The translations under genes were made by a program, and so were the position numbers. A stretch of DNA of 64,000 bases from a virus, in the IMG/VR virus record IMGVR_UViG_3300029922_000015, positions 64,001-128,000 of that record; one strand, written 5' to 3'. The notes beneath the pieces were generated by a model. It had not been told where the DNA came from, ran no database searches, and was given only the letters and a program-made list of their open reading frames with translations. This document shows, one piece after another, positions 1 through 64,000 of the stretch (its first letter is position 1; each line of letters starts with the position of its first letter).

Positions 1-120
1 GAAATATTCATAGCCCAAGTGCCAGAATCGCTAGATTCCTCGCACATGGAAATGATAGCTTGTTTGGCATTTTGGAAACCAATCGGCTCCCAATTGCCAT
101 TTAACTTCAAGACTACGGGT

Positions 121-381
121 TTAAGTATGTTGCTCATCTCTCTTCTTATCTTTCTGAGTATTTGTTCTTTTTTCTGTTAGTTCTTTTGTTATCTCCTCGC
201 TTGAACGAGAGAACCACTTTAATAAATTTTCTTTTACAGCCGTTTCAACGGCTTGTAATCCAGCTATTTCAAATTGATGAACTTGCTCTGAGGTTGCCCA
301 TTGATCTTCATCGGGCAACGCTTCAACGACGGCTTTCGTTTTCGCCTTAAAATAAATTTTCCATAGCTCTTCGCCACTCAT
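121..381 (-). CDS. hypothetical protein
   Basis: 86 aa ORF co-oriented with neighbours. Confidence 0.6.
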   Translation of the reverse strand: MSGEELWKIYFKAKTKAVVEALPDEDQWATSEQVHQFEIAGLQAVETAVKENLLKWFSRSSEEITKELTEKRTNTQKDKKRDEQHT

Positions 382-694
382 ATATCCTCTTTTCCCGTAT
401 CATAAAAACTGGCATGTTCTTTGCAATTCCGGCACATGCCTATCCAAATTCCTAAAGTATCATCCCAAAGCACATCGAAATACGATGGCGCGTCGCAGCA
501 TTCCGATAGTAATTCTTTATAATCGGGTTCTGGCAATGGGACTTTATTTGGCATGTTGATGAATCATATTGTACCCAACATAATAATCCCTAGCAGCAGA
601 GAGCGGGCTCATTTTTGGATCATAGGTAATTCTTTCAATATTAAAAGAAGACGGAAGTTTGCCATCAAACAATCGTTCAACCTCTGCAAAGAAT

Positions 695-904
695 TCATGC
701 AACCATTGTTTTTCGTCGGGCATATTTGCGCTTTCTTTTCTTTTTTGGCTTGTTTATCTTAGCCATTTCTAATATAAAAAATGGTTCTCGTTGTTGAGGG
801 GGAAGCTTCATAGCTTCTTCCAAAATCTTTTTGAGTTTATCGGCTTTGGTTAAACGTCTCTTTTTCACGGAGGAAGCACGGCGGGCGAGCCATTTTGATA
901 CCAA
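695..904 (-). CDS. small basic hypothetical protein
   Basis: 69 aa Lys/Arg-rich ORF overlapping the end of the upstream gene. Confidence 0.55.
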   Translation of the reverse strand: MVSKWLARRASSVKKRRLTKADKLKKILEEAMKLPPQQREPFFILEMAKINKPKKKRKRKYARRKTMVA

Positions 905-1389
905 AGGAAAATGGAAGCGGCGAGATTACTCACTTCGGGCGTGGTTAATGTCGCGGCGGCGTCCTCATAATTAATAGAGTCTTCTAACTTGGTGTGTTCA
1001 CCAATAAATTTGCAAATCTCGATGATGTTTTTATCACGACGGTCATATTCAACCCAATCCCGATAAAACCAATCGTTTCCTTGATTTTCGTATATCTCGT
1101 AAAATATGGCGTCAATTTGTTTAGCCAAATCTTCCGGCGTAATCTCAGGAAAGTTATAAAGAAGATGCAAAAACAAACGCATTAGCCTTTTGAAAGGCGC
1201 TCCATATCTTTTGGCGCGAGCCCCGCAGATTTCTAACATGAGTTTAATATCTTCGAAGTCGGACTTTTTCTTCGAAATGACTCTTACTCCATTAAAAGGC
1301 TTTTCTGTGGTTGTTTCCATAGGTTTACAACTTTTCCATTTCTCGTAAGCCCCATCGGCTGCTTCCGTAAAGGCGGAAATAGGTATCAT
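865..1389 (-). CDS. hypothetical protein
   Basis: 174 aa ORF downstream of a TTGACT-N17-TATTAT promoter (~1403-1431). Confidence 0.7.
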   Translation of the reverse strand: MIPISAFTEAADGAYEKWKSCKPMETTTEKPFNGVRVISKKKSDFEDIKLMLEICGARAKRYGAPFKRLMRLFLHLLYNFPEITPEDLAKQIDAIFYEIYENQGNDWFYRDWVEYDRRDKNIIEICKFIGEHTKLEDSINYEDAAATLTTPEVSNLAASIFLWYQNGSPAVLPP

Positions 1390-1439
1390 AAGTGTATTGC
1401 TGATAATACCCTAAGATGAGGGTCTAGTCAAGCTTAAAA

Positions 1440-1531
1440 TGGAAGAGAAAAAGGGATTCGAACCCTTGGAGGACATTTCTGCCCTCGACTCTTTAGCAAA
1501 GAGTTCCGTTAAACCGCTCCGGCATTTCTCC
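1440..1531 (-). tRNA. tRNA-Ser(GCT)
   Basis: cloverleaf, ACTCT-tt-GCT-aa-AGAGT arm, long variable arm, encoded CCA. Confidence 0.93.
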
Positions 1532-1539
1532 ATAAAATT

Positions 1540-1725
1540 TTAATATGAGGTTGGATATTCATCAAATTCCTTTGTGTTTCTCCAAACCATCGTTGTTGAA
1601 TGTACTAACTCTTTTTTGACATCTAAATTAGGCGGAGGGGTTTCGAAATAAGAACCTATATAAGTATCTCCTAACTTATTGTTTCGTATAGAACTTACTA
1701 CCCTATAAGCATAAATATTTGACAT
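1540..1725 (-). CDS. small hypothetical protein
   Basis: 61 aa ORF filling the gap between two tRNAs. Confidence 0.55.
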   Translation of the reverse strand: MSNIYAYRVVSSIRNNKLGDTYIGSYFETPPPNLDVKKELVHSTTMVWRNTKEFDEYPTSY

Positions 1726-1730
1726 AAAAA

Positions 1731-1823
1731 TGGCGGTAACGGTAGGATTCTAACCCACGATGGTTTTTTGGGCCATACCAAGGTTCAAGCTTGGCGCAAT
1801 CAAACGGGCTCTGCCACGTTACC
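1731..1823 (-). tRNA. tRNA-Ser(TGA)
   Basis: CCAAG-ct-TGA-ac-CTTGG arm, long variable arm, CCA. Confidence 0.92.
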
Positions 1824-1827
1824 AAAG

Positions 1828-1915
1828 AGGATAATTGAGGATTCGAACCTCTACCCCGCTCACGCGCGGTCTGTTGTTTTCGAGGCAACTGTGCGGCCTT
1901 TGCACTTAATTATCC
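1828..1915 (-). tRNA. tRNA-Ser(CGA), probable 8/4 fold
   Basis: GGATAATT/AATTATCC 8-bp acceptor, GAGG/CCTC 4-bp T-stem, ct-CGA-aa loop, long variable arm, no CCA. Confidence 0.85.
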
Positions 1916-1918
1916 GTG

Positions 1919-2006
1919 AGGAGACGACAGGATTTCAACCTGCGAAGGCTGTTTAGACCTTGATCGATTTCCAATCGATTCCATTCGGGCGCTCTGGCAC
2001 GTCTCC
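1919..2006 (-). tRNA. tRNA-Ser(GGA)
   Basis: ATCGA-tt-GGA-aa-TCGAT arm, long variable arm, no CCA. Confidence 0.9.
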
Positions 2007-2007
2007 A

Positions 2008-2511
2008 TTAAATTCTATCAGGAAAAGGCATTTCAGTAGCTTTTTCCGTAAACTTACAAATCTTCAAAGTCTTTCGAGACGAACTTTCAAAATTCGCTTT
2101 CAAAATCCCCAAAATCGTATTCCAATCGCCGCCGCCATAACCGCATCCTATTTTATAAGGAATAGTAAAAATTCTTCGGCTAGGCAAATCCTGCAATACT
2201 CGGGTTATACATAGACTAAAAGCCGCGTAATTAGTATAACATTTTCCGCGCCCATAATCAAATTGCGCGTACATATTTGCCACATATTTAATGTGCGAAT
2301 ATCTATCGCTAATTACTTCGGCATAGGAAACGGTTCCCAACTTGCTATCGTCGCCCTTGCGACCGTTACGCGCATCGATTCTATAAGCTTCGGGAATGCG
2401 CCGCTTTATCTCGCGAGCCAACCCCGCGCCCATCGTGCAAAAACAGTTACATTGATGCATCAAACAATCGCTTGGCGTTTTAAAAATGTCAGCTTCGATT
2501 TCTTGAATCAT
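2008..2511 (-). CDS. macro domain (ADP-ribose binding/processing) protein
   Basis: DIF..HQCNC..MGAGLA and PYKIGCGYGGGDW motifs. Confidence 0.9.
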   Translation of the reverse strand: MIQEIEADIFKTPSDCLMHQCNCFCTMGAGLAREIKRRIPEAYRIDARNGRKGDDSKLGTVSYAEVISDRYSHIKYVANMYAQFDYGRGKCYTNYAAFSLCITRVLQDLPSRRIFTIPYKIGCGYGGGDWNTILGILKANFESSSRKTLKICKFTEKATEMPFPDRI

Positions 2512-2520
2512 ATAAAAAAA

Positions 2521-2769
2521 TTAAAAGAAAGTATCGGGAGAAATTAATTCTCCTTTTCTCGGGGTAGTTAAATCTACTAAAATATCATTAGCAATATCTT
2601 CTGGCAATGGCTCTATGTTAAATTTTAGAAGATCATCGCCCTCTCTTTTATGATAAACAATCGGGCCGCTTTTTTTCCACGAAACTCCAGAAAGATCGTG
2701 AAGAGTTGCATGATATAAAGTCATACCGCTTTGTTCTAGGTAAGCTAAAAGTTCTTCTGTTTTTGTCAT
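2521..2769 (-). CDS. hypothetical protein
   Basis: 82 aa ORF between tRNA-Arg and the macrodomain gene. Confidence 0.6.
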   Translation of the reverse strand: MTKTEELLAYLEQSGMTLYHATLHDLSGVSWKKSGPIVYHKREGDDLLKFNIEPLPEDIANDILVDLTTPRKGELISPDTFF

Positions 2770-2773
2770 AAAG

Positions 2774-2851
2774 TGGTGTCCCGAGAGGGAATCGAACCCC
2801 CAATCTCAACCGTTAGAAGCGGCGCATGTACATCCGTTACACCTTCGGGAC
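2774..2851 (-). tRNA. tRNA-Arg(TCT)
   Basis: GTCCCGA acceptor, ct-TCT-aa loop, TTCGATT T-loop, CCA. Confidence 0.9.
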
Positions 2852-2883
2852 TTAAATTATTGTATTATGCAATTTATATTTTG

Positions 2884-3753
2884 TCAAGAACTATGTATAA
2901 AATCAAAAGCTTTTTTTATCCAAATTTTGGGCTCCCGATAACAGTCTTTCCAAGGAATCCTAAGTGTTTCCCACCCTAAATCTTTTAGTATTTTATCTCG
3001 TTGTATATCCGAATCAATTTGTTTTTGAAATCGTTGGTGTTGTTCTCCGTCCATTTCAATACATTTTTTTAAATTAATCCATGCGAAATCTAAGGAAAAA
3101 CGATGTAATATATGCTCTCTTGTATAATTTTTATTTTTAAATTCGTTATAAATTACTTTTTCGAACCATTGTTCGGGATATGAGGACTTACCCTTATTTT
3201 GATTATGCCCTAAAGTATAAGCTAATCCCTTTGAGTGTCTTTCCTTCATTATCAAGGACAGTTTTAATTTAGCGGAATCCGAAAGTTTTGGAAAGTTATT
3301 TTTTGTTTTCTGCCATTGACTTAAACTTTTAATTTTGAAAGTTCCTTTTTTAATAGATTTTCTAATATAGTTTAAGGGAATACCCGTTCTAAAAGATAGG
3401 CTTTTTATATTTATTAATTCGGAATTATATATTTTCTGAGCTTCTTCAAGATTATATTCTTTGGTTTTAGGGCGATGTCTAGAAATTTTCTTTTCCGATA
3501 AAATTTTACTGACCGTCATAAAAGATACGGAGTATTTTTTAGATAGCAATCGCCACGACAATCCTAATAAATAATCTCTAACAATATTGTTTCGGTCTTG
3601 CTCTGAAACCGCTTTCTTTTTTCTATTATTAAATCGGCCACTTCCGATAGCTTTACGAATTGTTCCTATGGGTATATTTAAATCAGATAAATATAAATTA
3701 GGATTGTCATCATAAAATTTTTGAATTTCCGGCCAATTATATTTACATTTCAT
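2884..3753 (-). CDS. DUF559/Vsr-like endonuclease with N-terminal HTH repeats (homing-endonuclease-like)
   Basis: C-terminal SYPE..LDFAW..IEMDGEQH..D..RD..L...GW..LRIPW. Confidence 0.85.
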   Translation of the reverse strand: MKCKYNWPEIQKFYDDNPNLYLSDLNIPIGTIRKAIGSGRFNNRKKKAVSEQDRNNIVRDYLLGLSWRLLSKKYSVSFMTVSKILSEKKISRHRPKTKEYNLEEAQKIYNSELINIKSLSFRTGIPLNYIRKSIKKGTFKIKSLSQWQKTKNNFPKLSDSAKLKLSLIMKERHSKGLAYTLGHNQNKGKSSYPEQWFEKVIYNEFKNKNYTREHILHRFSLDFAWINLKKCIEMDGEQHQRFQKQIDSDIQRDKILKDLGWETLRIPWKDCYREPKIWIKKAFDFIHSS

Positions 3754-3801
3754 GGTATAGGTAATTACACCATAATTGCCTTATTGTCTTTTAAAAGAGC
3801 G

Positions 3802-3886
3802 GGCGATAGACCCGGCTCGAACGGGCAATGTCTTTCGACGCGAATTTCACAAATTCGAGGGTTTATCCATTTCTCCTACTACCGCC
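3802..3886 (-). tRNA. tRNA-His(GTG) with long variable arm
   Basis: G-1:C73 pair, CGAAT-tt-GTG-aa-ATTCG arm, GTC-GAAA-GAC variable hairpin. Confidence 0.88.
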
Positions 3887-3887
3887 A

Positions 3888-4088
3888 TTAAATTGTTCGA
3901 ACGGTTCTAACGTTTCTTTCGTACCATTCTTTCTTAAGATTTTCCATGAGACTTTTATCACCTTTACCGTAAGCGATTAGCGCCTCGCGCGTTCGAGGGG
4001 CCATTTCTGTTTCCTCTAGATCGTCTTCGGTTCGGGGATTGTTTTTAATCGTCTCATCCCAAAGCTGGCTGAATCGTTCGAAAGTCAT
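3888..4088 (-). CDS. hypothetical protein
   Basis: 66 aa ORF, TTGACT-N17-TAAAAT promoter 5 nt before ATG. Confidence 0.65.
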   Translation of the reverse strand: MTFERFSQLWDETIKNNPRTEDDLEETEMAPRTREALIAYGKGDKSLMENLKKEWYERNVRTVRTI

Positions 4089-4695
4089 ATTCTATTTTAC
4101 TACAAGTTTTATCTGAAGTCAAGTTTTTTCTTACTAAAACTATCGAATCAATGAATTGTCTAATTTCCGCATCAGAAAAAATTCCCTTGGCTAAATTAAT
4201 TCCCATGCAAACAAACTGGACATTTCCTTGAATATATCCTAATTGCGAATCAATTCTATCTAAACTAGCGGAGTTAATTTTATTTTTCTGCGTCGGTTTA
4301 AAAGGAACTAGGGATATATAAGTGATAGAACACTTTCCTTGTTGCTTCTCCCATAAATCGAAAAGATATTCTAAGGTTAAATTGGTTTCTCCGTGTTTTT
4401 TTCTTTCTTTTGCTTTTCGTAAAAAATATCTAAAAGGAGAAAACTTATCATTTCTATTCAGTAAGCCTTGTTCCGATAGTTCTTTAATTCTAATTCGGGC
4501 CTTAACAAGATTTTGTTCTCTAAACTCAGGGGTTTGATATTGTTTTAAATGTCTGTAATTATCTTGACCAGAGCACTCGGGGGAACAATACGTTCGTCGT
4601 TTCTTTTTTAAATTTCTTTTATGCTCGCTAGGATTTCTAAAAAAATTATTTCCACAATTTTCACATTTTAATTCTATCAGGCTATTATGTCTCAT
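4054..4695 (-). CDS. HNH-type homing endonuclease with N-terminal zinc finger
   Basis: CENC..YCSPEC; QQGKC..SASLDRIDSQLGYIQGNVQFVC..IN.AK; start reassigned to the ATG after GTGTAA-N8. Confidence 0.85.
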   Translation of the reverse strand: MRHNSLIELKCENCGNNFFRNPSEHKRNLKKKRRTYCSPECSGQDNYRHLKQYQTPEFREQNLVKARIRIKELSEQGLLNRNDKFSPFRYFLRKAKERKKHGETNLTLEYLFDLWEKQQGKCSITYISLVPFKPTQKNKINSASLDRIDSQLGYIQGNVQFVCMGINLAKGIFSDAEIRQFIDSIVLVRKNLTSDKTCSKIEYDFRTIQPALG

Positions 4696-4739
4696 ACGGA
4701 GAATTACACCGTGGAGACGAAGGAGAGAAACTAAAAAAG

Positions 4740-5120
4740 TGGACACGAGCGGAGTCGAACCGCTGTCTTAGAAGTATTTAATACACAATGACTTACAAGC
4801 TTTTCCCATTTTGATTCCTTGTGAAGTTAAAAAGGAAAATGACTTCACACATAATCTAATTGTTAATAATAAAATTCAAGTACAATACGATAAAAACTTG
4901 ATTTTATTCAGATTAAACACATCGCAATCCATTATCTGAGTCCTAAACCGCGACGAAAGCTCCCTTTAAGAAGCTAAGGCTATGTCAGCAACGTTTCCGT
5001 TACGTCCATAGCTGGAACGAGTTTTATTGTCGTTTATTTTTTGATTGCTTTCACAACATTCAATCATAGTTGGCTTGCACTATATATCTTCGACTTCCAA
5101 TCGAAGCCTTTTACGTGCCC
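4740..5120 (-). ncRNA. ssrA: tmRNA
   Basis: GGGCACG/CGTGTCC-A acceptor with G3.U70, GCGG-TTCGACT-CCGC T-arm, tag frame DNKTRSSYGRNGNVADIALAS* at 5031-4966. Confidence 0.92.
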
Positions 5121-5326
5121 TAAATTAGTTCTTTCTTTAATCTTTCAACAGAATCATTAATTCCTAACGCCTCAGACATCGTTGAGGGAGTTTTCGAATA
5201 AAAAGTTCGCCCGTTAAAAACAAATTCCGCCGCCGTCCCGTAGCAGCTTTGATAAATATGACCTTTTCCTGTATATTTAACTGGAAACCAGTTAGCCGGA
5301 TTAATGATATGAAGCTCGGCGCTCAT
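5120..5326 (-). CDS. hypothetical protein
   Basis: 68 aa ORF, start overlaps the upstream stop. Confidence 0.6.
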   Translation of the reverse strand: MSAELHIINPANWFPVKYTGKGHIYQSCYGTAAEFVFNGRTFYSKTPSTMSEALGINDSVERLKKELI

Positions 5327-5586
5327 TTTGTTATTTCTTCCTTCGCCATACTATGAATCTCGGCTAGTTGATCAGCCAACTCGCGCAGAACGCGAGGATT
5401 CAATTGAATTCCATGCAAAGCAATTACCGTAGCATTGAACAATCCTTTAGATTTCAAAAAGATCATTTGATTGCCAATTAGCTTTCCCTCCTTAGATTTC
5501 ATAAAATGCGTGTCGATCATTAGACCTACATTTTTATCCTCTTGAGGGGAAAAAGAGAAAGTGTGTTTTTGAAGGAGTTTGCTCAT
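5323..5586 (-). CDS. hypothetical protein
   Basis: 87 aa ORF after a TTGACA promoter (~5624). Confidence 0.65.
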   Translation of the reverse strand: MSKLLQKHTFSFSPQEDKNVGLMIDTHFMKSKEGKLIGNQMIFLKSKGLFNATVIALHGIQLNPRVLRELADQLAEIHSMAKEEITK

Positions 5587-5636
5587 ACTTCTACTACAAT
5601 ACTACAAGATAAGCTCTTTGTCAAGAGAAAAGAGAG

Positions 5637-5708
5637 AGGTAGCGGTCGGAGTCGAACCGACGATAATGAATTTTGCAGATTCATGCCTTGCCGCTTGGCG
5701 ACGCTACC
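5637..5708 (-). tRNA. tRNA-Cys(GCA)
   Basis: TGAAT-ct-GCA-aa-ATTCA arm, U73, no CCA. Confidence 0.93.
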
Positions 5709-5750
5709 AATGATGCAAGTTATCGCCTTTAAAGGTGGTTCGATGCATTA

Positions 5751-5945
5751 TTAAAGAATATCGAAATCACTAAAACTATGCGCAATCGCATTACGCTCAA
5801 ATGAGTAGAAATAAGATTTTCGGTTTGTCATGGGTTGTTTAAGCTTAACCTTGATAAACCTTTTACCGTTGTAAATATGTATCTTACCGACAAAATTAAA
5901 TTGGCCAAAAAACTCAACGGCGTCTCTTGGAGCGTGTACGTTCAC
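5751..5945 (-). CDS. hypothetical protein
   Basis: 64 aa ORF. Confidence 0.5.
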   Translation of the reverse strand: MNVHAPRDAVEFFGQFNFVGKIHIYNGKRFIKVKLKQPMTNRKSYFYSFERNAIAHSFSDFDIL

Positions 5946-6035
5946 TTTGTTTGATACTTTCTTTGAATTCGGGAGTACAAGGTGTACCTCGCACGATTTC
6001 TACCAATCGAATTTTTTGTTCTGCTGTTAATCTTT

Positions 6036-6317
6036 TCATTTTTCTTTTCTGTAAGACTCACATTTGAAATCTATAATTTTAGAGGCTTGGGCGTGTTGGG
6101 CTAACAACAAATAAACCAATTTCGCGCAAGGGGTAACATCGTCTATCTCGGCTAGCTCCATTCTTGATTCGTGTTGAATTTGATTCCAGCAATTTTTAAG
6201 TAACTCCGCAGAAATATCTACTTGCCCCTGAATCGTTCTCAAGCCAGCCGGAAAGAATAAGACGGTATTATGAGAAGAATCTTCTGGCGTAATCGATTTA
6301 AGTATATCAGAGTCCAT
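6036..6317 (-). CDS. hypothetical protein
   Basis: 93 aa ORF, TTGACT-N17-TATGAT promoter immediately upstream. Confidence 0.65.
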   Translation of the reverse strand: MDSDILKSITPEDSSHNTVLFFPAGLRTIQGQVDISAELLKNCWNQIQHESRMELAEIDDVTPCAKLVYLLLAQHAQASKIIDFKCESYRKEK

Positions 6318-6361
6318 GATCTAGAATCATACCACACTTATTCATTTAAGTCAAGAAAATT

Positions 6362-6557
6362 TTGTTGTAGCCGTAGCCGCGTTTCTGTTTTATCTCTTCA
6401 TTTATCTATGCCTCAACCCGAATATGATCGCGTAACCGACACGCTAATTCTGTTTGAGTTGCTGGTTCCGTGGTAATCGAAATGAATTTCTCCCACGTTA
6501 GGTTATCCAGACGCGAACTTCCTCCAGATTACTCCAGCGAAGAGTCGCTTGCAACAA
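6362..6557 (-). ncRNA. rnpB: minimal RNase P RNA (catalytic domain with vestigial S-domain)
   Basis: GAGGAAGTTCGCG and ACAGAAACGCGGCT (P4), AGCAA, AGATAAATGA; P1, P2 CTCTTC/GAAGAG, P5 CTGG/CCAG, P6 TAACC/GGTTA and P15 CTCAA/TTGAG all pair. Confidence 0.88.
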
Positions 6558-6564
6558 AAAATTT

Positions 6565-6825
6565 TTAACCGTTCGTTGACGGCGCGGGCGTTGGTGCGCT
6601 TTTAGGATTCGGAAAAGCCTTACCCTTTTTCTTCTTAGCGGGATAAGGATATTTTCCTACATTATTAGGATCAACATTATTATTGTTTGTGCTCGGGACG
6701 TTGTAACTATAGCCACTAGTAGGCCAAACATAACCCGCTTTACAAATCGGGCAAATCTTTTTGGGATTTTTCTTGTCCGCCTCGGACATCTTATTTTTTG
6801 ATCCGCAAATGCAATAAGTAAACAT
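6565..6825 (-). CDS. small zinc-ribbon protein
   Basis: CICG...CPIC motifs; GTGTAA-N8-ATG start. Confidence 0.7.
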   Translation of the reverse strand: MFTYCICGSKNKMSEADKKNPKKICPICKAGYVWPTSGYSYNVPSTNNNNVDPNNVGKYPYPAKKKKGKAFPNPKSAPTPAPSTNG

Positions 6826-6844
6826 AATAATATTTACACTAAAA

Positions 6845-6923
6845 TGGTGGGGATAGTCGGGATCAAACCGACGCCGAAGCTTTGAGAGAGCTACATCCTA
6901 ATCAACTATTAGACGATATCCCC
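6845..6923 (-). tRNA. tRNA-Glu(CTC)
   Basis: AGCT-ct-CTC-aa-AGCT arm, CCA. Confidence 0.9.
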
Positions 6924-6929
6924 GTAAAG

Positions 6930-7004
6930 TGGTAGCCCATGACGGTTACGATCCGTCTTTCGAAGCTTGAAAGGCTTCTGAATTAACCATTATTCGAATG
7001 GGCC
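6930..7004 (-). tRNA. tRNA-Glu(TTC)
   Basis: GAAGC-ct-TTC-aa-GCTTC arm, CCA. Confidence 0.9.
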
Positions 7005-7011
7005 AATTAAA

Positions 7012-8097
7012 TTATCTACCTAACAAATCTTTCCAATGCTCTAAACCGACTCTAACATAACTACGAAGAGCTTGTCTTCCGTCTTCGACGGCGTTGTCGT
7101 CGTTTAACAAATATAATCCTGTACGAGCTATGCTTGTCGGGTCTTCACAATTACACCACCAGTCTCGCGGCGTCCATTCAATAGAGCTTCCCACTACGGA
7201 AGGAACTCCCATAGAAATTCCATCGGCGGTTACAACATTGAAGGTTTCATCGAAACTTGGTTGAAGAAGTAAATGCATGTGGGCGACAGTATTCTTAAAA
7301 GTCGGCCAAGACTCCCAAGGCACGTCGATTAACTTCGCATCTCTTTCCCCTACAAATAAATCTAATCTAGATTGAAATAAAAGCCTTTCATAATCCCGAC
7401 GAGAGTTAACGTATAACTCTAAATTTACGCCTAATTGTCTAGAAAGTTGATAAGCGCCCATTGCGGCGGTTAATTGATTCTTCCAAGGGCGAGGAGCGCC
7501 GAAGGAGCCAATACGAATCGTATCTCCTATCTTTCTTTTTCGAGGATATGGATTAACAAAAGAATGGGTATCATAAAGATTTGGAAGATACAAGCATTCG
7601 CAACGATATGTCTTTCTTAGCCATTCGACAAAGCGCGTGTTATTGCCACTCACTTTAACATTAGAAGTTGCTTTTTGTAATTCAATTATTTTTTTATTGC
7701 AAAGAATTCCTGATTCATCTCTATTTCTGTCAATAGAAAGATAGGCGCAACCCGTATGATTCTGGAGAATAAACTCAATATGAGGGAAAGCGTAGGCAAG
7801 CTCTGCCATTTGTTTCGCCGTAATCCAGCTAGGGGAATTAATAATAACGTGACTAGGACGGATAGAATTAAATTGAATAGCGTGATCGTTCGCCGCTTTG
7901 ATTTGAGAATAAACTTCTTCAAAATTTTGTCCCGACCAAATTTCAGCGAAATAACCTTCTCGTCTTAAAACGTTAATATTGTTTTGATTAGTTACCCCAA
8001 GTCCAATATTGGAAATCCCCGGCCCACCGAAGTTTTTAGCGAAGAAAATAACGCGGGCTGTTTCTTTCTTCGGATTTAAATGATGAGGACGATGCAT
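7012..8097 (-). CDS. GT-B (GT4-like) glycosyltransferase
   Basis: FGAPRPWKN and LQPSFDETFNVVTADGISMGVPSV motifs. Confidence 0.8.
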   Translation of the reverse strand: MHRPHHLNPKKETARVIFFAKNFGGPGISNIGLGVTNQNNINVLRREGYFAEIWSGQNFEEVYSQIKAANDHAIQFNSIRPSHVIINSPSWITAKQMAELAYAFPHIEFILQNHTGCAYLSIDRNRDESGILCNKKIIELQKATSNVKVSGNNTRFVEWLRKTYRCECLYLPNLYDTHSFVNPYPRKRKIGDTIRIGSFGAPRPWKNQLTAAMGAYQLSRQLGVNLELYVNSRRDYERLLFQSRLDLFVGERDAKLIDVPWESWPTFKNTVAHMHLLLQPSFDETFNVVTADGISMGVPSVVGSSIEWTPRDWWCNCEDPTSIARTGLYLLNDDNAVEDGRQALRSYVRVGLEHWKDLLGR

Positions 8098-8181
8098 AGC
8101 GTATAATAGATTCTATAATTTTTACACGCCTTTGTCTACTAATATTTAAATTAGTTATTATTAATATTTTCTTAACAAAAA

Positions 8182-8257
8182 TGGTGGCGCAACACAGAAT
8201 CGAACTGTGAATCTGGCCTTATGAGAGCCGCGTGATAACCTCTTTCACCATAGCGCC
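8182..8257 (-). tRNA. tRNA-Met(CAT), elongator-like (Ile2 not excluded)
   Basis: ct-CAT-aa loop, G1-C72 pair, CCA. Confidence 0.85.
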
Positions 8258-8260
8258 GAA

Positions 8261-8334
8261 TGGCAGGACAGCACGGAATCGAGCCGTGACCAAGAGATTT
8301 GGAGTTTCTTGTGCTACCTTTACACTACTGTCCT
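8261..8334 (-). tRNA. tRNA-Trp(CCA)
   Basis: ct-CCA-aa loop, AGGACAG acceptor, G73, CCA. Confidence 0.92.
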
Positions 8335-8340
8335 ATAAAT

Positions 8341-9537
8341 TTATTGCCAAACGTGAACCCAATCAACATTGATTGGCTGATTTGGGCCACCCTGTAGTAA
8401 CAAGAACATTGACTGGATTTCTTGGGCGGTCAACTTGCTTCCCGTTCCGGTTGCAAAACGGGTTACACCACCCGCATGAACAACTAACTTATTATCATAA
8501 TAAAATTCAATATATCCCGTTCCGGTTCCAGTTGAAACCCACAAGCCGCCATAAGTATGCCAAGCCCCATCCGTAGGAGATGGAGATTCGCTCGATCCCT
8601 GCAAGCTCATCATTTGGTTTTCATTATCCGTATTAGCTATATCTGAGTCGTTATAACTATTAGCGGGATAATTCCAAGTATGGATTGTATTGATTGGATC
8701 AAACGTTGTTGAACTTAGGGGATAAGCTTCAAAAAAGTCTAATTCGCTTACCAAAGTAGCAGGGTGAGTTGCGGGATTCGTTGCGAAGAAGTTAGTTCCC
8801 CAAGCCCAAAATCCGGGCCAAGTTGCCGCGCTAGGATCATCAGGAGTTGAATTAAATTGAATACGAGCTTCAAAATAACCATGTTCCCAAGAACCGGCTG
8901 TCGTTCCGGGTGCGGAATTAGGTGGCATTGTTTCTACGTTGCCGCCTACTACGTTTAAAATACCATTCGCGCCCGCTAACGCGCCAGTTCCGGCTCCTGT
9001 ATTAACGGTTGCTTTGGTTGCTGGAGCCCAAAAAGAAGGATACCAATTAAATCCATTCGTAGCAGAACCTAATGTTACAGTGTCGGATGTAAAATCATCA
9101 TTAAAAATTAAATTGTGAAACCCCGCCGCGCTAGCTTGAGAAGGAACGGTAACTCCAGAAGGCGTTACGCCCGTTGGAGATGTTCCGCTAGTACCAGTGG
9201 GTTGAACGTTAACTCCTGATAGTTGAGCTTCGAGCGAAGTAATTTCGCTATTTAATCCAACAATTTGTGTCTTTAAACTAGACACTTGGGAATTAAGTCC
9301 GCTATTAACCGTTGTTAGAGAAGCATTAGAACTTTGTAGCGAGACGATTTGGCCGCTGGCTGTCACTAATTGACCGTTAAGGCTTGAAATTTGTGAGACG
9401 TAATTTCCTGTGGTATTAGCTAATCCACTATAATTAGAAATTACCGTTGAAAGTCCGCCTGTTTGATTGGCTAAAATAGCAATTTCGCCAATGGTTGAAA
9501 GTAATACACTTAAATCGTTTTGTTGTGCCGTAGTCAT
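8341..9537 (-). CDS. GH16/LamG-like glycoside hydrolase with N-terminal coiled coil and Thr/Ser/Pro linker
   Basis: LIFNDDF, GYFEARI, WPGFW, ELDFFE catalytic motif, WHTYG, VDWVHVWQ. Confidence 0.8.
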   Translation of the reverse strand: MTTAQQNDLSVLLSTIGEIAILANQTGGLSTVISNYSGLANTTGNYVSQISSLNGQLVTASGQIVSLQSSNASLTTVNSGLNSQVSSLKTQIVGLNSEITSLEAQLSGVNVQPTGTSGTSPTGVTPSGVTVPSQASAAGFHNLIFNDDFTSDTVTLGSATNGFNWYPSFWAPATKATVNTGAGTGALAGANGILNVVGGNVETMPPNSAPGTTAGSWEHGYFEARIQFNSTPDDPSAATWPGFWAWGTNFFATNPATHPATLVSELDFFEAYPLSSTTFDPINTIHTWNYPANSYNDSDIANTDNENQMMSLQGSSESPSPTDGAWHTYGGLWVSTGTGTGYIEFYYDNKLVVHAGGVTRFATGTGSKLTAQEIQSMFLLLQGGPNQPINVDWVHVWQ

Positions 9538-9581
9538 ACTGACCATTACACCCCTTAGCATCTTTGGGAATAACTATAAAT

Positions 9582-9669
9582 TGGTGCGGCTAGCGAGAAT
9601 CGGACTCGCAATCCCTCGCGGGCGACAGATTTTAAGTCTGTTGTGTATACCTAGTTCCACCATAACCGC
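9582..9669 (-). tRNA. tRNA-Leu(TAA)
   Basis: ACAGA-ct-TAA-aa-TCTGT arm, long variable arm, CCA. Confidence 0.93.
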
Positions 9670-9672
9670 AAA

Positions 9673-9858
9673 TTATCTTAAATGTGGATTATAATCCACT
9701 ATCGAAAATCCAAAAACTATTTGAAGAAGCCAAAGAACAACCAAGACAATTACTACAATATTAATTATCTTTTTAATGGTAGCGTCCATCGGAATGTAGG
9801 TATTCGCTAACCAAAGCAAAAATCCGATAAGAATAAGAGTTATTACTATACTAATCAT
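9673..9858 (-). CDS. two-TM small membrane protein (Thivi_2564-like)
   Basis: LILIGFLLWLANTYIPMDATIKKIINIVVIVLVVLWLL; GTGTAA-N8-ATG start. Confidence 0.75.
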   Translation of the reverse strand: MISIVITLILIGFLLWLANTYIPMDATIKKIINIVVIVLVVLWLLQIVFGFSIVDYNPHLR

Positions 9859-9886
9859 ATCTATATTTACACTAGAATGACAAAAA

Positions 9887-9960
9887 TGGTATCCCGCCCC
9901 GGAATCGAACCGAGAAATCCGCTTTGGAAGAGCGGCATTATGCCGTTTAACTAGCGAGAT
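9887..9960 (-). tRNA. tRNA-Gly(TCC)
   Basis: CCGCT-ct-TCC-aa-AGCGG arm, CCA. Confidence 0.9.
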
Positions 9961-9970
9961 ATAAATTAAA

Positions 9971-10065
9971 TCATACAACGGCGCTTCGCCTCTCCAAGCC
10001 ACCCCACTAAGCCCGAATCGAACGGGAATGCTAGAACGCGCGTATGGCTGCTTTTCGTTATATGA
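9971..10065 (-). ncRNA. circularly permuted tRNA-like (YrlA-like) RNA
   Basis: 10-bp terminal stem TCATATAACG/CGTTGTATGA enclosing a CCCG-TTCGATT-CGGG T-arm, then a GCTT/AAGC D-like arm. Confidence 0.6.
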
Positions 10066-10068
10066 AAA

Positions 10069-10151
10069 TGGTGCAAGTAACAGGACTCGAACCTGTGAAG
10101 CCGAAGCAGTGAATTTACAGTTCACCGGATTTGCCGCTCTCCAATACTTGC
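10069..10151 (-). tRNA. tRNA-Tyr(GTA)
   Basis: GTGAA-ct-GTA-aa-TTCAC arm, variable arm, CCA. Confidence 0.93.
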
Positions 10152-10157
10152 ATAAAG

Positions 10158-10246
10158 TGGCTCCTGCCGGATTCGAACCGGCGATTCGCGCCTATCTGGC
10201 GCTTGCAGGATATAAATCTGCTGTTTTGCCGCTAAACTAAGGAGCT
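10158..10246 (-). tRNA. tRNA-Ile(TAT) with long variable arm
   Basis: tt-TAT-at loop, GCGCC/GGCGC variable stem, unpaired 1:72. Confidence 0.8.
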
Positions 10247-10249
10247 AAA

Positions 10250-10326
10250 TGGTTGCGCAGGATGGATTCGAACCACCGATTTCGACCTTATGAGGATCGC
10301 GAGATAGGCCACTTCTCTACCGCACT
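10250..10326 (-). tRNA. tRNA-Met(CAT), initiator-like
   Basis: ct-CAT-aa loop, A1xA72 mismatch, CCA. Confidence 0.85.
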
Positions 10327-10332
10327 ATTAAA

Positions 10333-10394
10333 TGGTTGCAGAGATTGGAGTTTCACCAATTTTCGAGGCTCATGAGACTTCGGTAAACTCTGCA
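10333..10394 (-). tRNA. D-armless tRNA-like RNA (CAT)
   Basis: TGCAGAG/CTCTGCA acceptor, 5-nt linker instead of a D-arm, ct-CAT-ga loop, ATTGG/CCAAT T-stem, ACCA. Confidence 0.7.
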
Positions 10395-10399
10395 TTAAA

Positions 10400-10476
10400 T
10401 GGTAACGGGGAAAGGATTTGAACCTCTGACCTTTTGGTTATGAGCCAAACGAGCTACCAGACTGCTCCACCCCGCA
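10400..10476 (-). tRNA. tRNA-Met(CAT), initiator-like
   Basis: TGCGGGGTGGAGCAGTCTGGTAGCTCG fMet-type 5' half, U1xU72 mismatch, CCA. Confidence 0.9.
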
Positions 10477-10481
10477 ATTAA

Positions 10482-10546
10482 ATCAAACGAACTAAGGTAA
10501 GTGCATACTTTTTCAGGTCGGGCTTTACGACTGCTCCCTAGTTCTC
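10482..10546 (-). ncRNA. unidentified small structured RNA
   Basis: GAACTAGGG/CCTTAGTTC terminal stem with two internal hairpins, occupying a tRNA-sized slot. Confidence 0.4.
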
Positions 10547-10549
10547 AAA

Positions 10550-10629
10550 TGGTAGCCCAAATAGGATTCGAACCTACATATTATTCCGTTATGCTCCCAT
10601 CGCTTCGAAGGCGCGGTCAATATTGGGCT
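10550..10629 (-). tRNA. rearranged/D-armless tRNA-Arg(TCG)-like RNA
   Basis: AGCCCAA/TTGGGCT acceptor, ct-TCG-aa loop right after a short linker, canonical T-arm, ACCA. Confidence 0.7.
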
Positions 10630-11179
10630 ATAAAATTTTATAAAATCTACACCATTTTCTTACGGCATTATCAGAAACTCCATATTTCTTTCCCGCCGCC
10701 ACAAAACTATGATCTACTAAAAATAATTGTAATTCTTCTTTAGAAGGCCATAAAACTTTTCTTCGTTTTTCATCATAAATTTTAGTAAATTTATTTTTAT
10801 AACGCTTACGAAATTCTATATTATTTTCTCTAAGAATTTTTTTTATCCTATAATAACTATAACTAGATTGATTAATTTCGAGCTTAATCAAAATTTCATT
10901 TATAGAAATTCCGCTATTATATAAATCTAATACTATATTATAATCTATTTTCTTAGAGGACTTTTGATTATTGACATTCGTTGTTGGTTCTTGACTGTGG
11001 CAATTAGGACATAGAAATTCAACATTTTCTATCCTATGATCTTCTGATTGCCCATTTTTATGATGTAATTCTAAAGTTAGTGTTTTACCTTGCCACTCCC
11101 CTTTATTCCCGCATCGGCAAATATACGGAATCAAATTTTCCCGTAATATTTTCTTTTTAAAAGTGCATCTCGAACTCAT
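10628..11179 (-). CDS. HNH endonuclease with C-terminal HTH
   Basis: LELHHKNG...DHRIENVEFLCPNCHSQ; GKKYGVSDNAVRKW. Confidence 0.9.
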   Translation of the reverse strand: MSSRCTFKKKILRENLIPYICRCGNKGEWQGKTLTLELHHKNGQSEDHRIENVEFLCPNCHSQEPTTNVNNQKSSKKIDYNIVLDLYNSGISINEILIKLEINQSSYSYYRIKKILRENNIEFRKRYKNKFTKIYDEKRRKVLWPSKEELQLFLVDHSFVAAGKKYGVSDNAVRKWCRFYKIL

Positions 11180-11229
11180 AATATGTATTACATATTATAT
11201 GTTCTAAAGAGAAATTTATCTAATAAAAA

Positions 11230-11306
11230 TGGTGAACCATGCCCGATTTGAACGGGCAATCTCAAATTTCGTAGATTTGTGCTGTATCCAGTTTAGCTAA
11301 TGGTTC
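11230..11306 (-). tRNA. tRNA-Arg(ACG)
   Basis: CAAAT-ct-ACG-aa-ATTTG arm, CCA. Confidence 0.92.
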
Positions 11307-11313
11307 GTGAAAT

Positions 11314-11495
11314 TGGTGGCCCGATTGCTATTGACATTCTTTCGATAATATAATCAATAACTAACTAATAGACCGCTCCTGAGCCAACACGCCAATCTAG
11401 GTTCCAAGTTATCGACTTAGTTTAACCAGACTTGTCTATTAGTTTATTAAATATTGTCCCTACAGGTTCTAGACCCTTCAAGACTTTTCAATAAT
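11314..11495 (-). ncRNA. unidentified structured RNA
   Basis: ORF-free slot; AACTAATAGAC/GTCTATTAGTT stem with nested hairpin; ends in ACCA. Confidence 0.4.
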
Positions 11496-11499
11496 AAAA

Positions 11500-11576
11500 T
11501 GGTGGAGCATATCGGTATTGCGCCGATCTGATTCGAAGGTGCAAGCTTCGCGACCACCCTTGCAGTCCCATGCCCC
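11500..11576 (-). tRNA. tRNA-Ala(TGC)
   Basis: G3.U70, CGAAG-ct-TGC-ac-CTTCG arm, CCA. Confidence 0.9.
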
Positions 11577-11585
11577 ATTTAAAAT

Positions 11586-11659
11586 TGGTACGCCCAAATC
11601 GAATCGAACGATTATCTAAGCTTTCAGAGAGCTTCGTCCTACCATTAGACGACAGGCGT
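11586..11659 (-). tRNA. tRNA-Gln(CTG)
   Basis: AAGCT-ct-CTG-aa-AGCTT arm, CCA. Confidence 0.9.
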
Positions 11660-11875
11660 GTTTACTAAAAAATTGCCTCCCATATGTGGCCCCGAATTAA
11701 TATGGGCCGTGTGCATATCGGAAGAAAAATTATCATTAGTCCCGATACGAGGCCAGAATTGATAATCGTAACTATCTTTTCGCACCGCTAATATCCTAAC
11801 ATCCCAAAAACCTTTAGGATCGGAATCGCGCCAAATTTGATTAGGTTTAAGTTTCTTCATAAATTTCCCTAACAT
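11645..11875 (-). CDS. hypothetical protein
   Basis: ORF in a chain of overlapping small genes. Confidence 0.55.
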   Translation of the reverse strand: MLGKFMKKLKPNQIWRDSDPKGFWDVRILAVRKDSYDYQFWPRIGTNDNFSSDMHTAHINSGPHMGGNFLVNTPVV

Positions 11876-12089
11876 CCTTTTCAGGATTCCAGAATACTTT
11901 ATCTGGATTCTTCATATAAAATTCAATCTTGGCCCGCACGGCTTTAGAATCGTGGAACGCGCACAAAGCGCCGAAAAACTGAGGCGGCATATTCGCCGTT
12001 ACCCATTCTCGACACTCCGCTGGAATATTCAGCAAAATATTCGCGCATTCCTTGGAAATCGTTTTTTGATTATCGTTCATTTTTGCCAT
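11847..12089 (-). CDS. hypothetical protein
   Basis: 80 aa ORF in an overlapping chain. Confidence 0.6.
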   Translation of the reverse strand: MAKMNDNQKTISKECANILLNIPAECREWVTANMPPQFFGALCAFHDSKAVRAKIEFYMKNPDKVFWNPEKDVREIYEET

Positions 12090-12409
12090 GTAAAACCTCT
12101 ACCCTTACAAGACGAACAAGTTACTTGACTCCAACCTCTAGAATGATGAACGGTATTCCAACCGCCGTGTTCGCACTTAGTACAAGTAATTTTTTTATAT
12201 CCTCGTTCTTCCATGCTTTTAACATTTTCGGGAAGAACCATCGCTTGAGTATAATGAGAATATGAAATACCTTGAACGCTTCCGTTTTTTATTTGCATCG
12301 GGCCATTGACTTGCCAGCCTTGTTCTAACAAATTTTGAACGGCGTATTCTAAAGTTTGACAACCTTCGCAACTTAATACTCTATAATCTTTAGCTTGCAT
12401 AGAATTCAT
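12077..12409 (-). CDS. DUF1737-like domain plus CxxC zinc-finger protein
   Basis: VQNLLEQGWQVNGP...YTQAMV; CTKC..CSSCKGRG. Confidence 0.65.
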   Translation of the reverse strand: MNSMQAKDYRVLSCEGCQTLEYAVQNLLEQGWQVNGPMQIKNGSVQGISYSHYTQAMVLPENVKSMEERGYKKITCTKCEHGGWNTVHHSRGWSQVTCSSCKGRGFTWQK

Positions 12410-12866
12410 CCAAAAACTTAAACAATTCTTTATTTTCTGTCATAAATACCCAACCGGACGTTCTATCTAAAGTGTCCGCGTATAAATCAACAAATCCCTG
12501 TCTAGTGCCATGAGGCTGTTCATTCTCTTGCAAATCTCTTCGAATAGCGGGAACAATATCGTCTCCGCGCATCGCCCAACTATCTCCATCTTTATGGGTT
12601 CGTCTGTCCGATAAATTTATATTGTCGGGCAACTGTCCAACTTTTTCTAAAGGAAAAACAGTCCCATAAGGAGCGCCTTGATCGTGATGATATTCAGTGA
12701 ATAAATATCGTTCGTTGAATTTCAATCTGATACCTATAAATCCTTCGTTTCCATCATAGGCACCTAAATCTAAATTTCTGCTACGGAGTTTATAAACGCC
12801 GCCCCTGACGCATTCCTTAAGGGGAATATAAGATTGATTATTCATCGCATTAAGGGGACTTTCCAT
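12390..12866 (-). CDS. hypothetical protein
   Basis: 158 aa ORF. Confidence 0.7.
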   Translation of the reverse strand: MESPLNAMNNQSYIPLKECVRGGVYKLRSRNLDLGAYDGNEGFIGIRLKFNERYLFTEYHHDQGAPYGTVFPLEKVGQLPDNINLSDRRTHKDGDSWAMRGDDIVPAIRRDLQENEQPHGTRQGFVDLYADTLDRTSGWVFMTENKELFKFLDEFYAS

Positions 12867-13054
12867 TTAAATCCTTTTCCCTCACAAGTCAAACAGGGTA
12901 TTAGAACGGGAAATTTTGGTTGATTCTCTTCGTGAACCCATTTTTCTTGTCTGCCTGTACCCTTACAAGCAAGACACTTATCTCTCGTATATCCACGAGC
13001 AATCAATCCTTCTTGCGCTTGAATTTCTTCTAGGAATTCTTTATCTGATTTCAT
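12842..13054 (-). CDS. DnaJ-type CxxCxGxG zinc-finger protein
   Basis: CLACKGTG and CLTCEGKG; start moved downstream of tRNA-Asp. Confidence 0.7.
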   Translation of the reverse strand: MKSDKEFLEEIQAQEGLIARGYTRDKCLACKGTGRQEKWVHEENQPKFPVLIPCLTCEGKGFKWKVPLMR

Positions 13055-13060
13055 AAAAAG

Positions 13061-13138
13061 TGGCGGAAACAACGGGACTCGAACCCGCAAACCTTCCGCG
13101 TGACAAGCGGACGCTCTAACCAATTGAGCTATGCTTCC
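13061..13138 (-). tRNA. tRNA-Asp(GTC)
   Basis: TCCGC-tt-GTC-ac-GCGGA arm, G73, CCA. Confidence 0.95.
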
Positions 13139-13142
13139 AAAG

Positions 13143-13217
13143 TGGTACGCCGTGAGAATTTTGAAATCCCGGCCTGAGCTGTGTAAAAGCCCTGCTCTGC
13201 CTCTGAGCTAACGGCGC
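13143..13217 (-). tRNA. tRNA-Val(TAC)
   Basis: tt-TAC-ac loop, CCA. Confidence 0.88.
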
Positions 13218-13222
13218 GTAAA

Positions 13223-13558
13223 TTAATCTAAAAAAGGTTCAATGACAATCGCTCTATAAGTAATAGAGCCCGCATCTCTTCGAACCTCGCTAAAATGTTG
13301 AAGATATGGTTCCATCCCGTTCTTTACGTCGTCAACAAAATTATGAACCATTAATTTAACGTAACGTTTAGCCAAATCTGGCCCAAGGTTTCCACCTATT
13401 ACAATCGTCGTTTTCTCTGGCTTTGTTGAAATATTCTTTCCGGTAAAAGTAATTTCTGACTCATAAACGCCATCGGCGTAAGGACGTGGCTGGCCTTGAC
13501 GAATGTGCTTAACTAACACACAAAAATTGTATTCTGTCTTATTTGGATCGATTTCCAT
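13223..13558 (-). CDS. hypothetical protein
   Basis: ORF of about 111 aa from MEIDPNK. Confidence 0.65.
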   Translation of the reverse strand: MEIDPNKTEYNFCVLVKHIRQGQPRPYADGVYESEITFTGKNISTKPEKTTIVIGGNLGPDLAKRYVKLMVHNFVDDVKNGMEPYLQHFSEVRRDAGSITYRAIVIEPFLD

Positions 13559-13736
13559 TTTTTTTACCAGTACACTTGACACGAAGATAACAGGCTACGG
13601 CTAATGCGACGTAAACCCACGGCATTGTGATAATGATGACTTCGGATGGAGGCATATTAATTAAAGTTAACTAAATTGTATTTCATCTTGTTGCGGTTTT
13701 TCATTAAAAGAATGATAATTCTTTTTGATCAAAATG

Positions 13737-13943
13737 TCAAACTAAAAATGTACAAAGACCGCTATCTTGAATATGCCAAGAAACGGGCTCGCCGTGGGAA
13801 GTCTTCTTTCGGCGTTGATATTGGCTCGCGCAAACGCGCTGCTTTTTATCTTCCGAAAACTTCTCGACAGCGTAAGACTGTAAGCAACCACACATAAACT
13901 CATCTTGTTCCGCGTTATATTCGGAATCTTTATTAGGCTTCAT
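13737..13943 (-). CDS. small hypothetical protein
   Basis: MKPNKDSE...; GTGTAA-N8-ATG start. Confidence 0.65.
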   Translation of the reverse strand: MKPNKDSEYNAEQDEFMCGCLQSYAVEKFSEDKKQRVCASQYQRRKKTSHGEPVSWHIQDSGLCTFLV

Positions 13944-13965
13944 GTAAACTATTACACTTCGAAAG

Positions 13966-14044
13966 TGGCCGCTTCCCTCAGAATCGAACTGAGGCTTCAA
14001 GTTTTTCAGACTCGTGTGCAAAGACCAAACTACACTAGGAAGCG
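13966..14044 (-). tRNA. tRNA-Phe(GAA)
   Basis: CGAGT-ct-GAA-aa-ACTTG arm, CCA. Confidence 0.88.
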
Positions 14045-14048
14045 AAAA

Positions 14049-14131
14049 TGGAGCCGAGTGAGAGACTCTAACTCTCGATGTTTGTATGGCACATTACAAG
14101 TATGCTGGAATCGACGCTATCCGAACTCGGC
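14049..14131 (-). tRNA. tRNA-Thr(TGT) with enlarged variable region
   Basis: GCATA-ct-TGT-aa-TGTGC arm, 12-nt variable region, CCA. Confidence 0.82.
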
Positions 14132-14841
14132 TTAAAATTTTTTTTAAAATCTTCAAATTGTTTTTTTGTATTATTTCCATATCCATATTTATTATGAAAT
14201 TGTCTATGAACTTTAATAGACAAAGTAATACCATTCTCTTCAATGAAACGTAAATCTGGATTATTATTATAACTTTCTAAATGATGAGCTACTATTTTTG
14301 TATTAACACCACTTATTTGACACGTAAAATTATCTCTTTCCCAAACGGCTTTACGCCATTTTATGTTACGGGGATCATGTCTATTTCTAATACGTTTCTC
14401 GTCTGATATATTCGAATTCTTTTTAAATCTTCCTCTATTAGTATTATTTATACATCCGCAAGACTTAGTGTTTCCGCTTTCCAGATTAAAAGCGGGAACT
14501 TCGATTTCTTTTCCGCAAGAGCACAAACACTTGCAATAACTTCTTCTACTCTGTTTAGTAAAAACTTCTTTCACTAAAAGATTAGAAAAATTTTTACCTA
14601 AAACCCTATTTCGAAGATCGGTTTTTCTCCGTTCTGTAAATAATTTTATTTTATTAAATTGCTTACATTTGCAAGAAGTAGTCAAGCCTCTTAAAACACT
14701 AGAAACTCTAACTTCTACAGCATTACCACAATCACATAAAAATAATCCTAATACATGAATATTTCGACTATCTTTACCTATTATTTTATTCAATGTCAAA
14801 TTACCGAATTTTTTATTAATAAGACGATCATATTTAGTCAT
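14068..14841 (-). CDS. HNH endonuclease with two CxCG...SCGC repeats
   Basis: WRKAVWERDNFTCQISG..AHHLESY..NGITL...HRQFH; 3' end reads into tRNA-Thr. Confidence 0.88.
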   Translation of the reverse strand: MTKYDRLINKKFGNLTLNKIIGKDSRNIHVLGLFLCDCGNAVEVRVSSVLRGLTTSCKCKQFNKIKLFTERRKTDLRNRVLGKNFSNLLVKEVFTKQSRRSYCKCLCSCGKEIEVPAFNLESGNTKSCGCINNTNRGRFKKNSNISDEKRIRNRHDPRNIKWRKAVWERDNFTCQISGVNTKIVAHHLESYNNNPDLRFIEENGITLSIKVHRQFHNKYGYGNNTKKQFEDFKKNFKPSSDSVDSSILVMCHTNIES

Positions 14842-14898
14842 CTATATATTATAGATTTCTAAGTACAAAACGTCTACATTATCTTAAATTACAAAAAA

Positions 14899-14976
14899 TG
14901 GAGGCCCGCATCGGACTCGAACCGATGACCTTCCCCATACCAAGGGGATGTTCTAACCAGACTGAACTAGCAGGCC
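14899..14976 (-). tRNA. tRNA-Thr(GGT)
   Basis: TCCCC-tt-GGT-at-GGGGA arm, CCA. Confidence 0.93.
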
Positions 14977-14981
14977 AAAAG

Positions 14982-15058
14982 TGGAGGCCCATATCAGATT
15001 TAAACTGATAACCTGAAATGTACGAAATTTCCGCTCTAATCATTGGAGCTAATGGGCC
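14982..15058 (-). tRNA. tRNA-Thr(CGT)
   Basis: GAAAT-tt-CGT-ac-ATTTC arm, CCA. Confidence 0.88.
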
Positions 15059-15063
15059 AAATA

Positions 15064-15137
15064 TTCGAGTGTGCGTCCGTACACCAAACGGGCAATCGCG
15101 TATTACCCTCGCCTGAATTGAACAGTTCCCTCTCGAA
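15064..15137 (-). ncRNA. probable permuted tRNA-like RNA
   Basis: TTCGAG/CTCGAA terminal stem, CTG-TTCAATT-CAG T-arm, GGGTAAT/ATTGCCC hairpin, GG-containing D-like loop. Confidence 0.5.
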
Positions 15138-15139
15138 AG

Positions 15140-15213
15140 TGGTACTCCTACCAAGAGTCGAACTTGGGTAGCGCGCTTATCGGGCGTGTGCTCTACCATT
15201 GAGCTATAGGAGT
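15140..15213 (-). tRNA. tRNA-Ile(GAT)
   Basis: cc-GAT-aa loop, CCA. Confidence 0.9.
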
Positions 15214-15220
15214 AATAAAG

Positions 15221-15294
15221 TGGTTCCCTCGTGTCGATTCGGACGACAAATAAACGGGCCAAAACCGTTTGTGATACCATTTCACTACAAGAGA
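15221..15294 (-). tRNA. tRNA-Gln(TTG)
   Basis: AACGG-tt-TTG-gc-CCGTT arm, U1-A72, CCA. Confidence 0.88.
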
Positions 15295-15300
15295 GTAAAT

Positions 15301-15380
15301 CAACAAGAAATATCCTAAACCACTAGAAGACTCTTACTCCATGAGTAAGAGGATGGATTCGAACCACCGTCTTTTCTTTT
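15301..15380 (-). ncRNA. circularly permuted, anticodon-less tRNA-like RNA
   Basis: AAGAAA-agac-GGTGG-TTCGAAT-CCATC-CTCTTACTC-atg-GAGTAAGAG-tc-TTCT-AGTGGTTTA-GGAT-a-TTTCTT. Confidence 0.8.
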
Positions 15381-15388
15381 AAATCAAA

Positions 15389-15457
15389 ATCGTCAAGTGT
15401 TTTACTATTAAACTATGGCATCTAACCACCAAGGATTTGCACCTAGAACTCCTGACT
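15389..15457 (-). ncRNA. circularly permuted, anticodon-less tRNA-like RNA
   Basis: GTCAGG..T-arm (TGCAAAT)..TGGT/GCCA closed acceptor-TA-GTTT/AAAC D-arm-a-CTTGAC. Confidence 0.75.
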
Positions 15458-15462
15458 TTAAA

Positions 15463-15537
15463 TGGCACCCAAGCTTCGATTCGAACGAAGAACAGCCGTG
15501 TTAACAGCACGGAACTCTACCATTGAGCTACTCGGGT
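15463..15537 (-). tRNA. tRNA-Asn(GTT)
   Basis: CCGTG-ct-GTT-aa-CACGG arm, G73, CCA. Confidence 0.93.
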
Positions 15538-15548
15538 ATAAAATTTTT

Positions 15549-15695
15549 CCTTATCCGCGACAATTTAATTGCACCTTGTACCATTAGAATATGATAATAA
15601 CGCAGAACAATGCGTTCAACTTGAATAACTATTTGCAATCCTCGTCAAATGACGCGCCGACGCCAATGACTACTCCACTGTTTCACGGATAAGAA
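15549..15695 (-). ncRNA. unidentified structured RNA
   Basis: 11-bp terminal stem CTTATCCGTGA/TCGCGGATAAG filling an inter-tRNA slot; internal hairpins. Confidence 0.5.
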
Positions 15696-15697
15696 AG

Positions 15698-15774
15698 TGG
15701 TGCGCCTAGCAGGAGTCGAACCTGCAAAACCAAAGCTCTCGACCTTGTATGTATGCCAATTCCATCATAGGCGC
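15698..15774 (-). tRNA. tRNA-Leu(GAG), short variable loop
   Basis: Leu-type D-arm, tc-GAG-ag loop, 4-nt variable loop, A73, CCA. Confidence 0.85.
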
Positions 15775-15780
15775 GTAAAA

Positions 15781-15899
15781 CGATAAGCAAGTCAATATAC
15801 CCTCTCCTTGATCCTATATCTCCATCACAAACGCCTTACCGTTTGTACCGACGTAATAATATAGTCATGTTATGACTTATCAGAGCGATTAGCTTATCT
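15781..15899 (-). ncRNA. unidentified structured RNA
   Basis: GATAAGC/GCTTATC terminal stem; GTCAT/ATGAC and ACAAACG/CGTTTGT hairpins. Confidence 0.45.
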
Positions 15900-15903
15900 A
15901 AAA

Positions 15904-15989
15904 TGGTGCACCTAGAGGGAATCGAACCCCCACGCCTTGCGGCATACGATCCTAAGTCGTAAGCGTCTGCCTAGTTCCGCCACAGGTGC
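15904..15989 (-). tRNA. tRNA-Leu(TAG)
   Basis: TACGA-ct-TAG-ga-TCGTA arm, long variable arm, CCA. Confidence 0.93.
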
Positions 15990-15997
15990 ATTAAATT

Positions 15998-16075
15998 TGG
16001 TCGGGCTGGTGGGACTCAAACCCACGGTAATACTTGATCCCAAATCAAGCGCCATCGTCACTAGGCGACAGCCCG
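15998..16075 (-). tRNA. tRNA-Pro(TGG)
   Basis: C1-G72, CTTGA-tt-TGG-ga-TCAAG arm, CCA. Confidence 0.92.
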
Positions 16076-16085
16076 ATAAAATTAA

Positions 16086-16148
16086 TCCCGGTAAGACTGG
16101 AACTTACATATTTGGCTTTGTGGGCTTGCCTCTAATTGGGCTACGGGA
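16086..16148 (-). pseudogene. degenerate tRNA-like element
   Basis: 5-bp TCCCG/CGGGA acceptor, GCC/GGC D-arm, GTAAG-TTCCAGT-CTTAC T-arm, collapsed anticodon arm. Confidence 0.5.
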
Positions 16149-16151
16149 AAA

Positions 16152-16277
16152 TTACTTATAAAACAAACTAATCGCAATGTAAATTGCGACGAAATATTCG
16201 AAATTGGTATGACAGGATAACACTATCAAAAACCACAGTCCAATCTTGAACCAATGTAAAAATTTATTTTTGTCCAT
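16152..16277 (-). CDS. 41 aa membrane peptide (below the ORF-track cutoff)
   Basis: MDKNKFLHWFKIGLWFLIVL...; TTGACT-N17-TATAAT-N6-ATG. Confidence 0.65.
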   Translation of the reverse strand: MDKNKFLHWFKIGLWFLIVLSCHTNFEYFVAIYIAISLFYK

Positions 16278-16332
16278 TCTCTAATTATACGGTTTCCCCG
16301 ATAAAAAGTCAACTCGAAGTGTAATAAGAGTT

Positions 16333-16467
16333 ATGAACTCATTCGAACGTTGTGTTATCTATATCTGCTTGACTGTCTTGATGTTATCTATCCTACATAT
16401 CGCCGCCAGCGTTGGGCTTATGTATTTTCTAGCGTCTAATCAAATTCCGATTCCTACCGGACAATAA
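16333..16467 (+). CDS. 44 aa membrane peptide antisense to the tRNA array
   Basis: MNSFERCVIYICLTVLMLSILHIAASVGLMYFLASNQIPIPTGQ; GTGTAA-N8-ATG start. Confidence 0.6.
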   Translation: MNSFERCVIYICLTVLMLSILHIAASVGLMYFLASNQIPIPTGQ

Positions 16468-16469
16468 AT

Positions 16470-16544
16470 TGGTGGGCCATGACAATTACGATATGTCAAC
16501 TTACGGGTTAAGAATCCGTTACTCTTCCTTTGAGTTAATGGCCC
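16470..16544 (-). tRNA. tRNA-Lys(CTT)
   Basis: tt-CTT-aa loop, CCA. Confidence 0.88.
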
Positions 16545-16548
16545 AAAA

Positions 16549-16636
16549 TGGAGGACGCGACAGGATTCGAACCTGTGATGGCATTTACGCACGAGGTTAA
16601 AAGTCTCGTCTATTCGACCGCTATAGTAACGCATCC
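16549..16636 (-). tRNA. tRNA-Lys(TTT) with long variable arm
   Basis: ct-TTT-aa loop, 15-nt variable region, U73, CCA. Confidence 0.82.
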
Positions 16637-16641
16637 AAAAA

Positions 16642-16718
16642 TGGTAGCCGAAAAGGGAGTCGAACCCTTAAAATCGAAGATTTGAATTTCGCACGTATGC
16701 CAATTCCGTCATTCGGCC
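16642..16718 (-). tRNA. tRNA-Leu(CAA), short variable loop
   Basis: Leu-type D-arm, tt-CAA-at loop, 4-nt variable loop, CCA. Confidence 0.85.
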
Positions 16719-16724
16719 AATAAA

Positions 16725-16811
16725 TCGGAGCAAGTGTTTTGTTATTAAACTACCTCGGTTCACCATTTAAGGCGCAGGGGTGAGGAATAGATTCGGACTA
16801 TTATTTCTTGC
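16725..16811 (-). ncRNA. circularly permuted, anticodon-less tRNA-like RNA
   Basis: GCAAG-aaat-AATAG-TCCGAAT-CTATT-CCTC..GAGG-TA-GTTT/AAAC-a-CTTGC. Confidence 0.75.
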
Positions 16812-16815
16812 AAAA

Positions 16816-16886
16816 TCATCGTCAAGCATTTTACTATTAAACTATGGCATATAGCCACTAAGGATTTGCACCTAGAACTCCTGACT
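16816..16886 (-). ncRNA. circularly permuted tRNA-like RNA (paralog of 15389-15457)
   Basis: near-identical copy with TGGC/GCCA closed acceptor; overlaps the end of an HNH gene. Confidence 0.75.
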
Positions 16887-17424
16887 GAAAATTATTCGCT
16901 ACTAATATACAGAATCTAACAAATTCCTCTTGAGATTGAGCCATCTTCATTTCATTAATCTGTTTATGTACCCACTGGACATTATCTAATGTGTAGCCTT
17001 TGGAAGAATCCTTTCTATCTAAAGAGGCCGTTCTATCAAAAGCGGTACGCTTGGTTCCAAAAATCAAAGGCAATCCTGTTAAAGCACATTTTCCATCTTG
17101 TTTTAAAAATAAATTCCAAACTTGTTCTATAGAAATATCTAATTCTAAATTTCTAGATACTGCACCTCGTTTTAATACTGTCCAAAATGATTGGGATATT
17201 TCTTCGTATCCTTTCCAATCTTTGTGATTCTTACCTGTACGCTTAACTATACATCCACAACTTTTGGTTCTACATAACGAATCACTTCTAATATTTTTTT
17301 CAGACTTGCAAAAATTACATTTGCAGTTCCAAATCAAATGGCCTCTTGGACTTTTTCCGACGCACTCTAAAACAGTAATCGATCCGTACTGTTTACCTAT
17401 CAAATGAGTTTTATAATCTATCAT
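16858..17424 (-). CDS. HNH-type homing endonuclease
   Basis: QDGKCALTG..TASLDRKDSSKGYTLDNVQWVHKQINEMK. Confidence 0.88.
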   Translation of the reverse strand: MIDYKTHLIGKQYGSITVLECVGKSPRGHLIWNCKCNFCKSEKNIRSDSLCRTKSCGCIVKRTGKNHKDWKGYEEISQSFWTVLKRGAVSRNLELDISIEQVWNLFLKQDGKCALTGLPLIFGTKRTAFDRTASLDRKDSSKGYTLDNVQWVHKQINEMKMAQSQEEFVRFCILVANNFQSGVLGANP

Positions 17425-17467
17425 AAAAAGGATTACACCTTATTGCCGACTTAGAGAGTTTTAAAAG

Positions 17468-17542
17468 TGGTGCAAGTAGGCAGAAGTCGAACTGCCGATT
17501 CAGCTTTGGCAAAGCCGTAGGATACCATTTCCTCATACTTGC
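17468..17542 (-). tRNA. tRNA-Gly(GCC)
   Basis: CGGCT-tt-GCC-aa-AGCTG arm, CCA. Confidence 0.92.
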
Positions 17543-17545
17543 GAA

Positions 17546-17900
17546 ATCATAAGGCTGCTAATCCAATTACGGACGCTTTACTTAGCTTCTCCATAGAAGC
17601 ACCTATAAATTGTGGGAAGCTGCTATAAGTAAACTTCTCTCGAAGTTCGCTGTTGTAACAGCCTCCCTAACTAACATAGGACTATCAGCGTCTCACGATT
17701 TCATTCGATTTTGACACTTTCCTATATAAAAGAACAAATTCTCATGGGGTAAGCCAAAATTTGTTACACTTTCTAGCGAGACTCGCTCGCCTTAACCCAA
17801 GTCCGCCTTACCGCGCTCGGATAGTGCTTTCTCGTTGCATCCCACTCTTTCGAAGTAGTCCGCGTGCGCCATTAAGCCGGGGCACGGAGGCAAATCTGTA
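17546..17900 (-). ncRNA. unidentified multi-domain structured RNA(s) at the head of the array
   Basis: ORF-free; stems GGGAGGCTGTTA/TAGCAGCTTCCC, TTTGCCT/AGGCGGA, CCGTGC/GCGCGG, ATAGGA/TCCTAT. Confidence 0.5.
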
Positions 17901-17905
17901 AAACT

Positions 17906-17938
17906 AAAAAACCCTTAAAAGCTTTTGCTTCTAAGGGT
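17906..17938 (-). terminator. intrinsic terminator of a putative attenuator
   Basis: ACCCTTAGAAGC-AAAA-GCTTTTAAGGGT followed by a T run. Confidence 0.85.
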
Positions 17939-17972
17939 GTAAATCACTAACTCTAAACACTTTACACCCTTA
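17932..17972 (-). promoter_or_regulatory. antiterminator hairpin, mutually exclusive with the terminator
   Basis: perfect 12-bp inverted repeat TAAGGGTGTAAA/TTTACACCCTTA sharing ACCCTTA with the terminator stem. Confidence 0.75.
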
Positions 17973-18092
17973 TAGTCTATCTCCGGTATTAAAGGCCCAT
18001 TGATAACTTGGGCGCAATGAGAAGGAGACAGAGGATTCCGTAATCGGGCAACCCTTTTTCGCTTCTGCTTTAATATTTTTCAGTGTCTTCAT
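17970..18092 (-). CDS. putative attenuator leader peptide (40 aa)
   Basis: MKTLKNIKAEAKKGCPITESSVSFSLRPSYQWAFNTGDRL*; stop codon is the first 3 nt of the antiterminator. Confidence 0.7.
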   Translation of the reverse strand: MKTLKNIKAEAKKGCPITESSVSFSLRPSYQWAFNTGDRL

Positions 18093-18123
18093 CTAAAATC
18101 TTTTCTCTTCTTACTATTCCACC

Positions 18124-18151
18124 ATTATTCACACTTTGGGAAATTTGTCAA
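18124..18151 (-). promoter_or_regulatory. sigma70-type promoter of the leader/tRNA operon
   Basis: TTGACA-N16-AATAAT with TG extension. Confidence 0.65.
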
Positions 18152-18237
18152 CTACTTTTTTCAACTTTCTTTTTCGTGAGCGGCGGAACGTCTGCTTAAA
18201 CCATCTACTATCATCTTATGCTTTTTTGATCGGTTTG

Positions 18238-18459
18238 TCAATTCTTTTTTCGATTTTCTTCAAGACGCTCGAAGGGAACGTTCTCTTCCAGAGCTATTCC
18301 ATCGCGTCCGACTCTCATAATATGACAACGCGGGCGAGAAACCTCTAAGTCAATTTCCAATGGCTTAATTTGTTTAATTAACGTTTTCTCAAAATATTCG
18401 AGTAAACGTTCCGTAATCCTAACTAATTGGATGAGTACAGCAATTTTTAATCGTCTCAT
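18238..18459 (-). CDS. hypothetical protein
   Basis: 73 aa ORF. Confidence 0.55.
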   Translation of the reverse strand: MRRLKIAVLIQLVRITERLLEYFEKTLIKQIKPLEIDLEVSRPRCHIMRVGRDGIALEENVPFERLEENRKKN

Positions 18460-18461
18460 GG

Positions 18462-18881
18462 TTATCCGTGGAATGCGTTGAATGTTGTATTGTAACTATC
18501 AAATAAATTCTTGATCTTCTCTGAACCGACAGGATTCATCGAGTGAACGTGAATCTCTGGAAGCTTCAAGCGATGGTGAAGACAATACTCGAAAAGGAAT
18601 TGGGCGCAGTGATAGCCAGTCTTTTCTTTGACCGAATCGTAAAACTTGTCTTCTCCTGTATAAAGAACGCGCCCACTAACATAAGCTTGATAATGCTCGT
18701 CGGCCAAATCGTGATCGAAGGAAACCTTTTCAGGAACTCCCTTATCCATGATCGTTTTACAAAAATCGTGGTAGTTCCGAACCACAAGAATATTCGTAAG
18801 GGGGAAGAACTTGTCTTCAAAGTCTCCCCACTTTACGTTCTTAGGTTCTCTAACGTCGTCAAGAAATAACTTATAAGACAT
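18462..18881 (-). CDS. cyclic-phosphate-processing receiver-like domain protein
   Basis: LFLDDVREP, SFDHDLAD, TGYHCA, HSMNPVG motifs. Confidence 0.8.
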   Translation of the reverse strand: MSYKLFLDDVREPKNVKWGDFEDKFFPLTNILVVRNYHDFCKTIMDKGVPEKVSFDHDLADEHYQAYVSGRVLYTGEDKFYDSVKEKTGYHCAQFLFEYCLHHRLKLPEIHVHSMNPVGSEKIKNLFDSYNTTFNAFHG

Positions 18882-19036
18882 CGGGTTTTTTTAATCCCTT
18901 TAAATAACTAATTAAACATTCGGCTTGCTCTTGAGATTGTTTATCTAAGTCTTCTTCAAGCATCTTATTAGGAAGCACGCTGTCAATATTCCATTGACGA
19001 TAAGCCTGAATCAGGTCTTTCTTTTTAATTTTCACG

Positions 19037-19348
19037 TTAAGCCTTTGGATTTCGTTTACGTTTCTTAGGAGCTTCTAATAGAGTTTTCTCGTATTGTACT
19101 TTGATATCGGTAAGCGCCGCCACTTGATCTTGAAGTTCTTTATTTTTGACAACTAGAATATCAGCCTCTCTAGATTTAGCGGCCCATTGCGCCTCTTGCC
19201 CTTTAATCCACTCGGAGGTTTTCTTATCGTCTTGAACGTAAGTTTCTATACTAGCTTTTAAATAGTTAGTGTTGCTTTCATAAACCCTACTACTTCTTAA
19301 AATAACAAATAACAAAATACCAATAATAACTAATAATACTATAATCAT
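19037..19348 (-). CDS. N-terminally anchored coiled-coil membrane protein
   Basis: hydrophobic N-terminus followed by a coiled coil. Confidence 0.65.
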   Translation of the reverse strand: MIIVLLVIIGILLFVILRSSRVYESNTNYLKASIETYVQDDKKTSEWIKGQEAQWAAKSREADILVVKNKELQDQVAALTDIKVQYEKTLLEAPKKRKRNPKA

Positions 19349-19351
19349 AAT

Positions 19352-19555
19352 TTAAAATCCCTCAAATTCCGGTAGAGCTTCAAGCTCTTCCTCTGTCATT
19401 TCTACAACTTCCATGTTTATTTTAACTTCTCCCTCAACATCAGACAAGAAATCGTCTCGCCCAAGCCCGTCTTGGATAATATCCAACATTTCCTCGTAGC
19501 TAGTTGCTACAACGAATCCCGAACTTTCATCCAAACTAATTTTTAAAACTTTCAT
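19352..19555 (-). CDS. small acidic hypothetical protein
   Basis: C-terminal EMTEEELEALPEFEGF. Confidence 0.65.
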   Translation of the reverse strand: MKVLKISLDESSGFVVATSYEEMLDIIQDGLGRDDFLSDVEGEVKINMEVVEMTEEELEALPEFEGF

Positions 19556-19718
19556 ATCTTCTTTCTTTTTACTAGCTCCATGTATGCCATAAACGCCTCC
19601 GTACAGTTATCGGCATATTCTTTAATTTCTTCTTCAGAACTTTCTTTATTTAACCAATGAATATCATAATCCATAAACCAATTACGATATACTTTTCGCA
19701 CTTCTCTTTTGGTTATAT

Positions 19719-20795
19719 TCATAGCTTTGCCAAAATTTGATCTGTAGTTTTCTCCCAAGTAAATTCAGTTTGAAGATTAAGGCCCGCTTCGTTGATCGGA
19801 TTCTTTTTAAATTTTTCTTCCGCTATTTCACAGGCGGTTAGAAAATCATTTTCATTCCAAGTAAAATAAGAGCCTTGATTGAAGGGTTGATTGGGATGAA
19901 AGAACACTCCATCATAAACATTGTCTTTGCCCGTAGGATCGACCAAGACAGCGTTACTTTCGTCGGCCCAAGCCTTATACCCGCTTACATTATGAATGAC
20001 AGCGTGCTTTCCTAAAGCCACGCATTGAAATTCGGGCAAACCGAACCCTTCACTTTTGGACATCCCCAAAATAATATCAATCGCATTCAGAACTTGATTG
20101 TATTCCGAGTTTGTCTTAACGAAAGGTAGGAAATTGATATTATTATAAACCTTGCCTTCTAATGCTTGAGCGATCAGCGCCTTATTTTGTTCTGGATTGA
20201 AGAAGGGGTTATAGACCGCTGCCTGAAGCATGTAATTTGGGTTGTTACCATATTTCTTAGCCCAAAGTTTCAAAACCTCAGTAGTCGATTTGCGCTTCTC
20301 CCACTTGCCAAGTAATCCAAAGGAAATAATGTTTTCAGGTACGAGTCGCTTGTTTAAGCGATGAAAATGCAGGCTATCGAATCCGAGTGGGACGTAAGTA
20401 ACGTTTTTAACACCGCTCGTTTCAAAAACTTCCTTGGCGTATGGACTGGAAACGAAAACGTTCTTTTGATTATTAAGAATGTTTACTTCGGTTTCAGTTA
20501 GGCCATCGCATTCATTGAAGGTAAATAAACTTTGCTCGTCGCTTACCTTATCTTGAGATTGACCAATATGCCAAATGCGAAAACCCTTATCTTTGGAGGA
20601 GTATCGGGCTAACGCGCGGCCAGAATTTTCCTGTAACCAAGTTGCGAATTCGGGCGATACTTTATCAAAAGCGGACAAATCGAATTGGGTGGGAAATAGA
20701 TTTACTTGGACGCCTTTATTAAAAAGGTCAAGCAAAATATTTACGGAAACATTTCCGAATGAAAGCTGATTGATTGGTGCTGAAAAATTAATCAT
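19719..20795 (-). CDS. GT4-like glycosyltransferase
   Basis: GKWEKRK and SKSEGFGLPEFQCVALGK motifs. Confidence 0.85.
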   Translation of the reverse strand: MINFSAPINQLSFGNVSVNILLDLFNKGVQVNLFPTQFDLSAFDKVSPEFATWLQENSGRALARYSSKDKGFRIWHIGQSQDKVSDEQSLFTFNECDGLTETEVNILNNQKNVFVSSPYAKEVFETSGVKNVTYVPLGFDSLHFHRLNKRLVPENIISFGLLGKWEKRKSTTEVLKLWAKKYGNNPNYMLQAAVYNPFFNPEQNKALIAQALEGKVYNNINFLPFVKTNSEYNQVLNAIDIILGMSKSEGFGLPEFQCVALGKHAVIHNVSGYKAWADESNAVLVDPTGKDNVYDGVFFHPNQPFNQGSYFTWNENDFLTACEIAEEKFKKNPINEAGLNLQTEFTWEKTTDQILAKL

Positions 20796-21045
20796 TCGAT
20801 TTATAAATAAAAATTACTCTTTGAATATCTGCGGTTTTAGCGTCTCTAATTAGAACTTCAATCGCCTTGGTAAGAACGTCTAATCGATTATCGGTATAAT
20901 ATTTGGTAAGATAAGTAACACTACTAACCACATTTCCTTCTAAATCAATTCCAGCAAATCCGATTCTTTCCATTTCAGAAAGTTTTGGCCAAATAAGAGG
21001 GGGTCTTTTAAATTTATTTTCGTTTAAAAATTGAGAGATGAGCAT
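20788..21045 (-). CDS. hypothetical protein
   Basis: 85 aa ORF. Confidence 0.55.
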   Translation of the reverse strand: MLISQFLNENKFKRPPLIWPKLSEMERIGFAGIDLEGNVVSSVTYLTKYYTDNRLDVLTKAIEVLIRDAKTADIQRVIFIYKSND

Positions 21046-21064
21046 ATTCTATTATAGCAAAAAG

Positions 21065-21667
21065 TTACTCTTTTATCCACTGATTAAGAGTGTGATGTTT
21101 TTGTAAATAACGTTTTCCCTTGTTATACAAATTAATACATCCTTGAACCGACAAACCTAAACTCTTTGCAATATTATTAAAGGAATTCTGTGGTTTCGGC
21201 AAAAAGAATTTCATGTAAAAAATCTTAGCTAATCTTTTATCGGAATGCTTATTAAGAACGTCAAACACCAAATTAATTTCTTCGGTATAAGAAGGGTCGG
21301 GCTCGTAATAAACAACCGTGTCTAAAAAAGACTCCAAAGATTCCGACTTCATTGGCTCGAACTTTCTTAGTTTATTCGTGATGTTGAGAACGTTCTTGCA
21401 ATAAAAATCTACCTTATTCCCAAACCAAGTATTGAATTGGGATTTTTCTTTATCGTAATCCAGCACGGCTTGATACAAAAGATCGGACTTTCGCTCCATC
21501 ACGTCTTGAAAACACACGCCCGAAACCTGCAAAAGATTAGGCGCGTATTTCTTTACTATCGTGGCAAATAATCCGTTGTGTCTATTTTCCAATTCCATAA
21601 AAGCATCGGAATCGCAATCCTTTCGGATTTTTTCTATTAGGATTTCGTCGGTAAGTTCTTGAGCCAT
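21065..21667 (-). CDS. ECF-like sigma-70 family RNA polymerase sigma factor
   Basis: TDEILIEKI..DAFMEL..., YDKEKSQFNTWF (region 2), SFNNIAKSLGLS (region 4 HTH). Confidence 0.75.
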   Translation of the reverse strand: MAQELTDEILIEKIRKDCDSDAFMELENRHNGLFATIVKKYAPNLLQVSGVCFQDVMERKSDLLYQAVLDYDKEKSQFNTWFGNKVDFYCKNVLNITNKLRKFEPMKSESLESFLDTVVYYEPDPSYTEEINLVFDVLNKHSDKRLAKIFYMKFFLPKPQNSFNNIAKSLGLSVQGCINLYNKGKRYLQKHHTLNQWIKE

Positions 21668-21673
21668 ACAATT

Positions 21674-22384
21674 TTAATGTTCTTCGTATTCTATTATTTT
21701 ATCTCTAAACTTTATTAAAGTCTTTTCTTTCGGTTTAACAGTTCTAATTCTATATTTTGCAACACTTTCAACATAAGCAGGTGTTAAATTATAAAATATA
21801 GCGATATCTACTATTCTCTTTTTTTTCTGTTCATATAAAACTCTAATTTCGTCTATAGTTTTCCAAGAAACGGTGTTTTTTTTATTTGAAGGAATTTCTT
21901 TTTCACATTCCTTTAAATGTTTTTTATAATTTTTGACATGTTCTTCTGAATGGCAATTTCTACACAATAAAATACATTTTTCCGCTTCTTCGATAACTTC
22001 TTCCCAAGGGGTATATAAATTACTCATCAATTGACTAATATTTTTATATTTATTATCTGGATTAACGTGATGAAAATCTAAAGCTTGAACGCATTTATTA
22101 TATCCACATTTACAACATTTATCTCCAAATAACTTAATTAAAAAACTTTTCCTTCTTTCTCTTTCTAGATGCGTTTTAATTTTAGTTTTGGGCGCTTTAC
22201 TTCTTTGATACTCTTGTCGTTTTTTTCTATCGCTAAAATTTTTGTCTAAATGATAAGCTACAAAATAACGAGGAAAATTTAATTCTTCGGATATTTCATT
22301 TATGGATTGATTAGGATGTTTTTTAACATAATTATCTATTATATCTTTTCTTTTATTAGCTTCTTCTATTGAAATTCTTTTCAT
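21674..22384 (-). CDS. HNH endonuclease
   Basis: CCKCGY..ALDFHHVNP..KCILLCRNCHSEEH. Confidence 0.9.
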   Translation of the reverse strand: MKRISIEEANKRKDIIDNYVKKHPNQSINEISEELNFPRYFVAYHLDKNFSDRKKRQEYQRSKAPKTKIKTHLERERRKSFLIKLFGDKCCKCGYNKCVQALDFHHVNPDNKYKNISQLMSNLYTPWEEVIEEAEKCILLCRNCHSEEHVKNYKKHLKECEKEIPSNKKNTVSWKTIDEIRVLYEQKKKRIVDIAIFYNLTPAYVESVAKYRIRTVKPKEKTLIKFRDKIIEYEEH

Positions 22385-22434
22385 AAATACTATTACACCA
22401 TAATTTTAAAAAAATATGGAAATTGTTATGGTAT

Positions 22435-22809
22435 TTATTGTATTTTATCAAGGTTCTTTAGCCAAAGGCTCCTTAATTCTAAAAATTGTGTGTGTTCCAT
22501 GATATCTCCGTCCGAAAACCAGAGGAAATACCAATCTTTATCCGCAAATAAACCAATCGTTCTGTTTATAAATCCAATCATCTCTCTTTTATCTTCCAAC
22601 ATAAAAGGCTCGGTTTTAATTACCGGCTGAAACTTCGGTCTTTGTGTTAAAACCGTTGTCCAATAAATGTTATGATGAAAAATCGCGCTGATATGAATAA
22701 AATACTTTGTGTCCTCTACTGTCATTCCTTTATTTTCATATACCTCCGGCTTAAACTTAGATGCTAAATTTACAGCTTCAAATAAGGGAATAACTTGGTC
22801 ATCGGTCAT
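22435..22809 (-). CDS. hypothetical protein
   Basis: 124 aa ORF. Confidence 0.65.
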   Translation of the reverse strand: MTDDQVIPLFEAVNLASKFKPEVYENKGMTVEDTKYFIHISAIFHHNIYWTTVLTQRPKFQPVIKTEPFMLEDKREMIGFINRTIGLFADKDWYFLWFSDGDIMEHTQFLELRSLWLKNLDKIQ

Positions 22810-23253
22810 TTAGCCTTTAAGACGATCTTCTCTATCTTTTTTAACTTCGTCCTTTACTTTTTCGTATGGTAGTTTTTGGTCATTACTATAGCCGGTTCTA
22901 ATTTCTCTTAAATCGTCTAAAGAGGAAGGAAGTTTTCCTTCATTTATCATTTCTTGAGTTTCTAATAAACAAAGAAAATTCCAGACACAGGAAATGTCAT
23001 GCCTTTCGTCTGTATCTCCGTTCAAATGTTTAAAAGCATGTCTCAATCCCGAATCTAAATAACGAGATAGCGGAATTCCTTTACGCCAATTTGCTTTAGA
23101 ATATTTTTTGGCTCCAAGTTGGAAATGTTTCGCTACTAGAGCTAGGGCTCTAGGAGGCAATAAACTATAGTCACCTTTTTCGGTATTTACATCGCGAACG
23201 GCTCCGGTTTCGAATTTTTGACGCTCTCCGCTATCTTTAATAGAATATTCCAT
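22810..23253 (-). CDS. dATP/dGTP diphosphohydrolase-like (DUF5664) protein
   Basis: FETGAVRD..KG.YSLLP..GAKKY...NWRKGIP.SRYLDS..RH. Confidence 0.85.
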   Translation of the reverse strand: MEYSIKDSGERQKFETGAVRDVNTEKGDYSLLPPRALALVAKHFQLGAKKYSKANWRKGIPLSRYLDSGLRHAFKHLNGDTDERHDISCVWNFLCLLETQEMINEGKLPSSLDDLREIRTGYSNDQKLPYEKVKDEVKKDREDRLKG

Positions 23254-23257
23254 ATTT

Positions 23258-23503
23258 TTATTTCCCGGTCGGTCTATTATTCAATCCTTTTTCGGTAAGA
23301 ATTGCGGCTAAATCATCTACGTGTAAACAATCACATATACAGGCCGCTTGGTTCTGTGCGGGAATAGCAATTGCTCCATTACAATAATCGTTTCCCGGGA
23401 TAGCATCATGCAATACTCCAAATGAAGTAATTTTTCCGTTAGAAAAATCTAACTGTACGATCTTATCCCCATTCTTAGCTTCCCGTCCATTTCTATAATG
23501 CAT
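23258..23503 (-). CDS. small Cys-containing hypothetical protein
   Basis: 81 aa ORF MHYRNGREAKNGD. Confidence 0.7.
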   Translation of the reverse strand: MHYRNGREAKNGDKIVQLDFSNGKITSFGVLHDAIPGNDYCNGAIAIPAQNQAACICDCLHVDDLAAILTEKGLNNRPTGK

Positions 23504-23531
23504 ATTTTCCTTTGGTTTAATTATCTTTCCT

Positions 23532-24176
23532 TTAATTTTTTGCCCCCGCTAGTCTTTGGGCTTCACGATCCGCGTCTCTAAATTTCAATCCTTGTTCGTC
23601 TCCTGCGCGATAAGAAGTCAAAGAATCATTTATAGCATTATAAGAGCAAGAAACTCCACTAGCATTTGCAGCAAATGTCATGGCATTAGCTGTATTGATA
23701 TTTAAGCTTCTAGCAACCAAGAAGGAATCTTGATTTGCGCCCAAGAATACAAATTGCCAATTATATTTTTCTTGTTGAAGCTTGATCATCTCGGCTATTT
23801 GTTCTCTTCGGAATTCCTTAGAAGAATTCTCACCACCATCGGTAATAACCAAAATAAGAACTCGCGCGGGGCGTTTATTCTCTGGAAGCTTGGACAAACG
23901 TTCTCCAACGTTATTGATGGTCTTACCAAGGGCGTCGTACAAAGCCGTCCAACCACGAGGAACAAGATTTAAATTAGGAACTAACGCTAAAGGTCTATTC
24001 TCATATTCAACATCATAACGATCATCAAATTGATAAAGATTTACCAAAACTTCGTCTGTTTTTACTTTGCGTTGTTCGGAAATAAAAGTATTAAATCCTC
24101 CCTCCATATCCGTTCTAATACTAGACATAGAACCAGAACGATCCAAGACTACACTGACTAATGTTTCATTTTTCAT
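23532..24176 (-). CDS. von Willebrand factor A domain protein
   Basis: MIDAS motif LDRSGSM, TALYDA, ITDGGENSS. Confidence 0.92.
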   Translation of the reverse strand: MKNETLVSVVLDRSGSMSSIRTDMEGGFNTFISEQRKVKTDEVLVNLYQFDDRYDVEYENRPLALVPNLNLVPRGWTALYDALGKTINNVGERLSKLPENKRPARVLILVITDGGENSSKEFRREQIAEMIKLQQEKYNWQFVFLGANQDSFLVARSLNINTANAMTFAANASGVSCSYNAINDSLTSYRAGDEQGLKFRDADREAQRLAGAKN

Positions 24177-24177
24177 A

Positions 24178-24456
24178 TTAAAACTCGCAAGGTTGATTTT
24201 TATCTTTATTCTGCCATCTTAAAACACATCCATTTTGTCCAACTGTAGGGACGCAATGAACAACGTTATTTTTATCTAAAATTCTATGGGTGGTTCCCGA
24301 TCCACGGCGAATAAATAATTTTAAAGGATTATCAATTCTATAAGTTCTACCTCCAAAATCATATTCACGCCATGCCTCTGTTCTTAGGTCAAATTCATCC
24401 AAAGAAGTCTCGGGACGAACGACTACTAATTTATTATTTTCTGTTTTGGTGCTCAT
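24178..24456 (-). CDS. hypothetical protein
   Basis: 92 aa ORF. Confidence 0.7.
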   Translation of the reverse strand: MSTKTENNKLVVVRPETSLDEFDLRTEAWREYDFGGRTYRIDNPLKLFIRRGSGTTHRILDKNNVVHCVPTVGQNGCVLRWQNKDKNQPCEF

Positions 24457-25181
24457 TTCTTTGCTTTCTTGTCTATTCTTCCAATTAAATCCAAAGCTTT
24501 AGCTAATGGAATGTCTATCAAAGATTCCCATTCTTCCGCGCTTTTATCACTTTTAACACAGGTTTTTTTTACCGTCTCAAAATCAAGATCAGCCGCTTGC
24601 ATTGATCTTTGAAGTTGGGCGTGAACTGAAACATTGCCCGCATCGACGGGTTTTTCTTCTTGGGGAATGGGCTTACTAGAAATTTCATCGCTACCAACGA
24701 TATTAATTCCCAAGAAATTTCTGACCGCACGAACGAAGGCGCGGTTGATTGCTATGGTAGTTAAAAAGGATTTACCGAATCCGGTTGTGTTTTCGATTGT
24801 GGCATCCGCACCGTCACCAAAAATAATGGATCGATTTTCTGTCTCGAAATTAGGAATCCATTCGATATGACAGGTAGCTGAGACGGCTCGTTCGCTCGCA
24901 GGAATTACCTTGTATTCGACAGAATGGAATCCGCGCAATCGGGCTAGCTCTTTGATTCCGCCCAACAAAATAAGAAGATATTTGTCATCTACTTCGGTTA
25001 TAGATAACTCGGTTAATGGCTTTCCGTAAGTTTTTTCAATTTGCTCTTGATTTCCAACGTTAAAAACTAAAAATTCCGGTCGAATCATTTTTCGCCAGTT
25101 AATTCGGCCAAACTCATCGTAAATATATTGAACTCCATCTAGGAGTCCTAAACCGTCTCTAATGATTTCTTTTGCGGCCAT
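24453..25181 (-). CDS. possible Rad52/Sak-like ssDNA-annealing protein
   Basis: FGDGADA...IAINRAFVRAVRNFLGI resembles the Rad52-fold signature; tentative. Confidence 0.5.
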   Translation of the reverse strand: MAAKEIIRDGLGLLDGVQYIYDEFGRINWRKMIRPEFLVFNVGNQEQIEKTYGKPLTELSITEVDDKYLLILLGGIKELARLRGFHSVEYKVIPASERAVSATCHIEWIPNFETENRSIIFGDGADATIENTTGFGKSFLTTIAINRAFVRAVRNFLGINIVGSDEISSKPIPQEEKPVDAGNVSVHAQLQRSMQAADLDFETVKKTCVKSDKSAEEWESLIDIPLAKALDLIGRIDKKAKK

Positions 25182-25226
25182 ATAAACATCATACGAGTTT
25201 TTGATCGCAAAGTCAAATATAAATAA

Positions 25227-25610
25227 TTACTTTTTTAAAGTGTTCTGAACAATAATAATTAAATTTTGAATGTCTCGTTCTTTCAAATTTAAAGGATCAA
25301 CTAAAAGTTCATCGTTTTTGTATTGAGTGGCTAGTTCATTCATTATTTCGCAAATTGCCTCAACAGTAGGTTTCGATACAAGAACGTTTTGAGTATAATT
25401 ACCGAGAGGTTGGACAAGGATAAACCAATCGCCGGATTGTCTAACGATATCCTGCTTAATTAAATCCTCCAAAGCAAGGAGGATGATGGATTGGTCTAGT
25501 TCGGGATTCGAGGACACTAAAACAATGTTCTTAAAATTATCTTTGATATTGAAAGCGTTATTCCTTACAAAAAAAAGAAATAGCAGACCTTTAGCTTCAA
25601 GAATAGTCAT
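25227..25610 (-). CDS. hypothetical protein
   Basis: 127 aa ORF with a leaderless sigma70 promoter. Confidence 0.65.
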   Translation of the reverse strand: MTILEAKGLLFLFFVRNNAFNIKDNFKNIVLVSSNPELDQSIILLALEDLIKQDIVRQSGDWFILVQPLGNYTQNVLVSKPTVEAICEIMNELATQYKNDELLVDPLNLKERDIQNLIIIVQNTLKK

Positions 25611-25649
25611 CTATAGATTATATGAAATCTATAGGATATTGTCTACTAT

Positions 25650-26555
25650 TTAAGGATTTACCGCATTAACGAGATTGCCCCAATTTATAGGCTGATTAAT
25701 AACATACGAACCTATCGGGTTTATCGTATTAGCAACGGTATTAGGAATAACCGATTGCGGATCAATAGAAGTACCCTGACCGCCAAAGACGGCGGTATAG
25801 GGGCAAGCCACGTTATCGGCTGGTTCTGATTGAAATTCTTGCTCGAATTCCATTTCAGGAGGGGAATTGTCGTCTTCGTCGCGCAAAGCGGATAAACGAT
25901 TTTCGAAAGCCGTTCGAGATAGCAATAAGGCTTGATAGCGCAACGAACCTCTCGGTTCATTATCCATGAAACAGCTAATATGATCAATAATTGTCTCTAG
26001 GTAAGAAGGAATTCTGTCTGACGTAGGGCAATTATCCATAGCTATTACCGTATTCGCAATTAAACGATTTTGATCGCCATCAAATCCGGTTGAAGAATCC
26101 CATTGCACTTCTTCGCGAATAGGCGCGGGAACATAGGTTGGAAGCGCATCTATAGAACCCAAAATACTCCTAACTCGGGGACTGCGAAGCCGTGGAGTTT
26201 CCATAGGAGGCGACAAATTTTTATTTTCAAGGGAATCCAAGGCTATACGTTGTCTCTTAAGAGATTCCTCGATATTTTTAGGCTCAAATTTTTTTCGGAG
26301 CATGGAGAGAAAAATTTCGTTCTCTTTAACAAAAATGGAACTAACAAAATAAACGTAATTGTTACGAGTATGTTTGATAATCTGATTGAGGATAACCGCA
26401 TTGCCATCGATTAATCCAATAATGTCATCTTTTCTAGACTTCTTTATACAAAGAAATTGATGATCGGAAACTAACTTAAACAGAAAACTATCGGGCTTCT
26501 TTTCGAGCAATTGAAATCGAAAAGGTTCAATTACAAAATCTTTCATTGTCTGCAT
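25650..26555 (-). CDS. hypothetical protein
   Basis: 301 aa ORF, TTGACA promoter immediately upstream. Confidence 0.7.
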   Translation of the reverse strand: MQTMKDFVIEPFRFQLLEKKPDSFLFKLVSDHQFLCIKKSRKDDIIGLIDGNAVILNQIIKHTRNNYVYFVSSIFVKENEIFLSMLRKKFEPKNIEESLKRQRIALDSLENKNLSPPMETPRLRSPRVRSILGSIDALPTYVPAPIREEVQWDSSTGFDGDQNRLIANTVIAMDNCPTSDRIPSYLETIIDHISCFMDNEPRGSLRYQALLLSRTAFENRLSALRDEDDNSPPEMEFEQEFQSEPADNVACPYTAVFGGQGTSIDPQSVIPNTVANTINPIGSYVINQPINWGNLVNAVNP

Positions 26556-26583
26556 TTATACCACAGGATTAGGGATTTGTCAA

Positions 26584-26796
26584 TCATTTTCTAAGTCTGA
26601 CCATCGTGCCATTACTGATTGTGTAGTTGAGGGATAACAGTTTCCACGTTTCCCCACGATCTTCGCTCCATTCACCTTTAATGCCCGTGCCTGATTCAGA
26701 AACGCGGACTACTTCTAAATTGCGCATGAATAAAAGCTCGGGAATCTCGAATTTATCTCCGATACTCAAACAACAAAGAGGAAAAATTTTAGACAT
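26584..26796 (-). CDS. hypothetical protein
   Basis: 70 aa ORF. Confidence 0.6.
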   Translation of the reverse strand: MSKIFPLCCLSIGDKFEIPELLFMRNLEVVRVSESGTGIKGEWSEDRGETWKLLSLNYTISNGTMVRLRK

Positions 26797-26833
26797 AAAA
26801 AAATAAGGGCAACGTATTTCTCGTTACCCTTAT
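26797..26833 (-). terminator. intrinsic terminator
   Basis: ATAAGGGTAACG/CGTTGCCCTTAT hairpin followed by a T run. Confidence 0.75.
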
Positions 26834-26852
26834 CATTTGATAATCCTAAGCT

Positions 26853-27074
26853 TTAGATTGTGCTAAAAAGCTTGGATGGTCTACCTTTATCGTTCTTGCG
26901 TAAACCGCTAACTCGCAAAGTATTTTGCTCTAGTTTTTGATTTACCTTGAATTGTAAGGTGACGCGACTGACATTTGGATTGAGTAGTTCCAGTTCAGTG
27001 ATGCCAAATTCTCCGCTAACCGGGAATGAGACATCCTTTGATGGGCGACCTACTCTTTTAATTGAGTCTGACAT
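26853..27074 (-). CDS. small winged-helix-like DNA-binding protein
   Basis: GRPSK motif at both ends, VSRVTLQFKV helix. Confidence 0.6.
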   Translation of the reverse strand: MSDSIKRVGRPSKDVSFPVSGEFGITELELLNPNVSRVTLQFKVNQKLEQNTLRVSGLRKNDKGRPSKLFSTI

Positions 27075-27169
27075 ATTTTTGACCTTTCTGGTTATTTAAC
27101 GAATAGCAAGTGTATTCGTTTTTGATCGAAAAGTCAATAACTTTTTACAGTATTTGTGTATTAGGTGTT

Positions 27170-27406
27170 TTAAGCATAAGGATTATTATTTACATCCACT
27201 AACCTTGTCCGCTTGATATGCGGCCCAAAAGGAGAAAGGGCCGGAATACGAATTCGTGCAATTTTACCTTCTGCTTCTAGCCGTTTGACAATACGAGTCA
27301 CATCTTCTCCGAAGATATAAATACGTTTTCCCGAAATACGCATTCGCTCTAAACTGGCAAGAACCGAAAGACGGTGTGTATGAAATCTGTTTTTACGCTG
27401 GCTCAT
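27170..27406 (-). CDS. small basic hypothetical protein
   Basis: 78 aa ORF. Confidence 0.55.
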   Translation of the reverse strand: MSQRKNRFHTHRLSVLASLERMRISGKRIYIFGEDVTRIVKRLEAEGKIARIRIPALSPFGPHIKRTRLVDVNNNPYA

Positions 27407-27410
27407 ATTT

Positions 27411-27677
27411 TTAAACGCCCTGCAAAAAATCCTCCCCTGTTAGAAATCCCATAGGAGCGATAACCTGCATAACGTCTTTAGAATCCATTCCGTAAAATAA
27501 GATGATATCCTTATAATCGCCGACATATTCCCGCGCGTCTTTTTTTGCCGCTTCAAGAGTTTTAAATCTATCTTTTCCAAAACAACCGACTTCATCGACG
27601 GTGACGTTTTCGGGCGCGTGTGAATCAAAAGTGATATAATAACCAAAATGGAGTATCTTAAGAGTAATGGGAGTCAT
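27411..27677 (-). CDS. hypothetical protein
   Basis: start reassigned downstream of a TTGACA-N17-TATGAT promoter. Confidence 0.6.
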   Translation of the reverse strand: MTPITLKILHFGYYITFDSHAPENVTVDEVGCFGKDRFKTLEAAKKDAREYVGDYKDIILFYGMDSKDVMQVIAPMGFLTGEDFLQGV

Positions 27678-28081
27678 ACTTTCTTTCATCATAAGGGATA
27701 TTATCTTTATTGTCAAGAAAAACTTAATCACCTCAATTATCCTCAACCTCTTTCTCCGCAAAACCCCCACCCCTTAAAACCTTGTAACATACTGAACAAG
27801 AAGGCTTTATGGTTTAATGTGGAGGCAACCTTAGACATTTAGTATTTATCCTCGCTGCCTAATTTAACCCAAACGAGTTGCGATGTTCTCAGCGTCGCTT
27901 ACGGCTTCTCAGTTCCGGTTTAATCGCTGTTTCGGGGCTCGCGCCTCACCGATACCCTTTGTTGGTCTGAGGAGGGTAGAAATCAGTATCTAATTGTATG
28001 TTTCCGAAGTCATTTCATCTACTTTTTTAAATCCGCGAACGATTTAGTGGACTTTTTACCCCTTTAAATGTATCATGTAAT

Positions 28082-28366
28082 ATGACACCAAGCTTACACG
28101 ACATAGTTCGAGATATTGTTCACTCTATCGCCATGATGGCCGTTCTGGCGCTCGTGTGCTCCCCTTTCTTGTGGACTCTTTGGAATAACATCCTTGTTTC
28201 CAAATTTCCGATTGGCTCAATTCAACCCATTTCTTTCCTCGACGGCTTCTCGATTAACTTTTTAGTTAATATACTTTGGTATCTAAAACTACAAAAACGG
28301 GATGTTATTATCGCGAATTCTGCGATACCAGAGGGAGAAGATGACAAAGAGCGAGAAAATTCATAA
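28082..28366 (+). CDS. membrane protein
   Basis: two hydrophobic segments, LWTLWN motif. Confidence 0.7.
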   Translation: MTPSLHDIVRDIVHSIAMMAVLALVCSPFLWTLWNNILVSKFPIGSIQPISFLDGFSINFLVNILWYLKLQKRDVIIANSAIPEGEDDKERENS

Positions 28367-28411
28367 AAATCTCCTTGACTTTCGCCTCATCTTCTGTTAA
28401 GCTGGGAGAAG

Positions 28412-28927
28412 ATGAACATTTTCGCCGTAGCCGATCAACCCGAAATTGCGGCTAACCAGCTATGTCTTAAGCATGTTTGCAAAATGGTTGTGGAAAGCAC
28501 CCAAATGCTTTGCTCGGCTTTTCCTGAAAATACGCCAAACCTTCCTTATGCAAGGACACATTATAATCATCCTTGCGCGGTTTGGACACGTCAAACCTTG
28601 GGTAATTTTAATTGGTTAATGATTCATGCCATGCATTTAGCTGATCGATTCGCTCGTGTTTATAATCACCAGCATAAATGTAAAGAAATGCTTTTTTCTT
28701 TGTCGAGCATCGCGAACAATCTAGATCGGAGTATTCTTGTTAATAGGGAGAAAACGCCCTTTCCATTAGTTATGCCAGATAGATATAAAATTCCCCTTAA
28801 TAGAATCGCTTCTTATAGGAATTATTATATTCACGAGAAAGCGTCTTTTGCGAAGTGGGAATCCCTAGAGAGAATTCCTCCGTGGTGGCCGTTCAGAACT
28901 AACGCTTTTGTAAGGATTTCCAGATAA
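28412..28927 (+). CDS. pyrimidine-dimer DNA glycosylase/endonuclease V-like protein
   Basis: MNIF..KHVCKMVVESTQML..THYNHPCAVW..YRNYY..K. Confidence 0.8.
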   Translation: MNIFAVADQPEIAANQLCLKHVCKMVVESTQMLCSAFPENTPNLPYARTHYNHPCAVWTRQTLGNFNWLMIHAMHLADRFARVYNHQHKCKEMLFSLSSIANNLDRSILVNREKTPFPLVMPDRYKIPLNRIASYRNYYIHEKASFAKWESLERIPPWWPFRTNAFVRISR

Positions 28928-29319
28928 AGTATTAACGAATAAATGAAGTCCGTAAAACTTCGGCTCTGCGGAGCTAGTTAGTTTATTATTTGGGAAATAA
29001 ATAGAGAGAAAATAAATGCACAAAAATGGAGTTCTTTAAAGGAAAAACCGTATTGCCTCTCTTCCTGAAAGGTAAGAAACCGCGCCATTAAAGCATTCAG
29101 TTAAGCTTGTGTGACCTTAACAGGAAACAAAAAAGATAATCTGTCGGATCGTTTCTCCGATATTTTGTTACAAGCGAAACTGTAAAAGTATTTCTACGCG
29201 CCCCATGCGTTAATTGAGGGATTTAGCTCGCGTAGCTATGGTCTGATAGTTGATTGAACCCTCCTATCAGACCAATCAATTTTCTTGACAGGAGATAAAT
29301 CAGATGGTAATATTAAAAT

Positions 29320-29820
29320 ATGAAGAATTTTGTCGATATACGTCGTAGCTTTGGAGAGGTGATAGTTACGGCTTGTCTTCCTAGCTTGGAAGATTTTGTC
29401 AAACAAGTAAGCAAAGATGATGTTGAGAATGTATTAGATCATTGCGATACGGCGGCTCGCGCTAAGTTTTATTCGCCCGCTTTGAATTATAGTTATCGTT
29501 TTGATTATAATCGAATTTTTGGAGATTTAGGTCAACGTATAGAAAGAGAGGGATGGTTGCGCCCTCGCTATCAATGGGGCGATGTGACTCTGTGTAACGA
29601 AGAGACGTTTAATGTTGTGCCTTTTGTTAGTCGCGGCATTGGAAAGGAACAAAAACTTAAGTTTCTAGGAGTATATTCCGAAGAGGATTTAACTCGACTG
29701 TCGAAATCTTTAAAAGCTGTTATTGAATTTGCTCGCGACTATCGCCGGGAAATAACAATTCGTTGCGAAGTTGGAGATGAAAAAGAAGAAGACAGCAAGG
29801 CGATAGAAATTCAGATTTAG
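29320..29820 (+). CDS. hypothetical protein, partner X of the amidoligase-GATase module
   Basis: shares SRGI..G.(Y/F)S pattern with 34892-35410. Confidence 0.7.
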   Translation: MKNFVDIRRSFGEVIVTACLPSLEDFVKQVSKDDVENVLDHCDTAARAKFYSPALNYSYRFDYNRIFGDLGQRIEREGWLRPRYQWGDVTLCNEETFNVVPFVSRGIGKEQKLKFLGVYSEEDLTRLSKSLKAVIEFARDYRREITIRCEVGDEKEEDSKAIEIQI

Positions 29821-29821
29821 C

Positions 29822-30493
29822 ATGAAATATATTTCTAAAATTGGCCTTGAAATCGAGGGAGGATGGTTTTCGACTGAAGACAAGCCGGAAAGTCTTACAA
29901 GCTGGCATCACGACGATAGCGTTCGTAACATCCGCAAAACCCAAAACGGAGTTCCTATTCGTTTTATTGGCGAGGCGGTTTCTATACCCCTCGCGAATTT
30001 GAGCGCAGTCCACGAATGGATTAACATTTATTGGCCCGACCGTAAAAATAAGAGTTGTGGTTTTCACATTCATACTTCGTTCGTTGATCCTAAATTTTAT
30101 TGGTATCTTGTTAATGAGGATTTTTATATTCAATTTTATAAGAAAATGAAAGCGGTAGGCAATAAGCTTCACCTGTCCGCTCATTTCTTTGATAGATTAA
30201 TGGGCAAGAATGTTCACTGTCAGAAATTATTCAAGGGCCGCGAACAACTTTACGCTCTAACCAAAACAAATAATCGGTATTCTCAGCTTAATTATTGCTA
30301 CTCCTTGCACGGCACACTCGAAAATCGTTTGCCTTGCGCCATTCTTCCCATAAGGAAGGCTCAGCAATACGTTGATGAGTATATTCAATTTATCGAAAAT
30401 TATTTAGAGGCTCATCCTAAACCCGAGATTACCGAGTTTAATTGGGAAACAAAAGTTGAAGTCGAAGATGAAAATGAGAAAATTTTGTCTTGA
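29822..30493 (+). CDS. putative amidoligase (COOH-NH2 ligase) paralog 1
   Basis: GLEIEGG, DDSV, GEAVS.P, CGFHIH, TLENR. Confidence 0.85.
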   Translation: MKYISKIGLEIEGGWFSTEDKPESLTSWHHDDSVRNIRKTQNGVPIRFIGEAVSIPLANLSAVHEWINIYWPDRKNKSCGFHIHTSFVDPKFYWYLVNEDFYIQFYKKMKAVGNKLHLSAHFFDRLMGKNVHCQKLFKGREQLYALTKTNNRYSQLNYCYSLHGTLENRLPCAILPIRKAQQYVDEYIQFIENYLEAHPKPEITEFNWETKVEVEDENEKILS

Positions 30494-30530
30494 CAATTAA
30501 CGAAACAAGTGATATAATCTTAAAAAATCT

Positions 30531-31235
30531 ATGTGCCTCATTATTTATTCAAAAAGCGGTCGTCCTAAGCAAGAGTATATCGAAAATGGAGAAGCCTCCA
30601 ATGACGATGGAACGGGTATCGCGTGGATTGAAAATGGTTACTTGCGATATATCAAAGGAATCGATTTGAAGGAAACGATTAAGCTTTCTCAAGAATTGCC
30701 GCTAGGATATATTATACATTTTCGGATGGCCTCCATTGGTGGAGTAGACCCACAACTTATTCATCCCTTTCCTGTGAATGTACACGTTCCTTTGCAACAA
30801 AAGGGCAAAGCTAACAAACTATTGTTTCATAACGGACATTGGCATTCGTGGAAACAACATTTGATGGATCATCTCAGCCCTAAAGTTATTCTTCCAGAGG
30901 GTAAATGGAGCGATACGCGGGCGATTGCTCTTTTGACGGCGATTCACGGAAAGAACTTTTTGCGGACTATTGCCGACGGACAAGCCGGATGGGCGGGTAA
31001 ATTCGCTTTGATGACGCCTAGCAAAACTACTTTAATCGGTCGTTGGGAAGAAGAAGAAGGAGTATTTTATTCCAATGCTAATTATAAATGGAGCTATCAT
31101 CGCTCTAATTATAATTATTCTGGATCGGCTAGCGATCATAGTTATCACAACGGACTTCGCACGACCCACCAAGATCGTAGTTTATCGCCTCACTCTCAAA
31201 GAGAGGCGGAATATTTGCAAGGATATGATCATTAA
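30531..31235 (+). CDS. class II glutamine amidotransferase (Ntn hydrolase)
   Basis: Cys2 nucleophile, NDDG.G, HFRMASIG, HPF, HNG, SDT. Confidence 0.9.
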   Translation: MCLIIYSKSGRPKQEYIENGEASNDDGTGIAWIENGYLRYIKGIDLKETIKLSQELPLGYIIHFRMASIGGVDPQLIHPFPVNVHVPLQQKGKANKLLFHNGHWHSWKQHLMDHLSPKVILPEGKWSDTRAIALLTAIHGKNFLRTIADGQAGWAGKFALMTPSKTTLIGRWEEEEGVFYSNANYKWSYHRSNYNYSGSASDHSYHNGLRTTHQDRSLSPHSQREAEYLQGYDH

Positions 31236-31324
31236 AAAAGATCAAAAAGTTCTTGACAAAATGAGCAATAAGTAGTATTATTGTTCAAGTCAGAAAACCA
31301 AACAAACAAAAAAGAAAGGCCAAA

Positions 31325-31567
31325 ATGGCACGTATTGTTAAACTCGCAGTTCACGACACCGATTCTTACCCTTCTCAGAAGGTTAAGTCGAAGATCGGTA
31401 AGACCCTCCTTAAGGGAGCGCAGACCGTCTTTGTTACCCGCAAAGACCTCGCTACCGTCTTGAAGAGCGGTGCCTTCAAGAAGGCTCCTAAGACCGAAGC
31501 GTTCCTTAAGGAACTCAAGGCTTCTGCAAAGAAGAACGGTGCTTACCACATCAAGCTTTCTGTCTAA
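31325..31567 (+). CDS. small basic protein, probably highly expressed
   Basis: own promoter, GAAAGG ribosome-binding site, biased codons, downstream terminator. Confidence 0.75.
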   Translation: MARIVKLAVHDTDSYPSQKVKSKIGKTLLKGAQTVFVTRKDLATVLKSGAFKKAPKTEAFLKELKASAKKNGAYHIKLSV

Positions 31568-31596
31568 TTGACAGATTGTTTGTAAGGTGAACCTTA

Positions 31597-31634
31597 AAAG
31601 AGAGTCAACTGATAAAACGGTTGGCTCTCTTTTT
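31597..31634 (+). terminator. intrinsic terminator
   Basis: AGAGAGTCAAC/GTTGGCTCTCT hairpin followed by a T run. Confidence 0.8.
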
Positions 31635-31650
31635 CCTTTAGTAGAAGGCT

Positions 31651-32319
31651 ATGAATAAAAGCTCTAAAATAGATCGGGTGGGGGTTGAATTAGAAGGAGG
31701 CTGGAAGCAAAACCGCCCTCAACAAAAGCACATGCATGGCGATAGTTCGGTGGAAATACCGAATTATGAGGAATTTTGTTACGATGAGGATGGGGATTTT
31801 GATATGTGCGGCGAAATAGCTAGCTCCCCATTTGCTAGTTTGCATCATCTTTCTAGATGGATTCGCGAATCTTATCCCGATACAACAAACGCTTCATGCG
31901 GTTTGCATATTCATATTAGTACCAAAAAGCAAGAAGACTATGCGCTGCTTATGCATAAGAAATTTTATAATATATTCCTTGTCGCAATGGAAAAATGGGG
32001 ACAACGGCATTGTTCCTCTAGATCGAGCGAGGATCGTTCCTTTTGGGCTCGTTTTAAAGGAAATAATGATTTTTGCGTAAGAGAACATTATCCTATCAGC
32101 CAAATTAAAGGTCAAGATGATAAATATACCCAATTAAATTTTTGCTCATGGCGAGAACATCGGACATTAGAATGTCGTTTGTTTCCAGCTTTTAAAACGG
32201 TGGATAAGAGTATTTCGGGCACGGCTTTCTTTATAAGACTTGTCGATAATTATCTTCGGACAATGAAACCTAACGATTACACAAAAAAATACTTGCAAAT
32301 TATTAATCCTAGAGTATAA
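31651..32319 (+). CDS. putative amidoligase paralog 2
   Basis: GVELEGG, DSSV, GEIASSP, CGLHIH, TLECR. Confidence 0.85.
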   Translation: MNKSSKIDRVGVELEGGWKQNRPQQKHMHGDSSVEIPNYEEFCYDEDGDFDMCGEIASSPFASLHHLSRWIRESYPDTTNASCGLHIHISTKKQEDYALLMHKKFYNIFLVAMEKWGQRHCSSRSSEDRSFWARFKGNNDFCVREHYPISQIKGQDDKYTQLNFCSWREHRTLECRLFPAFKTVDKSISGTAFFIRLVDNYLRTMKPNDYTKKYLQIINPRV

Positions 32320-32714
32320 TGAGTTGGATGAAATATCTAAACGAGAACGAAGACGAGATGATCGCCCGTTTATTGGACGAATCTATAGATAACGGATTCG
32401 AACATCCTCAGTATGCTTTTGAAGTAGAAGACGAAACGGATTTTCAAACAATTTTTCAAAATGCGTCCGATGAGACAATTATCGATGGGGAATATACTGT
32501 CATTGAAGATTCGGATGAAATAGAAATTTCGCCCGATATGGATTTAAGGCCGGAAAGAGAACGGCATCGTTGTAAACTTAAACTAGGGAAGATACCTTAT
32601 AATGTGGCTTGGACTAACGGGTTCTATCATAAAAGAGGAGGGAAAATCCTTTACAAAAAGGGCTCCCGTATGCGAAAAGCTTTCGAAGCGGGTAGAAGCG
32701 CGGGGAGCCAATAG
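32319..32714 (+). CDS. acidic hypothetical protein
   Basis: 131 aa ORF, start overlaps the upstream stop. Confidence 0.65.
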   Translation: MSWMKYLNENEDEMIARLLDESIDNGFEHPQYAFEVEDETDFQTIFQNASDETIIDGEYTVIEDSDEIEISPDMDLRPERERHRCKLKLGKIPYNVAWTNGFYHKRGGKILYKKGSRMRKAFEAGRSAGSQ

Positions 32715-32794
32715 ATATCGTATTCATTACGATAATAAGAAGAAAAAGAAGGAAGATCGTTTTCTTGAAATGAATTTTCTACTAAAAAATCCCC

Positions 32795-33037
32795 ATGTCG
32801 CCAAAAATTTTATTTGATAATACTAAAGACGTGGAAGCTATTTCCACCAAACTTTTAGAGCCAAGTTCTGATGATTTAAAATTCATGGCTTCGAGATTTT
32901 CTAAAGAACAATGGGAAATCCTTTGCGCTTCTTCTAATTTCATGGATATGCTTTATAATGATTTTAATCGTTCTCGGTTTTTGGCTGAAAAAATCCTAGC
33001 GGGAAGAGGAGACACGATAAACGCGCAAAATAAATGA
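32795..33037 (+). CDS. hypothetical protein
   Basis: 80 aa ORF. Confidence 0.6.
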   Translation: MSPKILFDNTKDVEAISTKLLEPSSDDLKFMASRFSKEQWEILCASSNFMDMLYNDFNRSRFLAEKILAGRGDTINAQNK

Positions 33038-33471
33038 AGTCTTTTAATATTATTCCCGTTTCTCTATTTTCCCTCTATTGTGATTATCTTTGCAATTGGA
33101 GTGAGGGCCATTTATGTCGGGCGACGATAGAATATATTAACTTGACTTGTTCTGATTATGCAATCGGCTATGCGGCTCACGACGAAACGGGGCCAGTTTC
33201 GATTTCTATAGCCTCCAAAACCTTTCCTTTCGCCGCCATCGCTACCAGACCGGATAAAAGAGGCCAAGGGCTTGCTAAAAAGGTTCTAAAACAAACGATT
33301 AATCACTTTCGTTTAGCTGGTTTGGTTTATGAAACTTGGGTAGCGGCGGATAATCCTAGTTCTATTGTCTTGTTAGAAAGCGTGGGCTTGAGAAAAGTAA
33401 GAGAAGAGACGAAAAACCGGAGAAGTACCGGAGAATATTTAGCTTTTAAATATTCTTCAAAAAACACTTGA
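33034..33471 (+). CDS. GNAT family N-acetyltransferase
   Basis: TRPDKRGQGLA acetyl-CoA motif; DNPSSIVLLESVG. Confidence 0.85.
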   Translation: MKSFNIIPVSLFSLYCDYLCNWSEGHLCRATIEYINLTCSDYAIGYAAHDETGPVSISIASKTFPFAAIATRPDKRGQGLAKKVLKQTINHFRLAGLVYETWVAADNPSSIVLLESVGLRKVREETKNRRSTGEYLAFKYSSKNT

Positions 33472-33529
33472 CTTTTGGTTAAAGATGAGTTATTATGTAT
33501 TCGAACAATAAAGGCGTAAATAAAATATT

Positions 33530-33730
33530 ATGAGAAGTCGCGAAATTAAAATGAATGCTCTCTATGATTGCGAGGGGGTTATCTGCCGAGCTAAGAAGCA
33601 ATTGAAGAATGGGCGTTTTTTGGTGACTCACCATAAGTCGTTTCATTCTATTGTTGAGCCTGTCAAGCTAAAGCGTATAGGTGCAAAACGTATCCAGTCT
33701 TATTTGAGAGAAGTCGGAGTAGATATTTAA
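33530..33730 (+). CDS. hypothetical protein
   Basis: 66 aa ORF with own promoter. Confidence 0.6.
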   Translation: MRSREIKMNALYDCEGVICRAKKQLKNGRFLVTHHKSFHSIVEPVKLKRIGAKRIQSYLREVGVDI

Positions 33731-33807
33731 TTTGTTAGTTAGCAAACTAACTGGTGGAGGCGGCGGGTTGACTCGCTCCTAGATGGGCTGCGCATATCTA
33801 AAACGCA

Positions 33808-34077
33808 ATGGAACGAATAATTAAACCTTCTCATGGAACTTACAGGGGATGTCCTATGTATCGGTTCTACGGAGACTATGTAAAAGGTCGTTGGATAGGC
33901 AGATATACTCGTCTTTATCCACAAGCTCTTGAGTCAATGCCTAACATTTATTTTCTTCCCGAAGTCGTTATTAAAGGTATTGCTATTTGTTGGCCGTTTA
34001 TAAAAGAAAACGGGGACAACTATACTCCCCTTAGATATGTAGAACCAAAAAATTCTATTTCTCTGTCTCCTAAATGA
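33808..34077 (+). CDS. hypothetical protein (paralog of next gene)
   Basis: FYGD..KG and WP......N..PL.Y motifs. Confidence 0.65.
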   Translation: MERIIKPSHGTYRGCPMYRFYGDYVKGRWIGRYTRLYPQALESMPNIYFLPEVVIKGIAICWPFIKENGDNYTPLRYVEPKNSISLSPK

Positions 34078-34361
34078 CTTTAACAAAGCTATTTATTAAA
34101 CCCCGGCGGATACCTTTACAAATGCATATCCATAATTTCTATGGAGATTTGGATAAGGGTTATTTTAAGCTTTATGAACGATATTTTTGCAAATCGTTTG
34201 CTTTAGAAAGAGAAGCGGAAGGATTTCGTTCGATTGTTTGGAAAATAGTTCCAATGGAGTTTAGAAATAATCCTAATTTAATTTTAGCGTGGCCTTATCA
34301 CAGAGATAAGCGAGGTAATTTTATTCCTTTACAATATTGCGAAACGATAATTAGTGCTTGA
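34074..34361 (+). CDS. hypothetical protein (paralog of previous gene)
   Basis: FYGD..KG and WP......N..PL.Y motifs. Confidence 0.65.
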   Translation: MTLTKLFIKPRRIPLQMHIHNFYGDLDKGYFKLYERYFCKSFALEREAEGFRSIVWKIVPMEFRNNPNLILAWPYHRDKRGNFIPLQYCETIISA

Positions 34362-34392
34362 CACGCGACGAATCCTTTGATAACATATTTTT

Positions 34393-34869
34393 ATGCGATA
34401 TATTGCCGACGTTCAGTATAAGTATGATCCGATTACTAATAAGGCGTCACTTTATCTTTATTCTCCGACAATAGCGGCGATGTATGAAGAAATCGGTTTC
34501 GACACTCGCAACTACGAGTCGGAAAGATATGAGCTTTTAGAATCTCTTTCTGCTTATTTAGTTAGAGGAATTTCAATTGAAAATGAACATCGATTCGAGC
34601 GGCGCGGCACGAAATACACAGTTTTTACGCAAAAATGCGCTAATTGTAATCTTTTGATTGAGTGTGATGGGGGATGGGGAGTAAATATTTCCCATATTCG
34701 AGGAGTTCTTATTGGTAAGGGTTTCAGTTATAAAATAAAGCCATTGCCCGTTGCGAAAACGGAAGCGGTTTTGATAGCTTATAGCGAAGGGGTTCGCGAG
34801 TATTATCGCGCTCTTAAAAGCCATTTAGATTTAAAAAGAAAATACGATAAAGTTCTTGACAAAGAATAA
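34393..34869 (+). CDS. hypothetical protein, possibly a remote partner-X paralog
   Basis: 158 aa leaderless ORF. Confidence 0.7.
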   Translation: MRYIADVQYKYDPITNKASLYLYSPTIAAMYEEIGFDTRNYESERYELLESLSAYLVRGISIENEHRFERRGTKYTVFTQKCANCNLLIECDGGWGVNISHIRGVLIGKGFSYKIKPLPVAKTEAVLIAYSEGVREYYRALKSHLDLKRKYDKVLDKE

Positions 34870-34891
34870 AACATAGAATAAGATCATAACA

Positions 34892-35410
34892 ATGAGTAAT
34901 AGCACTTTCGAGATTAAACGGACTCCCGATGGAACGTTGATTACGATTCAAGCCCCATCCGTGGAAAGAATTTTTCGATCCCTCGCTCGCGAAGCCCGAA
35001 ATCCTCTGGCCCTAAGCGGAATCAATGTCGATTGCTGGTGGGGCGATCAAACCGACCGATTCGTTCGTAACATGAGCGAAATTTTTGTTCACGAAGCGAC
35101 CGTTTTGAATAAAAGTAAAACGGGGGTGAAAGAGGAAGATTTGGTAGTTCCTACTTGTCGTTCTGATTATCTTTTTCAAAATAATAATGTCGGGGTTCGT
35201 TTACTAATGAGCCGAGGCATCTCTGAGAAAAAGCAATTTTTGATTCCCGGCATGTTTTCTACCGATACCATTCAAAAGGTGGCGTTGGGTTATAAAAAGG
35301 CCATGAGCTATCTTATTAAGGAAGCGGGTAAAGAAGTTGTTTATAAGTTTCAAATTGCTGAGCCCGATGACGCCGAAAAGACTCAGGTTCTTGAATTCAC
35401 TAATATCTAA
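34892..35410 (+). CDS. hypothetical protein, partner X of the amidoligase-GATase module
   Basis: similar to 29320-29820; translationally coupled to the ligase. Confidence 0.7.
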   Translation: MSNSTFEIKRTPDGTLITIQAPSVERIFRSLAREARNPLALSGINVDCWWGDQTDRFVRNMSEIFVHEATVLNKSKTGVKEEDLVVPTCRSDYLFQNNNVGVRLLMSRGISEKKQFLIPGMFSTDTIQKVALGYKKAMSYLIKEAGKEVVYKFQIAEPDDAEKTQVLEFTNI

Positions 35411-36120
35411 TGTTTCGTCATATCTCTAAAATTGGCCTTGAAATAGAAGGCGGATGGTTTACGGATAAGCGTCCCGTTGATTTTAAGCACGATAGTAGTG
35501 TGCGTTTTCATCGCCGAGACTTTAAAGTAAGAGGAAAAGAACAAACGCGCCGAATTGATTTGGGCGAAGTAGCTTCCCGTCCTTTGGAATCAATCGCGGA
35601 GTGTGCTAATTGGATTAAGACTTATTGGCCCGACAAGAAAAATGGAACGTGTGGCTTTCACATTCATATTTCGTTGAAGAATAAACTTCTTTATTCGTAT
35701 TTGATGGACAAAGAATTCAATGAAGCTTTTTTGCATTCCGCGCTTATGTTTGGACGAGCCCATAGGATGTCTCGCGATTTTTTCCATCGTTTAGAGGGTA
35801 AGAATCGTTATTGTAAGAAAATGTTTAAGCCGGAAGAACAATTGTACTTTCAGCATAATCACCAATATACCGAAAACAATCCTCGCTACGCTCAATTAAA
35901 TTATTGTTTTTCGACTCATGGAACGGTTGAAAATCGTCTTCCTACAGGAGCAATGCCGAAGGGAAAAGCTATTCGCACAGTAGAATGGTATGTAGATTTG
36001 GTAGAATCTTACCTTGATAAAAAAGAAGATAAGCCTATTTTGGTTCAAGTCGAAGGGTCTGACGAAGAAACCGAAGAAATAGACTTGACAAACTATGAAT
36101 TTGGAGTAAATAAATCTTGA
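35410..36120 (+). CDS. putative amidoligase paralog 3
   Basis: GLEIEGG, HDSSV, GEVASRP, CGFHIH, TVENR. Confidence 0.85.
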   Translation: MFRHISKIGLEIEGGWFTDKRPVDFKHDSSVRFHRRDFKVRGKEQTRRIDLGEVASRPLESIAECANWIKTYWPDKKNGTCGFHIHISLKNKLLYSYLMDKEFNEAFLHSALMFGRAHRMSRDFFHRLEGKNRYCKKMFKPEEQLYFQHNHQYTENNPRYAQLNYCFSTHGTVENRLPTGAMPKGKAIRTVEWYVDLVESYLDKKEDKPILVQVEGSDEETEEIDLTNYEFGVNKS

Positions 36121-36165
36121 CAAATTTTGGATTTTGGCTTATACTGTAGGAGAACTAAAAAATAT

Positions 36166-36981
36166 ATGTGTTTGATAATTGCAAGTAGAACTGGTCGTCC
36201 GAAAGAGGAATATATCCGAAACGGATTCGCGAATCATCCCGATGGAACTGGTATCGCGTGGTTCGAAAAAGACGGCGTTCATTATAAAAAGGGCTTGACC
36301 GTCGAAGAAACGATTACAATGTCCAAGGAATTGCCCGTTGGATACGTCATTCATTTTAGATGGGCGTCCGTAGGCGGAAAGGATAAGTCTTTGATCCACC
36401 CCTTTCCGATTTCAAAAGATGTTATTTTGCGTCCCGAAGGAACAGCGAAGTCTGTTTTGTTTCATAACGGTCATTGGGATAGTTGGAATAATGTTTTAGT
36501 TAATCACCTTTCATCCCGTTTGGTTTTGCCCACTGGAAAATGGAGCGATACGCGGGCGATTGCCTTTCTTGTATCTATTCACGGTACTCCATTCCTAAAT
36601 TTGCTAGACGTTGGCAAGTTTATTGTGATGGCGAATGGGAAGCAGTACGCTTTCGGAGATTTTCAGGAAGAAGATGGGGTTTATTACTCTAACAGTTCTC
36701 ACAAAAATTTTATCCGAGGGGGTTGCGGAACTGGATTGAACAATGGAACTTCGCGAGTCGGTACGGCATACGAGCCGATTACGCCTCGATCAACCAGACC
36801 GCCAATTTCTCAGCCGTCTCAACCTTTGTTAGGTGATACCCAAAGAATTACTCCACAAAGTAAGGTGGGCGCGGAAGAGCGCCGCGTTCTATCGGCGGAA
36901 GAGTTTCAAGAGCTTCGCGAATATTTTGAAAAGGATTTAAATAGTAATCCTATTTCCGTTTCCGCGACAGGGGGAGCTTAA
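36166..36981 (+). CDS. class II glutamine amidotransferase (Ntn hydrolase)
   Basis: start reassigned to MCLII; HPDGTG, HFRWASVG, HPF, HNG, SDT. Confidence 0.9.
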   Translation: MCLIIASRTGRPKEEYIRNGFANHPDGTGIAWFEKDGVHYKKGLTVEETITMSKELPVGYVIHFRWASVGGKDKSLIHPFPISKDVILRPEGTAKSVLFHNGHWDSWNNVLVNHLSSRLVLPTGKWSDTRAIAFLVSIHGTPFLNLLDVGKFIVMANGKQYAFGDFQEEDGVYYSNSSHKNFIRGGCGTGLNNGTSRVGTAYEPITPRSTRPPISQPSQPLLGDTQRITPQSKVGAEERRVLSAEEFQELREYFEKDLNSNPISVSATGGA

Positions 36982-37439
36982 TGGATAAGGACACGATTCA
37001 ATATATAGAGGGCAAGCACGAATCATTTAAAGATATGTTTAGCATACTTAAGTTTATTCATAATTTGCAGGATAACGATATCAAGATTATTAATAGTGAC
37101 GCCGAGGAACTTAATAAAGAGCGGCTGGAAAAAGTTCTAGATCGAGCGCAGGAATTTATGCCTTAATGTGTTTATCATATATAAGGTTTAAAACAGGAGA
37201 CAACAAAGGAGTTTATTCTAATAGAAGGGCAAAGCGAGACTTTAAAACAAGTCAATGAAGATGAGGACGTGGGAGCGAAACTCCATCGTATAAAAAATCC
37301 GTCTCTGGATACTCGTTTAGACCTTTGAAGGATTGAATGCCCTAGTGGGGCGCGAGCTTGCAACATAGTTCGGGCTTTTTAATACACGGAAAAGTAAAGA
37401 ATTTTCGAAAGGAAAAACTGACAAATTGTTTCGCTTGTA

Positions 37440-37865
37440 GTGATACAAGAAAGCGTAGCAACGCGAAAAAAATTTATGTCTAGAAGACCAACGAGAAGAA
37501 TCGCGGCTAGACCGATTAAACGAAGAAAAAAGATTGTGGCAAATACAAGCGATCCCTATGGATTTGGTTTTGATCCCTTTAAAGCGGGAATTATAGAACA
37601 TATTCCTATTAAACCAGTCGAGAGAAAGGTAAAACAAGAGGACTTATTTGAATCTGATGGATTTAGATTTTATCTGGAGATTGTAATAACATCTCCCTTT
37701 AATGATCCTTTTAGTTCGCCCCCGCATGAATATTATGTTGAAGAAATCGCTACGAAAAATCGAGTCGCGCTACCGATAGCTCTTAAAATCGGAGAGATTG
37801 AAGGAGTGGATATTCCAGTTAGAATGTTTGACTGGATTCACGAGTACGATGAAAGCTTGGATTAA
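37440..37865 (+). CDS. hypothetical protein
   Basis: 141 aa ORF. Confidence 0.6.
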   Translation: MIQESVATRKKFMSRRPTRRIAARPIKRRKKIVANTSDPYGFGFDPFKAGIIEHIPIKPVERKVKQEDLFESDGFRFYLEIVITSPFNDPFSSPPHEYYVEEIATKNRVALPIALKIGEIEGVDIPVRMFDWIHEYDESLD

Positions 37866-37868
37866 TTT

Positions 37869-38198
37869 ATGATCATAGAAAAACTATTGCCTATTACCCA
37901 CGTTGGCTGGGATTACTTGAACAAAGCTAAGGATTTTATTTTTTATAGGGTTCATTTTACCAGAGAATTCGGCCCTTGGCACGATAAAGAATTCTGTGCT
38001 GAAATTCACTTTTTGCTATCCGAAGGGCGAATTGAAGAATACAACGCTCAAGGCGGTCTAATTAAGAAATGTAATATTGGCATTCATCCTATTGTAGAGC
38101 AACCGAAAGTAGTTAGTCCTCCGGTGATAATTGATAATCACGCTAATGCGATGGAGGGAATTTCCGAAAGCGAAATGCAAGCTCAAATGGGAGTATAA
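37869..38198 (+). CDS. hypothetical protein
   Basis: 109 aa ORF. Confidence 0.65.
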   Translation: MIIEKLLPITHVGWDYLNKAKDFIFYRVHFTREFGPWHDKEFCAEIHFLLSEGRIEEYNAQGGLIKKCNIGIHPIVEQPKVVSPPVIIDNHANAMEGISESEMQAQMGV

Positions 38199-38630
38199 AG
38201 ATTTTAGGCTAGGCTCGAAACTAATTTGTTTCTTTACGGAAAAAGAAGGCGATTTAGAACTAGAGCCTCTACCTATGGAAAGAGAGTGACAAAGATTATT
38301 GCCTTGGAAACAAGGATAGGAGTATTCTGGATCATATTCTTCATTATGAAGATACCAGATATGCCGAAAGTAAGCACAAATCACTCTGCGGCGTTGGCCG
38401 AAATGCGCGCCAGAACCTCGCGCGAAAAGTTAACTGATAATGAAGAAAATCCAAGATATAATTGATCTTTTCGATTTGTATGGAATATCAGAGGAAGAAC
38501 TAGAACATTATGTTTATAAAATGTGCCGAACGGCGTTGCACGCTCTTCCTCCTAATGGGGTGGATTATATTTATAAGCGATCCGATCATATTTTGAGGTA
38601 TTTGATTTACGACAGGATACGATATTTAAA

Positions 38631-38993
38631 ATGAAACTAAAGTTATATATTCAAAAATATGGAAACGGAGTCGCGATTGGAATGCAAGGTCATAAGCCGG
38701 ATATCGAAAGACAATGTAATTCTTACTTTAACCACAAAGTAACGAACTGCGATCCTATTTGGATGAGTGATAAATTCGCCTACATCATTACAACCGAAGA
38801 TTTGTTGATGCGCGGATTGATATCTTGTGCTATGCTATCTTTACAAGGAACGAGGGCGGCGCTTCGAGTTATTCGGGGCGGCGAGCGAATCTCGCTACTT
38901 CCATTGTTGGCCGAACAAAAAGCCCTTAACCAACTTAAGAGAAATTTCACAAACGAAACGTTTCTAAACGAATTAGAACTATGCCACAATTAG
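38631..38993 (+). CDS. hypothetical protein
   Basis: 120 aa ORF. Confidence 0.65.
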   Translation: MKLKLYIQKYGNGVAIGMQGHKPDIERQCNSYFNHKVTNCDPIWMSDKFAYIITTEDLLMRGLISCAMLSLQGTRAALRVIRGGERISLLPLLAEQKALNQLKRNFTNETFLNELELCHN

Positions 38994-39304
38994 AAGAATA
39001 TCAAGCGACCTTGCAGGATTATTTGGGAACTCCCGAAGAGATTCAGCAACTTGATCTTCGCGCGGGTTCTCCTTACGTTCGTAATGGCAAATTTTACGGA
39101 GTCTATCGTGGGGGCGTTTGGGGTTATTGCGATCCAAAGGATGAGCTAGCGCCGTGGAAGTTCCTTGGCGGCGCTCCTCATTTGTTTCGCTTAGAGAAGA
39201 CGAGTATTATCGTTTGGTATCGGTTTGTTTTCAAATCTTCCAATCGATATCTTTATCTGCCTAAGTTTGACGGGCATAAACTTACTTTTATTTTTGATGT
39301 CTAA
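38981..39304 (+). CDS. hypothetical protein (first of three related genes)
   Basis: IVWYRF...LYLP...KL.F C-terminal pattern. Confidence 0.65.
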   Translation: MPQLEEYQATLQDYLGTPEEIQQLDLRAGSPYVRNGKFYGVYRGGVWGYCDPKDELAPWKFLGGAPHLFRLEKTSIIVWYRFVFKSSNRYLYLPKFDGHKLTFIFDV

Positions 39305-39521
39305 TGAATTGCCAAAATGGTATGGATCGTCTAGGGGAAAATGGTATTTCCCTTCAGAAACCGGCATGATTGTTCCTTTTGATTTTCCCGAAGGCTTAAT
39401 GAAAGAAGACGAGTCGGGCGTAATTGATTGGTATCATTTTATATTCAATTGTACGAAGGAGGGAATTCTTTTGCCAATATACGGAGGGCGCAAATTAATT
39501 TGGAAGGGTTGGGATAATTAA
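39297..39521 (+). CDS. hypothetical protein (second of three related genes)
   Basis: IDWYHF...ILLP...KLIW; start MSNELPKW. Confidence 0.65.
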   Translation: MSNELPKWYGSSRGKWYFPSETGMIVPFDFPEGLMKEDESGVIDWYHFIFNCTKEGILLPIYGGRKLIWKGWDN

Positions 39522-39791
39522 ATGAGGGATTTCGCTTTTACTATTAAAGACGATAAGGATCGTTTTAAGTTTTACGGGGTCGATGAACGGCGCGGTTCAA
39601 CTCATGCTTGGTTCGAGTGGTATCCCGAAACAAACACTTATAATTATTTTGGAACTTATTGGACGCTTCGAAAAGCTGACGAAGTTAACGAAATACTTTG
39701 GACTCCTCTTCTTTTGTCCTCGGGGCGTTCGATACACATTCCTATGACCCCTTATTGTGAATTGAAGTGGTGGAAGCTTAGTCAACCTTAA
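39522..39791 (+). CDS. hypothetical protein (third of three related genes)
   Basis: ILWTPL...IHIP...ELKW. Confidence 0.6.
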   Translation: MRDFAFTIKDDKDRFKFYGVDERRGSTHAWFEWYPETNTYNYFGTYWTLRKADEVNEILWTPLLLSSGRSIHIPMTPYCELKWWKLSQP

Positions 39792-40007
39792 ATATTTATG
39801 GCAAATAGAAATAGTATGGCGATGGCACAAATTCATCGCAAACGAACAAAGGGCCAACGAGTTGATTCTCGCTTTGGTTCTAAAACAAACAAAAACAAAC
39901 GCGCAAAAGACTATAATGCGGTCTTTCGTAAGTCTCAAAGTGGAGGCGGTTAAAATATTTTACAAAAATAGCTTGACGGGCCGCGAATCTAATGTTATCT
40001 TTGTTGT

Positions 40008-40244
40008 ATGAAGAATACATCACAGTCAGTTCAATCGGGTAAGGGTCAGTCGTCTAAGCCGGGTCGGGGTCGTCCTTTGAAGTACAAGGTGTTCGCGACT
40101 CTCGGCATCGGCCAATTTCGTCTCTTCCCTATGAAGGTGCGAAATAACGTTGTCACGAGCGCTTACCTTTTTGCCAAGCGCCACGGTCTGACGTTCAAGG
40201 CTAATAACCTCGAAAAGACGGTTAAGATCACCCGCATGGCTTAA
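40008..40244 (+). CDS. small basic DNA-binding-like protein
   Basis: GRGRPLKY.F..L.IG motif; leaderless promoter and downstream hairpin. Confidence 0.7.
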   Translation: MKNTSQSVQSGKGQSSKPGRGRPLKYKVFATLGIGQFRLFPMKVRNNVVTSAYLFAKRHGLTFKANNLEKTVKITRMA

Positions 40245-41305
40245 TAAGCCAAATTGAATGGGATAGGGAGACAGAAAAACCTCCCTATCCTAATTTGTTA
40301 TGGATCAAGATTTATATCAAGAATTGTTAGAGAAAACAAAGCGTGGGCTAGATTACGGCAAAATTAAGTCTCTTAAGATGTCTTTGCGGAATCCTTTGCC
40401 TAAAGGAGTTGAGGCGGTTCGTATTAACTATTATACTGAATATGATTCTCCTTATATGAGCGGCTCGGAATAAGAAAACAAACAATGAAAACAATCAAAG
40501 AATCGGCTATGGATTTGGCCGAGCATCTACATTTTATTAATTCGGCGACTACGTTCTCCGTTGGCGCGTCCGATAATTCGTTGCACGTTTATATTCACGC
40601 CGATGAAGGAACTCCCTTTTATTGTACTACTGTTTATGACAAGTATCCTGTTTTGACTCATTTTATCGGCGCGGTTAATCCTGTAAAAAGTTCTTGACTT
40701 TTATGTGAACTCGTACTATACTCGTAATTATGAAAGATTCTTGGAAACAGTCCACGGTAATTGAACCCGATCCCGGCTTTAAAGAGCTTTGTAACGATCC
40801 TTCACACAATCCGCCTAATATGATTGTGATTCCTCGCGGGCATCGTATGGTTCATACTTGTCCATCTTGCGGACAAAAATCGATTTTTTATCCTACTTGC
40901 GTAACACTTTAATTTTATGACTAGATCACAAAGTAGACAGCACTCTAAGAATGCGGGGCGTTATAAGATCGCATTCGAAACCACCGAAAAAAACAAGCGT
41001 CGTCGCGCAGCAACTCGTGAGCGCCGAATGAGGGTTCGCGCTAGCCTTCCTTCTCACGATACGCGCCATACGGCACGCAAGACGCGCCGAGCCGGAATTA
41101 AGAAAGCGTGAGTTGGGGTCTTTTTGTTCTTTTACTATTGGTCTGTGTAATGCACATTCGACCAAGATGATTTGCTAGTAGTTCGATATAAGTCTAACGT
41201 AGTTAGTCTTTACGGGATGGGTTTTGAATTCATCTTAACGAATATCGGCTGCAAAGTGAAACGAGGGGTGCGTCTCGTAGGCTACGTCAACGCGCACAAT
41301 TTTTT

Positions 41306-41914
41306 ATGGAAAATCATTTCTTTTGTTTAATTGACAAAATTATCTACAGTCATTCGCACGGAACTGACTTTCTCGATTTTTATACGAATCTGGAAATTCC
41401 TAACAATAAATTTAATGAACATTTCCATTTCATACTTCCGTTTCCGAAGTCGTCTGGAAGGGAATGGGTAAAAGAAAACTATCCTCATTTAGTTGATTTG
41501 ATAGAGGAGAGGAAGAAAGACGAAGCGCGGACAGAATCATCCTTTTCCTATGATGCCCCCGCTTATGTCCCTTCTTGGCGTCGCGAAACGGCGGAGATTT
41601 CTCCCCCTCCTCCTCGTCGTAATAGAGGCGGAATTTCTGCGGAGGTAATTTTAGATGAGCTAAGTAATGATGTTCCTAGACCCGCTCCCGCGCCAGTACA
41701 AGCTAATCAGGTTGAGGCGCAAATAGATTTACAATCTATCGGTCGGGAAATACAGGCAATGGCTAATAATCTTCAATTCTCTGTTCCGCTACCTACTCAA
41801 CCAATAGCGGAAGCGGCGGCAGAGGCGATACAGCCAGTCCGTCGAAGAATTGCCCGTCGCCCCCCTTCTTACTATAGTAATCACGCAGAAGATGGTCAAG
41901 ATTGCGATTTTTAA
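41306..41914 (+). CDS. hypothetical protein with Pro/Ala-rich C-terminus
   Basis: 202 aa ORF. Confidence 0.65.
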   Translation: MENHFFCLIDKIIYSHSHGTDFLDFYTNLEIPNNKFNEHFHFILPFPKSSGREWVKENYPHLVDLIEERKKDEARTESSFSYDAPAYVPSWRRETAEISPPPPRRNRGGISAEVILDELSNDVPRPAPAPVQANQVEAQIDLQSIGREIQAMANNLQFSVPLPTQPIAEAAAEAIQPVRRRIARRPPSYYSNHAEDGQDCDF

Positions 41915-41950
41915 CTTGACACGATAAGGATTGTTTATTACAATTCTTTA

Positions 41951-42466
41951 GTGAACATTGTAGCTCGTCTATCCAGAATTAAGAAATGCCGTCTTGTTTC
42001 TTTAGTCTATCGTACTAAGAAAAGCGATGAACTGTCAGTTTACCTGATAGCGTTAGGCGTTGACCTTCGCAGAGCTTACGCTCGCGATGAAAAAGTAATC
42101 CGCCTAATAAAAACGCGCGGGCGCGTTCAAACCCAAGCCAAACAGGAAATCCTCGATTCCTTGCGCGAAAGTCTTCGATACGGCTTGGGCAATAACTCTC
42201 GTTATACTTGCCGGGGCGTCTATAAAACGCTTTTCAATGGCTGCAAAATTCATAGGCGCGACAAGACCATTCATTTTTATGGTTTTATAATTCGTAAAAA
42301 GATTCTTGAAGAGGGAAGCTATCCCCTTGTTCGCCATAGTGCTTTGACTCTCGCCAAAATGAAAATTCGTAAGCACATGAAAATTAATCGTTTTCGTCAA
42401 TTTGAATTGAGTCATGTAAAAAAGATAGCTTTCGAAGGAAAAGTCTTGACTTTCTCTCAATTTTAG
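41951..42466 (+). CDS. basic hypothetical protein
   Basis: 171 aa leaderless GTG-start ORF. Confidence 0.7.
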   Translation: MNIVARLSRIKKCRLVSLVYRTKKSDELSVYLIALGVDLRRAYARDEKVIRLIKTRGRVQTQAKQEILDSLRESLRYGLGNNSRYTCRGVYKTLFNGCKIHRRDKTIHFYGFIIRKKILEEGSYPLVRHSALTLAKMKIRKHMKINRFRQFELSHVKKIAFEGKVLTFSQF

Positions 42467-42480
42467 GGTATTATCGCTTT

Positions 42481-43131
42481 ATGCTTAGCAATTTTAAATA
42501 CATTGATAAGGTCGGGTGCGAGCTTGAAGGGGCTTTTTTAAATATTCCCGATCCCGATAACAAATTCCTCGACCACGTAAAAGGAGAAGGAATGTCAATT
42601 TCTCCCGAGGAAAGGGCTATTATCAACGAAAAGAAACTTGTTGTTGGTGAGCGAAATAGCGAACCCTATAAAGCCCTTCTTCCCTTGCGCAAATGGGTGC
42701 GAAAGTTCTGGCCGGAAGTTGTAAATAATTCCAACGGCTTTCACGTTCACGTTTCGTTTAAAGACCCTTCCGTTCGCTCAACAATCGTTGCGTCCGCCGA
42801 CTTCCATCGAACCTTTATCGAAGAATGCAAGAAATTTGTTCTTTCGCCAAAGTATCGTTTTAGTAAGAGCGTAATTGATAGGGCGGCTCATAATATTTAT
42901 GGTCATCATTATCATTCCACCGGAGACAGGCGTTCGGGCGTGACTCCTTTTGCGGATTATGATACCAGTGAATTTCGTATTTTCTCCGGCGATATGACAG
43001 CGAAGCAAGCAAACCTTTGTTTGACTTGGCTTGTATCGTTTATTGAGAATTACTTTGAGGAACATGAACAAGCAACTGTTTGTGATAAGGCGCGGGTTGT
43101 TTATCACTCCTTCTCGGGACAACAAATCTAA
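42481..43131 (+). CDS. putative amidoligase paralog 4
   Basis: GCELEG, GERNSEP, GFHVHVS, TSEFRIF. Confidence 0.8.
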   Translation: MLSNFKYIDKVGCELEGAFLNIPDPDNKFLDHVKGEGMSISPEERAIINEKKLVVGERNSEPYKALLPLRKWVRKFWPEVVNNSNGFHVHVSFKDPSVRSTIVASADFHRTFIEECKKFVLSPKYRFSKSVIDRAAHNIYGHHYHSTGDRRSGVTPFADYDTSEFRIFSGDMTAKQANLCLTWLVSFIENYFEEHEQATVCDKARVVYHSFSGQQI

Positions 43132-43168
43132 TGCTTGACAAGCTCTAAATCTCGTGTCAAAATGAATT

Positions 43169-43417
43169 ATGGACAGACCTTTTAAAGTTGGCGATTACGT
43201 TCGAATCATCGCGCCGCATTCTGCGATCCAGAAGCACTATAATAAATTGAAGTTTACCGAGAAGGGCAAGATGCTCCTTTCTAAAGACGAAATAGCGGCA
43301 CAGATTGGTATCATCAAGAACAACGAGAGCGGCGAGCTAAGAATCGCGCCCATCATTCATGGCGTTTTGGCCGATTGGACTATCGGTTGTTATGATAATG
43401 AAATTACTTTGGTATGA
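43169..43417 (+). CDS. hypothetical protein (KOW/SH3-like FKVGD start)
   Basis: 82 aa leaderless ORF. Confidence 0.6.
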   Translation: MDRPFKVGDYVRIIAPHSAIQKHYNKLKFTEKGKMLLSKDEIAAQIGIIKNNESGELRIAPIIHGVLADWTIGCYDNEITLV

Positions 43418-43998
43418 GCAAATCTAGAAAAAGATACATTAATGCAATGGGCTGCGAAATGGAGGGTGGATTTCGTTATCCTCTAGGCTATCCTATTTAC
43501 GGGGAAGGCGTTGATGTACCCGAAGGAGAGATGTGCATTAATGGCGAAGAACTAGAAGTTAGAGTCGGAGAGGTTCAATCCAAGCCGTTCTTTCGTAAAG
43601 ATTTACTTAAGCATTGGGTAAAGAGATATTTCCCTGTTATAACTAACGATGATTGTGGATTTCACATTCACGTTTCCTTCAAACAGGATAATTGGCATGA
43701 CGCTTTAGCTAACGAAAAGTTTAATAACGATTTTCTTCGCGATTTGAAGCGTTGGCTTAAGAATAAAAAGGTCAGTAAAGCCTTTCAAGCGCGTCTAGAC
43801 GATGAAAACGATTATTGCCGACACGAATTTGAAGGTTTTGAGCGCGGCGCGGTGCATTGTCATTCGGAACACGGAACAATTGAATTTCGTATCTTTTCAA
43901 TGGTAATTACTCCCAAGCTCGCGCAACAATGCGTCGATTGGACTTTTAATTACGTTGAACGTTACTTGCATAAACTACTGAAAAATGGAAACTCCTAA
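43414..43998 (+). CDS. putative amidoligase paralog 5
   Basis: GCEMEGG, GEVQSKP, CGFHIHVS, GTIEFRIF. Confidence 0.82.
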   Translation: MSKSRKRYINAMGCEMEGGFRYPLGYPIYGEGVDVPEGEMCINGEELEVRVGEVQSKPFFRKDLLKHWVKRYFPVITNDDCGFHIHVSFKQDNWHDALANEKFNNDFLRDLKRWLKNKKVSKAFQARLDDENDYCRHEFEGFERGAVHCHSEHGTIEFRIFSMVITPKLAQQCVDWTFNYVERYLHKLLKNGNS

Positions 43999-44233
43999 AT
44001 ATCGTTTTCGTTCGCGTATCCAAAGAACGAATTTGAGTTTTCGCGAACCAGAGGAAACAGTTTACGAGATTGATGAGAAGCGTGGTGTTTTGGGCGTGCA
44101 TTATTGGAAGAGAATTTTTTACTCAGGACAACAAGCCAAGTCCTTACTTAGGTTTTATGAGTTGACCGAGCACGAGAAAGATAAAGAAATCGAAGAAGAT
44201 AGCGTCGGTATCCCTTATACTCCTATAAAATAA
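43985..44233 (+). CDS. hypothetical protein
   Basis: 82 aa ORF. Confidence 0.6.
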   Translation: METPKYRFRSRIQRTNLSFREPEETVYEIDEKRGVLGVHYWKRIFYSGQQAKSLLRFYELTEHEKDKEIEEDSVGIPYTPIK

Positions 44234-44311
44234 TGTCCCGGCGACACAGAAAAAGAATGGCGCGACAAATAAAGGAACAAGCTCGTTTGGCGGCGATGAA
44301 ACCCAAAGAGG

Positions 44312-44656
44312 TTGAATTCATTCAATGCGTTCCGAAAGGGCCAAGAATTTTATTTGATAGTTCTAACAATCCCTAATATGCCTAAAAATCGTTTAAAGCC
44401 GTATATTTCTCGACATGAATACTCCTATGTTCTATATCGGGACATCGAAGAATTTCACGGAGAGGAATGGTATAAAAAATTCACCGCTCAGATGAGAGGA
44501 TCGACCTGTCCTTGCGTTGACAAGGCGGACGCGGAAGAAAACGAACATGAGTTTGTGCCCGTTGAAGGATATCCGTGGATGAGCGCGGTTTATTCTTGGG
44601 ATTACGAACGATTTGCGGACGCGATTGATTATAATAGACCCACCTATTTCGATTAA
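44312..44656 (+). CDS. hypothetical protein
   Basis: ORF; true start probably MPKNRL. Confidence 0.6.
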   Translation: MNSFNAFRKGQEFYLIVLTIPNMPKNRLKPYISRHEYSYVLYRDIEEFHGEEWYKKFTAQMRGSTCPCVDKADAEENEHEFVPVEGYPWMSAVYSWDYERFADAIDYNRPTYFD

Positions 44657-45109
44657 ATTATATGGCTCGCAAACAAATCGATCCCGACAAGAAAGTCCCC
44701 TTCGTTTCAATGACGCTTTCCTCTTTATCTCCGAAGCGAATTGTAATGCCGCTTGACGAGTTAAGGTTGCGCCGAAAGATAAAGAATCTTCTACTTAGCG
44801 GTGAAAAGATTAAATTAGAGCGGGTGGATTTTTCTCCTAACGAATATGAAAATTTGGAAAGTCTGAGTTGATTATGGCAAATAAAAAGAAAATAACTAAT
44901 TCGGATTTGGCTGAGCGCGTGTCCGAATTGCAAAAGGAAGAAAGTTATACGGTCAAAATTCCTGCTTATGTTATGGCTTACATTCAAAGAGGATGGAGCG
45001 CGGAACTAAAGAAATATAAAGCCGCCTTTTCTCCCGAAGTAGCAATTCAGGCAATCGTGCGCGTGGAAGCTAATCGAATTTTGCAAGAAGAATTAAAATT
45101 GGAAAATGT

Positions 45110-45847
45110 TTAATTATATTGCCATTTAAATCCCATCGCGCTTCTAAGAATATAAGCACCTTGAGCGTTTTTACATATATAGCCTTTGCAGACTTTAGTA
45201 ATCGCGCTACATTGATTGAACTTTCCAAACGAATAAGCTGCTTCTTTAGCAGAGGGCCAGATTTTAATTATTTTCCCTGTTTTTTTATCAATTTGTTGGA
45301 CAGCCTTAGCCCCAATACCTTTATGAAGTTCGGATAATTTTTTCCTTGTTGCTTTAGTATGATGTCTACCGAACATTGGATTATTTTTTCCTGAAAATCT
45401 TTGTCGATTTAAATTTCCTATTAATATTTTTGTCTCCTCGGTGTGTGCTTTACCATAAAAGGGATTTTTTATTCCTTTCATACTTTCGGACATTCTTTGG
45501 CGTTCTTTTTTAGAGGCTTTTCTTCCGGTCGTATCGTTTGAGAAAGTACATATATTATATCCTATTTTTTGATTAGTAGAATTTAATTTCTTGATCCATT
45601 CGGTTTCTATTTTCAATAATTTTTCATTCTCAATTTGATCAAAGCTTTCCAAAATGGAAACCTCAAAATTTTCCCAACCATATTTATAAATAGCATAAGA
45701 TACTGGATGATTTTTTGTAGGAGTTTTTTCATAATGTCGATAGCAACGCATTCTTTCACGAATGCGAACCGACTTTCCAACATAAACTTTCCCATTAATT
45801 TTGTTAGTTAAAAGGTAGATTCCCGGTTTTGAAGTTATTTCGCTCAT
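45110..45847 (-). CDS. GIY-YIG homing endonuclease with NUMOD3/NUMOD1 repeats
   Basis: GIY..NKINGKVYVG; NPFYGKAHTEETK; IWPSAKEAA; inverted within a + strand block. Confidence 0.92.
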   Translation of the reverse strand: MSEITSKPGIYLLTNKINGKVYVGKSVRIRERMRCYRHYEKTPTKNHPVSYAIYKYGWENFEVSILESFDQIENEKLLKIETEWIKKLNSTNQKIGYNICTFSNDTTGRKASKKERQRMSESMKGIKNPFYGKAHTEETKILIGNLNRQRFSGKNNPMFGRHHTKATRKKLSELHKGIGAKAVQQIDKKTGKIIKIWPSAKEAAYSFGKFNQCSAITKVCKGYICKNAQGAYILRSAMGFKWQYN

Positions 45848-45927
45848 GTTAATGATTACACTCTTATTCTTGAATTAGAAGGATTTTTCTTGACTTAACA
45901 CAGATTTTAGGTTACTATAAGAAGGAT

Positions 45928-46584
45928 ATGATTGGGAATAATGTCGATAAAATCGGAGTCGAATTAGAGGGCTATTGGAAGCATAATCCAAGCGGTTTTC
46001 GCATTCATGGCGATAGCAGTATAGAGCTAAGCTCTATTCGCGAGCGCCGTCTTAGGCGAGACAATACCAATCCTCATCCTCGCGGCACCGTTGGCGAAAA
46101 ATCCAGTCCTGTTTTTGCAACTTTAAACGATCTTAAGGTTTGGCTATTTCGAGAATATCCTCATCGGCGCAATTTCTCTTGTGGGTTTCATATCAACATT
46201 TCACTGTCTAATCCCACTTTGTTGCAGGAGTGCAACGTTAGGTATATCCATGATGCAATGATTAAGGCTATTTTGCGTTATGGAAAGATCAAGCGTTTGG
46301 GCCGTGCCTTTAAACAACGGGCTACGCCAAGCGCAGAGTATTCTGATATTCGATACGATAGCCAAGATAAATATCGCGCTATTAATTGGTCTAAAACGTA
46401 TAATGATACTCCTTATTTGGAATTTAGGATTTTTTCTCAATCGATGCCGAAAGAAAAGGCGATGAACGCCGTATGTTTTTTGTGCGAGCTTATGAATTTG
46501 GTTGCGGAGTTAGTTAAAGATGTTAATATGTCTCGGGAAGATAGATCAAAGAAGATAATGTTATTTGGTAAGAATTTGCGCTAA
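45928..46584 (+). CDS. putative amidoligase paralog 6
   Basis: GVELEG, HGDSSI, GEKSSP, CGFHINIS, LEFRIF. Confidence 0.82.
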   Translation: MIGNNVDKIGVELEGYWKHNPSGFRIHGDSSIELSSIRERRLRRDNTNPHPRGTVGEKSSPVFATLNDLKVWLFREYPHRRNFSCGFHINISLSNPTLLQECNVRYIHDAMIKAILRYGKIKRLGRAFKQRATPSAEYSDIRYDSQDKYRAINWSKTYNDTPYLEFRIFSQSMPKEKAMNAVCFLCELMNLVAELVKDVNMSREDRSKKIMLFGKNLR

Positions 46585-46974
46585 TTAGAACGGAATCGTT
46601 ATAAACTAAAAGTAGAGAAGGTGCAAATCCTTCATAGCGTATAGAATAAAGACTAAGACGACAAAGCTGGCGGGCCAAAAAGCTCTCATCTATGGGTGAG
46701 ATGTCTTTCCGCTAAACAAATCGTCGGGCGGCGCAAGCTGCAAAGCGCATTCAGCGCGGAGCCGCAAGGCTTTCAATGATATTAATTATATGATGAATAA
46801 AATTAAAAGACAAATTGGATTTATTTTGGCGGATTTGGGTTTTCGTTCTTATCGCATGTATAGCTCTAAGTGGATTATTTATACCTTCTATGTGGCTCCT
46901 TTTGGGCTGTTTAAGCTTCCAGTATTCTTTTATCGAACTGAGTTTACCCCATATCAGTTTAATAAAATTATTGT

Positions 46975-47289
46975 ATGAAGTCACGCCGCTTTGATATTGT
47001 ACGCGGCGCGGTACATTTTTATGTTTTTCTTCTTTTTTGGCTTTGTTTAATCGCAATTATTGATTTGTTGTTTCATCGTTTAACGAGGGAGGGAGCGTTG
47101 GAATCGCTTGCGCTTCTCGTGCCCATGTTCCTTTCTGCGGTTGTTGTTGATGTAATTTTTTGGGAATATTATCGGATATATGCGGGTATTTCTTGTTATG
47201 CGGTTGAATTAAAAAGCGAATGTGAATTATTTGGTAATGAAAGAGATTCTAGGATTGGGAATAAACTAATTCGCATAATTGATAAATAA
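46975..47289 (+). CDS. membrane protein
   Basis: two hydrophobic segments. Confidence 0.6.
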   Translation: MKSRRFDIVRGAVHFYVFLLFWLCLIAIIDLLFHRLTREGALESLALLVPMFLSAVVVDVIFWEYYRIYAGISCYAVELKSECELFGNERDSRIGNKLIRIIDK

Positions 47290-47327
47290 TTCTTGACACG
47301 CCATAAATTCAATCATATCATTAATTT

Positions 47328-47591
47328 ATGAAGACGGTTTCTTTTCAAGTTACAATGGACGAAGATACAGATCGCCCATATATTCTTGATGTCATTGCCG
47401 AATATCAAAAAGGGAGAGATGGATTCTATTTTGATCCGGCTTATGGAAATTATGTGGGCGGCGCGGATTCCGAATTTAATATCCTGTCTACCAAACGGCA
47501 TGGCAAGGAAATTGAATCAGAGGGGCGAGTAGACGCCGAAATCGAAGATCAATTTTGGAAGATGCTTGAGGAAGGATTGATTTACGCATGA
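47328..47591 (+). CDS. hypothetical protein
   Basis: leaderless 87 aa ORF. Confidence 0.65.
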   Translation: MKTVSFQVTMDEDTDRPYILDVIAEYQKGRDGFYFDPAYGNYVGGADSEFNILSTKRHGKEIESEGRVDAEIEDQFWKMLEEGLIYA

Positions 47592-47992
47592 GGGCTAATA
47601 AAATTATTGATAGCGTCAGGAATAAACACAAAAGTCCCGAACTTCCTTTGACACTAAGCCAAATCATAATTAAAGGAAAACCCTTTCGTTGGGTTACTCT
47701 TGCGCATGATTTCTGTGGTGTGTCCGCTTATCCGCCCTTTTCCGCTGATCTTTATCGGGCCGAGGATGGATCGCAAATTTTAGATTTAGTAGGAGATTGG
47801 GAGTTCTACCTTACTCACGATGAAGATTTGCCAATTGATATAGCTATTCCTTATTACGTTGTCGGTAATAAATTAGTCGAGAGGCTTGTTCAGATGTTTA
47901 AGAATAACGAAATTGCCATTTTTATTGATTTGGTTAGGGATTATACTTTGAAGTTTAACGAACTTTCTAAAGGGGAAGCGGAAATCAAATGA
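47588..47992 (+). CDS. hypothetical protein
   Basis: 134 aa ORF. Confidence 0.65.
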   Translation: MRANKIIDSVRNKHKSPELPLTLSQIIIKGKPFRWVTLAHDFCGVSAYPPFSADLYRAEDGSQILDLVGDWEFYLTHDEDLPIDIAIPYYVVGNKLVERLVQMFKNNEIAIFIDLVRDYTLKFNELSKGEAEIK

Positions 47993-48175
47993 AACACGGA
48001 AGACCTATGGACGGCGGCGCGATGTTTCTTTTTATTCTCTGTGTCATTCTTGGATTACTTTGTGGATATCTATTGGTTACGCGCCCGATTCCGCAATCAA
48101 TCGATAGGGAAATAATTCAGTTTTAAATCTTGACTCGGAAGCAATCCTTTGTTATGATGATTAAAAGGAGGGGAA

Positions 48176-48490
48176 GTGGCACTTCATAAGCATGTAAAAA
48201 CCGTAAAAACTCGTTTGTTAAAGCACAAGCCCGCGTTGATCATCTTCGCCGATTGGACTTTGCACAATGGATTGGACGAAATTCGCGACCTTGGCCGAGA
48301 TGTATGGAAAGAGGGCTCCGTTGTGCTTTTTCACTCGTTAGCTGTTCCCTCTATTATTTTTGGTTTGGTAGTTGGTACGGAAATGTTTCATTGGCTTAAG
48401 AAGGATATTGAGGGGGAATTTCGAGACGATTGTAAACCCGTTGAAGAAGAAAAGCCCAAGTTTAAGAGAAAACCCGATTACGATATTTAA
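48176..48490 (+). CDS. hypothetical protein
   Basis: AGGAGG ribosome-binding site, GTG start. Confidence 0.65.
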   Translation: MALHKHVKTVKTRLLKHKPALIIFADWTLHNGLDEIRDLGRDVWKEGSVVLFHSLAVPSIIFGLVVGTEMFHWLKKDIEGEFRDDCKPVEEEKPKFKRKPDYDI

Positions 48491-48922
48491 TTTTATGTTT
48501 TATATTCAACGACTCGATAGAGTTTTTATTGGAATGCAGCGTATCCAAGACAAAATCGTTTATACCTCTTGCGATTACATTTGTAATGCCCATAAGTTTG
48601 ATATAGGTGAAGCGTTTGCTTTTCTAACCAGAAAAGGCGTAAATGTTGATGATTTTGAGCTAATAGAAACTTGACAAAAGTTGAATCTTCAAATATAATA
48701 CTTGCATGATTATTCTTAATACTCTTATTGTAATTCTTTGGTGGGCTTGCGGTGTGGCTTTTGTCCTCGCCGACCTACGGAACGATGGAATTTTAGAAGT
48801 TCGTGGCAATCATATATTTTTCGCTATGTTTTATGGTGCTGTGTATGGGGCTCTTTATCTATTCTGTCACGTTTTTTTGCGAAAGCCTATCATGGCTTTC
48901 ATGGATAGGGTTTTTATCAAAT

Positions 48923-49201
48923 ATGAACAAGGAGTATAAAGTAACAAGCAAGGGATGGTTTTATTTTTGTCCGATTTATCTAGAACAAGGGTGGGCTGAA
49001 AATCTCGCGCCGACTATTATTCCAAGGTTCCAAGGAACTGATTGGCTTTTGAATCTGGCTACGGAGTTTCAACAAGCCATGAATTTAGTTTTAAGTGTTT
49101 TTAATCCAGATGCGGGCGGATTCCTTATTCTAGAAACCGAACGATTTGACAAACCTAAGATTATCACAATATCCATAGACGATGAAAGCAACGATATCTG
49201 A
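48923..49201 (+). CDS. hypothetical protein
   Basis: start MNKEYKV. Confidence 0.6.
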   Translation: MNKEYKVTSKGWFYFCPIYLEQGWAENLAPTIIPRFQGTDWLLNLATEFQQAMNLVLSVFNPDAGGFLILETERFDKPKIITISIDDESNDI

Positions 49202-50090
49202 AGATAAACGAGTTTCTTTGATTCTAGAATCTCAATCGGAAGTGGATCAACTTTATGCCTTTTTCAATTCTCCTCGTATTACTCGCGTTCTTAAATTAGA
49301 CAGTCGGGCATATCAAACATTAGAAACATATACCAAATTAGACCTTTATAATTATTTATCGAGGATTTTAATAGCATGAAATCGATACAAGAAATTACAA
49401 TTAATCCGTTTAAGAGGGTGGCGCTTGTTTTTGAAAGCCCTGAAGAAGTTGATAAAATTTACGCGCTTCTCAATCACGAGAAAATGACGAAAGCGGTTGG
49501 CATGGACTTTTCTAAAGTAAAAGATGCCCTTGCTCCCTATGCGAATCCAACAGAAGCGGCGGCTTGGCACCAACGCTTAAACGTTTTGATAAAAAAATGA
49601 TTGGCGCGAAACAAAAGATAGCGGGCTCCGACTCTCCTCTTGTCGCTTTGATTCTGGAAACGCCAGAAGAAATCGAACAAATAGGCGCGTTGATTAGCCG
49701 TAAGGTGATTGTCGAAGCTCTCGATTTAAGAAAGCACGTTCGTTGCAAGGGCGACAATGGGAAATATTTGCCATATCTTTTGTTAGAGCCCTTTTTGCCC
49801 AAAGCTGATCTTTTTAATAAAGTTCAAAATAGACTCGAACCTTTATTTCAATAATGTTCGCAACTCAAGATTCTAAAACTAAACTTGTTTCTTTGATTTT
49901 AGAAAGTCAATCGGAAGTAGACACGATGGGGATGTTTTTTAATAATCTAAGAATAGCTCAAACACTCGGATTGCGAACAAGTGATGGCGTTTGGCTTTAC
50001 GGTAAATTATTTCATGCTTTTTGTACGGGGCGAGCTTATACTATAGCGGGGGATAGTCCAAGTTCAAGATTAAATAAACTTATTTACTAA
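49182..50090 (+). other. four tandem paralogous small genes (49182-49379, 49376-49600, 49597-49854, 49854-50090)
   Basis: shared V(S/A)L(I/V)(L/F)E(S/T)..E(V/I)(D/E) motif. Confidence 0.75.
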
Positions 50091-50310
50091 TTCTAATGAA
50101 TCTAAAAACTAAATTGAAATTAGGAATATTAGCACAAACCCTGTTAGACGCTCAGTATAATATTACTGACGCCGTACAAGAAGATATACCACAAGAATTA
50201 TTTAAGCCTCTATGCCAGATAGATGAGCATATACATAAATTTCGATCTTTAATCAAAGATTATACAGAAAAAGTCTTGACTTAAGACGAATATTAAGTTA
50301 CAATAAGCTC

Positions 50311-50799
50311 ATGAAGCTCACCCATCTTAGCTCTACTCAGCCGAGAGAGAAGATAGTTCGAATTGCTGAAAGTATCATTCAGGATTTGGAAATTAAGATT
50401 CCGGTTCACTTGATTTACCAAGATTGCTGGAGCGAGTTTGACAGTGATACGGGCGAGATTATTCCCAATACTGAGCGACATGATATCTCGCACGACGGTA
50501 TTGCGCAAGACGATGGAATAGTTAGGGTTTGTATTAATCCGTCTTTGATGGTTTTCCCGGCGTGGTGGGATATTAATTCGGAACTTAAGAATTTCTATTT
50601 GCGTCGTATTGGTACTTTTTACGATATTGACGAAATGATCCTTTATTATATTTCGCACGAGTTTCATCATCTCTTTGGGTATGAGCATCCGCGCGAAATT
50701 AAAACCATGTCCCGAATTGCTAAATGCGACGAGGAAACGTTGGCCGATTTTTATGCGCTTCGAAATCTGAGCAAGAAAAGGACAAATGACTCAAATTAA
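50311..50799 (+). CDS. putative zinc metallopeptidase (HExxH)
   Basis: ISHEFHH...EETLADFYA (ImmA/IrrE-like spacing). Confidence 0.7.
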   Translation: MKLTHLSSTQPREKIVRIAESIIQDLEIKIPVHLIYQDCWSEFDSDTGEIIPNTERHDISHDGIAQDDGIVRVCINPSLMVFPAWWDINSELKNFYLRRIGTFYDIDEMILYYISHEFHHLFGYEHPREIKTMSRIAKCDEETLADFYALRNLSKKRTNDSN

Positions 50800-51055
50800 T
50801 TATACCGCCGCCGTTGAAACGGCCATTAAAGATAGGCTGACTCATCTCGTAATGCTTATTACGAGTTATAGTTGCAATAGAAATTTTGATCCCGAATCTA
50901 AATATTTTGTTAGGTTGATCTTGGATTATAATGAATTGGCCGAAATTCTTAATATGAGCAAGGTTGACATCGCCTCTTTTGTTAAGATGAAAGAGTTGGC
51001 GCGTCCGAAAGAATCGGGCTTGGCGCAAGTGCGAGTTTTTTCTAATAAACAATGA
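50786..51055 (+). CDS. hypothetical protein
   Basis: 89 aa ORF. Confidence 0.6.
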   Translation: MTQINYTAAVETAIKDRLTHLVMLITSYSCNRNFDPESKYFVRLILDYNELAEILNMSKVDIASFVKMKELARPKESGLAQVRVFSNKQ

Positions 51056-52280
51056 ATACATCACTCGATTTTTTTGCTGTAATTTGGCCTAATATGACCG
51101 ATAATAGCATTCGGCATTTTCATGAAGATTGTCATGGGTGGACTACCGATATTCTTGCCGCGCGACGTTATAATACAGCCGAAGAAGCGGAAGCAATGAT
51201 GGCTGGTCTATACGGCGGCACATTTCGCCGCAAAGGTATGGAAATTCACAAAGTAACAATTAAAGTCGAATACGAATTGCAAAAGACACTATGAGATTTC
51301 GGGTTGAGTTCAATTCTCTTTGTTTTAGTTGGATTCCGATGAAGATCGCGCGTCCGTTTGGATGGGATTTGTGGTTCGCGTGGTTTGAAGTGCAATATCG
51401 CAACGAAAGAAAAAGGCGCTTGCAAAGAGATGTTGATGATGTATATTCGGGAGATGCGGGTTATTATTAAATTATGATTCATTCTTTAATTAAGAAGATG
51501 GTTATGTCTAAATGGTATTCGCCACGATTAATGACTATGGCGAACATTGACCCTTTTCATTTTACTCCAAAGGAAGTCGCCTATCCCCTTTTTATTCCCG
51601 TTTGGTTTGGAAAATTGATTTGTTGGATTGGAGTTCGGGAAGGTAAATTTCTAAAGAATAAAGACCATACCTATTCAATAGCAAAACATGAACTTTGATA
51701 TTATTAGAGTTAAAATTCAAGAACTTTCCGTAGAAATAAAGAAAGCGCGGCTTCCCTTTTGTTCTATTTTGATTGATTATTTATTGGAGGTTTTGGAAAT
51801 GGAAATTCAAGATAAGGAACTTAAATGCCCGACCAAATAGAAGAACGTTATATCATTCTGTATCACAAGTTCGAGATAGAAGGATGGTTTGCTATTAAAC
51901 AGTTTGGCGATTTTTCTAATCGGGTTTCGGCCCAGCAAGTAGCTAATCTTCTTATCGATGGAAAGGTTCCTTGTTATGATCGCGACGGTAAAACTTTGCC
52001 AAAAGGCTCGGAAATAAAAGTTGTTTTAAAACGATCTGAAATAACCTATCATTGGTTGGATGAAACGACTTGATAAAATTATGTTCGCTCTTGAGAAGGG
52101 CGATAGAATTTTTCCCGGCGATTACGTCAAGATATCAGAAAATCTCTTGATGCGTTCAAGCGATATAGGCGAGATTTATAATGGGAAAAGGCCAATGTTT
52201 AGATTCGCGGATAAAATTAAGACCGATTCCGCTGTTATTTAGTTCTTGACAAAAGATAAATCGCCGTATAAGCTTCGATT

Positions 52281-52631
52281 ATGAACTTCTCGAAGGCAAT
52301 CCATATCAGCGAAATTCCGCGCGAATGCGTCATCGCTTGTAGCAACGGCGGAGGCGACTTTACCATGCTGCAATTCTGGCGCGATAAGATCGATTTTCGT
52401 GTTGATCGTGAATCGGCGGTTGAATACCTCAAAAGCGAGCTTTGTTGGTACGATGAGGTAATGAAGGACGAAACCGACGAAACGCTTTCCTGCCGAATTC
52501 TTTGTGCAGCCGTGGGCGAGTTTCGTGAGTATATCAATGCTTGCGAGACAAAGGGCTTGAATCCCTATGATCCGCAAATTCATTATGAGCCCGCAACAGG
52601 TTCGAATATGTTTGTTTTTGCCAAGGGGTAA
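52281..52631 (+). CDS. hypothetical protein
   Basis: leaderless 116 aa ORF. Confidence 0.7.
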   Translation: MNFSKAIHISEIPRECVIACSNGGGDFTMLQFWRDKIDFRVDRESAVEYLKSELCWYDEVMKDETDETLSCRILCAAVGEFREYINACETKGLNPYDPQIHYEPATGSNMFVFAKG

Positions 52632-52838
52632 ACATGAATCGTAAAACCGTGGAGCGGGCGGTTTGTTTAATCGCCTGTTTATTCCTTAGTTTCGAGCATC
52701 ATTATATCGCGGCAACTATTTGTTTGATTTGTGCCATTTTTCCTATATGAAAATCTTTTTTGCAATTATTGATTTAATTACTGTGGGTTTGATTCGTTTT
52801 TGCTTATACCTTGACGGAGGGGAAGTTTAAGTAAAAAT

Positions 52839-53576
52839 TTAAAGATCATTCAAATCACTCAAAAGAGTCTGAGCGTCAAATCCGCTAGGAGATAGATTGT
52901 TCTTTTCAATCCAATCGGGAGAAAGTACGGCATAAGCTTCGTCCATATATACTTTTAGAAAAGTCCACGTAAGACGTAAAAGATTTCCCCACGAAACGCA
53001 AGTAAGACCGCTCGCATCGTAATCAATAATATTCACGCAATGTCCTCCTAACGATCCAATTGCACCATCTCCATGAGTTCCTTGAGAAGTAATATGCCAT
53101 TCTTCTTGATTCTCACAATTTTTAGGAAGCGCGAATCCAGCATAAACGCCTCCTAATAATGCAATACTTTGTTTAATTTGATTAATATTAGCAGGCTCAA
53201 TTTCCACAAAAGCAGAAATTTTATGAGCACCTATACCGTTATTTTTCCAGTATTTTAAAACCGTCAACAAATCGCATCCATCATCATTTTCGTGTGTTTG
53301 AGGATTATATCCGCTTACCGCTTCATAAGCAACTAAAGCATCATTATTTGTAGGAACAAAGATATTACCAGCGTTATCTGACCAAGTTTGGGTTTGATGC
53401 AACGCTCCCGCGATAGTACAATCCCCAATTTGATCGTTTAATAACATAGGAAAATTAGAAACAGAACCATCCCATTTACAAGATTTAGGAGGCTCAGGAA
53501 GTGCTTTTGCATATTTGCCGAAATAAAGAGTTCGATAATCGTGACGGGGCGGCTTTTTTCCTAAACATTTATGCAT
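52839..53576 (-). CDS. papain-like (C1-type) cysteine peptidase
   Basis: NDQIGDCTIAG, GGHCV..I.Y, VSWG; GTGTAA-N8-ATG start. Confidence 0.78.
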   Translation of the reverse strand: MHKCLGKKPPRHDYRTLYFGKYAKALPEPPKSCKWDGSVSNFPMLLNDQIGDCTIAGALHQTQTWSDNAGNIFVPTNNDALVAYEAVSGYNPQTHENDDGCDLLTVLKYWKNNGIGAHKISAFVEIEPANINQIKQSIALLGGVYAGFALPKNCENQEEWHITSQGTHGDGAIGSLGGHCVNIIDYDASGLTCVSWGNLLRLTWTFLKVYMDEAYAVLSPDWIEKNNLSPSGFDAQTLLSDLNDL

Positions 53577-53584
53577 ACTAATAA

Positions 53585-53722
53585 TTACACATATTCCCAT
53601 TTAAATCCGTGTGATTTATATTTAGGTTTGTCTAATCCCGCTTTTCTTCGATTACAGAATTCCGAAATACAACTTCTATCGAAACCTAAATTCCTACTTG
53701 CTTCGTGAGCCGAAGACCAAAT
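53585..53722 (-). pseudogene. NUMOD1-type homing endonuclease C-terminal remnant
   Basis: IWSSAHEASRNLG..SCISEFC..HGFKWEY, no start codon; resembles the C-terminus of 45110-45847. Confidence 0.7.
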
Positions 53723-53782
53723 TTACTATCAAATTTCAAAAAATTTCTTGACAATATGTAAACTTTCCTTAATAATTACACT

Positions 53783-54034
53783 ATGCGTCCAGAATTAGTT
53801 TATCCTTCCGAAGAAAATCCGGTTTATTGTCATGATTGCAAGGAACATATCAGGGAAAATGATTTGTTTGGACGTTTTCGCGGCCAATGGACTATTTTGT
53901 ATTGCGCTAAGTGTTTCGGTACTTATTGCGACAAAGAAATGGATTATAATCATCCAGAGATTGTTAAATTGATGGAAATGAAACTAAACTCTAATCGGCG
54001 TTACACAGAGGAAGATTTAATAAAGAAATATTAA
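53783..54034 (+). CDS. small zinc-finger protein
   Basis: CHDC...YCAKC. Confidence 0.65.
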   Translation: MRPELVYPSEENPVYCHDCKEHIRENDLFGRFRGQWTILYCAKCFGTYCDKEMDYNHPEIVKLMEMKLNSNRRYTEEDLIKKY

Positions 54035-54077
54035 AAAAAGATTTGACAAGGCGCGTATCCTGTGAGATCATTAACTC

Positions 54078-54830
54078 ATGAACTCGAAAATCCGCTTTGG
54101 AGTTGAAATTGAAGGGGGATGGAAAAACGCCTCTAAAATTACTTCTCTCATCAAAGATGACGGATCGGTTATTATACCGGAATACTCTTCCCTCTATTCC
54201 ATTTTCACGGGGCGCGGACATCTTACTCCAAGAGAAAAAGCCCAAATTATTAAAGCAAAACCTAGCAATCTTTGTGGTGAGGTAGCGAGTCCGGTTTTCA
54301 ATACGTTGCCTCAATTCAAACGGTGGACTCGGCGCGTTTATCCCGACGCCACAAACGCTACTTGTGGTTTGCATATCCATGTTTCTTTCCCCCGTCTTAT
54401 AGATTATGCGACATTAATGACACGCAGTTTTAATAGTCGCTTTTTGTCAGAAATAAATCGGTTTGGAGAGAATTTTGTTGATAAAGACGAAGCGATGGCC
54501 AAAATTTATTGGGATCGTTTCTTTAACAAAAATAGTTATTCTTTAAAAAAGTTCTGCCCTCTTGGAACTTTGCAAAACGATGCGGGACATAAATATCGTT
54601 TCATTAATTACGGAGCTTTTACTTATACTGATAGAAAGCGAACGTTCGAATGTCGGTCTTTTCCGGCTTTTAATCAGCGAGGATTGGCGGAAAAGGCCGT
54701 TGAATTGTTTTTGAAATTGTGTGAGGATTATATCGCGGAATTTGCTAATCCCGAAGACCCGGAAATCGTGTTGAATATGCAAGTCCTCAAAAGGTATCTT
54801 TCACCCGATGAGTCTTTAAATAAGGAATAA
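54078..54830 (+). CDS. putative amidoligase paralog 7
   Basis: FGVEIEGG, DDGSV, GEVASP, CGLHIHVS, TFECR. Confidence 0.87.
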   Translation: MNSKIRFGVEIEGGWKNASKITSLIKDDGSVIIPEYSSLYSIFTGRGHLTPREKAQIIKAKPSNLCGEVASPVFNTLPQFKRWTRRVYPDATNATCGLHIHVSFPRLIDYATLMTRSFNSRFLSEINRFGENFVDKDEAMAKIYWDRFFNKNSYSLKKFCPLGTLQNDAGHKYRFINYGAFTYTDRKRTFECRSFPAFNQRGLAEKAVELFLKLCEDYIAEFANPEDPEIVLNMQVLKRYLSPDESLNKE

Positions 54831-55582
54831 ACAAATGAAATTTAAGGTAAACGATATCGTTGTAATCAAAGCTTATCAAAACGACGAAATGAATGGTGAG
54901 GGGCGCGTTACTCAAATCCATTCCGATAAGCATGTTACGCATAGCATTCACGTATCTAACATGAATATGCCTTATTGCGGGGGCGTTTGTCAGTGGTTTA
55001 AACCGGACGAACTTATAAAGAAATAAACGTAATGGAAAACTCTTTTGTTATTCAATATCTTCCAATAGGAGAAAAGGAATGGTGCAATTTCGAAAGTGCG
55101 TTTGGAGCGGATGGTTTTTATTCCTACGAACGAGCCTGCCAACTTTTAGACGAATGGAACGCGCTATATGTTAATAAGCTAGTCCATGTTTATAAAAATA
55201 AAGAACTAAGAGCCTTAAAAGGTGTGTCGGGCTGGCGCGTTGTCGAAAAGATCGGAAATGAATATTTCCCTTTGAAAAAGAACTTGGAAGTATGATTGCG
55301 CAACTCACTCAAAACATTGTTGATATCGATGGCGAGCGATTTAATTTGCCGATTGATAATTTTGGATTGTCCGAATACTTCAAAAAGCCTAATAATCCCG
55401 ACAAAATTAAATTTAAAGATAGACTAACGGCGCGGGAACGATTGGCCGTCATTCAACGAAACAAACGAAATGGCACGTTTGGACTGCTTTATAATTTGTA
55501 AAATTTTTCTTGACATCGCGTAAATAGCGCGATATAATTATCTTGTGAGCCTTATCTGCAATCCCCTTCTCGCGAACTAAAC

Positions 55583-55996
55583 ATGAAAATCGAATCTAAT
55601 GTCTCGGATGAGATTATAAACAATGCGCTTATCGGCGCGCGGGAAGGGGCGACGTGCTATTGGGCTCAAAGTCGATTATTCGATCCGAATAAACGAAAGG
55701 ATATTAAACTCCATCTCAATCCCTTGGAAGGAAGATATTTTGTTGGCGAAGGTAAATATGATGGCGAGGAACTTTGGCTAAACTCCGAGTGCGGAAATAA
55801 AGCACTATCATTTTTTGAAGAGGAAAATCCTGAAATTGAACTTTTTGTGACTCATTGTAGGATTAGTCGCGGATTGCTTTTAATGTCCGAAAAGTATCCC
55901 AAGCATTTTGCGGATTTGATTGGCGAGAACGACGATGCAACGACCCACGATGTTTTCCTCCAATGCTGTCTTCTTAATAATGTAATTTATGGTTAA
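55583..55996 (+). CDS. hypothetical protein
   Basis: 137 aa; C-terminal DATTHDVFLQ..L...IYG. Confidence 0.7.
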   Translation: MKIESNVSDEIINNALIGAREGATCYWAQSRLFDPNKRKDIKLHLNPLEGRYFVGEGKYDGEELWLNSECGNKALSFFEEENPEIELFVTHCRISRGLLLMSEKYPKHFADLIGENDDATTHDVFLQCCLLNNVIYG

Positions 55997-56258
55997 ATAT
56001 AAAATTCGTCGTTCGGATGGTTTGTTTTATAATCCCGGCAAACCGGGAGTTAGATATCATCGTTTCGGCAAGGAATTTATCGAAAAGAATTTTGATAAAA
56101 CGGGCAAACTTTATTCTAAAATTGGCATGGCGCGTCGAGCGATTGAAGATATAGCGTTACCTGTAAATAAAAGTTGGGCCGGAGAATTTTGTCAAACTCC
56201 TTATAACTGTGATTTGATTGAAGTGACTTTTATTCAACATTGCCGAGTAATTAAATGA
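55989..56258 (+). CDS. hypothetical protein
   Basis: 89 aa ORF. Confidence 0.6.
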   Translation: MVKYKIRRSDGLFYNPGKPGVRYHRFGKEFIEKNFDKTGKLYSKIGMARRAIEDIALPVNKSWAGEFCQTPYNCDLIEVTFIQHCRVIK

Positions 56259-56714
56259 GCAAATCTAAAGTAAAATGTAAGACGCCATCAAAGGCTCAAG
56301 TCAATTTCAAGCACGAACAACGAAAGAAGATGAATCGCGAGATTCGTCATTCGGATCGACAACAAGAGGAATTTTTAGCGTATCGGCGCGAGGCTCAAGA
56401 TAGATGTGTTAGCGAGTCTTGCGGGCCAGAAATTTAAAACAATTTTTAACTCACTATCTATTAATTAGATAGCTATATAATCGAGTGAGAAGTACGGTAG
56501 CTCCCAAAAATCCAGTGATTATTTGAAGTTAAGAAGCAAAATGGATTAACAAAGATTCTAAAAGATAACAATTTTCCGAAACGACGGTTGCAAACGTTGT
56601 CACGTAAAGAGATTGTTATCGAGGTTGTAATCACTCTCAATTTTAGTTTACAAATTAATCGCCTCGCACGAGGAAAGCGCCGCCAGCGCGAAGACAGTGA
56701 AACTTAATTAATTT

Positions 56715-57011
56715 ATGATCATATTTTTATCCAAGGAACAAAAGGCTAAGTATAAAACTTGGCGGAAAACCATTCAAATCGATACGGAAGAAACCTGTGA
56801 TATTGGTTATGATGTTATAACGGTTACTCGCGGAAGTATCGGAGATTCGATTGTCGCTTCTTACGGAGACGATCAATGCAATCTTACAATTGACGACGAC
56901 GGTTTTCTAATTAATTATGGCGATACTTTTGTTTATCCAGAAATCGAGGTAGACATTCAAGAATATCATAAAAAACTAAAAGAATTCGAGAATTTGCTTG
57001 ACAGCCAATAA
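56715..57011 (+). CDS. hypothetical protein
   Basis: 98 aa ORF. Confidence 0.6.
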   Translation: MIIFLSKEQKAKYKTWRKTIQIDTEETCDIGYDVITVTRGSIGDSIVASYGDDQCNLTIDDDGFLINYGDTFVYPEIEVDIQEYHKKLKEFENLLDSQ

Positions 57012-57032
57012 ATCGCCGTTTATAATATTAGT

Positions 57033-57371
57033 ATGAACACTACTACCTTCACCGCCTCCTCAATGCGCAGTCCTCTCGCTTCCCTCGGCATGTTTAAGCG
57101 CACTAAGCGCAAGTCATGGGAGTTCGACGGACGCGCCGCTCGCCGGAAGCAGACTGGCGAGATTTACAACGGGCCTGAAATTGATATCTCTGAGTATCTT
57201 GTGCAGCAAAACGCAAAAACCGTTAAGATTAAGTTTATCGCTAAGAGCGGAGTTTACCTTTTCCCCGATCGTCGCGAATTCCCGAATAAGGATATCTCGG
57301 GCGCGAAGGAATATGCTCGACTTAAGGGCTTCTCGATTCTCAAGCTCGGAGGAATCAAGATTCGACTTTAA
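57033..57371 (+). CDS. basic hypothetical protein
   Basis: consensus TTGACA-N17-TATAAT-N6-ATG. Confidence 0.7.
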   Translation: MNTTTFTASSMRSPLASLGMFKRTKRKSWEFDGRAARRKQTGEIYNGPEIDISEYLVQQNAKTVKIKFIAKSGVYLFPDRREFPNKDISGAKEYARLKGFSILKLGGIKIRL

Positions 57372-57930
57372 TTTATAGGGTTAAAAACTGTCGAAATCCG
57401 CCATTGATTAAAGGGAATACGAACAGACATTAACCTTATAAAAATTTATAAACACTATGGAAACAAACAAAGACAAGCACGCATCGGTACAATACGTGAA
57501 CGCTCCTAATCTCGGGGCGCTCCAAACGCAAGTTAATCAACTTCTCCATGATTCGGCCACGAAGGCTGGATTGCAGGGTCGATTGGTTGGCTCGCCCGCC
57601 TCGATTACGGTTGATAATCAGCCCGCGCTGGTTCAGGCTATCGAATTTGCAGCGTAAGTTGGGATTGCTGTTCATGGGATATAGGCGGGAGTAACTAACG
57701 CCTATATTTTCCGTAAAATTACTTGATTTTTCGCTCAAGTAGTGCTATAATCTCTTCATGCGTAAAACTAAAAGTTTAGGCCGAATTACCGATTTGGGTT
57801 ATTCGGTTTACCAGAGCGATGATAGATGGTCGCTCGAAAAGAATGGTAAAGCCTGTGATGTCGCGCCTTGTGGCGCTACGCAATCCCAAGCCGTCAAACA
57901 GTTTATGGATTACCTTAGAATAAAATAATT

Positions 57931-58254
57931 ATGAAAGTTGAAATTGCAAATCGAGAGTTTTTTATTGATGCGTTGCGTAAGGCTCGGACAAAGGCTGTCG
58001 CGAAAGCTAAAAGTGATCTGAAATTCTATCAAGATAATCTAGCCGATAAAAAAGCTAAGGCGAAGAAATGGTTTTCGGGCGTTGGCGATTGGGAAGTTAG
58101 GTTTGGCGAGTCATACGTTCAAGACGCGGTTAATGCCGTTACGGACTCAGAAAAGCTTTTGTCGCATCTCGAAACCGTTTTGCTCAGCAAGAATACGGGA
58201 ACGGTTTACTTGGAAAACGAAGAAATTACCCTGCTAGCTCCATTTATTAAGTAA
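57931..58254 (+). CDS. hypothetical protein
   Basis: 107 aa ORF. Confidence 0.65.
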   Translation: MKVEIANREFFIDALRKARTKAVAKAKSDLKFYQDNLADKKAKAKKWFSGVGDWEVRFGESYVQDAVNAVTDSEKLLSHLETVLLSKNTGTVYLENEEITLLAPFIK

Positions 58255-58257
58255 CCT

Positions 58258-58590
58258 ATGGAGATTACAGGACGATATGCTCCCAATGAAAATAGTTTGC
58301 GCAATCAATCTATTTTCTATCTAAACAATGGGGTTAAAGCTACTGTCGAAGAAACGGCGGTGTTAGGTCGCATAATCGTTCAACTTGAAGACGGTTTGGG
58401 GTATTGGACTAATCTGAATGGGTTGAAAAATCTGCCCTTACGCTTTCAATTCGCTAGGGCTTGGGAAGATAAAGATAAGAATGTTTTGCGTCCATTGTTT
58501 TCAAGAATCTATCCTAATCCCGGTTGCGAAGGACTTATGCTCGCGGGCGAAGTGCGCGATTTGTATCGGGGTCGAGAATGGATTGAATAA
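58258..58590 (+). CDS. hypothetical protein
   Basis: 110 aa ORF. Confidence 0.65.
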   Translation: MEITGRYAPNENSLRNQSIFYLNNGVKATVEETAVLGRIIVQLEDGLGYWTNLNGLKNLPLRFQFARAWEDKDKNVLRPLFSRIYPNPGCEGLMLAGEVRDLYRGREWIE

Positions 58591-59568
58591 TGAATGTCGA
58601 ACCTCCTATAACAAAATCTATTTCCAAAAAACAGTTACTTAAGGAATCAATCGATAAAAGAGATTCCATTGCGCGTTTTAAGATCGGGCTGACTGTTATG
58701 TCTTTTCAAGAATTAGATGAATCGGAGATGAGTTTTCTGAAAATTCCTTTAATAATGAAAAGCTTGGACGATTGGCTGGATTTTTTGAACGAACAAGTCG
58801 AAAAAGGTATTGACAAGTCATAAACCGTATAATACAATTATCGCATGGCTAGAATTATAGTTTATATTATGATGACCGCCTCTTGGATTATGATCGTCGG
58901 CGGCGCGATTATAATGCTTGTCAGTTGTGGTTTTTGTATCAAAGATATTCTATATGTGCTCACCAGACTCTAAACAATTCTATCTGAATTATTGCGCGGG
59001 ATTGGTTGTTTTAGACCCGATTGGCGAAGATATTTACTTTTTTGAGCCTTGCATTAAGCATAAGAACGCAACAATCTTTAGTATCAATATGATTTTGGGA
59101 TTTTATGAGCGATGGAAAGGCGTGCCCGAGATAATCAATTCTCTTCGCGTTTTTAATATGCCAATTGAATTGTTTATTCAGCAATTAAAATAAATTTGAC
59201 AAACAAGAGTTGGTTTCCGATTAACGCTCGCAAAATCGTCTGTGATCAAGGAACATAGAGCAATCTATTAATCATTAAAAAGTGGCGTGGGAGAAAATTC
59301 GTAGCATTTTCGTTTGTACCACTAAACTCTGTAGATAAAGAATTCCTTTCATCCAAGAAAATAACAGGAATCGATATCAAAATGTCCAAAGTTGAGATGG
59401 AGATTCAATAATGACCGCGAGCCTTGTTTGTTCAGATTGCCAAGAAAAGGTTATTGAAACGATGGTCGGCAAGCCCGCATCTAAAGCTTTCTATTGTCCG
59501 TTTTGTGATGATTTTGTCAGACCTAAAAAGAGCTTGACATCGAACGAAACCGAACCTATAAAGGAATA

Positions 59569-59895
59569 ATGGCTGATAATTATTTTATGGTTTACCGAGC
59601 GAAACCTCCCTTTGAGGTATTTAAAGGGGTGCGGTTTGGGCGCGTTGATTACGCTGGTGCTTCGCACAATCAACAAGATTGCGAGCGATTAGTTACGGCT
59701 TTGAACGGCGGCAAACCTAGGGGTTTTAAAGCCAACGTCACTAGCGCGGCGCTCAAGATTCTCCAAAAGAACTTGGAGAACGTTTTGTTTGAGCCCGCGA
59801 AGGTATTTCCGCCCGATGGCATCGCAAAGATTCCCGATGTTTTTACCGTGACTTACGATTCGCTTATTGATGAATTGCAGGAGGTTTACACATGA
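59569..59895 (+). CDS. hypothetical protein
   Basis: leaderless 108 aa ORF. Confidence 0.65.
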   Translation: MADNYFMVYRAKPPFEVFKGVRFGRVDYAGASHNQQDCERLVTALNGGKPRGFKANVTSAALKILQKNLENVLFEPAKVFPPDGIAKIPDVFTVTYDSLIDELQEVYT

Positions 59896-61062
59896 TTATT
59901 GTTATAGTAATGTTGGTTATTATTAACATCGCATTCGTTTTGTTGGTAAGTGAAAGCCAGAGCGAGGTAAAGCATTTGAAGGCATTGAACGAATCTTATA
60001 AAGATTATAATCAAATTTGGCGCGATTTAGCTGAGCAACGATTAGATACCATCGCGAAAAGAAACTTTGAAATTGTTAAATTAATTAGAAAGTTGCAAAA
60101 ATATGGATTGGATAAAGAAAAGTGAAAATTTCTCTTGACACGACATAAATCGTATGCGATGATGTTATCCACACGCTAGACAAAAGGAGAATCCATCATG
60201 AAGTAAACTAACATCATTATAAGCAACGGTTAAGAGATTATGAGATTGTAGGCAGTAACTTAAAGAACTAGATAAGGATACAATGAAGCCTCCGTAGCTA
60301 TAAAACAAATTTAAGATTAAAGATAGAGTATAATGAAAAGTTAGTTGGTTAGTTGTTGAGACGCGCTGTTGGAATTCCGAGCCAATGGCGCGTCTCTTGT
60401 TAAAGAAATTTATGGATAGTGTTTATCAAATTTTAGACGTGGAATTTAATCGCAAGAATGGATTTCGCAAGGGGATAGGCCAATATTTTCGAGTCGCGCC
60501 TCAATATGCTCACGTTCTAGTGGTTCAAGCGCAATCGGCGCACGGTCGCATCTATAATGATTGGGCCGAATTTAAGGCGGATAACGAAAGTAGTTTTAAT
60601 TAAAATTTTATGCCCAAAACTTCGCTGTCCCTAATTAAAAGGATTGGCGAGTTTCGGGCTCTCTTTAGAAAACAATAATGAATAATCCAAACCCTCAATA
60701 TTATGTGGCTGTTGCTCAAGCGGATATCGGATTTACGTTGAAGATCATTGTAAATCTAACAACGAGAACTGCGAGGATTTTTTCTTTAGAACAAGCTGTC
60801 AAAGAATGTCGGGCGCAACAACGGTCGGGCGTTGTCGCAACTTATCTTCCGGTTGTATAATATGAATGATCTTGCTAAATCATTAGAGAAGCTAATCAAG
60901 ATGATAGGCGAAAAGACTTGGGTTGATGGATATGAACTTAGATCGGGAATTCACGGAGATGAAGTTTGGGCTAATAAACAAGAAGCCAGCGATTTCTTTG
61001 AAGCCGAAAAGAATTTAAAAGATTATCTTGACAATCAATAGATCGTATATTATTATAACGAT

Positions 61063-61386
61063 ATGGAAAATGCTTCCCTTCTTAATGCCAGCGATAAGAG
61101 ATGGCTTCCGTCTTTTCAAGAAACGGCTGAGCGTTTGGGCGTCGAATATCAAATCTCAATCGAGCCTTACGAGGATAATTATAATCTAACTATTCGTTTT
61201 GAGTTGAATGGTATGAAGCACACAGAAGTTAATTTCAAGCAGGCTACCGAAGAACTGGAAGATTGGGCCGATGGATATCATTCGCGTAAGATTGAAGCAG
61301 AAGCCTATCGGCGAGATGAGCTAGAAGCGTTTGGCGATATGGCAAGCGAATTCGCTGAGCCCGAACCAGAACATCCCGAATTTTAA
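61063..61386 (+). CDS. acidic hypothetical protein
   Basis: leaderless 107 aa ORF. Confidence 0.65.
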   Translation: MENASLLNASDKRWLPSFQETAERLGVEYQISIEPYEDNYNLTIRFELNGMKHTEVNFKQATEELEDWADGYHSRKIEAEAYRRDELEAFGDMASEFAEPEPEHPEF

Positions 61387-61912
61387 TTTATGAGCTTAAA
61401 AAGAGACATAAAAAAAGTTTATCGCAAGGTAAAACGCGCAATAAAAAAGGTAGATAATCAAAACTCTTTGGAGTTTGCTTTGCTGAAACTTCAATTGCGT
61501 AATTTGGAAAGGATGATGTAATGCGAAACATTCCCCGATTTGTTTGTAGTTTGCTTAATCACGATTATATACGGATAGACTACAATTCTAAACATCATCG
61601 TCATATCGAGCTTTGTAAATGTTGCGGCGATAGGCGCATCTCCATGAATTTCAGCGAGTTAATTAAAATGGATTTGACGCCAAAGAATTAGCTTGACATC
61701 TTCTTAATTTAAGGTTATTCTAATTTTAACATGAATCTTATTGTTTGGCTTTGTCTGTTTCCGATTTGTTGGTCGCTTTGTAATTTTATTGACGCTCTTC
61801 GTTATACAATTATAGGCGTCGAAGTGGATAATAAAAGCACCTATGCTATAGCGGTCGGAATTGACGTGTTGATTTTTTTCGTAATTTATTTCACTGTGGC
61901 TTTTCATCTAGC

Positions 61913-62224
61913 ATGAAACAATTTCTAGTCATTCAAAACAAGGAAAAGTATCCTTGGCTCAAGGGACATAAATCGCCGCCGGACGAATACCAAACGCCTT
62001 CGATTGGCGTTTACGTTCCTCAGTGGAAAGAATATTTGCTTAGAGTTGACGGCTCGGACGAAGAATATCGCACGCAGGAACAAATTGAAGAGAAATACGG
62101 GGAAACACATACTGTTTTTTATTTTGATTCCCTAACGGAATTAGCCAAAGAATTTATAACGCAAGGTTGGAAAGAATACGTTGACGATAAAGCAAACGAT
62201 TTTAATATTACGCATCAAGATTAA
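61913..62224 (+). CDS. hypothetical protein
   Basis: 103 aa ORF. Confidence 0.65.
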   Translation: MKQFLVIQNKEKYPWLKGHKSPPDEYQTPSIGVYVPQWKEYLLRVDGSDEEYRTQEQIEEKYGETHTVFYFDSLTELAKEFITQGWKEYVDDKANDFNITHQD

Positions 62225-62230
62225 TAAAAT

Positions 62231-62953
62231 ATGAGCACATTCAAAGCCGTGGGAATTGAAATTGAAGGGGGATGGAAGAACGTAGAACGAGTAGCTAAAT
62301 GGTTTAAAAGCGATTCGAGCGCCGTTGTGCCGGGGTATCAACATGTTCATAATCTTCATAAAGGGGATTACTTGATCAATCCTCCTAAAACGCCTGTTAG
62401 CGGAGAAGTTAATAGCGAGCCTTATGCTCAAACAGGCTCATTACACAGTTGGATTGAACGCGCTCATCCCGATGGCGTAGCCGACACTTGCGGCGTTCAC
62501 ATTCATACTTCTTTTAATACTTTGACGGATTATGCTAAGATTATGACGGAAACGTTTTATAATCGCCTAACTGCCCGTATGATGCGTTTTGGGAATGAAG
62601 AGGTAAACGGTAAGGATGCGGCGGAAACATCGTTCTGGCGGCGTTTTTGGGGTTTTAACGGCTATTCTCAGCGCGGGTTCGTCCATGTTCTTTATGGAAA
62701 TAAGAATTGGGGCGTTAATTACGGAGCTTTTAGAGGGGATAACGAAGGGCTTCGTAAATATAAAACGTTTGAAATGAGAATCTTTCCTTCGTTTGCGCGG
62801 GCCGAAACAACGCACAAAGGGGTCGAAGCTTATCTCGAAGTGATTAACGAAACCTTAAACGAGCACCCGCCTTTTCAGCCAGAGATTGAAGTGGCTTTGA
62901 AAAATCTAAAAGGTTTACATTCCGATGTAGCTAGGTTGATTCCCGAAAAATAA
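62231..62953 (+). CDS. putative amidoligase paralog 8
   Basis: GIEIEGG, SDSS, GEVNSEP, CGVHIHTS, TFEMRIF. Confidence 0.85.
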   Translation: MSTFKAVGIEIEGGWKNVERVAKWFKSDSSAVVPGYQHVHNLHKGDYLINPPKTPVSGEVNSEPYAQTGSLHSWIERAHPDGVADTCGVHIHTSFNTLTDYAKIMTETFYNRLTARMMRFGNEEVNGKDAAETSFWRRFWGFNGYSQRGFVHVLYGNKNWGVNYGAFRGDNEGLRKYKTFEMRIFPSFARAETTHKGVEAYLEVINETLNEHPPFQPEIEVALKNLKGLHSDVARLIPEK

Positions 62954-63147
62954 ACAAATGAACGTACTAATTAATATCGAGCGTAATAAACAAACTATCG
63001 AAGTCTCTGTTGAATATTACAGGGATAGCGATAAGGTTGACGATTACGGCTACGATAAGGACGGAAAAGATTACGAATTAACGACGGCGGAAAAGTATCG
63101 CGCGGTTAATGCTATTTATATGGGGAAATAATAATTAATCTCAATCA

Positions 63148-63513
63148 ATGAAACTCAAGTATGGTTTAAAGAAACTCGATAAGAAAATAGAGTTTCAAAT
63201 TTTTGAGCAAACGGAATTGTTTCGTAAAACAAAAGATACTAATACTCTTATATTTAATGCATCTAACGGACTTCAAATCATGTCGGCGAGCCATGTCGAA
63301 ATGGCGTCTGGCGCAATCTGTTTGCGCGGCCAAGAAAAATGTTACGATAATACAGTGGCCATGCGCCCTTTTAATAATAATGTAGAACGGGATATATATT
63401 ATCTAAAGATGCAGTACGCTTTGCTTGAATGGGCGCGAAGTGCGCCAGCGTTACGAGCTATTCCAGAAAATTCCGCCGAAGTTGAAAGCGGTGATATTTT
63501 TATACTAAAATGA
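63148..63513 (+). CDS. hypothetical protein
   Basis: 121 aa ORF. Confidence 0.65.
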   Translation: MKLKYGLKKLDKKIEFQIFEQTELFRKTKDTNTLIFNASNGLQIMSASHVEMASGAICLRGQEKCYDNTVAMRPFNNNVERDIYYLKMQYALLEWARSAPALRAIPENSAEVESGDIFILK

Positions 63514-64000
63514 AATACAAAGAGACAGGCGAAAATCTCCTAGATCGACTAGAACGGGAAAAGCGCGAACGTAAGTTTGTTAAGACCGAAAAGAAACGGC
63601 GCAAGAAAGCAGGATTGCCAACGTCGTTTTTTTATTGCTAAAATGAAATCTAAATACAGAATTGTCCCTAAACTTGATCTTTGGGGAGCTGAAGCTTGGA
63701 TTATTCAAAGACGCGTTTTAGGTTTCTTTTGGATAGAGATTAGCGACTCTCATTATCTCAGCAAAGCCCGCGAAACTATTCGACATCTTTTGCAGAAGCC
63801 GGAATATTTCAAATAATTTGATTGACAAGCCATGAATCATAATATATTATGATATCGTGATTACCACTACTTATAATTTCCTCGCCCGATGGGCGGACAA
63901 AGACAATCGCTATATCGCTAAACGTTGGTGGAAGTTCAGCGAGCGCAATTGGATTCGAACCTGTTGGAATATGCGTCATATTTCTTATCCTCGTAATAAG

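Follow-up and report, generated by a model that had tools for sequence, protein, structure and literature searches.

RNase P RNA is, to our knowledge, a universal cellular ribozyme. In the structure of the bacterial holoenzyme with tRNA, the P8-P14, CR-II and CR-III modules of the RNA stack on the T/D-loop elbow of the substrate. The bacterial protein subunit RnpA contacts P2/P3 and CR-IV/CR-V, and the GGU of loop L15 in class A RNase P pairs with the 3'-CCA of the tRNA. A strongly reduced archaeal form, the type T (also type P) RNase P RNA of Pyrobaculum, reportedly was described by Lai and colleagues in 2010; the type T RNA works with several archaeal proteins. Bacterial RNase P RNAs typically span 340-420 nt, archaeal type A RNAs are devoid of P13/P14 and P18, and the Pyrobaculum type P/T RNAs consist of the catalytic domain only, with nearly the entire specificity domain missing (PMC4919922). 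On its own, the catalytic domain (C-domain) of the E. coli RNA is able to cleave substrates whether or not the C5 protein is present, albeit with lowered efficiency (PMC5839562). In such C-domain-only ribozymes, which are poor enzymes in vitro, P18 is dispensable and the P6-type interaction matters (PMC5839562).

Analysis of an IMG/VR virus record supports the presence of a real, conserved RNase P RNA gene that is minimal and encoded by a phage. The reduced gene, ~200 nt in length, is assigned to positions 6360-6559 on the minus strand of the window, by which is meant the whole 64,000-nt stretch that was analyzed (Table 1). The strand was assigned as minus because the CGTGG/CCACG hairpin of the RNA is correct only when that strand is read. 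The ends were set by the outermost pairs of P1 for which covariation is seen among relatives, and agree to within 3 nt with an Rfam match at 6363-6556 and with the interval 6362-6557 in which a first-pass annotation, made from the letters alone, had placed a phage-encoded RNase P RNA of ~196 nt. That proposal is borne out, with a length of ~196-200 nt, by relatives recovered with a covariance model (R1), by covariation and by family members that score on the bacterial Rfam model RF00010.

Table 1. Elements of the proposed phage RNase P RNA gene and its immediate neighbors (positions in the window).
Feature	Position	Strand	Remarks
Whole reduced RNase P RNA gene	6360..6559	minus	R1 span 6359-6560; RF00373 match 6363-6556; outer P1 covariation
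P1 5' strand	6547..6559	minus	UUUUGUUG, 2-nt loop, AGC; pairs with 6360-6371
P1 3' strand	6360..6371	minus	GCU.CAACAAAA
P2 5' strand	6539..6544	minus	CUCUUC; pairs with GAAGAG at 6394-6399
P3 hairpin	6524..6537	minus	CUGGA-GUAA-UCUGG, GUAA loop
CR-I and P4 5' strand	6512..6524	minus	GAGGAAGUUCGCG; bulged U at 6516
P5 5' strand	6507..6510	minus	CUGG; pairs with CCAG at 6462-6465
P6 pseudoknot 5' strand	6501..6504	minus	AACC; pairs with GGUU at 6434-6437 in the P17 loop
Specificity-domain remnant, 29 nt	6469..6497	minus	5-bp P7-like stem CGUGG/CCACG, asymmetric internal loop, short variable hairpin
J5/15	6459..6461	minus	CAA (GCAA with preceding G); both A invariant
P15-P16-P17 arm	6412..6458	minus	L15 GGU at 6416-6418
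CR-IV	6399..6408	minus	UAGAUAAAUG; joining strand in place of P18 and J18/2
CR-V	6374..6388	minus	ACAGAAACGCGGCUA; contains P4 3' strand 6375-6381
86-aa ORF	6565..6825	minus	End 5 nt upstream of RNA; Cys pairs, basic tail
Two tRNA genes upstream of RNA	6848..7004	minus	tRNA at 6848-6923 and tRNA-Glu at 6930-7004

The virus record comprises 149,934 bp, with an estimated completeness of ~75% and a G+C content of 38.6%, and encodes a T4-type replication set of DNA polymerase, DnaB-like helicase, UvsX-like recombinase and ribonucleotide reductase. Between 1.4 and 17.5 kb the window carries 32-33 tRNA genes and a tmRNA gene, all on the minus strand and with small ORFs in between, and 3'-CCA is encoded by 29 of the 33 tRNA genes. 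The candidate RNA is located on the tRNA strand within this ~34-gene tRNA/tmRNA array, where it occupies a 247-nt gap between minus-strand ORFs at 6565-6825 and 6036-6317. No gene for RnpA (PF00825) was found in the 150-kb record, and one could sit in the missing part of the phage genome as the record is only partly complete. Scans for promoters and terminators revealed nothing above background that was attributable to the RNA, and a promoter-like site was located just downstream of it, at 6354-6326. A blastn search of the 4-kb region against phages produced no match.

The surroundings of the gene within the array also were inspected. The 86-aa ORF upstream of the RNA matched no Pfam family and is not conserved beside other family members, and for the 93-aa ORF downstream no homologue apart from itself was found. 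The tRNA at 6848-6923 (minus strand) was called by Rfam with 49.3 bits and is absent from the ARAGORN list. For the phage tmRNA at 4737-5120 (minus strand, 97.4 bits), a long tag is predicted whose end reads ...IALAS where ...LAA is usual. A 64-aa ORF at 5751-5945 (minus strand) showed a weak match to ribosomal protein S19, with 22.3 bits against a cut-off of 27. Endonuclease-type genes are interspersed between tRNA genes at 2884-3753 (minus strand, REase_MTES_1575/DUF559) and 10628-11179 (minus strand, HNH), which suggests the presence of homing elements inside the array. The RNA also neighbors a gene for a 361-aa glycosyltransferase-like protein at 7012-8097 (minus strand), for which peptide patterns detected no match in IMG/VR. 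Synteny via this gene was considered and discarded, as homologues with 65-81% identity occur in unrelated phage contexts without the RNA: one contig has a Mu-type portal and another an integrase plus CsrA, with no common neighbors. The gene behaves as a mobile moron.

The predicted fold was assessed element by element on the minus strand. The catalytic motifs and helices P1-P6 and P15-P17, which the first-pass annotation had described as pairable throughout, each proved to pair when checked singly, and the pairs covary strongly in relatives. P4 is formed by A-G-U-[U]-C-G-C-G with CGCGGCU, giving 7 bp and the single bulged U that is typical of RNase P. The CR-I and CR-V consensus motifs reportedly set out by Chen and Pace in 1997 are GNAANNUC and ACNNNANNNNGNNUA, and both are fitted by GGAAGUUC and ACAGAAACGCGGCUA of the phage RNA. 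The strand that leads into P2 includes AGAUAAAU at 6400-6407, which corresponds to the CR-IV consensus of RNase P RNA, AGNNNNAU. The arm is built from P15 (CUCA/UGAG), P16 (GAAU/AUUC) and P17 (GCGU/ACGC), with the P17 loop pairing back as P6, so that the P15-P16-P17 arm of class A RNAs is present together with the P6 pseudoknot and an L15 loop with GGU. The adenosines of J5/15 are taken to be the counterpart of the region around A248 in M1 RNA of E. coli. The role of A248 in E. coli RNase P RNA is set out in PMC10465520.

The class A features that are missing from the RNA are the specificity domain (P7-P14, CR-II/CR-III) and the P18 hairpin. In accordance with the earlier description, P18 is replaced by only 12 unpaired nucleotides (GCAUAGAUAAAU) that connect P15 to P2. 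The specificity domain likewise is cut down to the one hairpin that had been noted previously, a 29-nt stub that corresponds to a simple hairpin in all relatives, with P8-P14, CR-II and CR-III missing. In most members the stub takes the form of a 5-bp stem with GGAG on one side and CG.UU..AC on the other, followed by a variable distal hairpin. This P7-like stub may merely close the P5 junction. The likeness to archaeal RNAs with a depleted specificity domain, which the first-pass annotation had drawn, is apt.

Standard searches with the window copy alone were equivocal. At gathering thresholds Rfam detected tRNAs and the tmRNA in the window, but no RNase P RNA, and a permissive Rfam scan of 901 nt matched no RNase P model. 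The models RF00010, RF02357 and RF00373 gave no match in the phage genome at E ≤ 10, so the respective cut-offs for RF00010 (100 bits) and RF02357 (60 bits) were not reached. The archaeal RNase P model RF00373 was matched over its full length at 6363-6556 (minus strand), with 22.5 bits and an E value of 6.6e-5 against a gathering cut-off of 84 bits, only when the search was confined to 226 nt. Thermodynamic folding was unremarkable compared to shuffled sequence (z = -0.79), with minimum free energy z-scores uninformative on both strands. A loose descriptor of CR-I, CR-V and P4 produces about one chance match per 150 kb of shuffled sequence and so is not significant alone. The call would stay open on the Rfam, folding-energy and descriptor evidence alone. 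The first-pass annotation had named the lack of a covariance-model hit as grounds against its proposal. The lack is real at the scale of the window and the genome and does not extend to the 226-nt search; that yardstick was too strict, as the link to Rfam emerges in the short search and via intermediate members of the family.

Relatives were sought in IMG/VR with a pattern of GAGGAAR, 100-130 nt, TAGATRAATG, 6-14 nt and ACAGAA, which located 29 loci. The R1 covariance model was built from the window sequence alone with hand-drawn nested helices from which P4 and P6 were left out. It matched 24 of the 29 loci over the full length (20-146 bits); these are 165-230 nt long with a G+C content of 31-60%, on contigs of 6-476 kb. 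A separate, strict DNA pattern had a single match in IMG/VR (L001), which was discarded as a chance occurrence in an apparent coding region that does not align. Of 28 further candidate loci in IMG/VR, 14 were confirmed by R1, all of them from a search with the first spacer widened to 131-161 nt, and shorter forms in which CR-I and CR-IV are spaced by 69-99 nt yielded no R1-confirmed member. Among GenBank phages, blastn followed by R1 confirmed four of four: LR745206.1 (635 kb), LR756501.1 (735 kb), LR756500.1 (462 kb) and vB_SmaS-DLP_6. A blastn match in Microcystis phage MaAM05 was rejected as it was not confirmed by R1. When the pattern that had located the 29 loci was applied to bacterial and archaeal genomes (596 Gb), it matched at 38 places, four of which were R1-confirmed, and all four adjoin tRNA arrays. 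With so few real members in this volume of cellular sequence, the family is strongly enriched in viral sequence. Overall, R1 recovered 46 full-length relatives at 20-146 bits, from 38 IMG/VR contigs, four GenBank phages and four cellular-assembly contigs, with G+C contents from 30% to 63%.

Certain relatives bridge the gap to annotated RNase P RNAs. Two copies of ~207 nt (L053 and L046) that scored 31.9 and 38.7 bits on R1 attained 118.5 bits, which exceeds the cut-off of 100, and 63.5 bits, respectively, on RF00010, and were aligned over the full 367 positions of that model. A copy from Achromobacter anxifer scored 82.7 bits on RF00010. The DLP_6 copy (KU682439.2 105772-106020; L103:2301-2549) is 249 nt long and scored 65.9 bits on R1, and no Rfam model matched it even in a 291-nt search. 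It is located directly upstream of tRNA-Arg-CCG, where it fills a gap that lacks annotation and has a hypothetical CDS on its other side. The family thus grades into recognizable class A RNase P RNA, with the window and DLP_6 copies at the diverged end. As some members pass the RF00010 cut-off, automated annotation may already label a few.

The Achromobacter isolate, A. anxifer LMG 26857, possesses both a canonical rnpB of 405 nt (202 bits on RF00010) and the mini copy of 224 nt (L092, G004:C5:14076-14299). The latter is situated within 32 tRNA genes in 8 kb on a contig of 486,889 bp and is flanked by genes for a GyrB-like topoisomerase, an RNA ligase, a thymidylate synthase and an AAA kinase. 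In view of these flanking genes, the contig may be a jumbo phage or phage-like replicon instead of a chromosome.

Covariation was evaluated in a model-guided alignment of the window copy and 22 relatives, representing 21 distinct sequences. Standard pairs filled 95.4% of cells compared to 63.4% in shuffles, none of 500 of which reached the observed value, and 33-44% when partners were slid by 1-3 columns. Changes on both sides were evident in 49 of 58 pairs across the 21 sequences, and the covariation score was 0.645, compared to which shuffles gave 0.165 and the slid controls 0.05-0.08. All 11 pairs of P1 showed compensatory changes. P2 was 98.3% paired with compensation in five of six pairs, P3 98.8% paired with compensation in four of five, and P5 100% paired with compensation in all four. 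An alignment that is fitted to a model leans toward the structure of that model. The P4 and P6 pseudoknots are free of this bias as neither was in R1, and both were 100% paired, with compensatory changes in six of seven pairs of P4 and three of four pairs of P6. P4 and P6 define the RNase P catalytic core.

The invariance of GAGGAA, UAGAURAAUG (CR-IV) and ACAGAA is partly by construction since the search pattern required these motifs. Outside the pattern, the bulged U at 6516, C 6510 and the G and AA of J5/15 were invariant in the 21 sequences, as were the L15 GGU at 6416-6418, G 6411 and the UA that ends CR-V.

The genomic neighborhoods of the relatives were compared. Of the first 24 relatives, 15 or more are located in tRNA arrays and on the strand of the tRNA genes. 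In L058, L061, L062, L063 and L047, tRNA genes flank the RNA within a few nucleotides, such that tRNA processing itself would release the tightly flanked RNAs. No neighboring protein gene is shared across the family, which leaves no candidate for a phage protein subunit. In LR756501.1 (L105) and LR756500.1 (L106), an ORF that ends at the 5' end of the RNA resembles an RNA-repair enzyme; judged by eye, a 342-aa RNA-ligase-like protein presumably is encoded by one of these ORFs and a 186-aa Tpt1/KptA-like 2'-phosphotransferase by the other. A conserved ORF of ~80 aa stops 2-6 nt short of the RNA in four loci (L041:5881-6126, L043:2699-2941, L044:13598-13858 and L055:498-743). This ORF has no relationship to the 86-aa ORF that occupies the equivalent place in the window, and most other members are without it.

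The distribution of the RNA is patchy. Two phages with DNA polymerases that are 42-46% identical to that of the present phage (G002 and G003) had no member detectable by R1 or by the CR-I/CR-V/P4 descriptor. The G003 genome, with a completeness of 100%, contains ~21 tRNA genes along with a tmRNA gene, yet is without the mini RNase P RNA, and a phage tRNA array therefore can exist without the RNA. The contigs that carry the closest relatives of the RNA itself (L052, L049, L128 and LR745206.1) reach 635 kb. These observations hint that the RNA may have been exchanged between large phages and not inherited in a strictly vertical manner.

The favored interpretation, with a probability of roughly 0.7 and founded on sequence comparison, is that the locus specifies an active RNase P RNA that acts with host RnpA to trim the phage pre-tRNAs, and probably the tmRNA, at the 5' end, with the elbow unread. 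The RNA would be transcribed together with the phage tRNA array and fold into the catalytic core. It probably would borrow the host RnpA protein since no phage-encoded version was found, and the resulting complex would cleave the 5' leaders of the phage pre-tRNAs and probably also that of the phage tmRNA. Substrates would be recognized via the acceptor stem, the 5' leader and pairing of the 3'-CCA with the invariant L15 GGU, whereas the T/D-loop elbow would go unread as the RNA has lost the elbow-reading modules. The conserved GGU and the CCA-encoding tRNA genes fit with standard class A recognition. The likely benefit would be extra tRNA-processing capacity under phage control in a phage with ~34 tRNA genes. 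A more specific proposal, in which an elbow-blind phage RNase P takes over host RnpA, relies solely on acceptor stem, leader and encoded CCA for recognition, and preferentially matures the CCA-encoding tRNAs of the phage, including bodies or tRNA-like RNAs that the host handles poorly, is possible but doubtful.

An active ribozyme might instead have principal substrates that are not ordinary pre-tRNAs, but D-armless or odd-elbow tRNAs, tRNA-like elements, the tmRNA or polycistronic transcripts of tRNAs and ORFs that are poor substrates for the host enzyme. The first of these possibilities was raised by the first-pass annotation, according to which the RNA could mature the D-armless or altered-T-loop tRNAs of the array and would ignore elbow mimics. 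Loss of the elbow-reading domain would be expected to relax or alter substrate choice, and the array is interleaved with ORFs and includes a tmRNA gene. However, the relatives reside in arrays of tRNA genes that ARAGORN called ordinary, which indicates that the RNA is not specific to odd tRNAs, and the match to standard class A recognition provided by the GGU and the encoded CCA ends also argues for ordinary substrates. This alternative is unlikely. Another alternative is that the RNA is a sponge that titrates host RnpA off the full-length RNase P RNA, thereby lowering host tRNA maturation as a form of host shut-off. No RnpA gene was found in the phage record, and hence any holoenzyme would have to use the host protein; moreover, the RnpA-contact regions P2/P3 and CR-IV/CR-V are retained in the phage RNA. 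Nevertheless, the invariant bulged U, J5/15 AA and L15 GGU serve catalysis and substrate docking, not protein binding, P15-P17 and P6 are maintained by compensatory change, and a sponge also would starve the ~34 tRNA genes of the phage of processing, which together make this explanation unlikely. That the locus is functionless, either a decaying relic of a captured bacterial rnpB or a chance resemblance, has a very slight probability: the weak Rfam score, the unremarkable folding energy and the absence from the nearest DNA-polymerase relatives could be read in that way, but the 46 full-length relatives have kept every helix via compensatory changes over the broad G+C range, and decay would not keep pseudoknots and invariant core residues.

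If the interpretation as a pre-tRNA-trimming RNase P RNA is true, tRNA 5' processing would join tRNAs, tmRNA and synthetases among the translation functions of large phages. Were the elbow-blind reading true, phage translation would be independent of host tRNA processing, and the RNA would represent the first RNase P from a virus as well as a naturally minimal ribozyme of the bacterial type with an origin independent of the Pyrobaculum type. A search of ~8.4 million full texts, with most subscription journals outside its scope, retrieved no description of an RNase P RNA encoded by a phage or other virus, and the mini phage RNA apparently is an undescribed variant of a well-known ribozyme. Most copies are missed by standard Rfam scans, and the gene is without annotation in published genomes that include the 735-kb record and DLP_6. 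The cultured Stenotrophomonas phage DLP_6 offers an experimental system for the mini RNA. As a natural version devoid of the specificity domain, the RNA provides a ready-made test of the need for this domain and P18 in vivo, a question that has been approached so far by laboratory deletions and through one archaeal lineage.

Among known RNase P RNAs, the phage RNA shares P1-P6, P15-P17, the bulged U of P4, the P6 pseudoknot, CR-I, CR-IV, CR-V, the J5/15 adenosines and the L15 GGU with bacterial class A (rnpB/M1 RNA, RF00010). It differs from class A in its length of ~200 nt, in the loss of P18, P8-P14, CR-II and CR-III with only a P7-like stub left, and in being encoded inside phage tRNA arrays instead of by a cellular housekeeping gene. 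Judged by sequence and by the P6/P16/P17/L15 architecture, the phage RNA is assigned to a bacterial class A origin. It is not an ordinary member of that class as the specificity domain, P18 and a score above the Rfam cut-off all are wanting. The archaeal model RF00373 is the best Rfam match of the window copy, and archaeal type A RNAs similarly are without P18, but the specificity domain of type A is missing in the phage RNA and the relatives match the bacterial model better. The type T RNA (RF02357, 208 positions) is of a similar size class and also is essentially a catalytic domain only; in contrast, type T is archaeal and cellular, whereas the phage RNA is bacterial-type and keeps P6, P16/P17 and the L15 GGU. 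The reduction of the phage RNA thus looks independent of, and convergent with, that of the Pyrobaculum type. The same parts are missing from the engineered C-domains of E. coli ('CP RPR') and P. furiosus, and in the phage RNA, too, P6 is kept and P18 is dropped. The phage RNA probably would operate in the manner of the Pyrobaculum type and of these C-domains. Whereas those C-domains are laboratory constructs, the phage RNA is natural and conserved, and has a conserved P7-like stub of its own.

Follow-up and report, generated by a model that had tools for sequence, protein, structure and literature searches.

Sealed, permuted tRNA-like elements without an anticodon loop in the tRNA array of a large peat phage

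Why would a phage tRNA array hold sequences that look like tRNAs opened at the anticodon stem and closed at the acceptor? The locus that raises this question belongs to a large uncultured peat phage with an array of around 36 tRNA genes. We analysed a window of 64,000 nucleotides (positions 64,001 to 128,000 of IMG/VR record IMGVR_UViG_3300029922_000015) and, for genome-wide searches, the whole 150-kb record, whose completeness is ~75%. Every tRNA of the array encodes CCA, and the set serves all 20 amino acids, counting a non-canonical tRNA-Ala (11500-11576). The array is churned by homing endonucleases. Five tRNA-like elements are present in it at approximately the positions first proposed, all on the minus strand, which is that of the array tRNAs. 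They are listed below by their core coordinates, running from closing stem to closing stem, together with the endonuclease ORF that reaches into one of them:

15305..15378, minus strand: B1, the canonical case of a sealed, permuted tRNA-like RNA
15392..15456, minus strand: A1, a variant elbow, 13 nt upstream of B1
16821..16885, minus strand: A2, a copy of A1 (93% identical), its 5' 28 nt lying inside the HNH ORF
16730..16811, minus strand: B2, scoring 18.1 bits with the B1 model
15064..15137, minus strand: C, the next best after B1, 2 nt past tRNA-Ile and 5 nt ahead of tRNA-Thr
16858..17424, minus strand: HNH / endonuclease VII-type homing endonuclease ORF, with its stop codon within A2

Each element runs in the order closing-stem 5' strand, variable loop, T-arm, closed acceptor hairpin, D-arm and closing-stem 3' strand. 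The ends pair in a helix of 5-6 bp at the anticodon-stem position, a loop seals the acceptor stem and, as the preliminary description had stated, all five lack both an anticodon loop and CCA. Its view that they fill tRNA-sized slots agrees with the neighbouring tRNAs lying 2-11 nt away, except at A2, which overlaps the end of the HNH ORF. The slots are found between tRNA-Asn and tRNA-Gln, ahead of tRNA-Leu(CAA), and between tRNA-Ile and tRNA-Thr. It had further held that all canonical spacings are kept, which is true of B1 only (A1, A2 and B2 deviate), and had counted four clear elements and a weaker one; all five are there, but C, taken for the weakest, is the second best.

The closing stem of B1 (AAGAAA/TTTCTT) is followed by the variable loop AGAC, the T-arm GGTGG-TTCGAAT-CCATC, a 9-bp acceptor hairpin with a 3-nt loop (ATG), the dinucleotide TC and a D-arm with GG. 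The nucleotides of the tertiary pairs are all present (U8, A14, G15:C48, G18G19, T54-U55-C56, A58 and G53:C61), and 24 of 24 pairs are kept. C has the closing stem TTCGAG/CTCGAA, the T-loop TTCAATT, a GGGTAA/TTGCCC acceptor with a 7-nt loop and a D-loop with GG; only three of its T-stem pairs are Watson-Crick. In A1 the closing stem is GTCAGG/CTTGAC and the D-loop AATAGTA, and A1 and A2 share a T-stem with four of five pairs, the T-loop TGCAAAT, a D-loop without GG and an acceptor of 4-5 bp with a 5-nt loop. Two of the five differences between these copies preserve pairing (U-G to C-G and G-C to G-U), two fall on unpaired positions and one disrupts the end pair of the T-stem. B2 combines the closing stem GCAAG/CTTGC and the T-arm AATAG-TCCGAAT-CTATT with a 4-bp acceptor (CCTC/GAGG) carrying a 25-nt insert; in D-arm and 3' closing strand it is nearly identical to A. 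A1, A2 and B2 are weak tRNA mimics. Paralogues keep common helices despite unrelated stem sequences, as in the T-stems of A (CTAGG/CCTTG) and B2 (AATAG/CTATT), and the closing stem of B2, compared with that of A, is shorter by one matched base on each strand.

The resemblance of B1 to the array tRNAs is limited to its T-arm, where 20 nt are identical to tRNA-Met (10250-10326); since the match is confined to this arm, B1 is not a recent tRNA copy. Beyond the T-arm, none of the elements looks like a tRNA of the array. None of the short acceptor loops (3-7 nt) holds a remnant of NCCA plus spacer. An identity as tandem tRNA junctions or pseudogenes is not supported, as the halves match no flanking or other tRNA closely and the acceptor loops lack NCCA plus spacer.

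As encoded, none of the five elements is annotated by ARAGORN or exceeds an Rfam threshold. We re-permuted them by joining two copies of each core through a synthetic anticodon loop (core + CTGCAAA + core) and ran ARAGORN on the products and on 100 interior shuffles per element. With default settings a tRNA was called in 116 of 196 trimmed variants of B1, in 24 of C and in 1 of A1, and in 0 of 100 shuffles for each element. With -ps85, all five exceeded 100 of 100 shuffles. For B1 and B2, energy minimization gives four-way junctions with the arms in permuted order. A scan of ~107,000 stretches closed by 5 bp, covering both strands of the 150-kb record, recovered four of the five (B1, C, A1 and A2) as well as the inside of a sixth RNA (9981-10039), with only three stray loci outside the array. 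An initial rigid structural descriptor failed to catch most of the elements. Folding energies are ordinary (z from -0.06 to -1.67); the evidence for the elements is their architecture, not thermodynamic stability. The description of them as non-chargeable, anticodon-less and tRNA-shaped is supported. MAFFT alignments of the elements disagree with the structure.

The closest known design is that of the YrlA-type Y RNAs, found in bacteria and phages (Rfam RF02553; Chen et al. 2014, PMC4201824; structure preprint 10.1101/312249), whose tRNA-like domain is modified and recognized like tRNA (PMC4201824). The elements do have the YrlA-type topology noted earlier, with variable loop, T-arm, closed acceptor and D-arm in that order, termini at the anticodon-stem position and no anticodon loop, and B1 and C contain the nucleotides needed for a tRNA elbow. 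In contrast, YrlA has a long terminal helix with a 5' GNCGAAN0-1G Ro60-binding motif, and the five elements have neither. Their closing stem is indeed only 5-6 bp, and their flanks span 2-13 nt, limited by tRNAs or the partner element. Also unlike YrlA, they are tRNA-sized units inside a tRNA array, two as tandem pairs. The suggested search with the RF02553 covariance model (gathering score 69 bits) returned no match for any of the five, even at E <= 10; sealed elements of other phages scored 25-43 bits. As a mark of YrlA we took a Ro60 (TROVE) gene within ~4 kb on the same strand; the reported absence of such a gene from the window holds for the whole 150-kb, ~75% complete phage record, where the TROVE (PF05731) and DUF2828 (PF11443) profiles were negative. 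A tblastn search of the 150-kb record with the DUF2828 protein of a relative, G003, was negative as well. The five elements are not YrlA members; what they resemble is a bacterial Y RNA reduced to its tRNA-like half, with the Ro60-binding part missing.

Further features of the phage record bear on a possible protein partner and on RNA processing:

9961..10068, minus strand: sealed tRNA-like module (9981-10039), the sixth, borne by a terminal stem of 10 bp, with no RF02553 match
15550..15693, minus strand: handle RNA (closed by a stem, with an ACAGY 'handle') of the kind present four times in relative G003; the part inside does not look like tRNA
15775-15903: stem-closed RNA, not tRNA-like, occupying another slot of the array
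18462-18881: cREC protein gene, upstream of the elements
23532-24176: vWA homologue

Upstream of the vWA gene the ORFs do not resemble Ro60, and a split Ro60 at this place is not supported.

Handle RNAs adjoining DUF2828 (Ro60-like) genes also reside in phage tRNA operons, and some have a sealed or scrambled tRNA interior (G003 L016:4508-4640; L060:3345-3415; L030:11243-11330). By a handle we mean ACAGC(A)A directly after an 8-10 bp outer stem, together with a 3' side rich in A; in the window, only 15550-15693 has one. The five elements differ in having neither an outer stem nor ACAGY, and DUF2828 was not found in the phage record. Handle-bearing versions in other phage arrays reach 42.7, 39.2 and 30.5 bits on RF02553, scores that are significant and below threshold. 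A Ro60-like ring protein, encoded in the missing 25% of the phage genome or by the host, could still have the elements as genuine Y-RNA-type partners and bind them without the canonical handle. Such a partnership would suit the shared YrlA topology and the presence in the same array of a handle RNA and of 9961-10068, the only YrlA-style architecture there. It would also suit the gene order of G003 (DUF2828 gene, vWA gene, array with four handle RNAs), from which the phage record retains the vWA homologue. However, neither TROVE nor DUF2828 genes were detected in the 150-kb record, five other vWA loci have no arrays and no DUF2828, no GNCGAA-type motif occurs, the tRNAs 2-11 nt away leave no space for a handle, and the RF02553 model does not match the five elements. 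We regard this partnership as quite unlikely.

Recurrence in other DNA was assessed at the levels of sequence and design. By blastn against GenBank phages we found no sequence homologues, all matches being tRNAs. Exact and gapped patterns searched in IMG/VR gave 0, 73 and 0 matches, and all 30 inspected among the 73 were tandem tRNA junctions. The B1 covariance model had no match in three distant relatives picked by DNA polymerase, and the tRNA-Gln D-arm, used as an anchor, led to 80 metagenome loci of unrelated phages, with no homologue of the elements. Contigs of four other peat metagenomes cover the elements with zero differences; as the sequences are unchanged in all four, they provide no covariation. 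A search for RNA runs containing the stretch gave none. The sealed design itself does recur in unrelated phages, with acceptors of 7-9 bp and loops of 3-6 nt. Tunturi_5, a phage of Tunturiibacter psychrotolerans, carries a handle-less sealed tandem pair within its tRNA region (L100:10540-10606 and 10610-10676, corresponding to ~250078-250214 of PP885688), and a metagenome contig has a handle-less sealed element exactly between two tRNAs (L124:1429-1499).

From these sequence features we predict, with slightly less than even confidence, that the elements are stand-alone mimics of the tRNA body, real small RNA genes released by the processing of flanking tRNAs. The array promoter would drive elements and tRNAs alike; RNase P, cutting at the tRNA that follows, and 3' processing of the tRNA before would then free pieces of ~65-85 nt. 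Between A and B lies a conserved GAUUUUG linker resembling an RNase E site. The sealed form would preclude charging, decoding, cleavage in the anticodon loop and attack from a free acceptor end, so the RNAs would act only through the tRNA body, that is, the elbow and two helical stacks. Their predicted action is on a factor sensitive to tRNA shape, which they would occupy or recruit in the manner of a YrlA-type tRNA-like effector half deprived of its Ro60-binding handle. An objection to this prediction is the very large pool of real tRNA in a cell, in which a generic elbow decoy would be diluted, save where the target favours bodies that are sealed or lack an anticodon.

This prediction has to be weighed against the possibility that the elements are functionless, decaying spacers. 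A tandem tRNA duplication that lost its outer halves would leave a 3' half followed by a 5' half, and such a relic automatically reads as a permuted cloverleaf. Adjacent real tRNA junctions share the permuted order and do score on the same models, and dimeric tRNAs are known false positives (Chen et al., PMC4201824). The tRNA-Met identity in the B1 T-arm, the degeneracy of A1, A2 and B2, the failure to find homologues or covariation, and the churning of the array by homing endonucleases all fit a neutral origin. The elements differ from tandem junctions, however, in that they do not overlap real tRNAs, lack CCA and spacer, and close on themselves. Being unlike any array tRNA outside the T-arm, they would have to be old, yet B1 has no broken pair. 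Loops of 3-7 nt without remnants and the repetition of the sealed design in unrelated phages also argue against decay, as does the scarcity of other tRNA fragments: a permissive scan of 14.8-17.6 kb gave a single weak match (16083-16150). Neutral relics appear to us somewhat unlikely. Very unlikely, in our view, is a role in cis as punctuation, in which the compact folds would keep adjoining pre-tRNAs from misfolding or stop exonucleases while the long array transcript is processed. The elements do occupy tRNA-sized slots flush with the tRNAs, share their strand with no strong terminator between, and have counterparts in other slots in stem-closed RNAs that are not tRNA-like, such as 15775-15903. 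Nevertheless, a simple hairpin would suffice, and the T-loop, D-loop and tertiary-pair nucleotides of B1 and C would be superfluous for insulation.

In Cyanidioschyzon merolae and other algae, permuted genes encode the 3' half first and give rise to real tRNAs via a circular intermediate. These genes contain the anticodon loop, and RNase P and RNase Z excise the sequence that intervenes at the acceptor. The phage elements share with the red-algal genes the 3' half encoded before the 5' half, but they have no anticodon loop and a sealed acceptor, and no ligase was found. The suggestion that they are precursors in need of ligation, whose ends would be joined and acceptor then opened to give a working tRNA, is disfavoured. 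The cREC gene upstream speaks for it, as cREC is a predicted cyclic-phosphate esterase with a link to RNA ligases (PMC7824862); no close relative of the cREC protein was found in IMG/VR or metagenomes. RtcB is absent from the phage record, as is Rnl2, and Rnl1 was not found there in a search without a positive control; a host-supplied RNA ligase is possible. The flanks of B1 (13 + 10 nt, 23 nt in all) contain no bulge-helix-bulge motif, and flanks cannot supply a 7-nt anticodon loop. In addition, the acceptors are sealed by 3-7 nt with neither discriminator nor CCA, and the tRNA set already serves 20 amino acids. Such precursors seem extremely improbable.

It is conceivable, though unlikely, that the stand-alone sealed tRNA bodies are a counter-measure that titrates a host reader of tRNA shape while sparing the tRNA supply of the phage. 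With no end that can be cleaved or charged, they may pass for a tRNA elbow or for the effector part of a host Y RNA. Candidates for the titrated factor are a tRNA-directed defence nuclease or sensor, a partner of the Rsr-YrlA particle and the elbow-reading domain of RNase P. Should the elements be made and act by themselves, the tRNA-like module of Y RNAs would be a functional unit independent of Ro60. This would narrow the long-standing question of the binding partner of that module, and would add a class of phage RNAs overlooked by Rfam and by the usual tRNA finders. Bench tests of the idea are feasible, because Tunturi_5, with its handle-less pair, grows on a cultivable Acidobacterium.

The window covers bases 64001-128000 of an IMG/VR phage record (149,934 bp, ~75% complete, 38.6% G+C, standard genetic code) of peat origin; nearly unchanged, this phage is also found in several further peat metagenomes. 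Its tRNA array runs on the minus strand of the window between 17542 and 1440 and, according to ARAGORN, contains 33 tRNAs and one tmRNA; the ORFs within it are homing endonucleases. Rfam adds two tRNAs, with anticodons read as Glu-CTC (6848-6923) and Lys-CTT (16473-16544). When these and a non-canonical tRNA-Ala are added to the ARAGORN set, all 20 amino acids are served.

16473-16544, minus strand: tRNA-Lys(CTT), T-loop of 9 nt (TATCGTAAT), called by Rfam and not by ARAGORN.
11500-11576, minus strand: tRNA-Ala(TGC), non-canonical, 77 nt, carrying G3:U70, an ACCA encoded in the gene, T-loop CGCAATA and an unusual D-arm, called by neither ARAGORN nor Rfam.

As the preliminary description had proposed, permuted tRNA-like elements are present in this array; there are five, on the minus strand, and both re-permutation and a genome-wide scan support their shape.

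15392-15456, minus strand: element A1.
15305-15378, minus strand: element B1.
16821-16885, minus strand: element A2.
16730-16811, minus strand: element B2.
15064-15137, minus strand: element C.

Read along the minus strand, all five consist of the 5′ strand of a closing stem, a 4-nt variable loop, a 5-bp T-stem with a 7-nt loop, a hairpin at the acceptor position, 1-2 bases, a D-arm, 1-2 bases and the 3′ closing strand. B1 is the textbook case, with closing stem AAGAAA/TTTCTT, T-arm GGTGG-TTCGAAT-CCATC, a perfect 9-bp acceptor stem with loop AUG, D-loop AGUGGUUU after U8, and a complete set of nucleotides for G15:C48, G18G19/U55C56, T54:A58 and G53:C61. A1 and A2 (93% identity) deviate by a T-stem mismatch, T-loop UGCAAAU, a D-loop missing GG and a short acceptor, B2 by an acceptor stem of only 4 bp and a 25-nt insert, and C by a weak T-stem.

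We joined the ends of each element through a synthetic anticodon loop and ran ARAGORN, in line with the tRNA-finder check suggested earlier. B1 and C were called as tRNAs at default settings, A1 barely so, and A2 and B2 only at a relaxed threshold. When the closing stem was retained and the interior shuffled (100 controls per element), 0/100 were called at default settings for each element, and at -ps85 0/100 per element reached the count of the real one. A scan that took in every 5-bp-closed stretch of the full record on either strand (~107,000 candidates) recovered B1, C, A1 and A2, the interior of a long-stem RNA (9961-10068), junctions including real tRNAs and, outside those, only three stray loci elsewhere in the record. 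We conclude that the permuted tRNA shape is genuine and clusters in the array. Judged by folding energy alone, the five elements were not distinctive.

The same helices form in A, B2, B1 and C despite unrelated stem sequences. A and B2 agree in D-arm and 3′ closing strand, and their 5′ closing strands differ in a matching way, one base being lost per strand between the two closing stems. Of the five positions at which A1 and A2 differ, two preserve pairing, two lie in unpaired bases and the fifth disrupts the terminal pair of the T-stem; the GAUUUUG linker after A is kept in both A-B pairs. The A-type elbow is not random, since its YGCAAWW T-loop type is found in genuine tRNAs, namely the tRNA-Ala of this phage, many IMG/VR phage tRNAs and a tRNA-Thr (anticodon GGT, L017:3807-3880) of the distant relative G003, where it accompanies a GG-less D-loop. 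The D-arm of this tRNA-Thr matches that of A and B2. Sub-threshold Rfam tRNA matches at 15352-15415 and 16786-16844 combine the D-arm of A with the T-arm of B.

Other unusual RNAs and genes lie in or near the array.

9961-10068, minus strand: long-stem RNA, 108 nt, with a terminal stem of 10 bp around an interior (9981-10039) that is positive in the permuted-tRNA test.
15550-15693, minus strand: stem-closed handle RNA, 144 nt, CTTATCCG...CGGATAAG, with AACAGT after the 5′ strand.
10327-10399, minus strand: mini tRNA-like RNA in a 73-nt slot, with 7-bp acceptor, 5-bp T-arm (loop TGAAACT), ACCA and only ~27 nt in place of the D and anticodon arms.
15775-15903, minus strand: ORF-free slot, 129 nt, with closing stem GATAAGC/GCTTATC and two hairpins inside it; not tRNA-like and without a recognised family.
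18462-18881, minus strand: cREC_REC protein, 139 aa (PF20274, E = 2.5e-19), just upstream of the array.
23532-24176, minus strand: stand-alone vWA protein (phrog_7371), with a counterpart in G003 (L016:1309-1992).

The long-stem RNA resembles YrlA in architecture, yet does not match the YrlA model RF02553. The handle RNA, the single one in the window, resembles four 'AGATCCGN-ACAGCAA' handle RNAs of G003. The cREC_REC family is a predicted 2′,3′-cyclic-phosphate esterase linked elsewhere to RNA ligases (PMC7824862); no ligase gene of the RtcB or Rnl2 type was found in the record.

The nearest records by DNA polymerase share only 42-46% identity. In G003 (194 kb, array of 27 tRNAs), the array is headed by a DUF2828 (Ro60-like) gene and, immediately after it, the vWA gene, whereas no DUF2828 gene precedes vWA in our phage. 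Downstream of both genes lie its four handle RNAs (a stem, then ACAGCAA; L016:4201-4309, 4508-4640, 6832-6896 and 12440-12507), two with tRNA-like interiors. A B1-like element is absent from G003 and from G002, another distant relative. Applied to other tRNA-array loci from phages and metagenomes (1.2 Mb), the re-permutation test found handle-less sealed elements in two places.

L100:10540-10676, minus strand (Tunturiibacter phage Tunturi_5, PP885688 ~250078-250214): tandem handle-less sealed pair.
L124:1429-1499, plus strand (contig SDBV01001755.1): sealed permuted tRNA-like element, 71 nt, 5-bp closing stem.

The two adjacent Tunturi_5 elements fill an unannotated intergenic gap (L100:10518-10682) within the tRNA region of a phage that additionally encodes RtcB and a CCA-adding enzyme. 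The L124 element is positioned exactly between two tRNA genes, and a second one there (1588-1673) has an ACAGT-type closure. Several handle-bearing elements (L060, L030) reached 25-43 bits with RF02553, significant but under the gathering score.

Our leading, still tentative, reading of the five elements is a stand-alone tRNA-body mimic, that is, the effector module of a Y RNA without the Ro60 handle. A neutral relic of tandem tRNA duplication ranks second and seems rather unlikely: in each clear case from the survey of array loci, a loop of 3-6 nt closes the acceptor and no trace of CCA is left, which speaks for a design under selection and against tandem tRNA genes in random decay. Recent tRNA copies were rejected, as the halves resemble no array tRNA, except for a 20-nt T-arm common to B1 and tRNA-Met.

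YrlA and phage Y-like RNAs adjoining Ro60 have been published (PMC4201824, PMC12135203, PMC7824862). We reject YrlA membership because none of the five elements matched RF02553 at E ≤ 10 or at E ≤ 1, and because their closing stems, unlike those of YrlA, measure 5-6 bp, as previously noted; with tRNAs only 2-11 nt away, they leave no room for a Ro60 handle. Moreover, the earlier observation that the window lacks a Ro60 gene extends to the whole ~75%-complete record, where no TROVE or DUF2828 gene was detectable, and the ORFs upstream of the conserved vWA gene are not Ro60-like. The same evidence makes partnership with an undetected Ro60-like protein, ranked third, improbable. Cis-acting punctuation follows as a still weaker candidate. 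Permuted pre-tRNAs, the precursors needing ligation that had been suggested, come last and are highly implausible: the sealed acceptors have neither discriminator nor CCA, the flanks form no loop, RtcB and Rnl2 genes were not found in the record, and no tRNA is missing from the set.

Shape, position, strand, sealed ends and recurrence of the elements are direct observations. As stand-alone mimics, they would be co-transcribed with the array from a putative promoter near 18151, from which no strong terminator separates them, and may be released through processing of the flanking tRNAs. They would probably be stable because both ends are paired, and could act via the tRNA body alone. Full-text literature searches turned up no account of sealed, handle-less tRNA mimics from the tRNA arrays of phages; the finding is a handle-less variant of the phage tRNA mimic, without a Ro60 gene.

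A strain variant from one other peat sample carries two double changes in the T-stem of tRNA-Leu-GAG (15709, 15713, 15721 and 15725), and the sealed elements adjoining this tRNA are without change in that sample. G49-C65 and G53-C61 both become A-U pairs, a clean compensatory change in a genuine tRNA.

Follow-up and report, generated by a model that had tools for sequence, protein, structure and literature searches.

A putative ribosome-mediated attenuator with a pan-amino-acid leader frame at the head of a viral tRNA array

At the head of a large phage tRNA array we found a compact unit made of tandem promoters, a short open reading frame that samples nearly all amino acids and two mutually exclusive hairpins, the first of which begins in the stop codon of this frame while the second is an intrinsic terminator. 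Our data suggest that this unit is a ribosome-mediated attenuator with a pan-amino-acid leader gating the array, a reading to which we assign a probability of roughly 55%. As such, it would set how much of the transcription starting at two strong tandem early promoters enters an RNA array encoding a structured RNA, about 36 tRNAs and a tmRNA. The unit lies on the minus strand of the analysed stretch of 64,000 nucleotides (the window; positions 64,001 to 128,000 of IMG/VR record IMGVR_UViG_3300029922_000015), which is part of a 149.9-kb phage contig of about 75% completeness. The phage encodes a DnaE-type polymerase, for which no cultured relative with more than 30% identity was found, and a blastn comparison of the locus with cultured phages gave no match.

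Phage tRNA arrays are discussed as a means of countering tRNA cleavage by the host and of offsetting mismatched codon usage. If our reading is true, the phage gauges decoding speed directly and supplies tRNAs on demand, and a textbook mechanism known for the supply of amino acids would be extended to that of tRNAs, its scope growing from one or a few amino acids to all twenty.

Architecture of the unit and of the RNA array

The leader ORF spans 17970..18092 (minus strand, as are all window features below) and consists of 40 sense codons followed by TAA. It is driven by a sigma70-like promoter, P2 (TTGACA-16-AATAAT, 18124..18151), which with a score of 11/12 is the joint best within 20 kb, and the ORF begins 59 nt past the -35 element of P2. 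A second promoter, P1 (TTGACA-17-TAAGAT, 18213..18241, 10/12), overlaps the stop codon of an upstream ORF of 73 amino acids. The Shine-Dalgarno sequence before the leader is absent or weak, which is uninformative because this genome hardly uses such a signal (13 of 120 long ORFs carry one). Immediately upstream of the unit we find a glycosyltransferase gene and a cREC_REC gene, the latter encoding a cyclic-phosphate-processing receiver domain.

Two hairpins follow. H1, the proposed antiterminator (17932..17972), has 12 perfect pairs between its arms at 17972-17961 and 17943-17932 and a 17-nt loop, the TAA stop codon (17972-17970) forming the first 3 nt of its 5' arm. The intrinsic terminator (17911..17938) is a stem of 12 pairs with an AAAA loop of 4 nt followed by a T6 run at 17905..17910. 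No better site of this kind was found within 20 kb, and the stem opens with the same 7 nt that close the 3' arm of H1. The strongest promoter and then the strongest terminator within 20 kb are both found at the leader. An initial annotation of this DNA had already proposed the sigma70 promoter, the 40-codon ORF, the inverted repeat opening with the stop codon and the 12-bp terminator ahead of the array, and all of them were recovered with the properties given here.

Behind the terminator, the RNA array extends from 17542 to 1440 and comprises tRNA genes and a tmRNA gene, with HNH homing endonuclease genes interspersed. With default ARAGORN settings combined with Rfam, we count 35 tRNAs for 19 amino acids plus the tmRNA, 33 of the tRNAs coming from ARAGORN and two further ones, tRNA-Lys-CUU (16473-16544) and tRNA-Glu-CUC (6848-6923), from Rfam only. 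The initial annotation had called this array complete, which holds for 19 amino acids and the tmRNA; the sole candidate for alanine, an atypical tRNA-Ala(UGC) at 11500-11576 with a cloverleaf fold, a G3.U70 pair and an encoded CCA end, surfaced only at a relaxed ARAGORN threshold and receives no support from Rfam. Counting this candidate brings the total to about 36 tRNAs.

The first tRNA of the array is a tRNA-Gly(GCC) at 17468..17542, found by both ARAGORN and Rfam. The first conserved product past the terminator is a structured RNA of about 120 nt (17600..17745) with no assigned family and no Rfam match. It aligns with positions 11735-11870 and 11250-11387 of the related contigs L006 and L007 introduced below, and 7 of its 40 pairs predicted by RNAalifold show compensatory changes. 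No promoter-like site scoring at least 10/12 lies between the terminator and tRNA-Gly(GCC). Within the array, promoter-like sites occur at 16312, 13740, 2887 and further positions, in line with a caveat of the initial annotation; most tRNAs could be expressed from them on their own, so that the leader can gate only the entry into the array, judging from these sequence motifs.

Conservation in two related phages

Tracing homologues of the neighbouring cREC gene led to two contigs of uncultured phages with the same arrangement, the 171-kb Logan contig L006 and the 12.5-kb contig L007, whose cREC proteins are 59% and 55% identical to that of the window and whose glycosyltransferases are 68-71% identical to that of the window. 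In both contigs the unit is kept at the equivalent place with its tandem promoters, a start of ATG followed by a Lys codon and an open frame. The P1 counterparts lie at 10833-10861 (L006) and 10840-10868 (L007), the P2 counterparts at 10920-10947 and 10900-10928, each scoring 10/12, and the leader ATG is equidistant from P2 in all three phages. The leader frame of L006 (10972-11082) has 36 codons, 30 of them distinct, and that of L007 (10951-11067) has 38 codons, 31 of them distinct, both frames encoding all 20 amino acids. tRNA-Gly(GCC) is likewise the first tRNA past the leader in L006. In this contig, an HNH endonuclease gene is inserted between the terminator and the RNAs.

The comparison of the three leaders points to translation. 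All indels are multiples of three, and the N-terminal halves are nearly unalignable, yet the frame is open in each phage. The C-terminal part keeps a YQWAF...TGD block. Identity at the first, second and third codon position amounts to 0.69/0.60/0.46 between the window and L006 and to 0.72/0.78/0.61 between L006 and L007, and among conserved residues we observe 3-5 synonymous differences per pair. As far as can be read from the alignment, this substitution pattern is that of a translated sequence.

The RNA elements are conserved in position and in pairing. In L006 and L007, an H1 counterpart of 11 bp and 12 bp, respectively, starts at the third base of the stop codon. A terminator with a T-run (T9 in L006, T6 in L007) ends 61-64 nt past the stop codon; its spacing is that of the window, while its sequence differs. 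Between L006 and L007, H1 shows an exchange of G-C for A-U, a change of U-A to U.G and the insertion of a paired G-C; the window H1 swaps the outermost shared pair, and its helix is three pairs longer, reaching into the stop codon. The terminators differ in sequence with six compensatory pairs. The changes in H1 were taken from the individual folds, since MAFFT combined with RNAalifold misaligned H1. The initial annotation had noted as a caveat that the inverted repeat contains the GTGTAA motif; this motif shows no enrichment in the window and does not occur in the H1 of L007, so H1 is not a dispersed repeat.

We considered whether H1 might instead serve independently of the ribosome, as a site of binding or processing for a phage or host antiterminator protein, for RNase III or for 5' maturation of the array transcript, the open frame being incidental. 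H1 is a conserved helix, and the BglG/SacY RAT sites, at which antitermination depends on a protein, likewise have an antiterminator hairpin that overlaps a terminator. This explanation conflicts with a frame kept open through the diverged N-terminal half, with in-frame indels and a preserved ATG position, and with the third codon position varying most. Moreover, a scan of 17400-18400 against Rfam at E <= 10 gave no match to any family other than tRNA except for a chance match of 15 bits to NsiR1 on the terminator, and H1 is, free of protein, already at least as stable as the terminator in the state comparison given below. We regard a ribosome-independent function as very improbable.

The leader might also be an ordinary, strongly expressed early gene encoding a peptide of 36-40 residues with its own promoters and a two-hairpin terminator, in which case the position of the stop codon would have no regulatory meaning and the array would be expressed by leakage of the terminator and from the promoter-like sites inside it. 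Small genes with a promoter of their own are common in the early region, and the peptide is conserved at the amino-acid level, mainly in the YQWAF...TGD block, with synonymous changes. On the other side, the peptide belongs to no known family and evolves faster than the adjacent proteins, with an identity of 43-46% compared to 55-71%. Searches of the leader peptide against Pfam, NCBIfam and PDB chains gave no match even at E <= 10. Neither a single-sequence search, nor a profile search of 1.8 billion representatives, nor a three-sequence profile run against 5.8 billion clusters returned anything other than one L007-like copy, P0121. In each of the three phages, the stop codon is placed in the H1 foot, and H1 overlaps the terminator at its U-tract-proximal base despite changed sequences. 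Both facts would be left unexplained, as would the energetic balance of the two states described in the next section and the match between leaders and tRNAs in a sister clade (see below). Taken together, we consider a plain small gene unlikely.

The conservation thus described rests on three homologous sequences, two of which are close to each other. DNA and peptide searches for the leader unit in cultured phages, IMG/VR and JGI metagenomes found none; in IMG/VR, this includes searches with the cREC protein, the H1 pattern, the leader DNA motif, the downstream RNA motif and the glycosyltransferase alignment. Two metagenome matches to the leader motif were dismissed as chance, both lying inside long genes. 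The other cREC-carrying contigs (L008 and L011-L013) are non-syntenic or end too early.

Folding of the competing hairpins and the proposed switch

Depending on the calculation, H1 of the window has a predicted energy of -14.3 to -14.9 kcal/mol and its terminator one of -16.8 to -17.4 kcal/mol. To compare the phages, we set the energy of H1 against that of the full terminator and that of the truncated terminator, i.e. the remnant that can form with H1 intact and that lies 7, 2 and 3 nt from the U-run in the window, L006 and L007, respectively. For the window these values are -14.3, -16.8 and -3.2 kcal/mol with an overlap of 7 nt, for L006 -17.3, -8.5 and -6.0 kcal/mol with an overlap of 2 nt, and for L007 -18.7, -12.1 and -4.8 kcal/mol with an overlap of 3 nt. 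In all three, the overlap falls on the U-tract-proximal base of the terminator stem. H1 together with the truncated terminator reaches -17.5 kcal/mol against -16.8 kcal/mol for the state with the full terminator in the window, -23.3 against -20.6 kcal/mol in L006 and -23.5 against -21.5 kcal/mol in L007. With the H1 5' arm free, this amounts to an advantage of 0.7, 2.7 and 2.0 kcal/mol, respectively, for the antiterminated state. The alternative structure and the full terminator exclude each other, and a difference of 0.7-2.7 kcal/mol leaves the two states close to balance.

When the RNA between the stop codon and the terminator end is folded in an equilibrium model, the outcome depends on access to the stop codon. 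With nothing masked, the terminator pairs adjoining the U-tract have probabilities of 0.03-0.28 across the three phages. Masking 6, 8, 10 or 13 nt counted from the first base of the stop codon leads to the full terminator in three of three phages, the full stem forming with a probability of at least 0.95 and the outermost A-U pair in the window with 0.54-0.77, so the flip is insensitive to the exact footprint assumed. If the whole naked leader of the window is folded, the H1 5' arm pairs upstream and the terminator forms, which differs from the relatives; antitermination in the window would thus rest on the order or kinetics of folding. The stop codon falls within the H1 foot in each of the three phages, a geometry suited to reading out ribosome position, and the flip itself is a property of the equilibrium folding model. 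The attenuator reading, as put forward in the initial annotation, gains from the conserved frame, the conserved helices and the balanced energies, and also from the codon diversity and the sister-clade leaders described below; the overlap of 7 nt is particular to the window, being 2-3 nt in the relatives.

These results are consistent with a model according to which RNA polymerase transcribes the 40-codon leader with a ribosome following behind. When translation runs smoothly, the ribosome on the stop codon would prevent the 5' arm of H1 from pairing, allowing the full 12-bp terminator to form and transcription to end at the U-tract. When the ribosome is delayed at an earlier codon, or absent, H1 would form first and capture the U-tract-proximal base of the terminator, and the polymerase would read into the array. 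That the leader is translated, that ribosome and polymerase are coupled, which way the switch works and that decoding speed is its signal are all inferred. A small 5-bp hairpin within the ORF (17995..18013; GCCCA...TGGGC), seen in the predicted fold and with equivalent arms that the alignment shows for L006 and L007 too, could act as a pause element.

The same folding behaviour would also suit a switch depending on the nascent peptide or on release, in which conserved C-terminal residues, and not codon diversity, cause the ribosome to dwell near the stop codon, a ligand or the state of the translation apparatus setting the time for which H1 stays open, as in leaders of the TnaC, SecM or Erm type. 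The last 10-12 residues of the leader, which would occupy the exit tunnel with the stop codon in the A site, are the most conserved ones, the Gly-Asp pair lies equally far from the stop codon in three of three phages, and it is a ribosome on the stop codon that flips the switch in the folding model. Conservation of the C-terminal part is no higher than that of the adjacent proteins, though, the peptide bears no likeness to known leader or arrest peptides in Pfam, NCBIfam or PDB chains, and the sister-clade leaders match their tRNAs by composition and are not built on a motif. A peptide-dependent switch appears to us improbable.

Leader composition, known systems and a sister clade

A recount agrees with the composition stated in the initial annotation: 33 distinct codons, 19 amino acids with histidine lacking, and 26 distinct codons among the final 27. 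Histidine codons are absent from the window leader though the array carries a tRNA-His. Among stop-free 40-codon windows of the same genome, 0.5% reach at least 33 distinct codons and 0.09% combine these with at least 19 amino acids, which makes the leader an outlier; the first value is 0.3% if only long ORFs serve as the null. Nucleotide shuffles of the leader ORF reach the same marks in 3.6% and 0.9% of cases. The genome has 408 mechanical ORFs of 40-60 codons, of which about 2 attain 33 distinct codons, so composition alone is not significant genome-wide; it is the position and the conservation, rather than the composition, that single out this ORF. In a check for enrichment of rare codons, its codon adaptation index was ordinary, at the 22nd-29th percentile. 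A search downstream of the internal promoters in the array itself and among the small ORFs of the L006 array gave no other leader matching the tRNAs that follow it.

For the two relatives, all 20 amino acids are expected by chance in 0.09% (36 codons, L006) and 0.16% (38 codons, L007) of cases under the window-genome null, and their distinct-codon counts fall within the 1% tail. The three leaders are not independent in this respect, because the diversity resides mostly in the shared C-terminal block, which has 17 types among 22 residues (P = 0.003) or 18 among 24 (P = 0.0009); given this block, random N-terminal parts reach the observed totals with P = 0.14, 0.11 and 0.30. The amino-acid diversity is real but effectively amounts to roughly one evolutionary event, noticed post hoc. 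The pan-codon leader of the initial annotation is upheld as an outlier in diversity, with this reduction in the number of independent events.

The leader engages 27 of 34 phage anticodon species, with a null of 20.8 +/- 2.1 (P = 0.002), a test of little discriminating power for a near-complete array. As the leaders span 19-20 amino acids and that of the window 27 of 34 anticodons, a shortage of almost any charged tRNA would raise read-through. This leads us to a more tentative proposal, which we place somewhat short of even odds, namely that a single leader, by sampling almost all tRNA species, monitors decoding capacity globally. Depletion of host tRNAs by anticodon nucleases, host shut-off or starvation would cause ribosomes to lag and H1 to form, upon which the phage would turn on its replacement tRNA set together with the tmRNA, and the feedback would close once decoding recovers. 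The pan-codon composition fits such a general sensor. As context, the adjacent RNA-repair-type gene and the tmRNA of the array fit a conflict over tRNA integrity.

Attenuation by leader peptides is textbook knowledge in the case of amino-acid operons, and resistance genes are known to have attenuators that work by ribosome stalling. The window unit resembles the trpL, hisL, pheL and leuL leaders and the multivalent ilvGMEDA and thr leaders in its promoter-proximal short ORF and its terminator ahead of the genes. The likeness would extend, as we propose, to an alternative hairpin that excludes the terminator with the position of the ribosome choosing between the two, and to regulatory codons tied to the product of the regulated genes. 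Whereas amino-acid-operon leaders regulate biosynthetic enzymes, the window unit precedes phage tRNAs, a tmRNA and a structured RNA; its leader lacks a run of a single codon, 19-20 amino acids being sampled instead, and shares no sequence homology with those leaders. A further difference is that the window unit has only two competing hairpins and no conserved region-1 'anti-antiterminator', so that an untranslated leader would read through and not super-attenuate.

In the bmrCD, vmlR, lmo0919 and erm-type leaders, translation slowed at non-specific positions favours the antiterminator, and general translation stress is sensed. There, as proposed here, a short leader ORF switches on genes that relieve a translation problem; those leaders respond to drug-bound ribosomes and control host protein genes, whereas the window leader would respond to the supply of charged tRNAs and control a viral tRNA set. 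T-box riboswitches likewise couple the sensing of tRNA status to a choice between terminator and antiterminator. The specifier loop, the T-box sequence and an Rfam match to this class are all absent from the unit, and sensing would be indirect here, via the ribosome. Full-text literature searches gave no published description of such a leader before phage tRNA arrays, and control of tRNA genes by an all-amino-acid leader in a virus, as proposed here, would be new. A promoter, a mini-ORF, a stop codon in the foot of a hairpin and an overlapping terminator provide a signature by which more cases can be searched for.

Leaders of a related kind occur in a sister clade represented by three loci (L014, L015 and L016), which derive from phages with a cREC about 50% identical to that of the window and with Bacteroidota-type promoters. 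Their leaders and hairpins are not homologous to those of the window; common to both are a promoter, a mini-ORF and a terminator ahead of tRNA genes. There, an ORF of 24 codons containing QPQPQQHPQ is followed by a terminator and then by a block of Pro, His and Gln tRNAs, and these three amino acids account for 9 of its 23 residues (background 8.7%, P = 7e-5). A second ORF of 30 codons precedes tRNAs for Asp (three), Glu, Val (two), Leu (three) and Ala, and 20 of its 29 residues belong to these five amino acids (background 25.5%, P = 1e-6). Pairing of the last codons of this second leader with the 5' arm of the terminator, which are complementary in L015 and L016, was discounted, the terminator being far more stable.

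Each of these sister-clade leaders favours the limited set of amino acids served by its small tRNA block, whereas the window leader is pan-amino-acid and stands before a near-complete array; by analogy, a leader like that of the window would be expected for an array covering all amino acids. If our reading is true, the window and sister-clade leaders together would represent a family of viral attenuators regulating tRNA genes by the speed of translation. The three loci show that a mini-ORF and a terminator matched to the downstream tRNAs are a recurrent design in array-bearing phages and that the principle is not confined to one lineage. With the amino-acid sets swapped between the two sister-clade ORFs, the counts drop to 3 of 23 and 0 of 29 residues, which corresponds to no enrichment.

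Two leader mini-ORFs in the sister clade

The sister clade (L014, L015 and L016) carries two leader mini-ORFs, the amino acids of each matching those of the tRNA block behind it. One contains a Gln/Pro/His run (L016 2487-2561; L015 3214-3288; L014 4823-4897) and is followed by a terminator and then by Pro/His/Gln tRNAs, while the other, being rich in Leu/Ala/Val/Asp/Glu (L016 6719-6811; L015 7033-7125), precedes a terminator and Asp/Glu/Val/Leu/Ala tRNAs. In both leader mini-ORFs a stretch near the ORF end repeats the 3' arm of the terminator. The promoters in this clade are of the Bacteroidota type (TTTG ... TAnnTTTG). One ARAGORN tRNA call within the Leu block of the L016 array (9528-9610) has an anticodon of four bases (ccaa); it may be either a miscall or a tRNA resembling a frameshift suppressor.

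A conserved RNA ahead of the first tRNA

The interval from the leader terminator to tRNA-Gly(GCC) contains a structured RNA of ~120 nt (17600-17745 of the window, minus strand) that is conserved in the two related phage contigs L006 (11735-11870) and L007 (11250-11387). It forms two hairpin domains with 40 predicted pairs, 7 of these showing a compensatory change (RNAalifold), and has no match among the Rfam families. An HNH endonuclease gene inserted in L006 separates the leader terminator from this RNA. Directly 3' of the terminator in the window, a GC-rich stretch of ~120 nt (17770-17890, minus strand) shows no alignment to L006 or L007 at the corresponding position; the 368-nt spacer taken as a whole, this stretch included, has a folding z of -3.5.

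tRNA content and an internal promoter

Rfam detects two tRNAs absent from the ARAGORN calls, Lys(CUU) (16473-16544) and Glu(CUC) (6848-6923), both on the minus strand with anticodons assigned from the fold. A candidate atypical tRNA-Ala(UGC) (11500-11576, minus strand), missed by default ARAGORN and by Rfam, combines a clean cloverleaf, G3.U70 and an encoded CCA with an unusual T-loop; if real, the window array covers all 20 amino acids. Many array tRNAs are 83-92 nt, being unusually long for their class. Inside the array, the segment 16152-16312 (minus strand) begins with a strong promoter (TTGACT-17-TATAAT, 11/12), and downstream of it comes a hydrophobic ORF of 41 codons, the last of which contain an 8-bp hairpin (16190-16171, minus strand) just 5' of tRNA-Pro. 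The encoded peptide does not match the tRNAs downstream.

Neighbouring gene and expression signals

The gene for the cyclic-phosphate-processing receiver cREC_REC (18462-18881, minus strand) adjoins the tRNA array in the window and in every related contig, and in the other phages L011 and L012 it adjoins a Zeta_toxin/AAA_33-type kinase gene, a gene context which suggests RNA or tRNA repair. In the window's whole genome a Shine-Dalgarno-like motif precedes only 13 of 120 long ORFs, despite early promoters of the canonical TTGACA/TATAAT type, a combination representing a possible clue to the phage's host.

Follow-up and report, generated by a model that had tools for sequence, protein, structure and literature searches.

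The window analysed here is a stretch of 64,000 nucleotides (positions 64,001 to 128,000) of the IMG/VR virus record IMGVR_UViG_3300029922_000015, which is 149,934 bp long and about 75% complete. Eight paralogous ORFs of 194-250 aa, taken for amidoligases in the initial annotation, are present on the plus strand at the starts given there:

29822-30493, plus strand: amidoligase p1, 223 aa, clade A, cassette 1
31651-32319, plus strand: amidoligase p2, 222 aa, clade C, solo
35410-36120, plus strand: amidoligase p3, 236 aa, clade A, cassette 2; the copy used for the structure model
42481-43131, plus strand: amidoligase p4, 216 aa, clade B, solo
43414-43998, plus strand: amidoligase p5, 194 aa, clade B, solo; behind an 82-aa ORF at 43169-43417
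45928-46584, plus strand: amidoligase p6, 218 aa, clade B, solo; H-x-H with Asn in place of the second His
54078-54830, plus strand: amidoligase p7, 250 aa, clade C, solo
62231-62953, plus strand: amidoligase p8, 240 aa, clade C, solo

The eight proteins align end to end with pairwise identities of 22-45%, and share 16 invariant columns (M1, G8, E10, E12, G13, G50, E51, S54, W66, P72, G80, H82, S86, R125, E167 and R169 in the numbering of p1). The motifs G.E.EG, GE..S, G.H.H and E.R, by which the paralogs had been recognized, were found in all eight, with HIN in p6; the longer form GE..S.P did not hold throughout, its proline being displaced by one residue in p6 and p7. A ninth copy was not found when every ORF of the record was examined by all-against-all BLAST and profile search.

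Two of the ligases, p1 and p3, are the middle genes of a duplicated three-gene cassette, in which a gene designated Up is followed by the ligase and by a class-II Ntn glutamine amidotransferase (GATase). The association with amidotransferases, mentioned in the initial annotation for other phages, is found here as two GATase genes directly after p1 and p3, while the other six ligases (p2 and p4-p8) are solo, with neither a GATase nor Up beside them. The additional genes of the cassettes are:

29320-29820, plus strand: Up1, 166 aa, opens cassette 1
30531-31235, plus strand: GATase 1, 234 aa, class-II (Ntn)-like, Met-Cys start
34892-35410, plus strand: Up3, 172 aa, opens cassette 2; stop codon overlapping with the start of p3
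36166-36981, plus strand: GATase 3, 271 aa counted from Met-Cys (a TTG at 36127 opens the mechanical ORF)

GATase 3 is 54% identical to GATase 1, and both are among the 20 homologues in which M1 and C2 are invariant. The GATase model (pLDDT 83, core above 90) matched the GlmS glutaminase domain, EgtC and PurF in Foldseek (E 5e-6 to 4e-4, probability 1.0), and the motifs H-x-R...G-G, H-N-G and S-D-T align to PurF. None of the Pfam families GATase_2/4/6/7 scored above its cut-off, the best being GATase_4 with 11.2 bits against 23, in one copy only; the proteins are therefore described as having a class-II GATase-like fold, and are not filed in a Pfam family.

Up (about 170 aa) belongs to no known family, Up1 having no match in Pfam or PHROG. 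It is related to the family of genes found upstream of the ligase in 15 other phage loci (hhalign, 98.6%). Ligase and GATase were neighbours in almost all of 27 further IMG/VR records, and many uncultured phages have the cassette. In one protein (P0073) ligase and Up are fused; no other fusion was seen in the longer members of the ligase family, which contain no Pfam domain besides the ligase. Several identities for Up were considered and discarded. A degenerate ligase or GATase was rejected at the sensitivity of hhalign (probability 0.3% and 0.1%, respectively), and there was no similarity either to ORF22 of Pseudomonas phage UFV-P2 or to the C-terminal half of long amidoligases. Look-alikes in the ESM Atlas pointing to an NRPS condensation domain were below threshold, the Up model was poor (pLDDT 0.36), and they were not used.

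A ligase paired with a GATase would be expected to perform glutamine-dependent amidation of carboxylates, and such amidation, or the addition of peptides, could be directed to a surface polymer such as peptidoglycan, one possible benefit being a block to superinfection. An envelope role of this kind was the original proposal for the phiEco32-type clusters (Iyer et al., 2009, as quoted in PMC10580990), and the phage studied here has several envelope-type sugar genes. Eight diverged enzymes, however, are more than a single envelope modification needs, and no signal peptide or membrane segment was noticed by eye in the paralog alignments. Moreover, the rest of the phiEco32/LUZ24 module was not found in the approximately 75% of the genome covered by the record: searches for ATP-grasp (RimK) and GGACT/AIG2 genes were empty although both matched in control genomes, and the type-2 COOH-NH2 ligase (PF14395) gave 0 matches in the record but also 0 in the control genomes. 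Envelope remodelling thus appears quite unlikely. It should be noted that some IMG/VR relatives of the window ligases also encode a type-2 COOH-NH2 ligase and an ATP-grasp enzyme.

Strong promoter-like sites of the sigma-70 type number 30 on the plus strand versus 8 on the minus strand. The following precede the genes discussed here:

29285-29313, plus strand: cassette 1, promoter-like site TTGACA-N17-TAATAT, ending 6 nt upstream of the Up1 start codon
30490-30518, plus strand: perfect 12/12 sigma-70-type promoter before GATase 1
34856-34884, plus strand: cassette 2, promoter-like site lying 7 nt upstream of the Up3 start codon
36117-36145, plus strand: promoter-like site before GATase 3, 11/12
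42446-42474, plus strand: p4's own strong TTGACA-N17-TATAAT-like site, 6 nt before the ATG
43135-43163, plus strand: promoter of the 82-aa ORF preceding p5
54043-54071, plus strand: p7's own strong TTGACA-N17-TATAAT-like site, 6 nt before the ATG

Several paralogs had been credited with a promoter of their own. This is the case for p4 and p7; p1 and p3 are second genes behind the Up promoters, p5 comes after a promoter-bearing ORF, and p2, p6 and p8 have no site of at least 10/12 directly upstream. With only 6 nt between the site of cassette 1 and the Up1 ATG, the mRNA there is likely to be leaderless. Judging from the sequence, the ligase genes lie within a dense battery of sigma-70-type promoters, and the mRNAs from many of these would probably be leaderless.

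The position of the ligases in this early, host-promoter region, and not beside replication genes, speaks against their belonging, together with the GATases, to a pathway of DNA or nucleotide hypermodification that adds amino-acid or amide groups to a modified base. A role of this kind has been proposed for amidoligase and amidotransferase genes that accompany thymidine hypermodification genes. [quoted passage not shown] Yet no thymidylate-synthase/dUMP-hydroxymethylase homologue (PF00303) was found in the record, while control genomes were matched; the Tet_JBP and aGPT-Pplase3 profiles also gave 0 matches, but did so in the control genomes too. As the record is about 75% complete, the absence of hypermodification genes is no proof; on balance, we regard this role as very unlikely.

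By sequence profiles and a predicted structure, the view that p1-p8 are a minimal, divergent branch of Amidoligase_2 (PF12224), with the GS/glutamate-cysteine-ligase (GCL) fold, holds. The Pfam family named in the initial annotation was recovered by a search in which seven of the eight paralogs were tallied as matching PF12224, only p3 being above the curated cut-off. The score table differs slightly from this tally, with six scored copies (p3, 24.9 bits; p6, 21.9; p2, 21.5; p4, 20.3; p5, 17.3; p7, 16.2; gathering cut-off 22) and p1 and p8 listed without a match. In the wider subfamily, 75 of 111 members matched PF12224 (E<=0.01), and the family profile aligned, motif by motif, with the annotated amidoligase of phage UFV-P2 (hhalign 91.6%, E 8e-7).

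The evidence for the fold comes from the AlphaFold model of one copy, p3 (pLDDT 91.6), and agrees with the fold predicted beforehand. When the model was compared with 48,161 solved chains, the top 19 matches were all GS, GCL or PafA/Dop (Z 7.4-9.9 over 157-181 residues), after which the matches fell to Z 6.0. All the PDB matches listed by Foldseek were likewise GS/GCL, and in BFVD the model matched phage 'amidoligase' proteins with a probability of 1.0. The catalytic residues, described earlier as intact, are indeed so at E10, E12, E51, H82, R125, E167 and R169, which are invariant in all eight paralogs and in 111 relatives. A sequence search of the PDB with the ligase profiles returned just one chance match, a designed protein; since no solved structure is a sequence relative, the equivalence of the active site to that of GS is drawn from motif order and fold.

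Among GenBank phages (50,697 records), tblastn was empty for p2 (E<=1e-3) and for p3 (E<=1), as was megablast of 18 kb. PHROGs gave just two weak amidoligase matches, PADLOC no meaningful match, and single-protein scans of IMG/VR with p5 and p7 no close relatives. No paper was found in the literature that names a substrate, or reports biochemical data, for any phage amidoligase.

The residue order E-x-E, G-E, H-x-H, R, E-x-R is kept throughout, with the sole exception of p6 and its orthologue P0070, in which the second His is Asn. Asn132 and Thr172 are also lost in this pair, and the p6 clade may therefore not be a standard ligase; in p4 and its orthologue, the D-S-S-V and Cys81 positions are changed. 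One could take these changes as a sign that some of the proteins, those of the p6 clade above all and p4 perhaps as well, are pseudo-enzymes without catalysis, acting as binding or regulatory subunits. We find this highly doubtful, considering that the Glu residues that bind metal are invariant in 8/8 paralogs, as are the first His and both Arg, and that the changes are kept between orthologues at 43-52% identity, which suggests altered function and not decay.

Each paralog has an orthologue on other contigs, at 42-63% identity, that is closer to it than any paralog in the window; the expansion is therefore old and has been maintained. Synteny was observed with the 171.5-kb contig behind L029. 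The paralogs form three clades, A (p1, p3), B (p4, p5, p6) and C (p2, p7, p8). On the sequence tree a single origin of the expansion is not rejected: keeping the three clades together raises lnL by 45 (p-AU 0.945), the clade for this AU test having been named after the tree was seen. Between orthologues dS is saturated (dN 0.31-0.56), so that dN/dS was not computable for eight of the 11 pairs; where computable, it was 0.13-0.27, in agreement with purifying selection. As for whether such copy numbers are routine in large phages, 25 of 27 other IMG/VR records have a single copy, and one 121-kb phage has five; eight copies are therefore high but not unique.

The same data bear on the possibility that the ligases are auxiliary metabolic genes (AMGs), which would make or recycle small gamma-glutamyl or amide metabolites in nitrogen or thiol metabolism, and would not be effectors acting on macromolecules of the host. 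The fold family does include GCL, gamma-glutamyl-amine synthetases and pairs of the EgtA/EgtC type, and phage amidoligase and GATase genes have been annotated as AMGs (PMC10945688; PMC10580990). These claims are, however, annotation-based; eight separately conserved paralogs with 22-45% identity fit many substrates better than one pathway, and searches of the record for a gamma-glutamyl cyclotransferase and for a glutathione-synthetase-like gene were empty. An auxiliary metabolic role is, in our opinion, unlikely.

The explanation that we prefer, with a probability of roughly 0.6, is that p1-p8 are eight minimal ATP-dependent carboxylate-amine ligases with differing substrates, produced by an old, one-lineage phage expansion from an Up-ligase-GATase cassette. 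What was observed is the paralogy, the fold, the conserved residues, the organization of the cassettes, the promoter context and how old the expansion is; ligase activity, the substrates and a role in host takeover are inferred. The starting point would likely have been the cassette of Up, ligase and class-II GATase, present once in many smaller phages; p1 and p3 would have kept it whole, while p2 and p4-p8 would have become solo ligases in two further clades. The expansion would be an old one within a single lineage of large uncultured phages, all eight copies being presumably read from the host-promoter-rich early strand.

Each ligase would activate a carboxylate as an acyl-phosphate on a metal site made up of the E-x-E, GE, H-x-H and E-x-R residues, after which an amine would be joined to it. 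The Cys2 Ntn hydrolase of the cassettes may deliver ammonia from glutamine, resulting in glutamine-dependent amidation or, alternatively, may trim a gamma-glutamyl amide, as EgtC does; Up could be an accessory subunit of the ligase. This cassette mechanism is not transferable to the six copies that have no GATase or Up. Because the paralogs differ in variable loops and at some near-invariant positions, their substrates in the freshly infected cell are probably not the same. Early-gene position and diversification suggest, as the initial annotation had proposed, that the ligases may be target-specific and may serve host takeover or anti-defence. A bolder version, speculative and rather improbable, is that of a battery of early, separately promoted ligase effectors, each of which would, within minutes of infection, covalently modify a different target in the host (a protein, an immune signal or a metabolite), with Up as a hitherto undescribed subunit that targets or activates the ancestral machine of ligase and glutaminase.

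Whatever their substrates, eight small, intact and clearly separated ligases, with and without partner genes, represent a natural panel for biochemistry. They are short and single-domain, and should therefore be easy to express, and the panel allows copies in a cassette to be set against solo ones, and active sites of the standard type against altered ones. Should the copies modify different host targets, they would constitute a new class of early phage effectors; should all of them produce small metabolites, the expansion would amount to a metabolic curiosity.

Annotations of phage amidoligase and glutamine amidotransferase pairs go back to 2009 and cover many podophages; in the present analysis, such pairs were encountered in hundreds of metagenomic clusters. 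Neither the enzyme family nor its glutamine-hydrolase partner is new to phages; what is new is the duplicated cassette, the Up partner family, the old expansion and the promoter-rich setting. The GS/GCL-like COOH-NH2 ligases of phages and plasmids were reportedly described as Amidoligase_2 by Iyer, Abhiman, Burroughs and Aravind in 2009. Compared with PF12224, the window ligases are alike in fold and in ordered catalytic motifs, with HMM matches that are weak but consistent, and, at about 200-250 aa versus 265-700 aa for named phage Amidoligase_2 proteins, they comprise the core only. Among solved structures the p3 model is closest to GS, GCL (YbdK, GshA) and PafA/Dop (Z 7.4-9.9, identity 10-18%; Z 8.1-8.2 for PafA/Dop alone), but the ligases have no N-terminal beta-grasp domain and show no sign of forming oligomeric rings, and a gene for a Pup-like substrate was not noticed. 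GS works by a two-metal acyl-phosphate mechanism, and the residue pattern of the ligases is in the order expected for it. The window GATases share the Met-Cys start and the Ntn fold with the GlmS glutaminase domain, PurF and EgtC, but are stand-alone proteins that consist of some 190 ordered residues and a disordered tail. In the early module of LUZ24-/phiEco32-like podophages (for example UFV-P2 ORF21-ORF29), Amidoligase_2 is likewise followed by a class-II GATase, an arrangement that the window has only at p1 and p3. The gene upstream of the ligase comes from another family in UFV-P2, and the module has one ligase where the present record has eight.

All eight ORFs that the initial annotation had reported as amidoligase paralogs (p1-p8) were found on the + strand at window starts 29822, 31651, 35410, 42481, 43414, 45928, 54078 and 62231, encoding proteins of 194-250 aa. 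They could be aligned over their full length, with pairwise identities of 22-45% and 16 invariant columns in the multiple alignment, which include a G-x-E-x-E-G strand, G-E-x-x-S, G-x-H, one Arg and an E-x-R strand. The record is a linear IMG/VR virus of 149,934 bp, with a CheckV completeness of 75%, and the window spans its bases 64001-128000. A profile of the eight paralogs, run against every stop-to-stop ORF of the record, retrieved p1-p8 alone (E 1e-69 to 1e-89); no ninth copy was detected in the 149,934 bp, the next ORF having E 0.12. All-against-all BLAST of the record ORFs gave one component, composed exactly of p1-p8. Judging from the sequences, the likeness of the eight proteins is not due to chance.

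The alignment agrees with the HIN motif described for p6, in which Asn replaces the second His. This replacement, as well as the changes of Asn132 to Ala and of Thr172 to an aromatic residue, is common to the p6 orthologue, and the unusual positions of p4 are likewise common to the p4 orthologue; these oddities therefore appear to be clade traits under selection, and not signs of decay. A GIY-YIG/NUMOD3 homing endonuclease is encoded antisense between p5 and p6 (window 45110-45847, -), and has a paralog at 53636-54346 of the record (G000).

The only recurrent Pfam match of p1-p8 was PF12224 (Amidoligase_2), and it was weak: p3 exceeded the cut-off (24.9 vs 22 bits), p2, p4, p5, p6 and p7 scored 16-22 bits, and PF12224 was not matched by p1 and p8. 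Individually, PF12224 was matched by 75 of 111 aligned family members. Searched against 1.84 billion representatives, the eight-paralog profile matched 3,118 clusters at E<=1e-3 (645 at E<=1e-30), mostly of 200-260 aa. The ligase profile also aligned (hhalign probability 91.6%) with the first ~210 residues of the 385-aa amidoligase of the LUZ24-like Pseudomonas phage UFV-P2, with the motifs in register. By tblastn, p2 and p3 had no match in 50,697 GenBank phage records.

An AlphaFold2 model of p3, the modelled copy, was obtained from the 111-sequence alignment and is confident (pLDDT 91.6, pTM 0.86). Compared with 48,161 solved chains, its best 19 matches (Z 7.4-9.9 over 157-181 residues) were glutamine synthetases (GS), glutamate-cysteine ligases (GCL), a gamma-glutamyl-amine synthetase, as well as PafA and Dop, enzymes of the Pup system, after which matches fell to guanidino kinases at Z 6.0. 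In Foldseek against the PDB the top matches listed were all GS and GCL, with weak E-values, and named matches in BFVD were nearly all phage 'amidoligase' (probability 1.0). The two-metal, acyl-phosphate site of glutamine synthetase has the residue order E-x-E, E, H-x-H, R, E-x-R, and the invariant residues lie on strands of the p3 model in this same order; we infer from the model that they are equivalent to the GS active site. The PF12224 matches, the UFV-P2 alignment and the model fold all bear out the assignment to Amidoligase_2, of which p1-p8 are a minimal, divergent branch.

Two of the ligases lie in cassettes, each between a partner protein without known family (Up) and a class-II Ntn glutamine-amidotransferase-like protein (GATase):

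Window 29320-29820 (+): Up1, directly 5' of p1
Window 30531-31235 (+): GATase 1, directly 3' of p1
Window 34892-35410 (+): Up3, directly 5' of p3
Window 36166 (+), true start, Met-Cys: GATase 3, directly 3' of p3

The record contains two Up and two GATase genes in total. Thus, the link to amidotransferases drawn initially holds for p1 and p3, while the six other copies are solo. The GATases share 54% identity, and the M-C start is present in 20/20 homologues. All Pfam GATase families scored below cut-off; the GATase model has the Ntn fold, and Foldseek matched the GlmS glutaminase domain, EgtC and PurF (E 5e-6, probability 1.0), the PurF alignment being weak, yet in register.

Up1 and Up3 matched nothing in Pfam and PHROG, and showed no similarity to each other by BLAST. 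Together with their orthologues, they matched (hhalign probability 98.6%) a family of 140-200-aa proteins whose genes directly precede the ligase gene at 15 further viral loci. Up has no detectable similarity to ligase or GATase, of which it might have been a degenerate form, and identity with UFV-P2 ORF22 was ruled out by the lack of a match. In P0073, a metagenomic protein of 343 aa, a ligase (residues 1-187) is fused to an Up domain (203-334), which argues that Up would act as part of the enzyme rather than as its substrate. Between p2 and the second cassette lies a GNAT-family acetyltransferase gene (window 33034-33471, +), syntenic in the related contig L029 (12276-12707); GNAT-fold enzymes are also capable of amide-bond formation.

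Promoters were searched between 27 and 64 kb of the window as TTGACA-N16-18-TATAAT with at least 10/12 matches, giving 30 sites on the + strand vs 8 on the - strand; sites with at least 11/12 matches were on the + strand only. This supports transcription of the early region by what would be the host RNA polymerase. An ORF start codon lies 5-7 nt past the -10 hexamer in 17/30 sites (exactly 6 nt in 13), which predicts that many early mRNAs are leaderless, and fits the absence of Shine-Dalgarno sequences from most genes of window 27000-64000 (+). Candidate sites stand ahead of Up1 and Up3, of the ligases p4 and p7, of GATases 1 and 3, and of an 82-aa ORF that precedes p5. Own promoters, initially stated for several paralogs, are thus predicted for p4 and p7; p1 and p3 stand behind the Up promoters. 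The cassette ligases would be co-transcribed with Up, and for each GATase a very strong promoter of its own is predicted. Three tandem paralogous ORFs of 65-78 aa with an N-terminal L-I-L-E-S-Q-S-E-V-D-like motif are also found in this region (window 49182-50090, +).

Every paralog is closer to a relative on another contig than to any other copy in the window:

p1: P0019, 63% identity
p2: P0001 and P0002, 52-53%
p3: P0017, 53%
p4: P0114, 42%
p5: P0108 and P0025, 40-42%
p6: P0070, 51%
p7: P0027, 43%
p8: P0107, 47%

The 171.5-kb contig L029 is syntenic for Up1-p1-GATase 1-p2-downstream gene and for Up3-p3-GATase 3 (37-67% identity), and the 25.7-kb contig L039 has p4-like and p6-like genes. In L039 (7438-10660) the p4 orthologue is directly 3' of PRPP-synthetase-like and NAMPT-like genes resembling the phage NAD+ reconstitution pair Adps/Namat, and NADAR, TROVE (Ro-like), RlaP and metallophosphatase genes are nearby.

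In a maximum-likelihood tree of 83 rows, each paralog adjoins its own orthologues, and the window copies form groups A (the cassette copies p1 and p3), B (p4, p5, p6) and C (p2, p7, p8). Forcing the three groups with their orthologues into one clade, named after the tree was seen, was not rejected (p-AU 0.945, lnL +45 vs a quick free search), so that one in-lineage expansion is plausible from these sequences. The copies of G001, another IMG/VR phage, fall elsewhere in the tree, and its expansion is therefore independent. Against orthologues, dN was 0.31-0.56 with dS saturated in most pairs; dN/dS, where computable, was 0.13-0.27, in agreement with purifying selection.

The phage is distant from any cultured relative, and its DnaE-type DNA polymerase III alpha (replication module, G000 33736-36321, outside the window) is <=30% identical to that of any cultured phage; the record further encodes DnaB, a primase and a class I RNR. 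Window 1440-17542 (-) holds 33 tRNA genes for nearly all amino acids, with interspersed ORFs, a tmRNA with its own tag peptide (4739-5120, -) and a DUF559/REase_MTES_1575 endonuclease-like gene (2884-3753, -). Three members of a five-member paralog family lie inside this array (window 4054-4746, 14068-14841, 16858-17424, -) and two at G000 7064-7612 and 42625-43251; one has a weak, sub-threshold MATH-domain match. Genes for GDP-mannose 4,6-dehydratase, a DegT-type aminotransferase and GT9 and GT1 glycosyltransferases (G000 28256-29464, 45094-46179, 58740-59921; window 19719-20795) suggest an amino-deoxy-sugar pathway.

The identity and evolution of the ligases are well supported, and family and fold stand as initially annotated. 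As to chemistry and targets, for which modification of specific proteins or metabolites had been proposed, we infer as the best reading that p1-p8 are ATP-dependent amide ligases acting on different substrates early in infection; the ancestral cassette would perform glutamine-dependent amidation or gamma-glutamyl processing. We found no experimental substrate of any phage amidoligase in the literature, and the roles put forward in two papers (cell-wall modification, secondary metabolites, nitrogen AMGs) are predictions (PMC10945688, PMC10580990). Ligases and GATases might instead serve thymidine hypermodification, with whose genes phage amidoligases have an unexplained association (PMC8989533); this is less likely, as this record, 75% complete, lacks a thymidylate-synthase homologue and offers that pathway no support. 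Tet_JBP and aGPT-Pplase3 likewise gave no match, either here or in their control genomes.

A scan of IMG/VR, seeded by one narrow motif and hence not a census, gave 27 other records, all with the ligase, which adjoins a GATase in nearly all of them. Whether such copy numbers are routine in large phages had been raised by the initial annotation: 25/27 records have one copy (a split copy occurs in one record), and G001, a complete 121-kb phage, has five, three of them in tandem Up-ligase-GATase cassettes. Eight copies are thus unusual, but probably not unique. In several records a second ligase of the phiEco32 type (PF14395) is present along with an ATP-grasp gene, in the same gene order as published for LUZ24-like phages. 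In our record (75% complete) ATP-grasp and GGACT genes were not found, and a PF14395 search gave no match either here or in the control genomes. The enzyme system as such is already known from phages, and this phage adds to it a minimal ligase with an undescribed Up partner, and an old, lineage-specific expansion into two cassettes and six solo copies.
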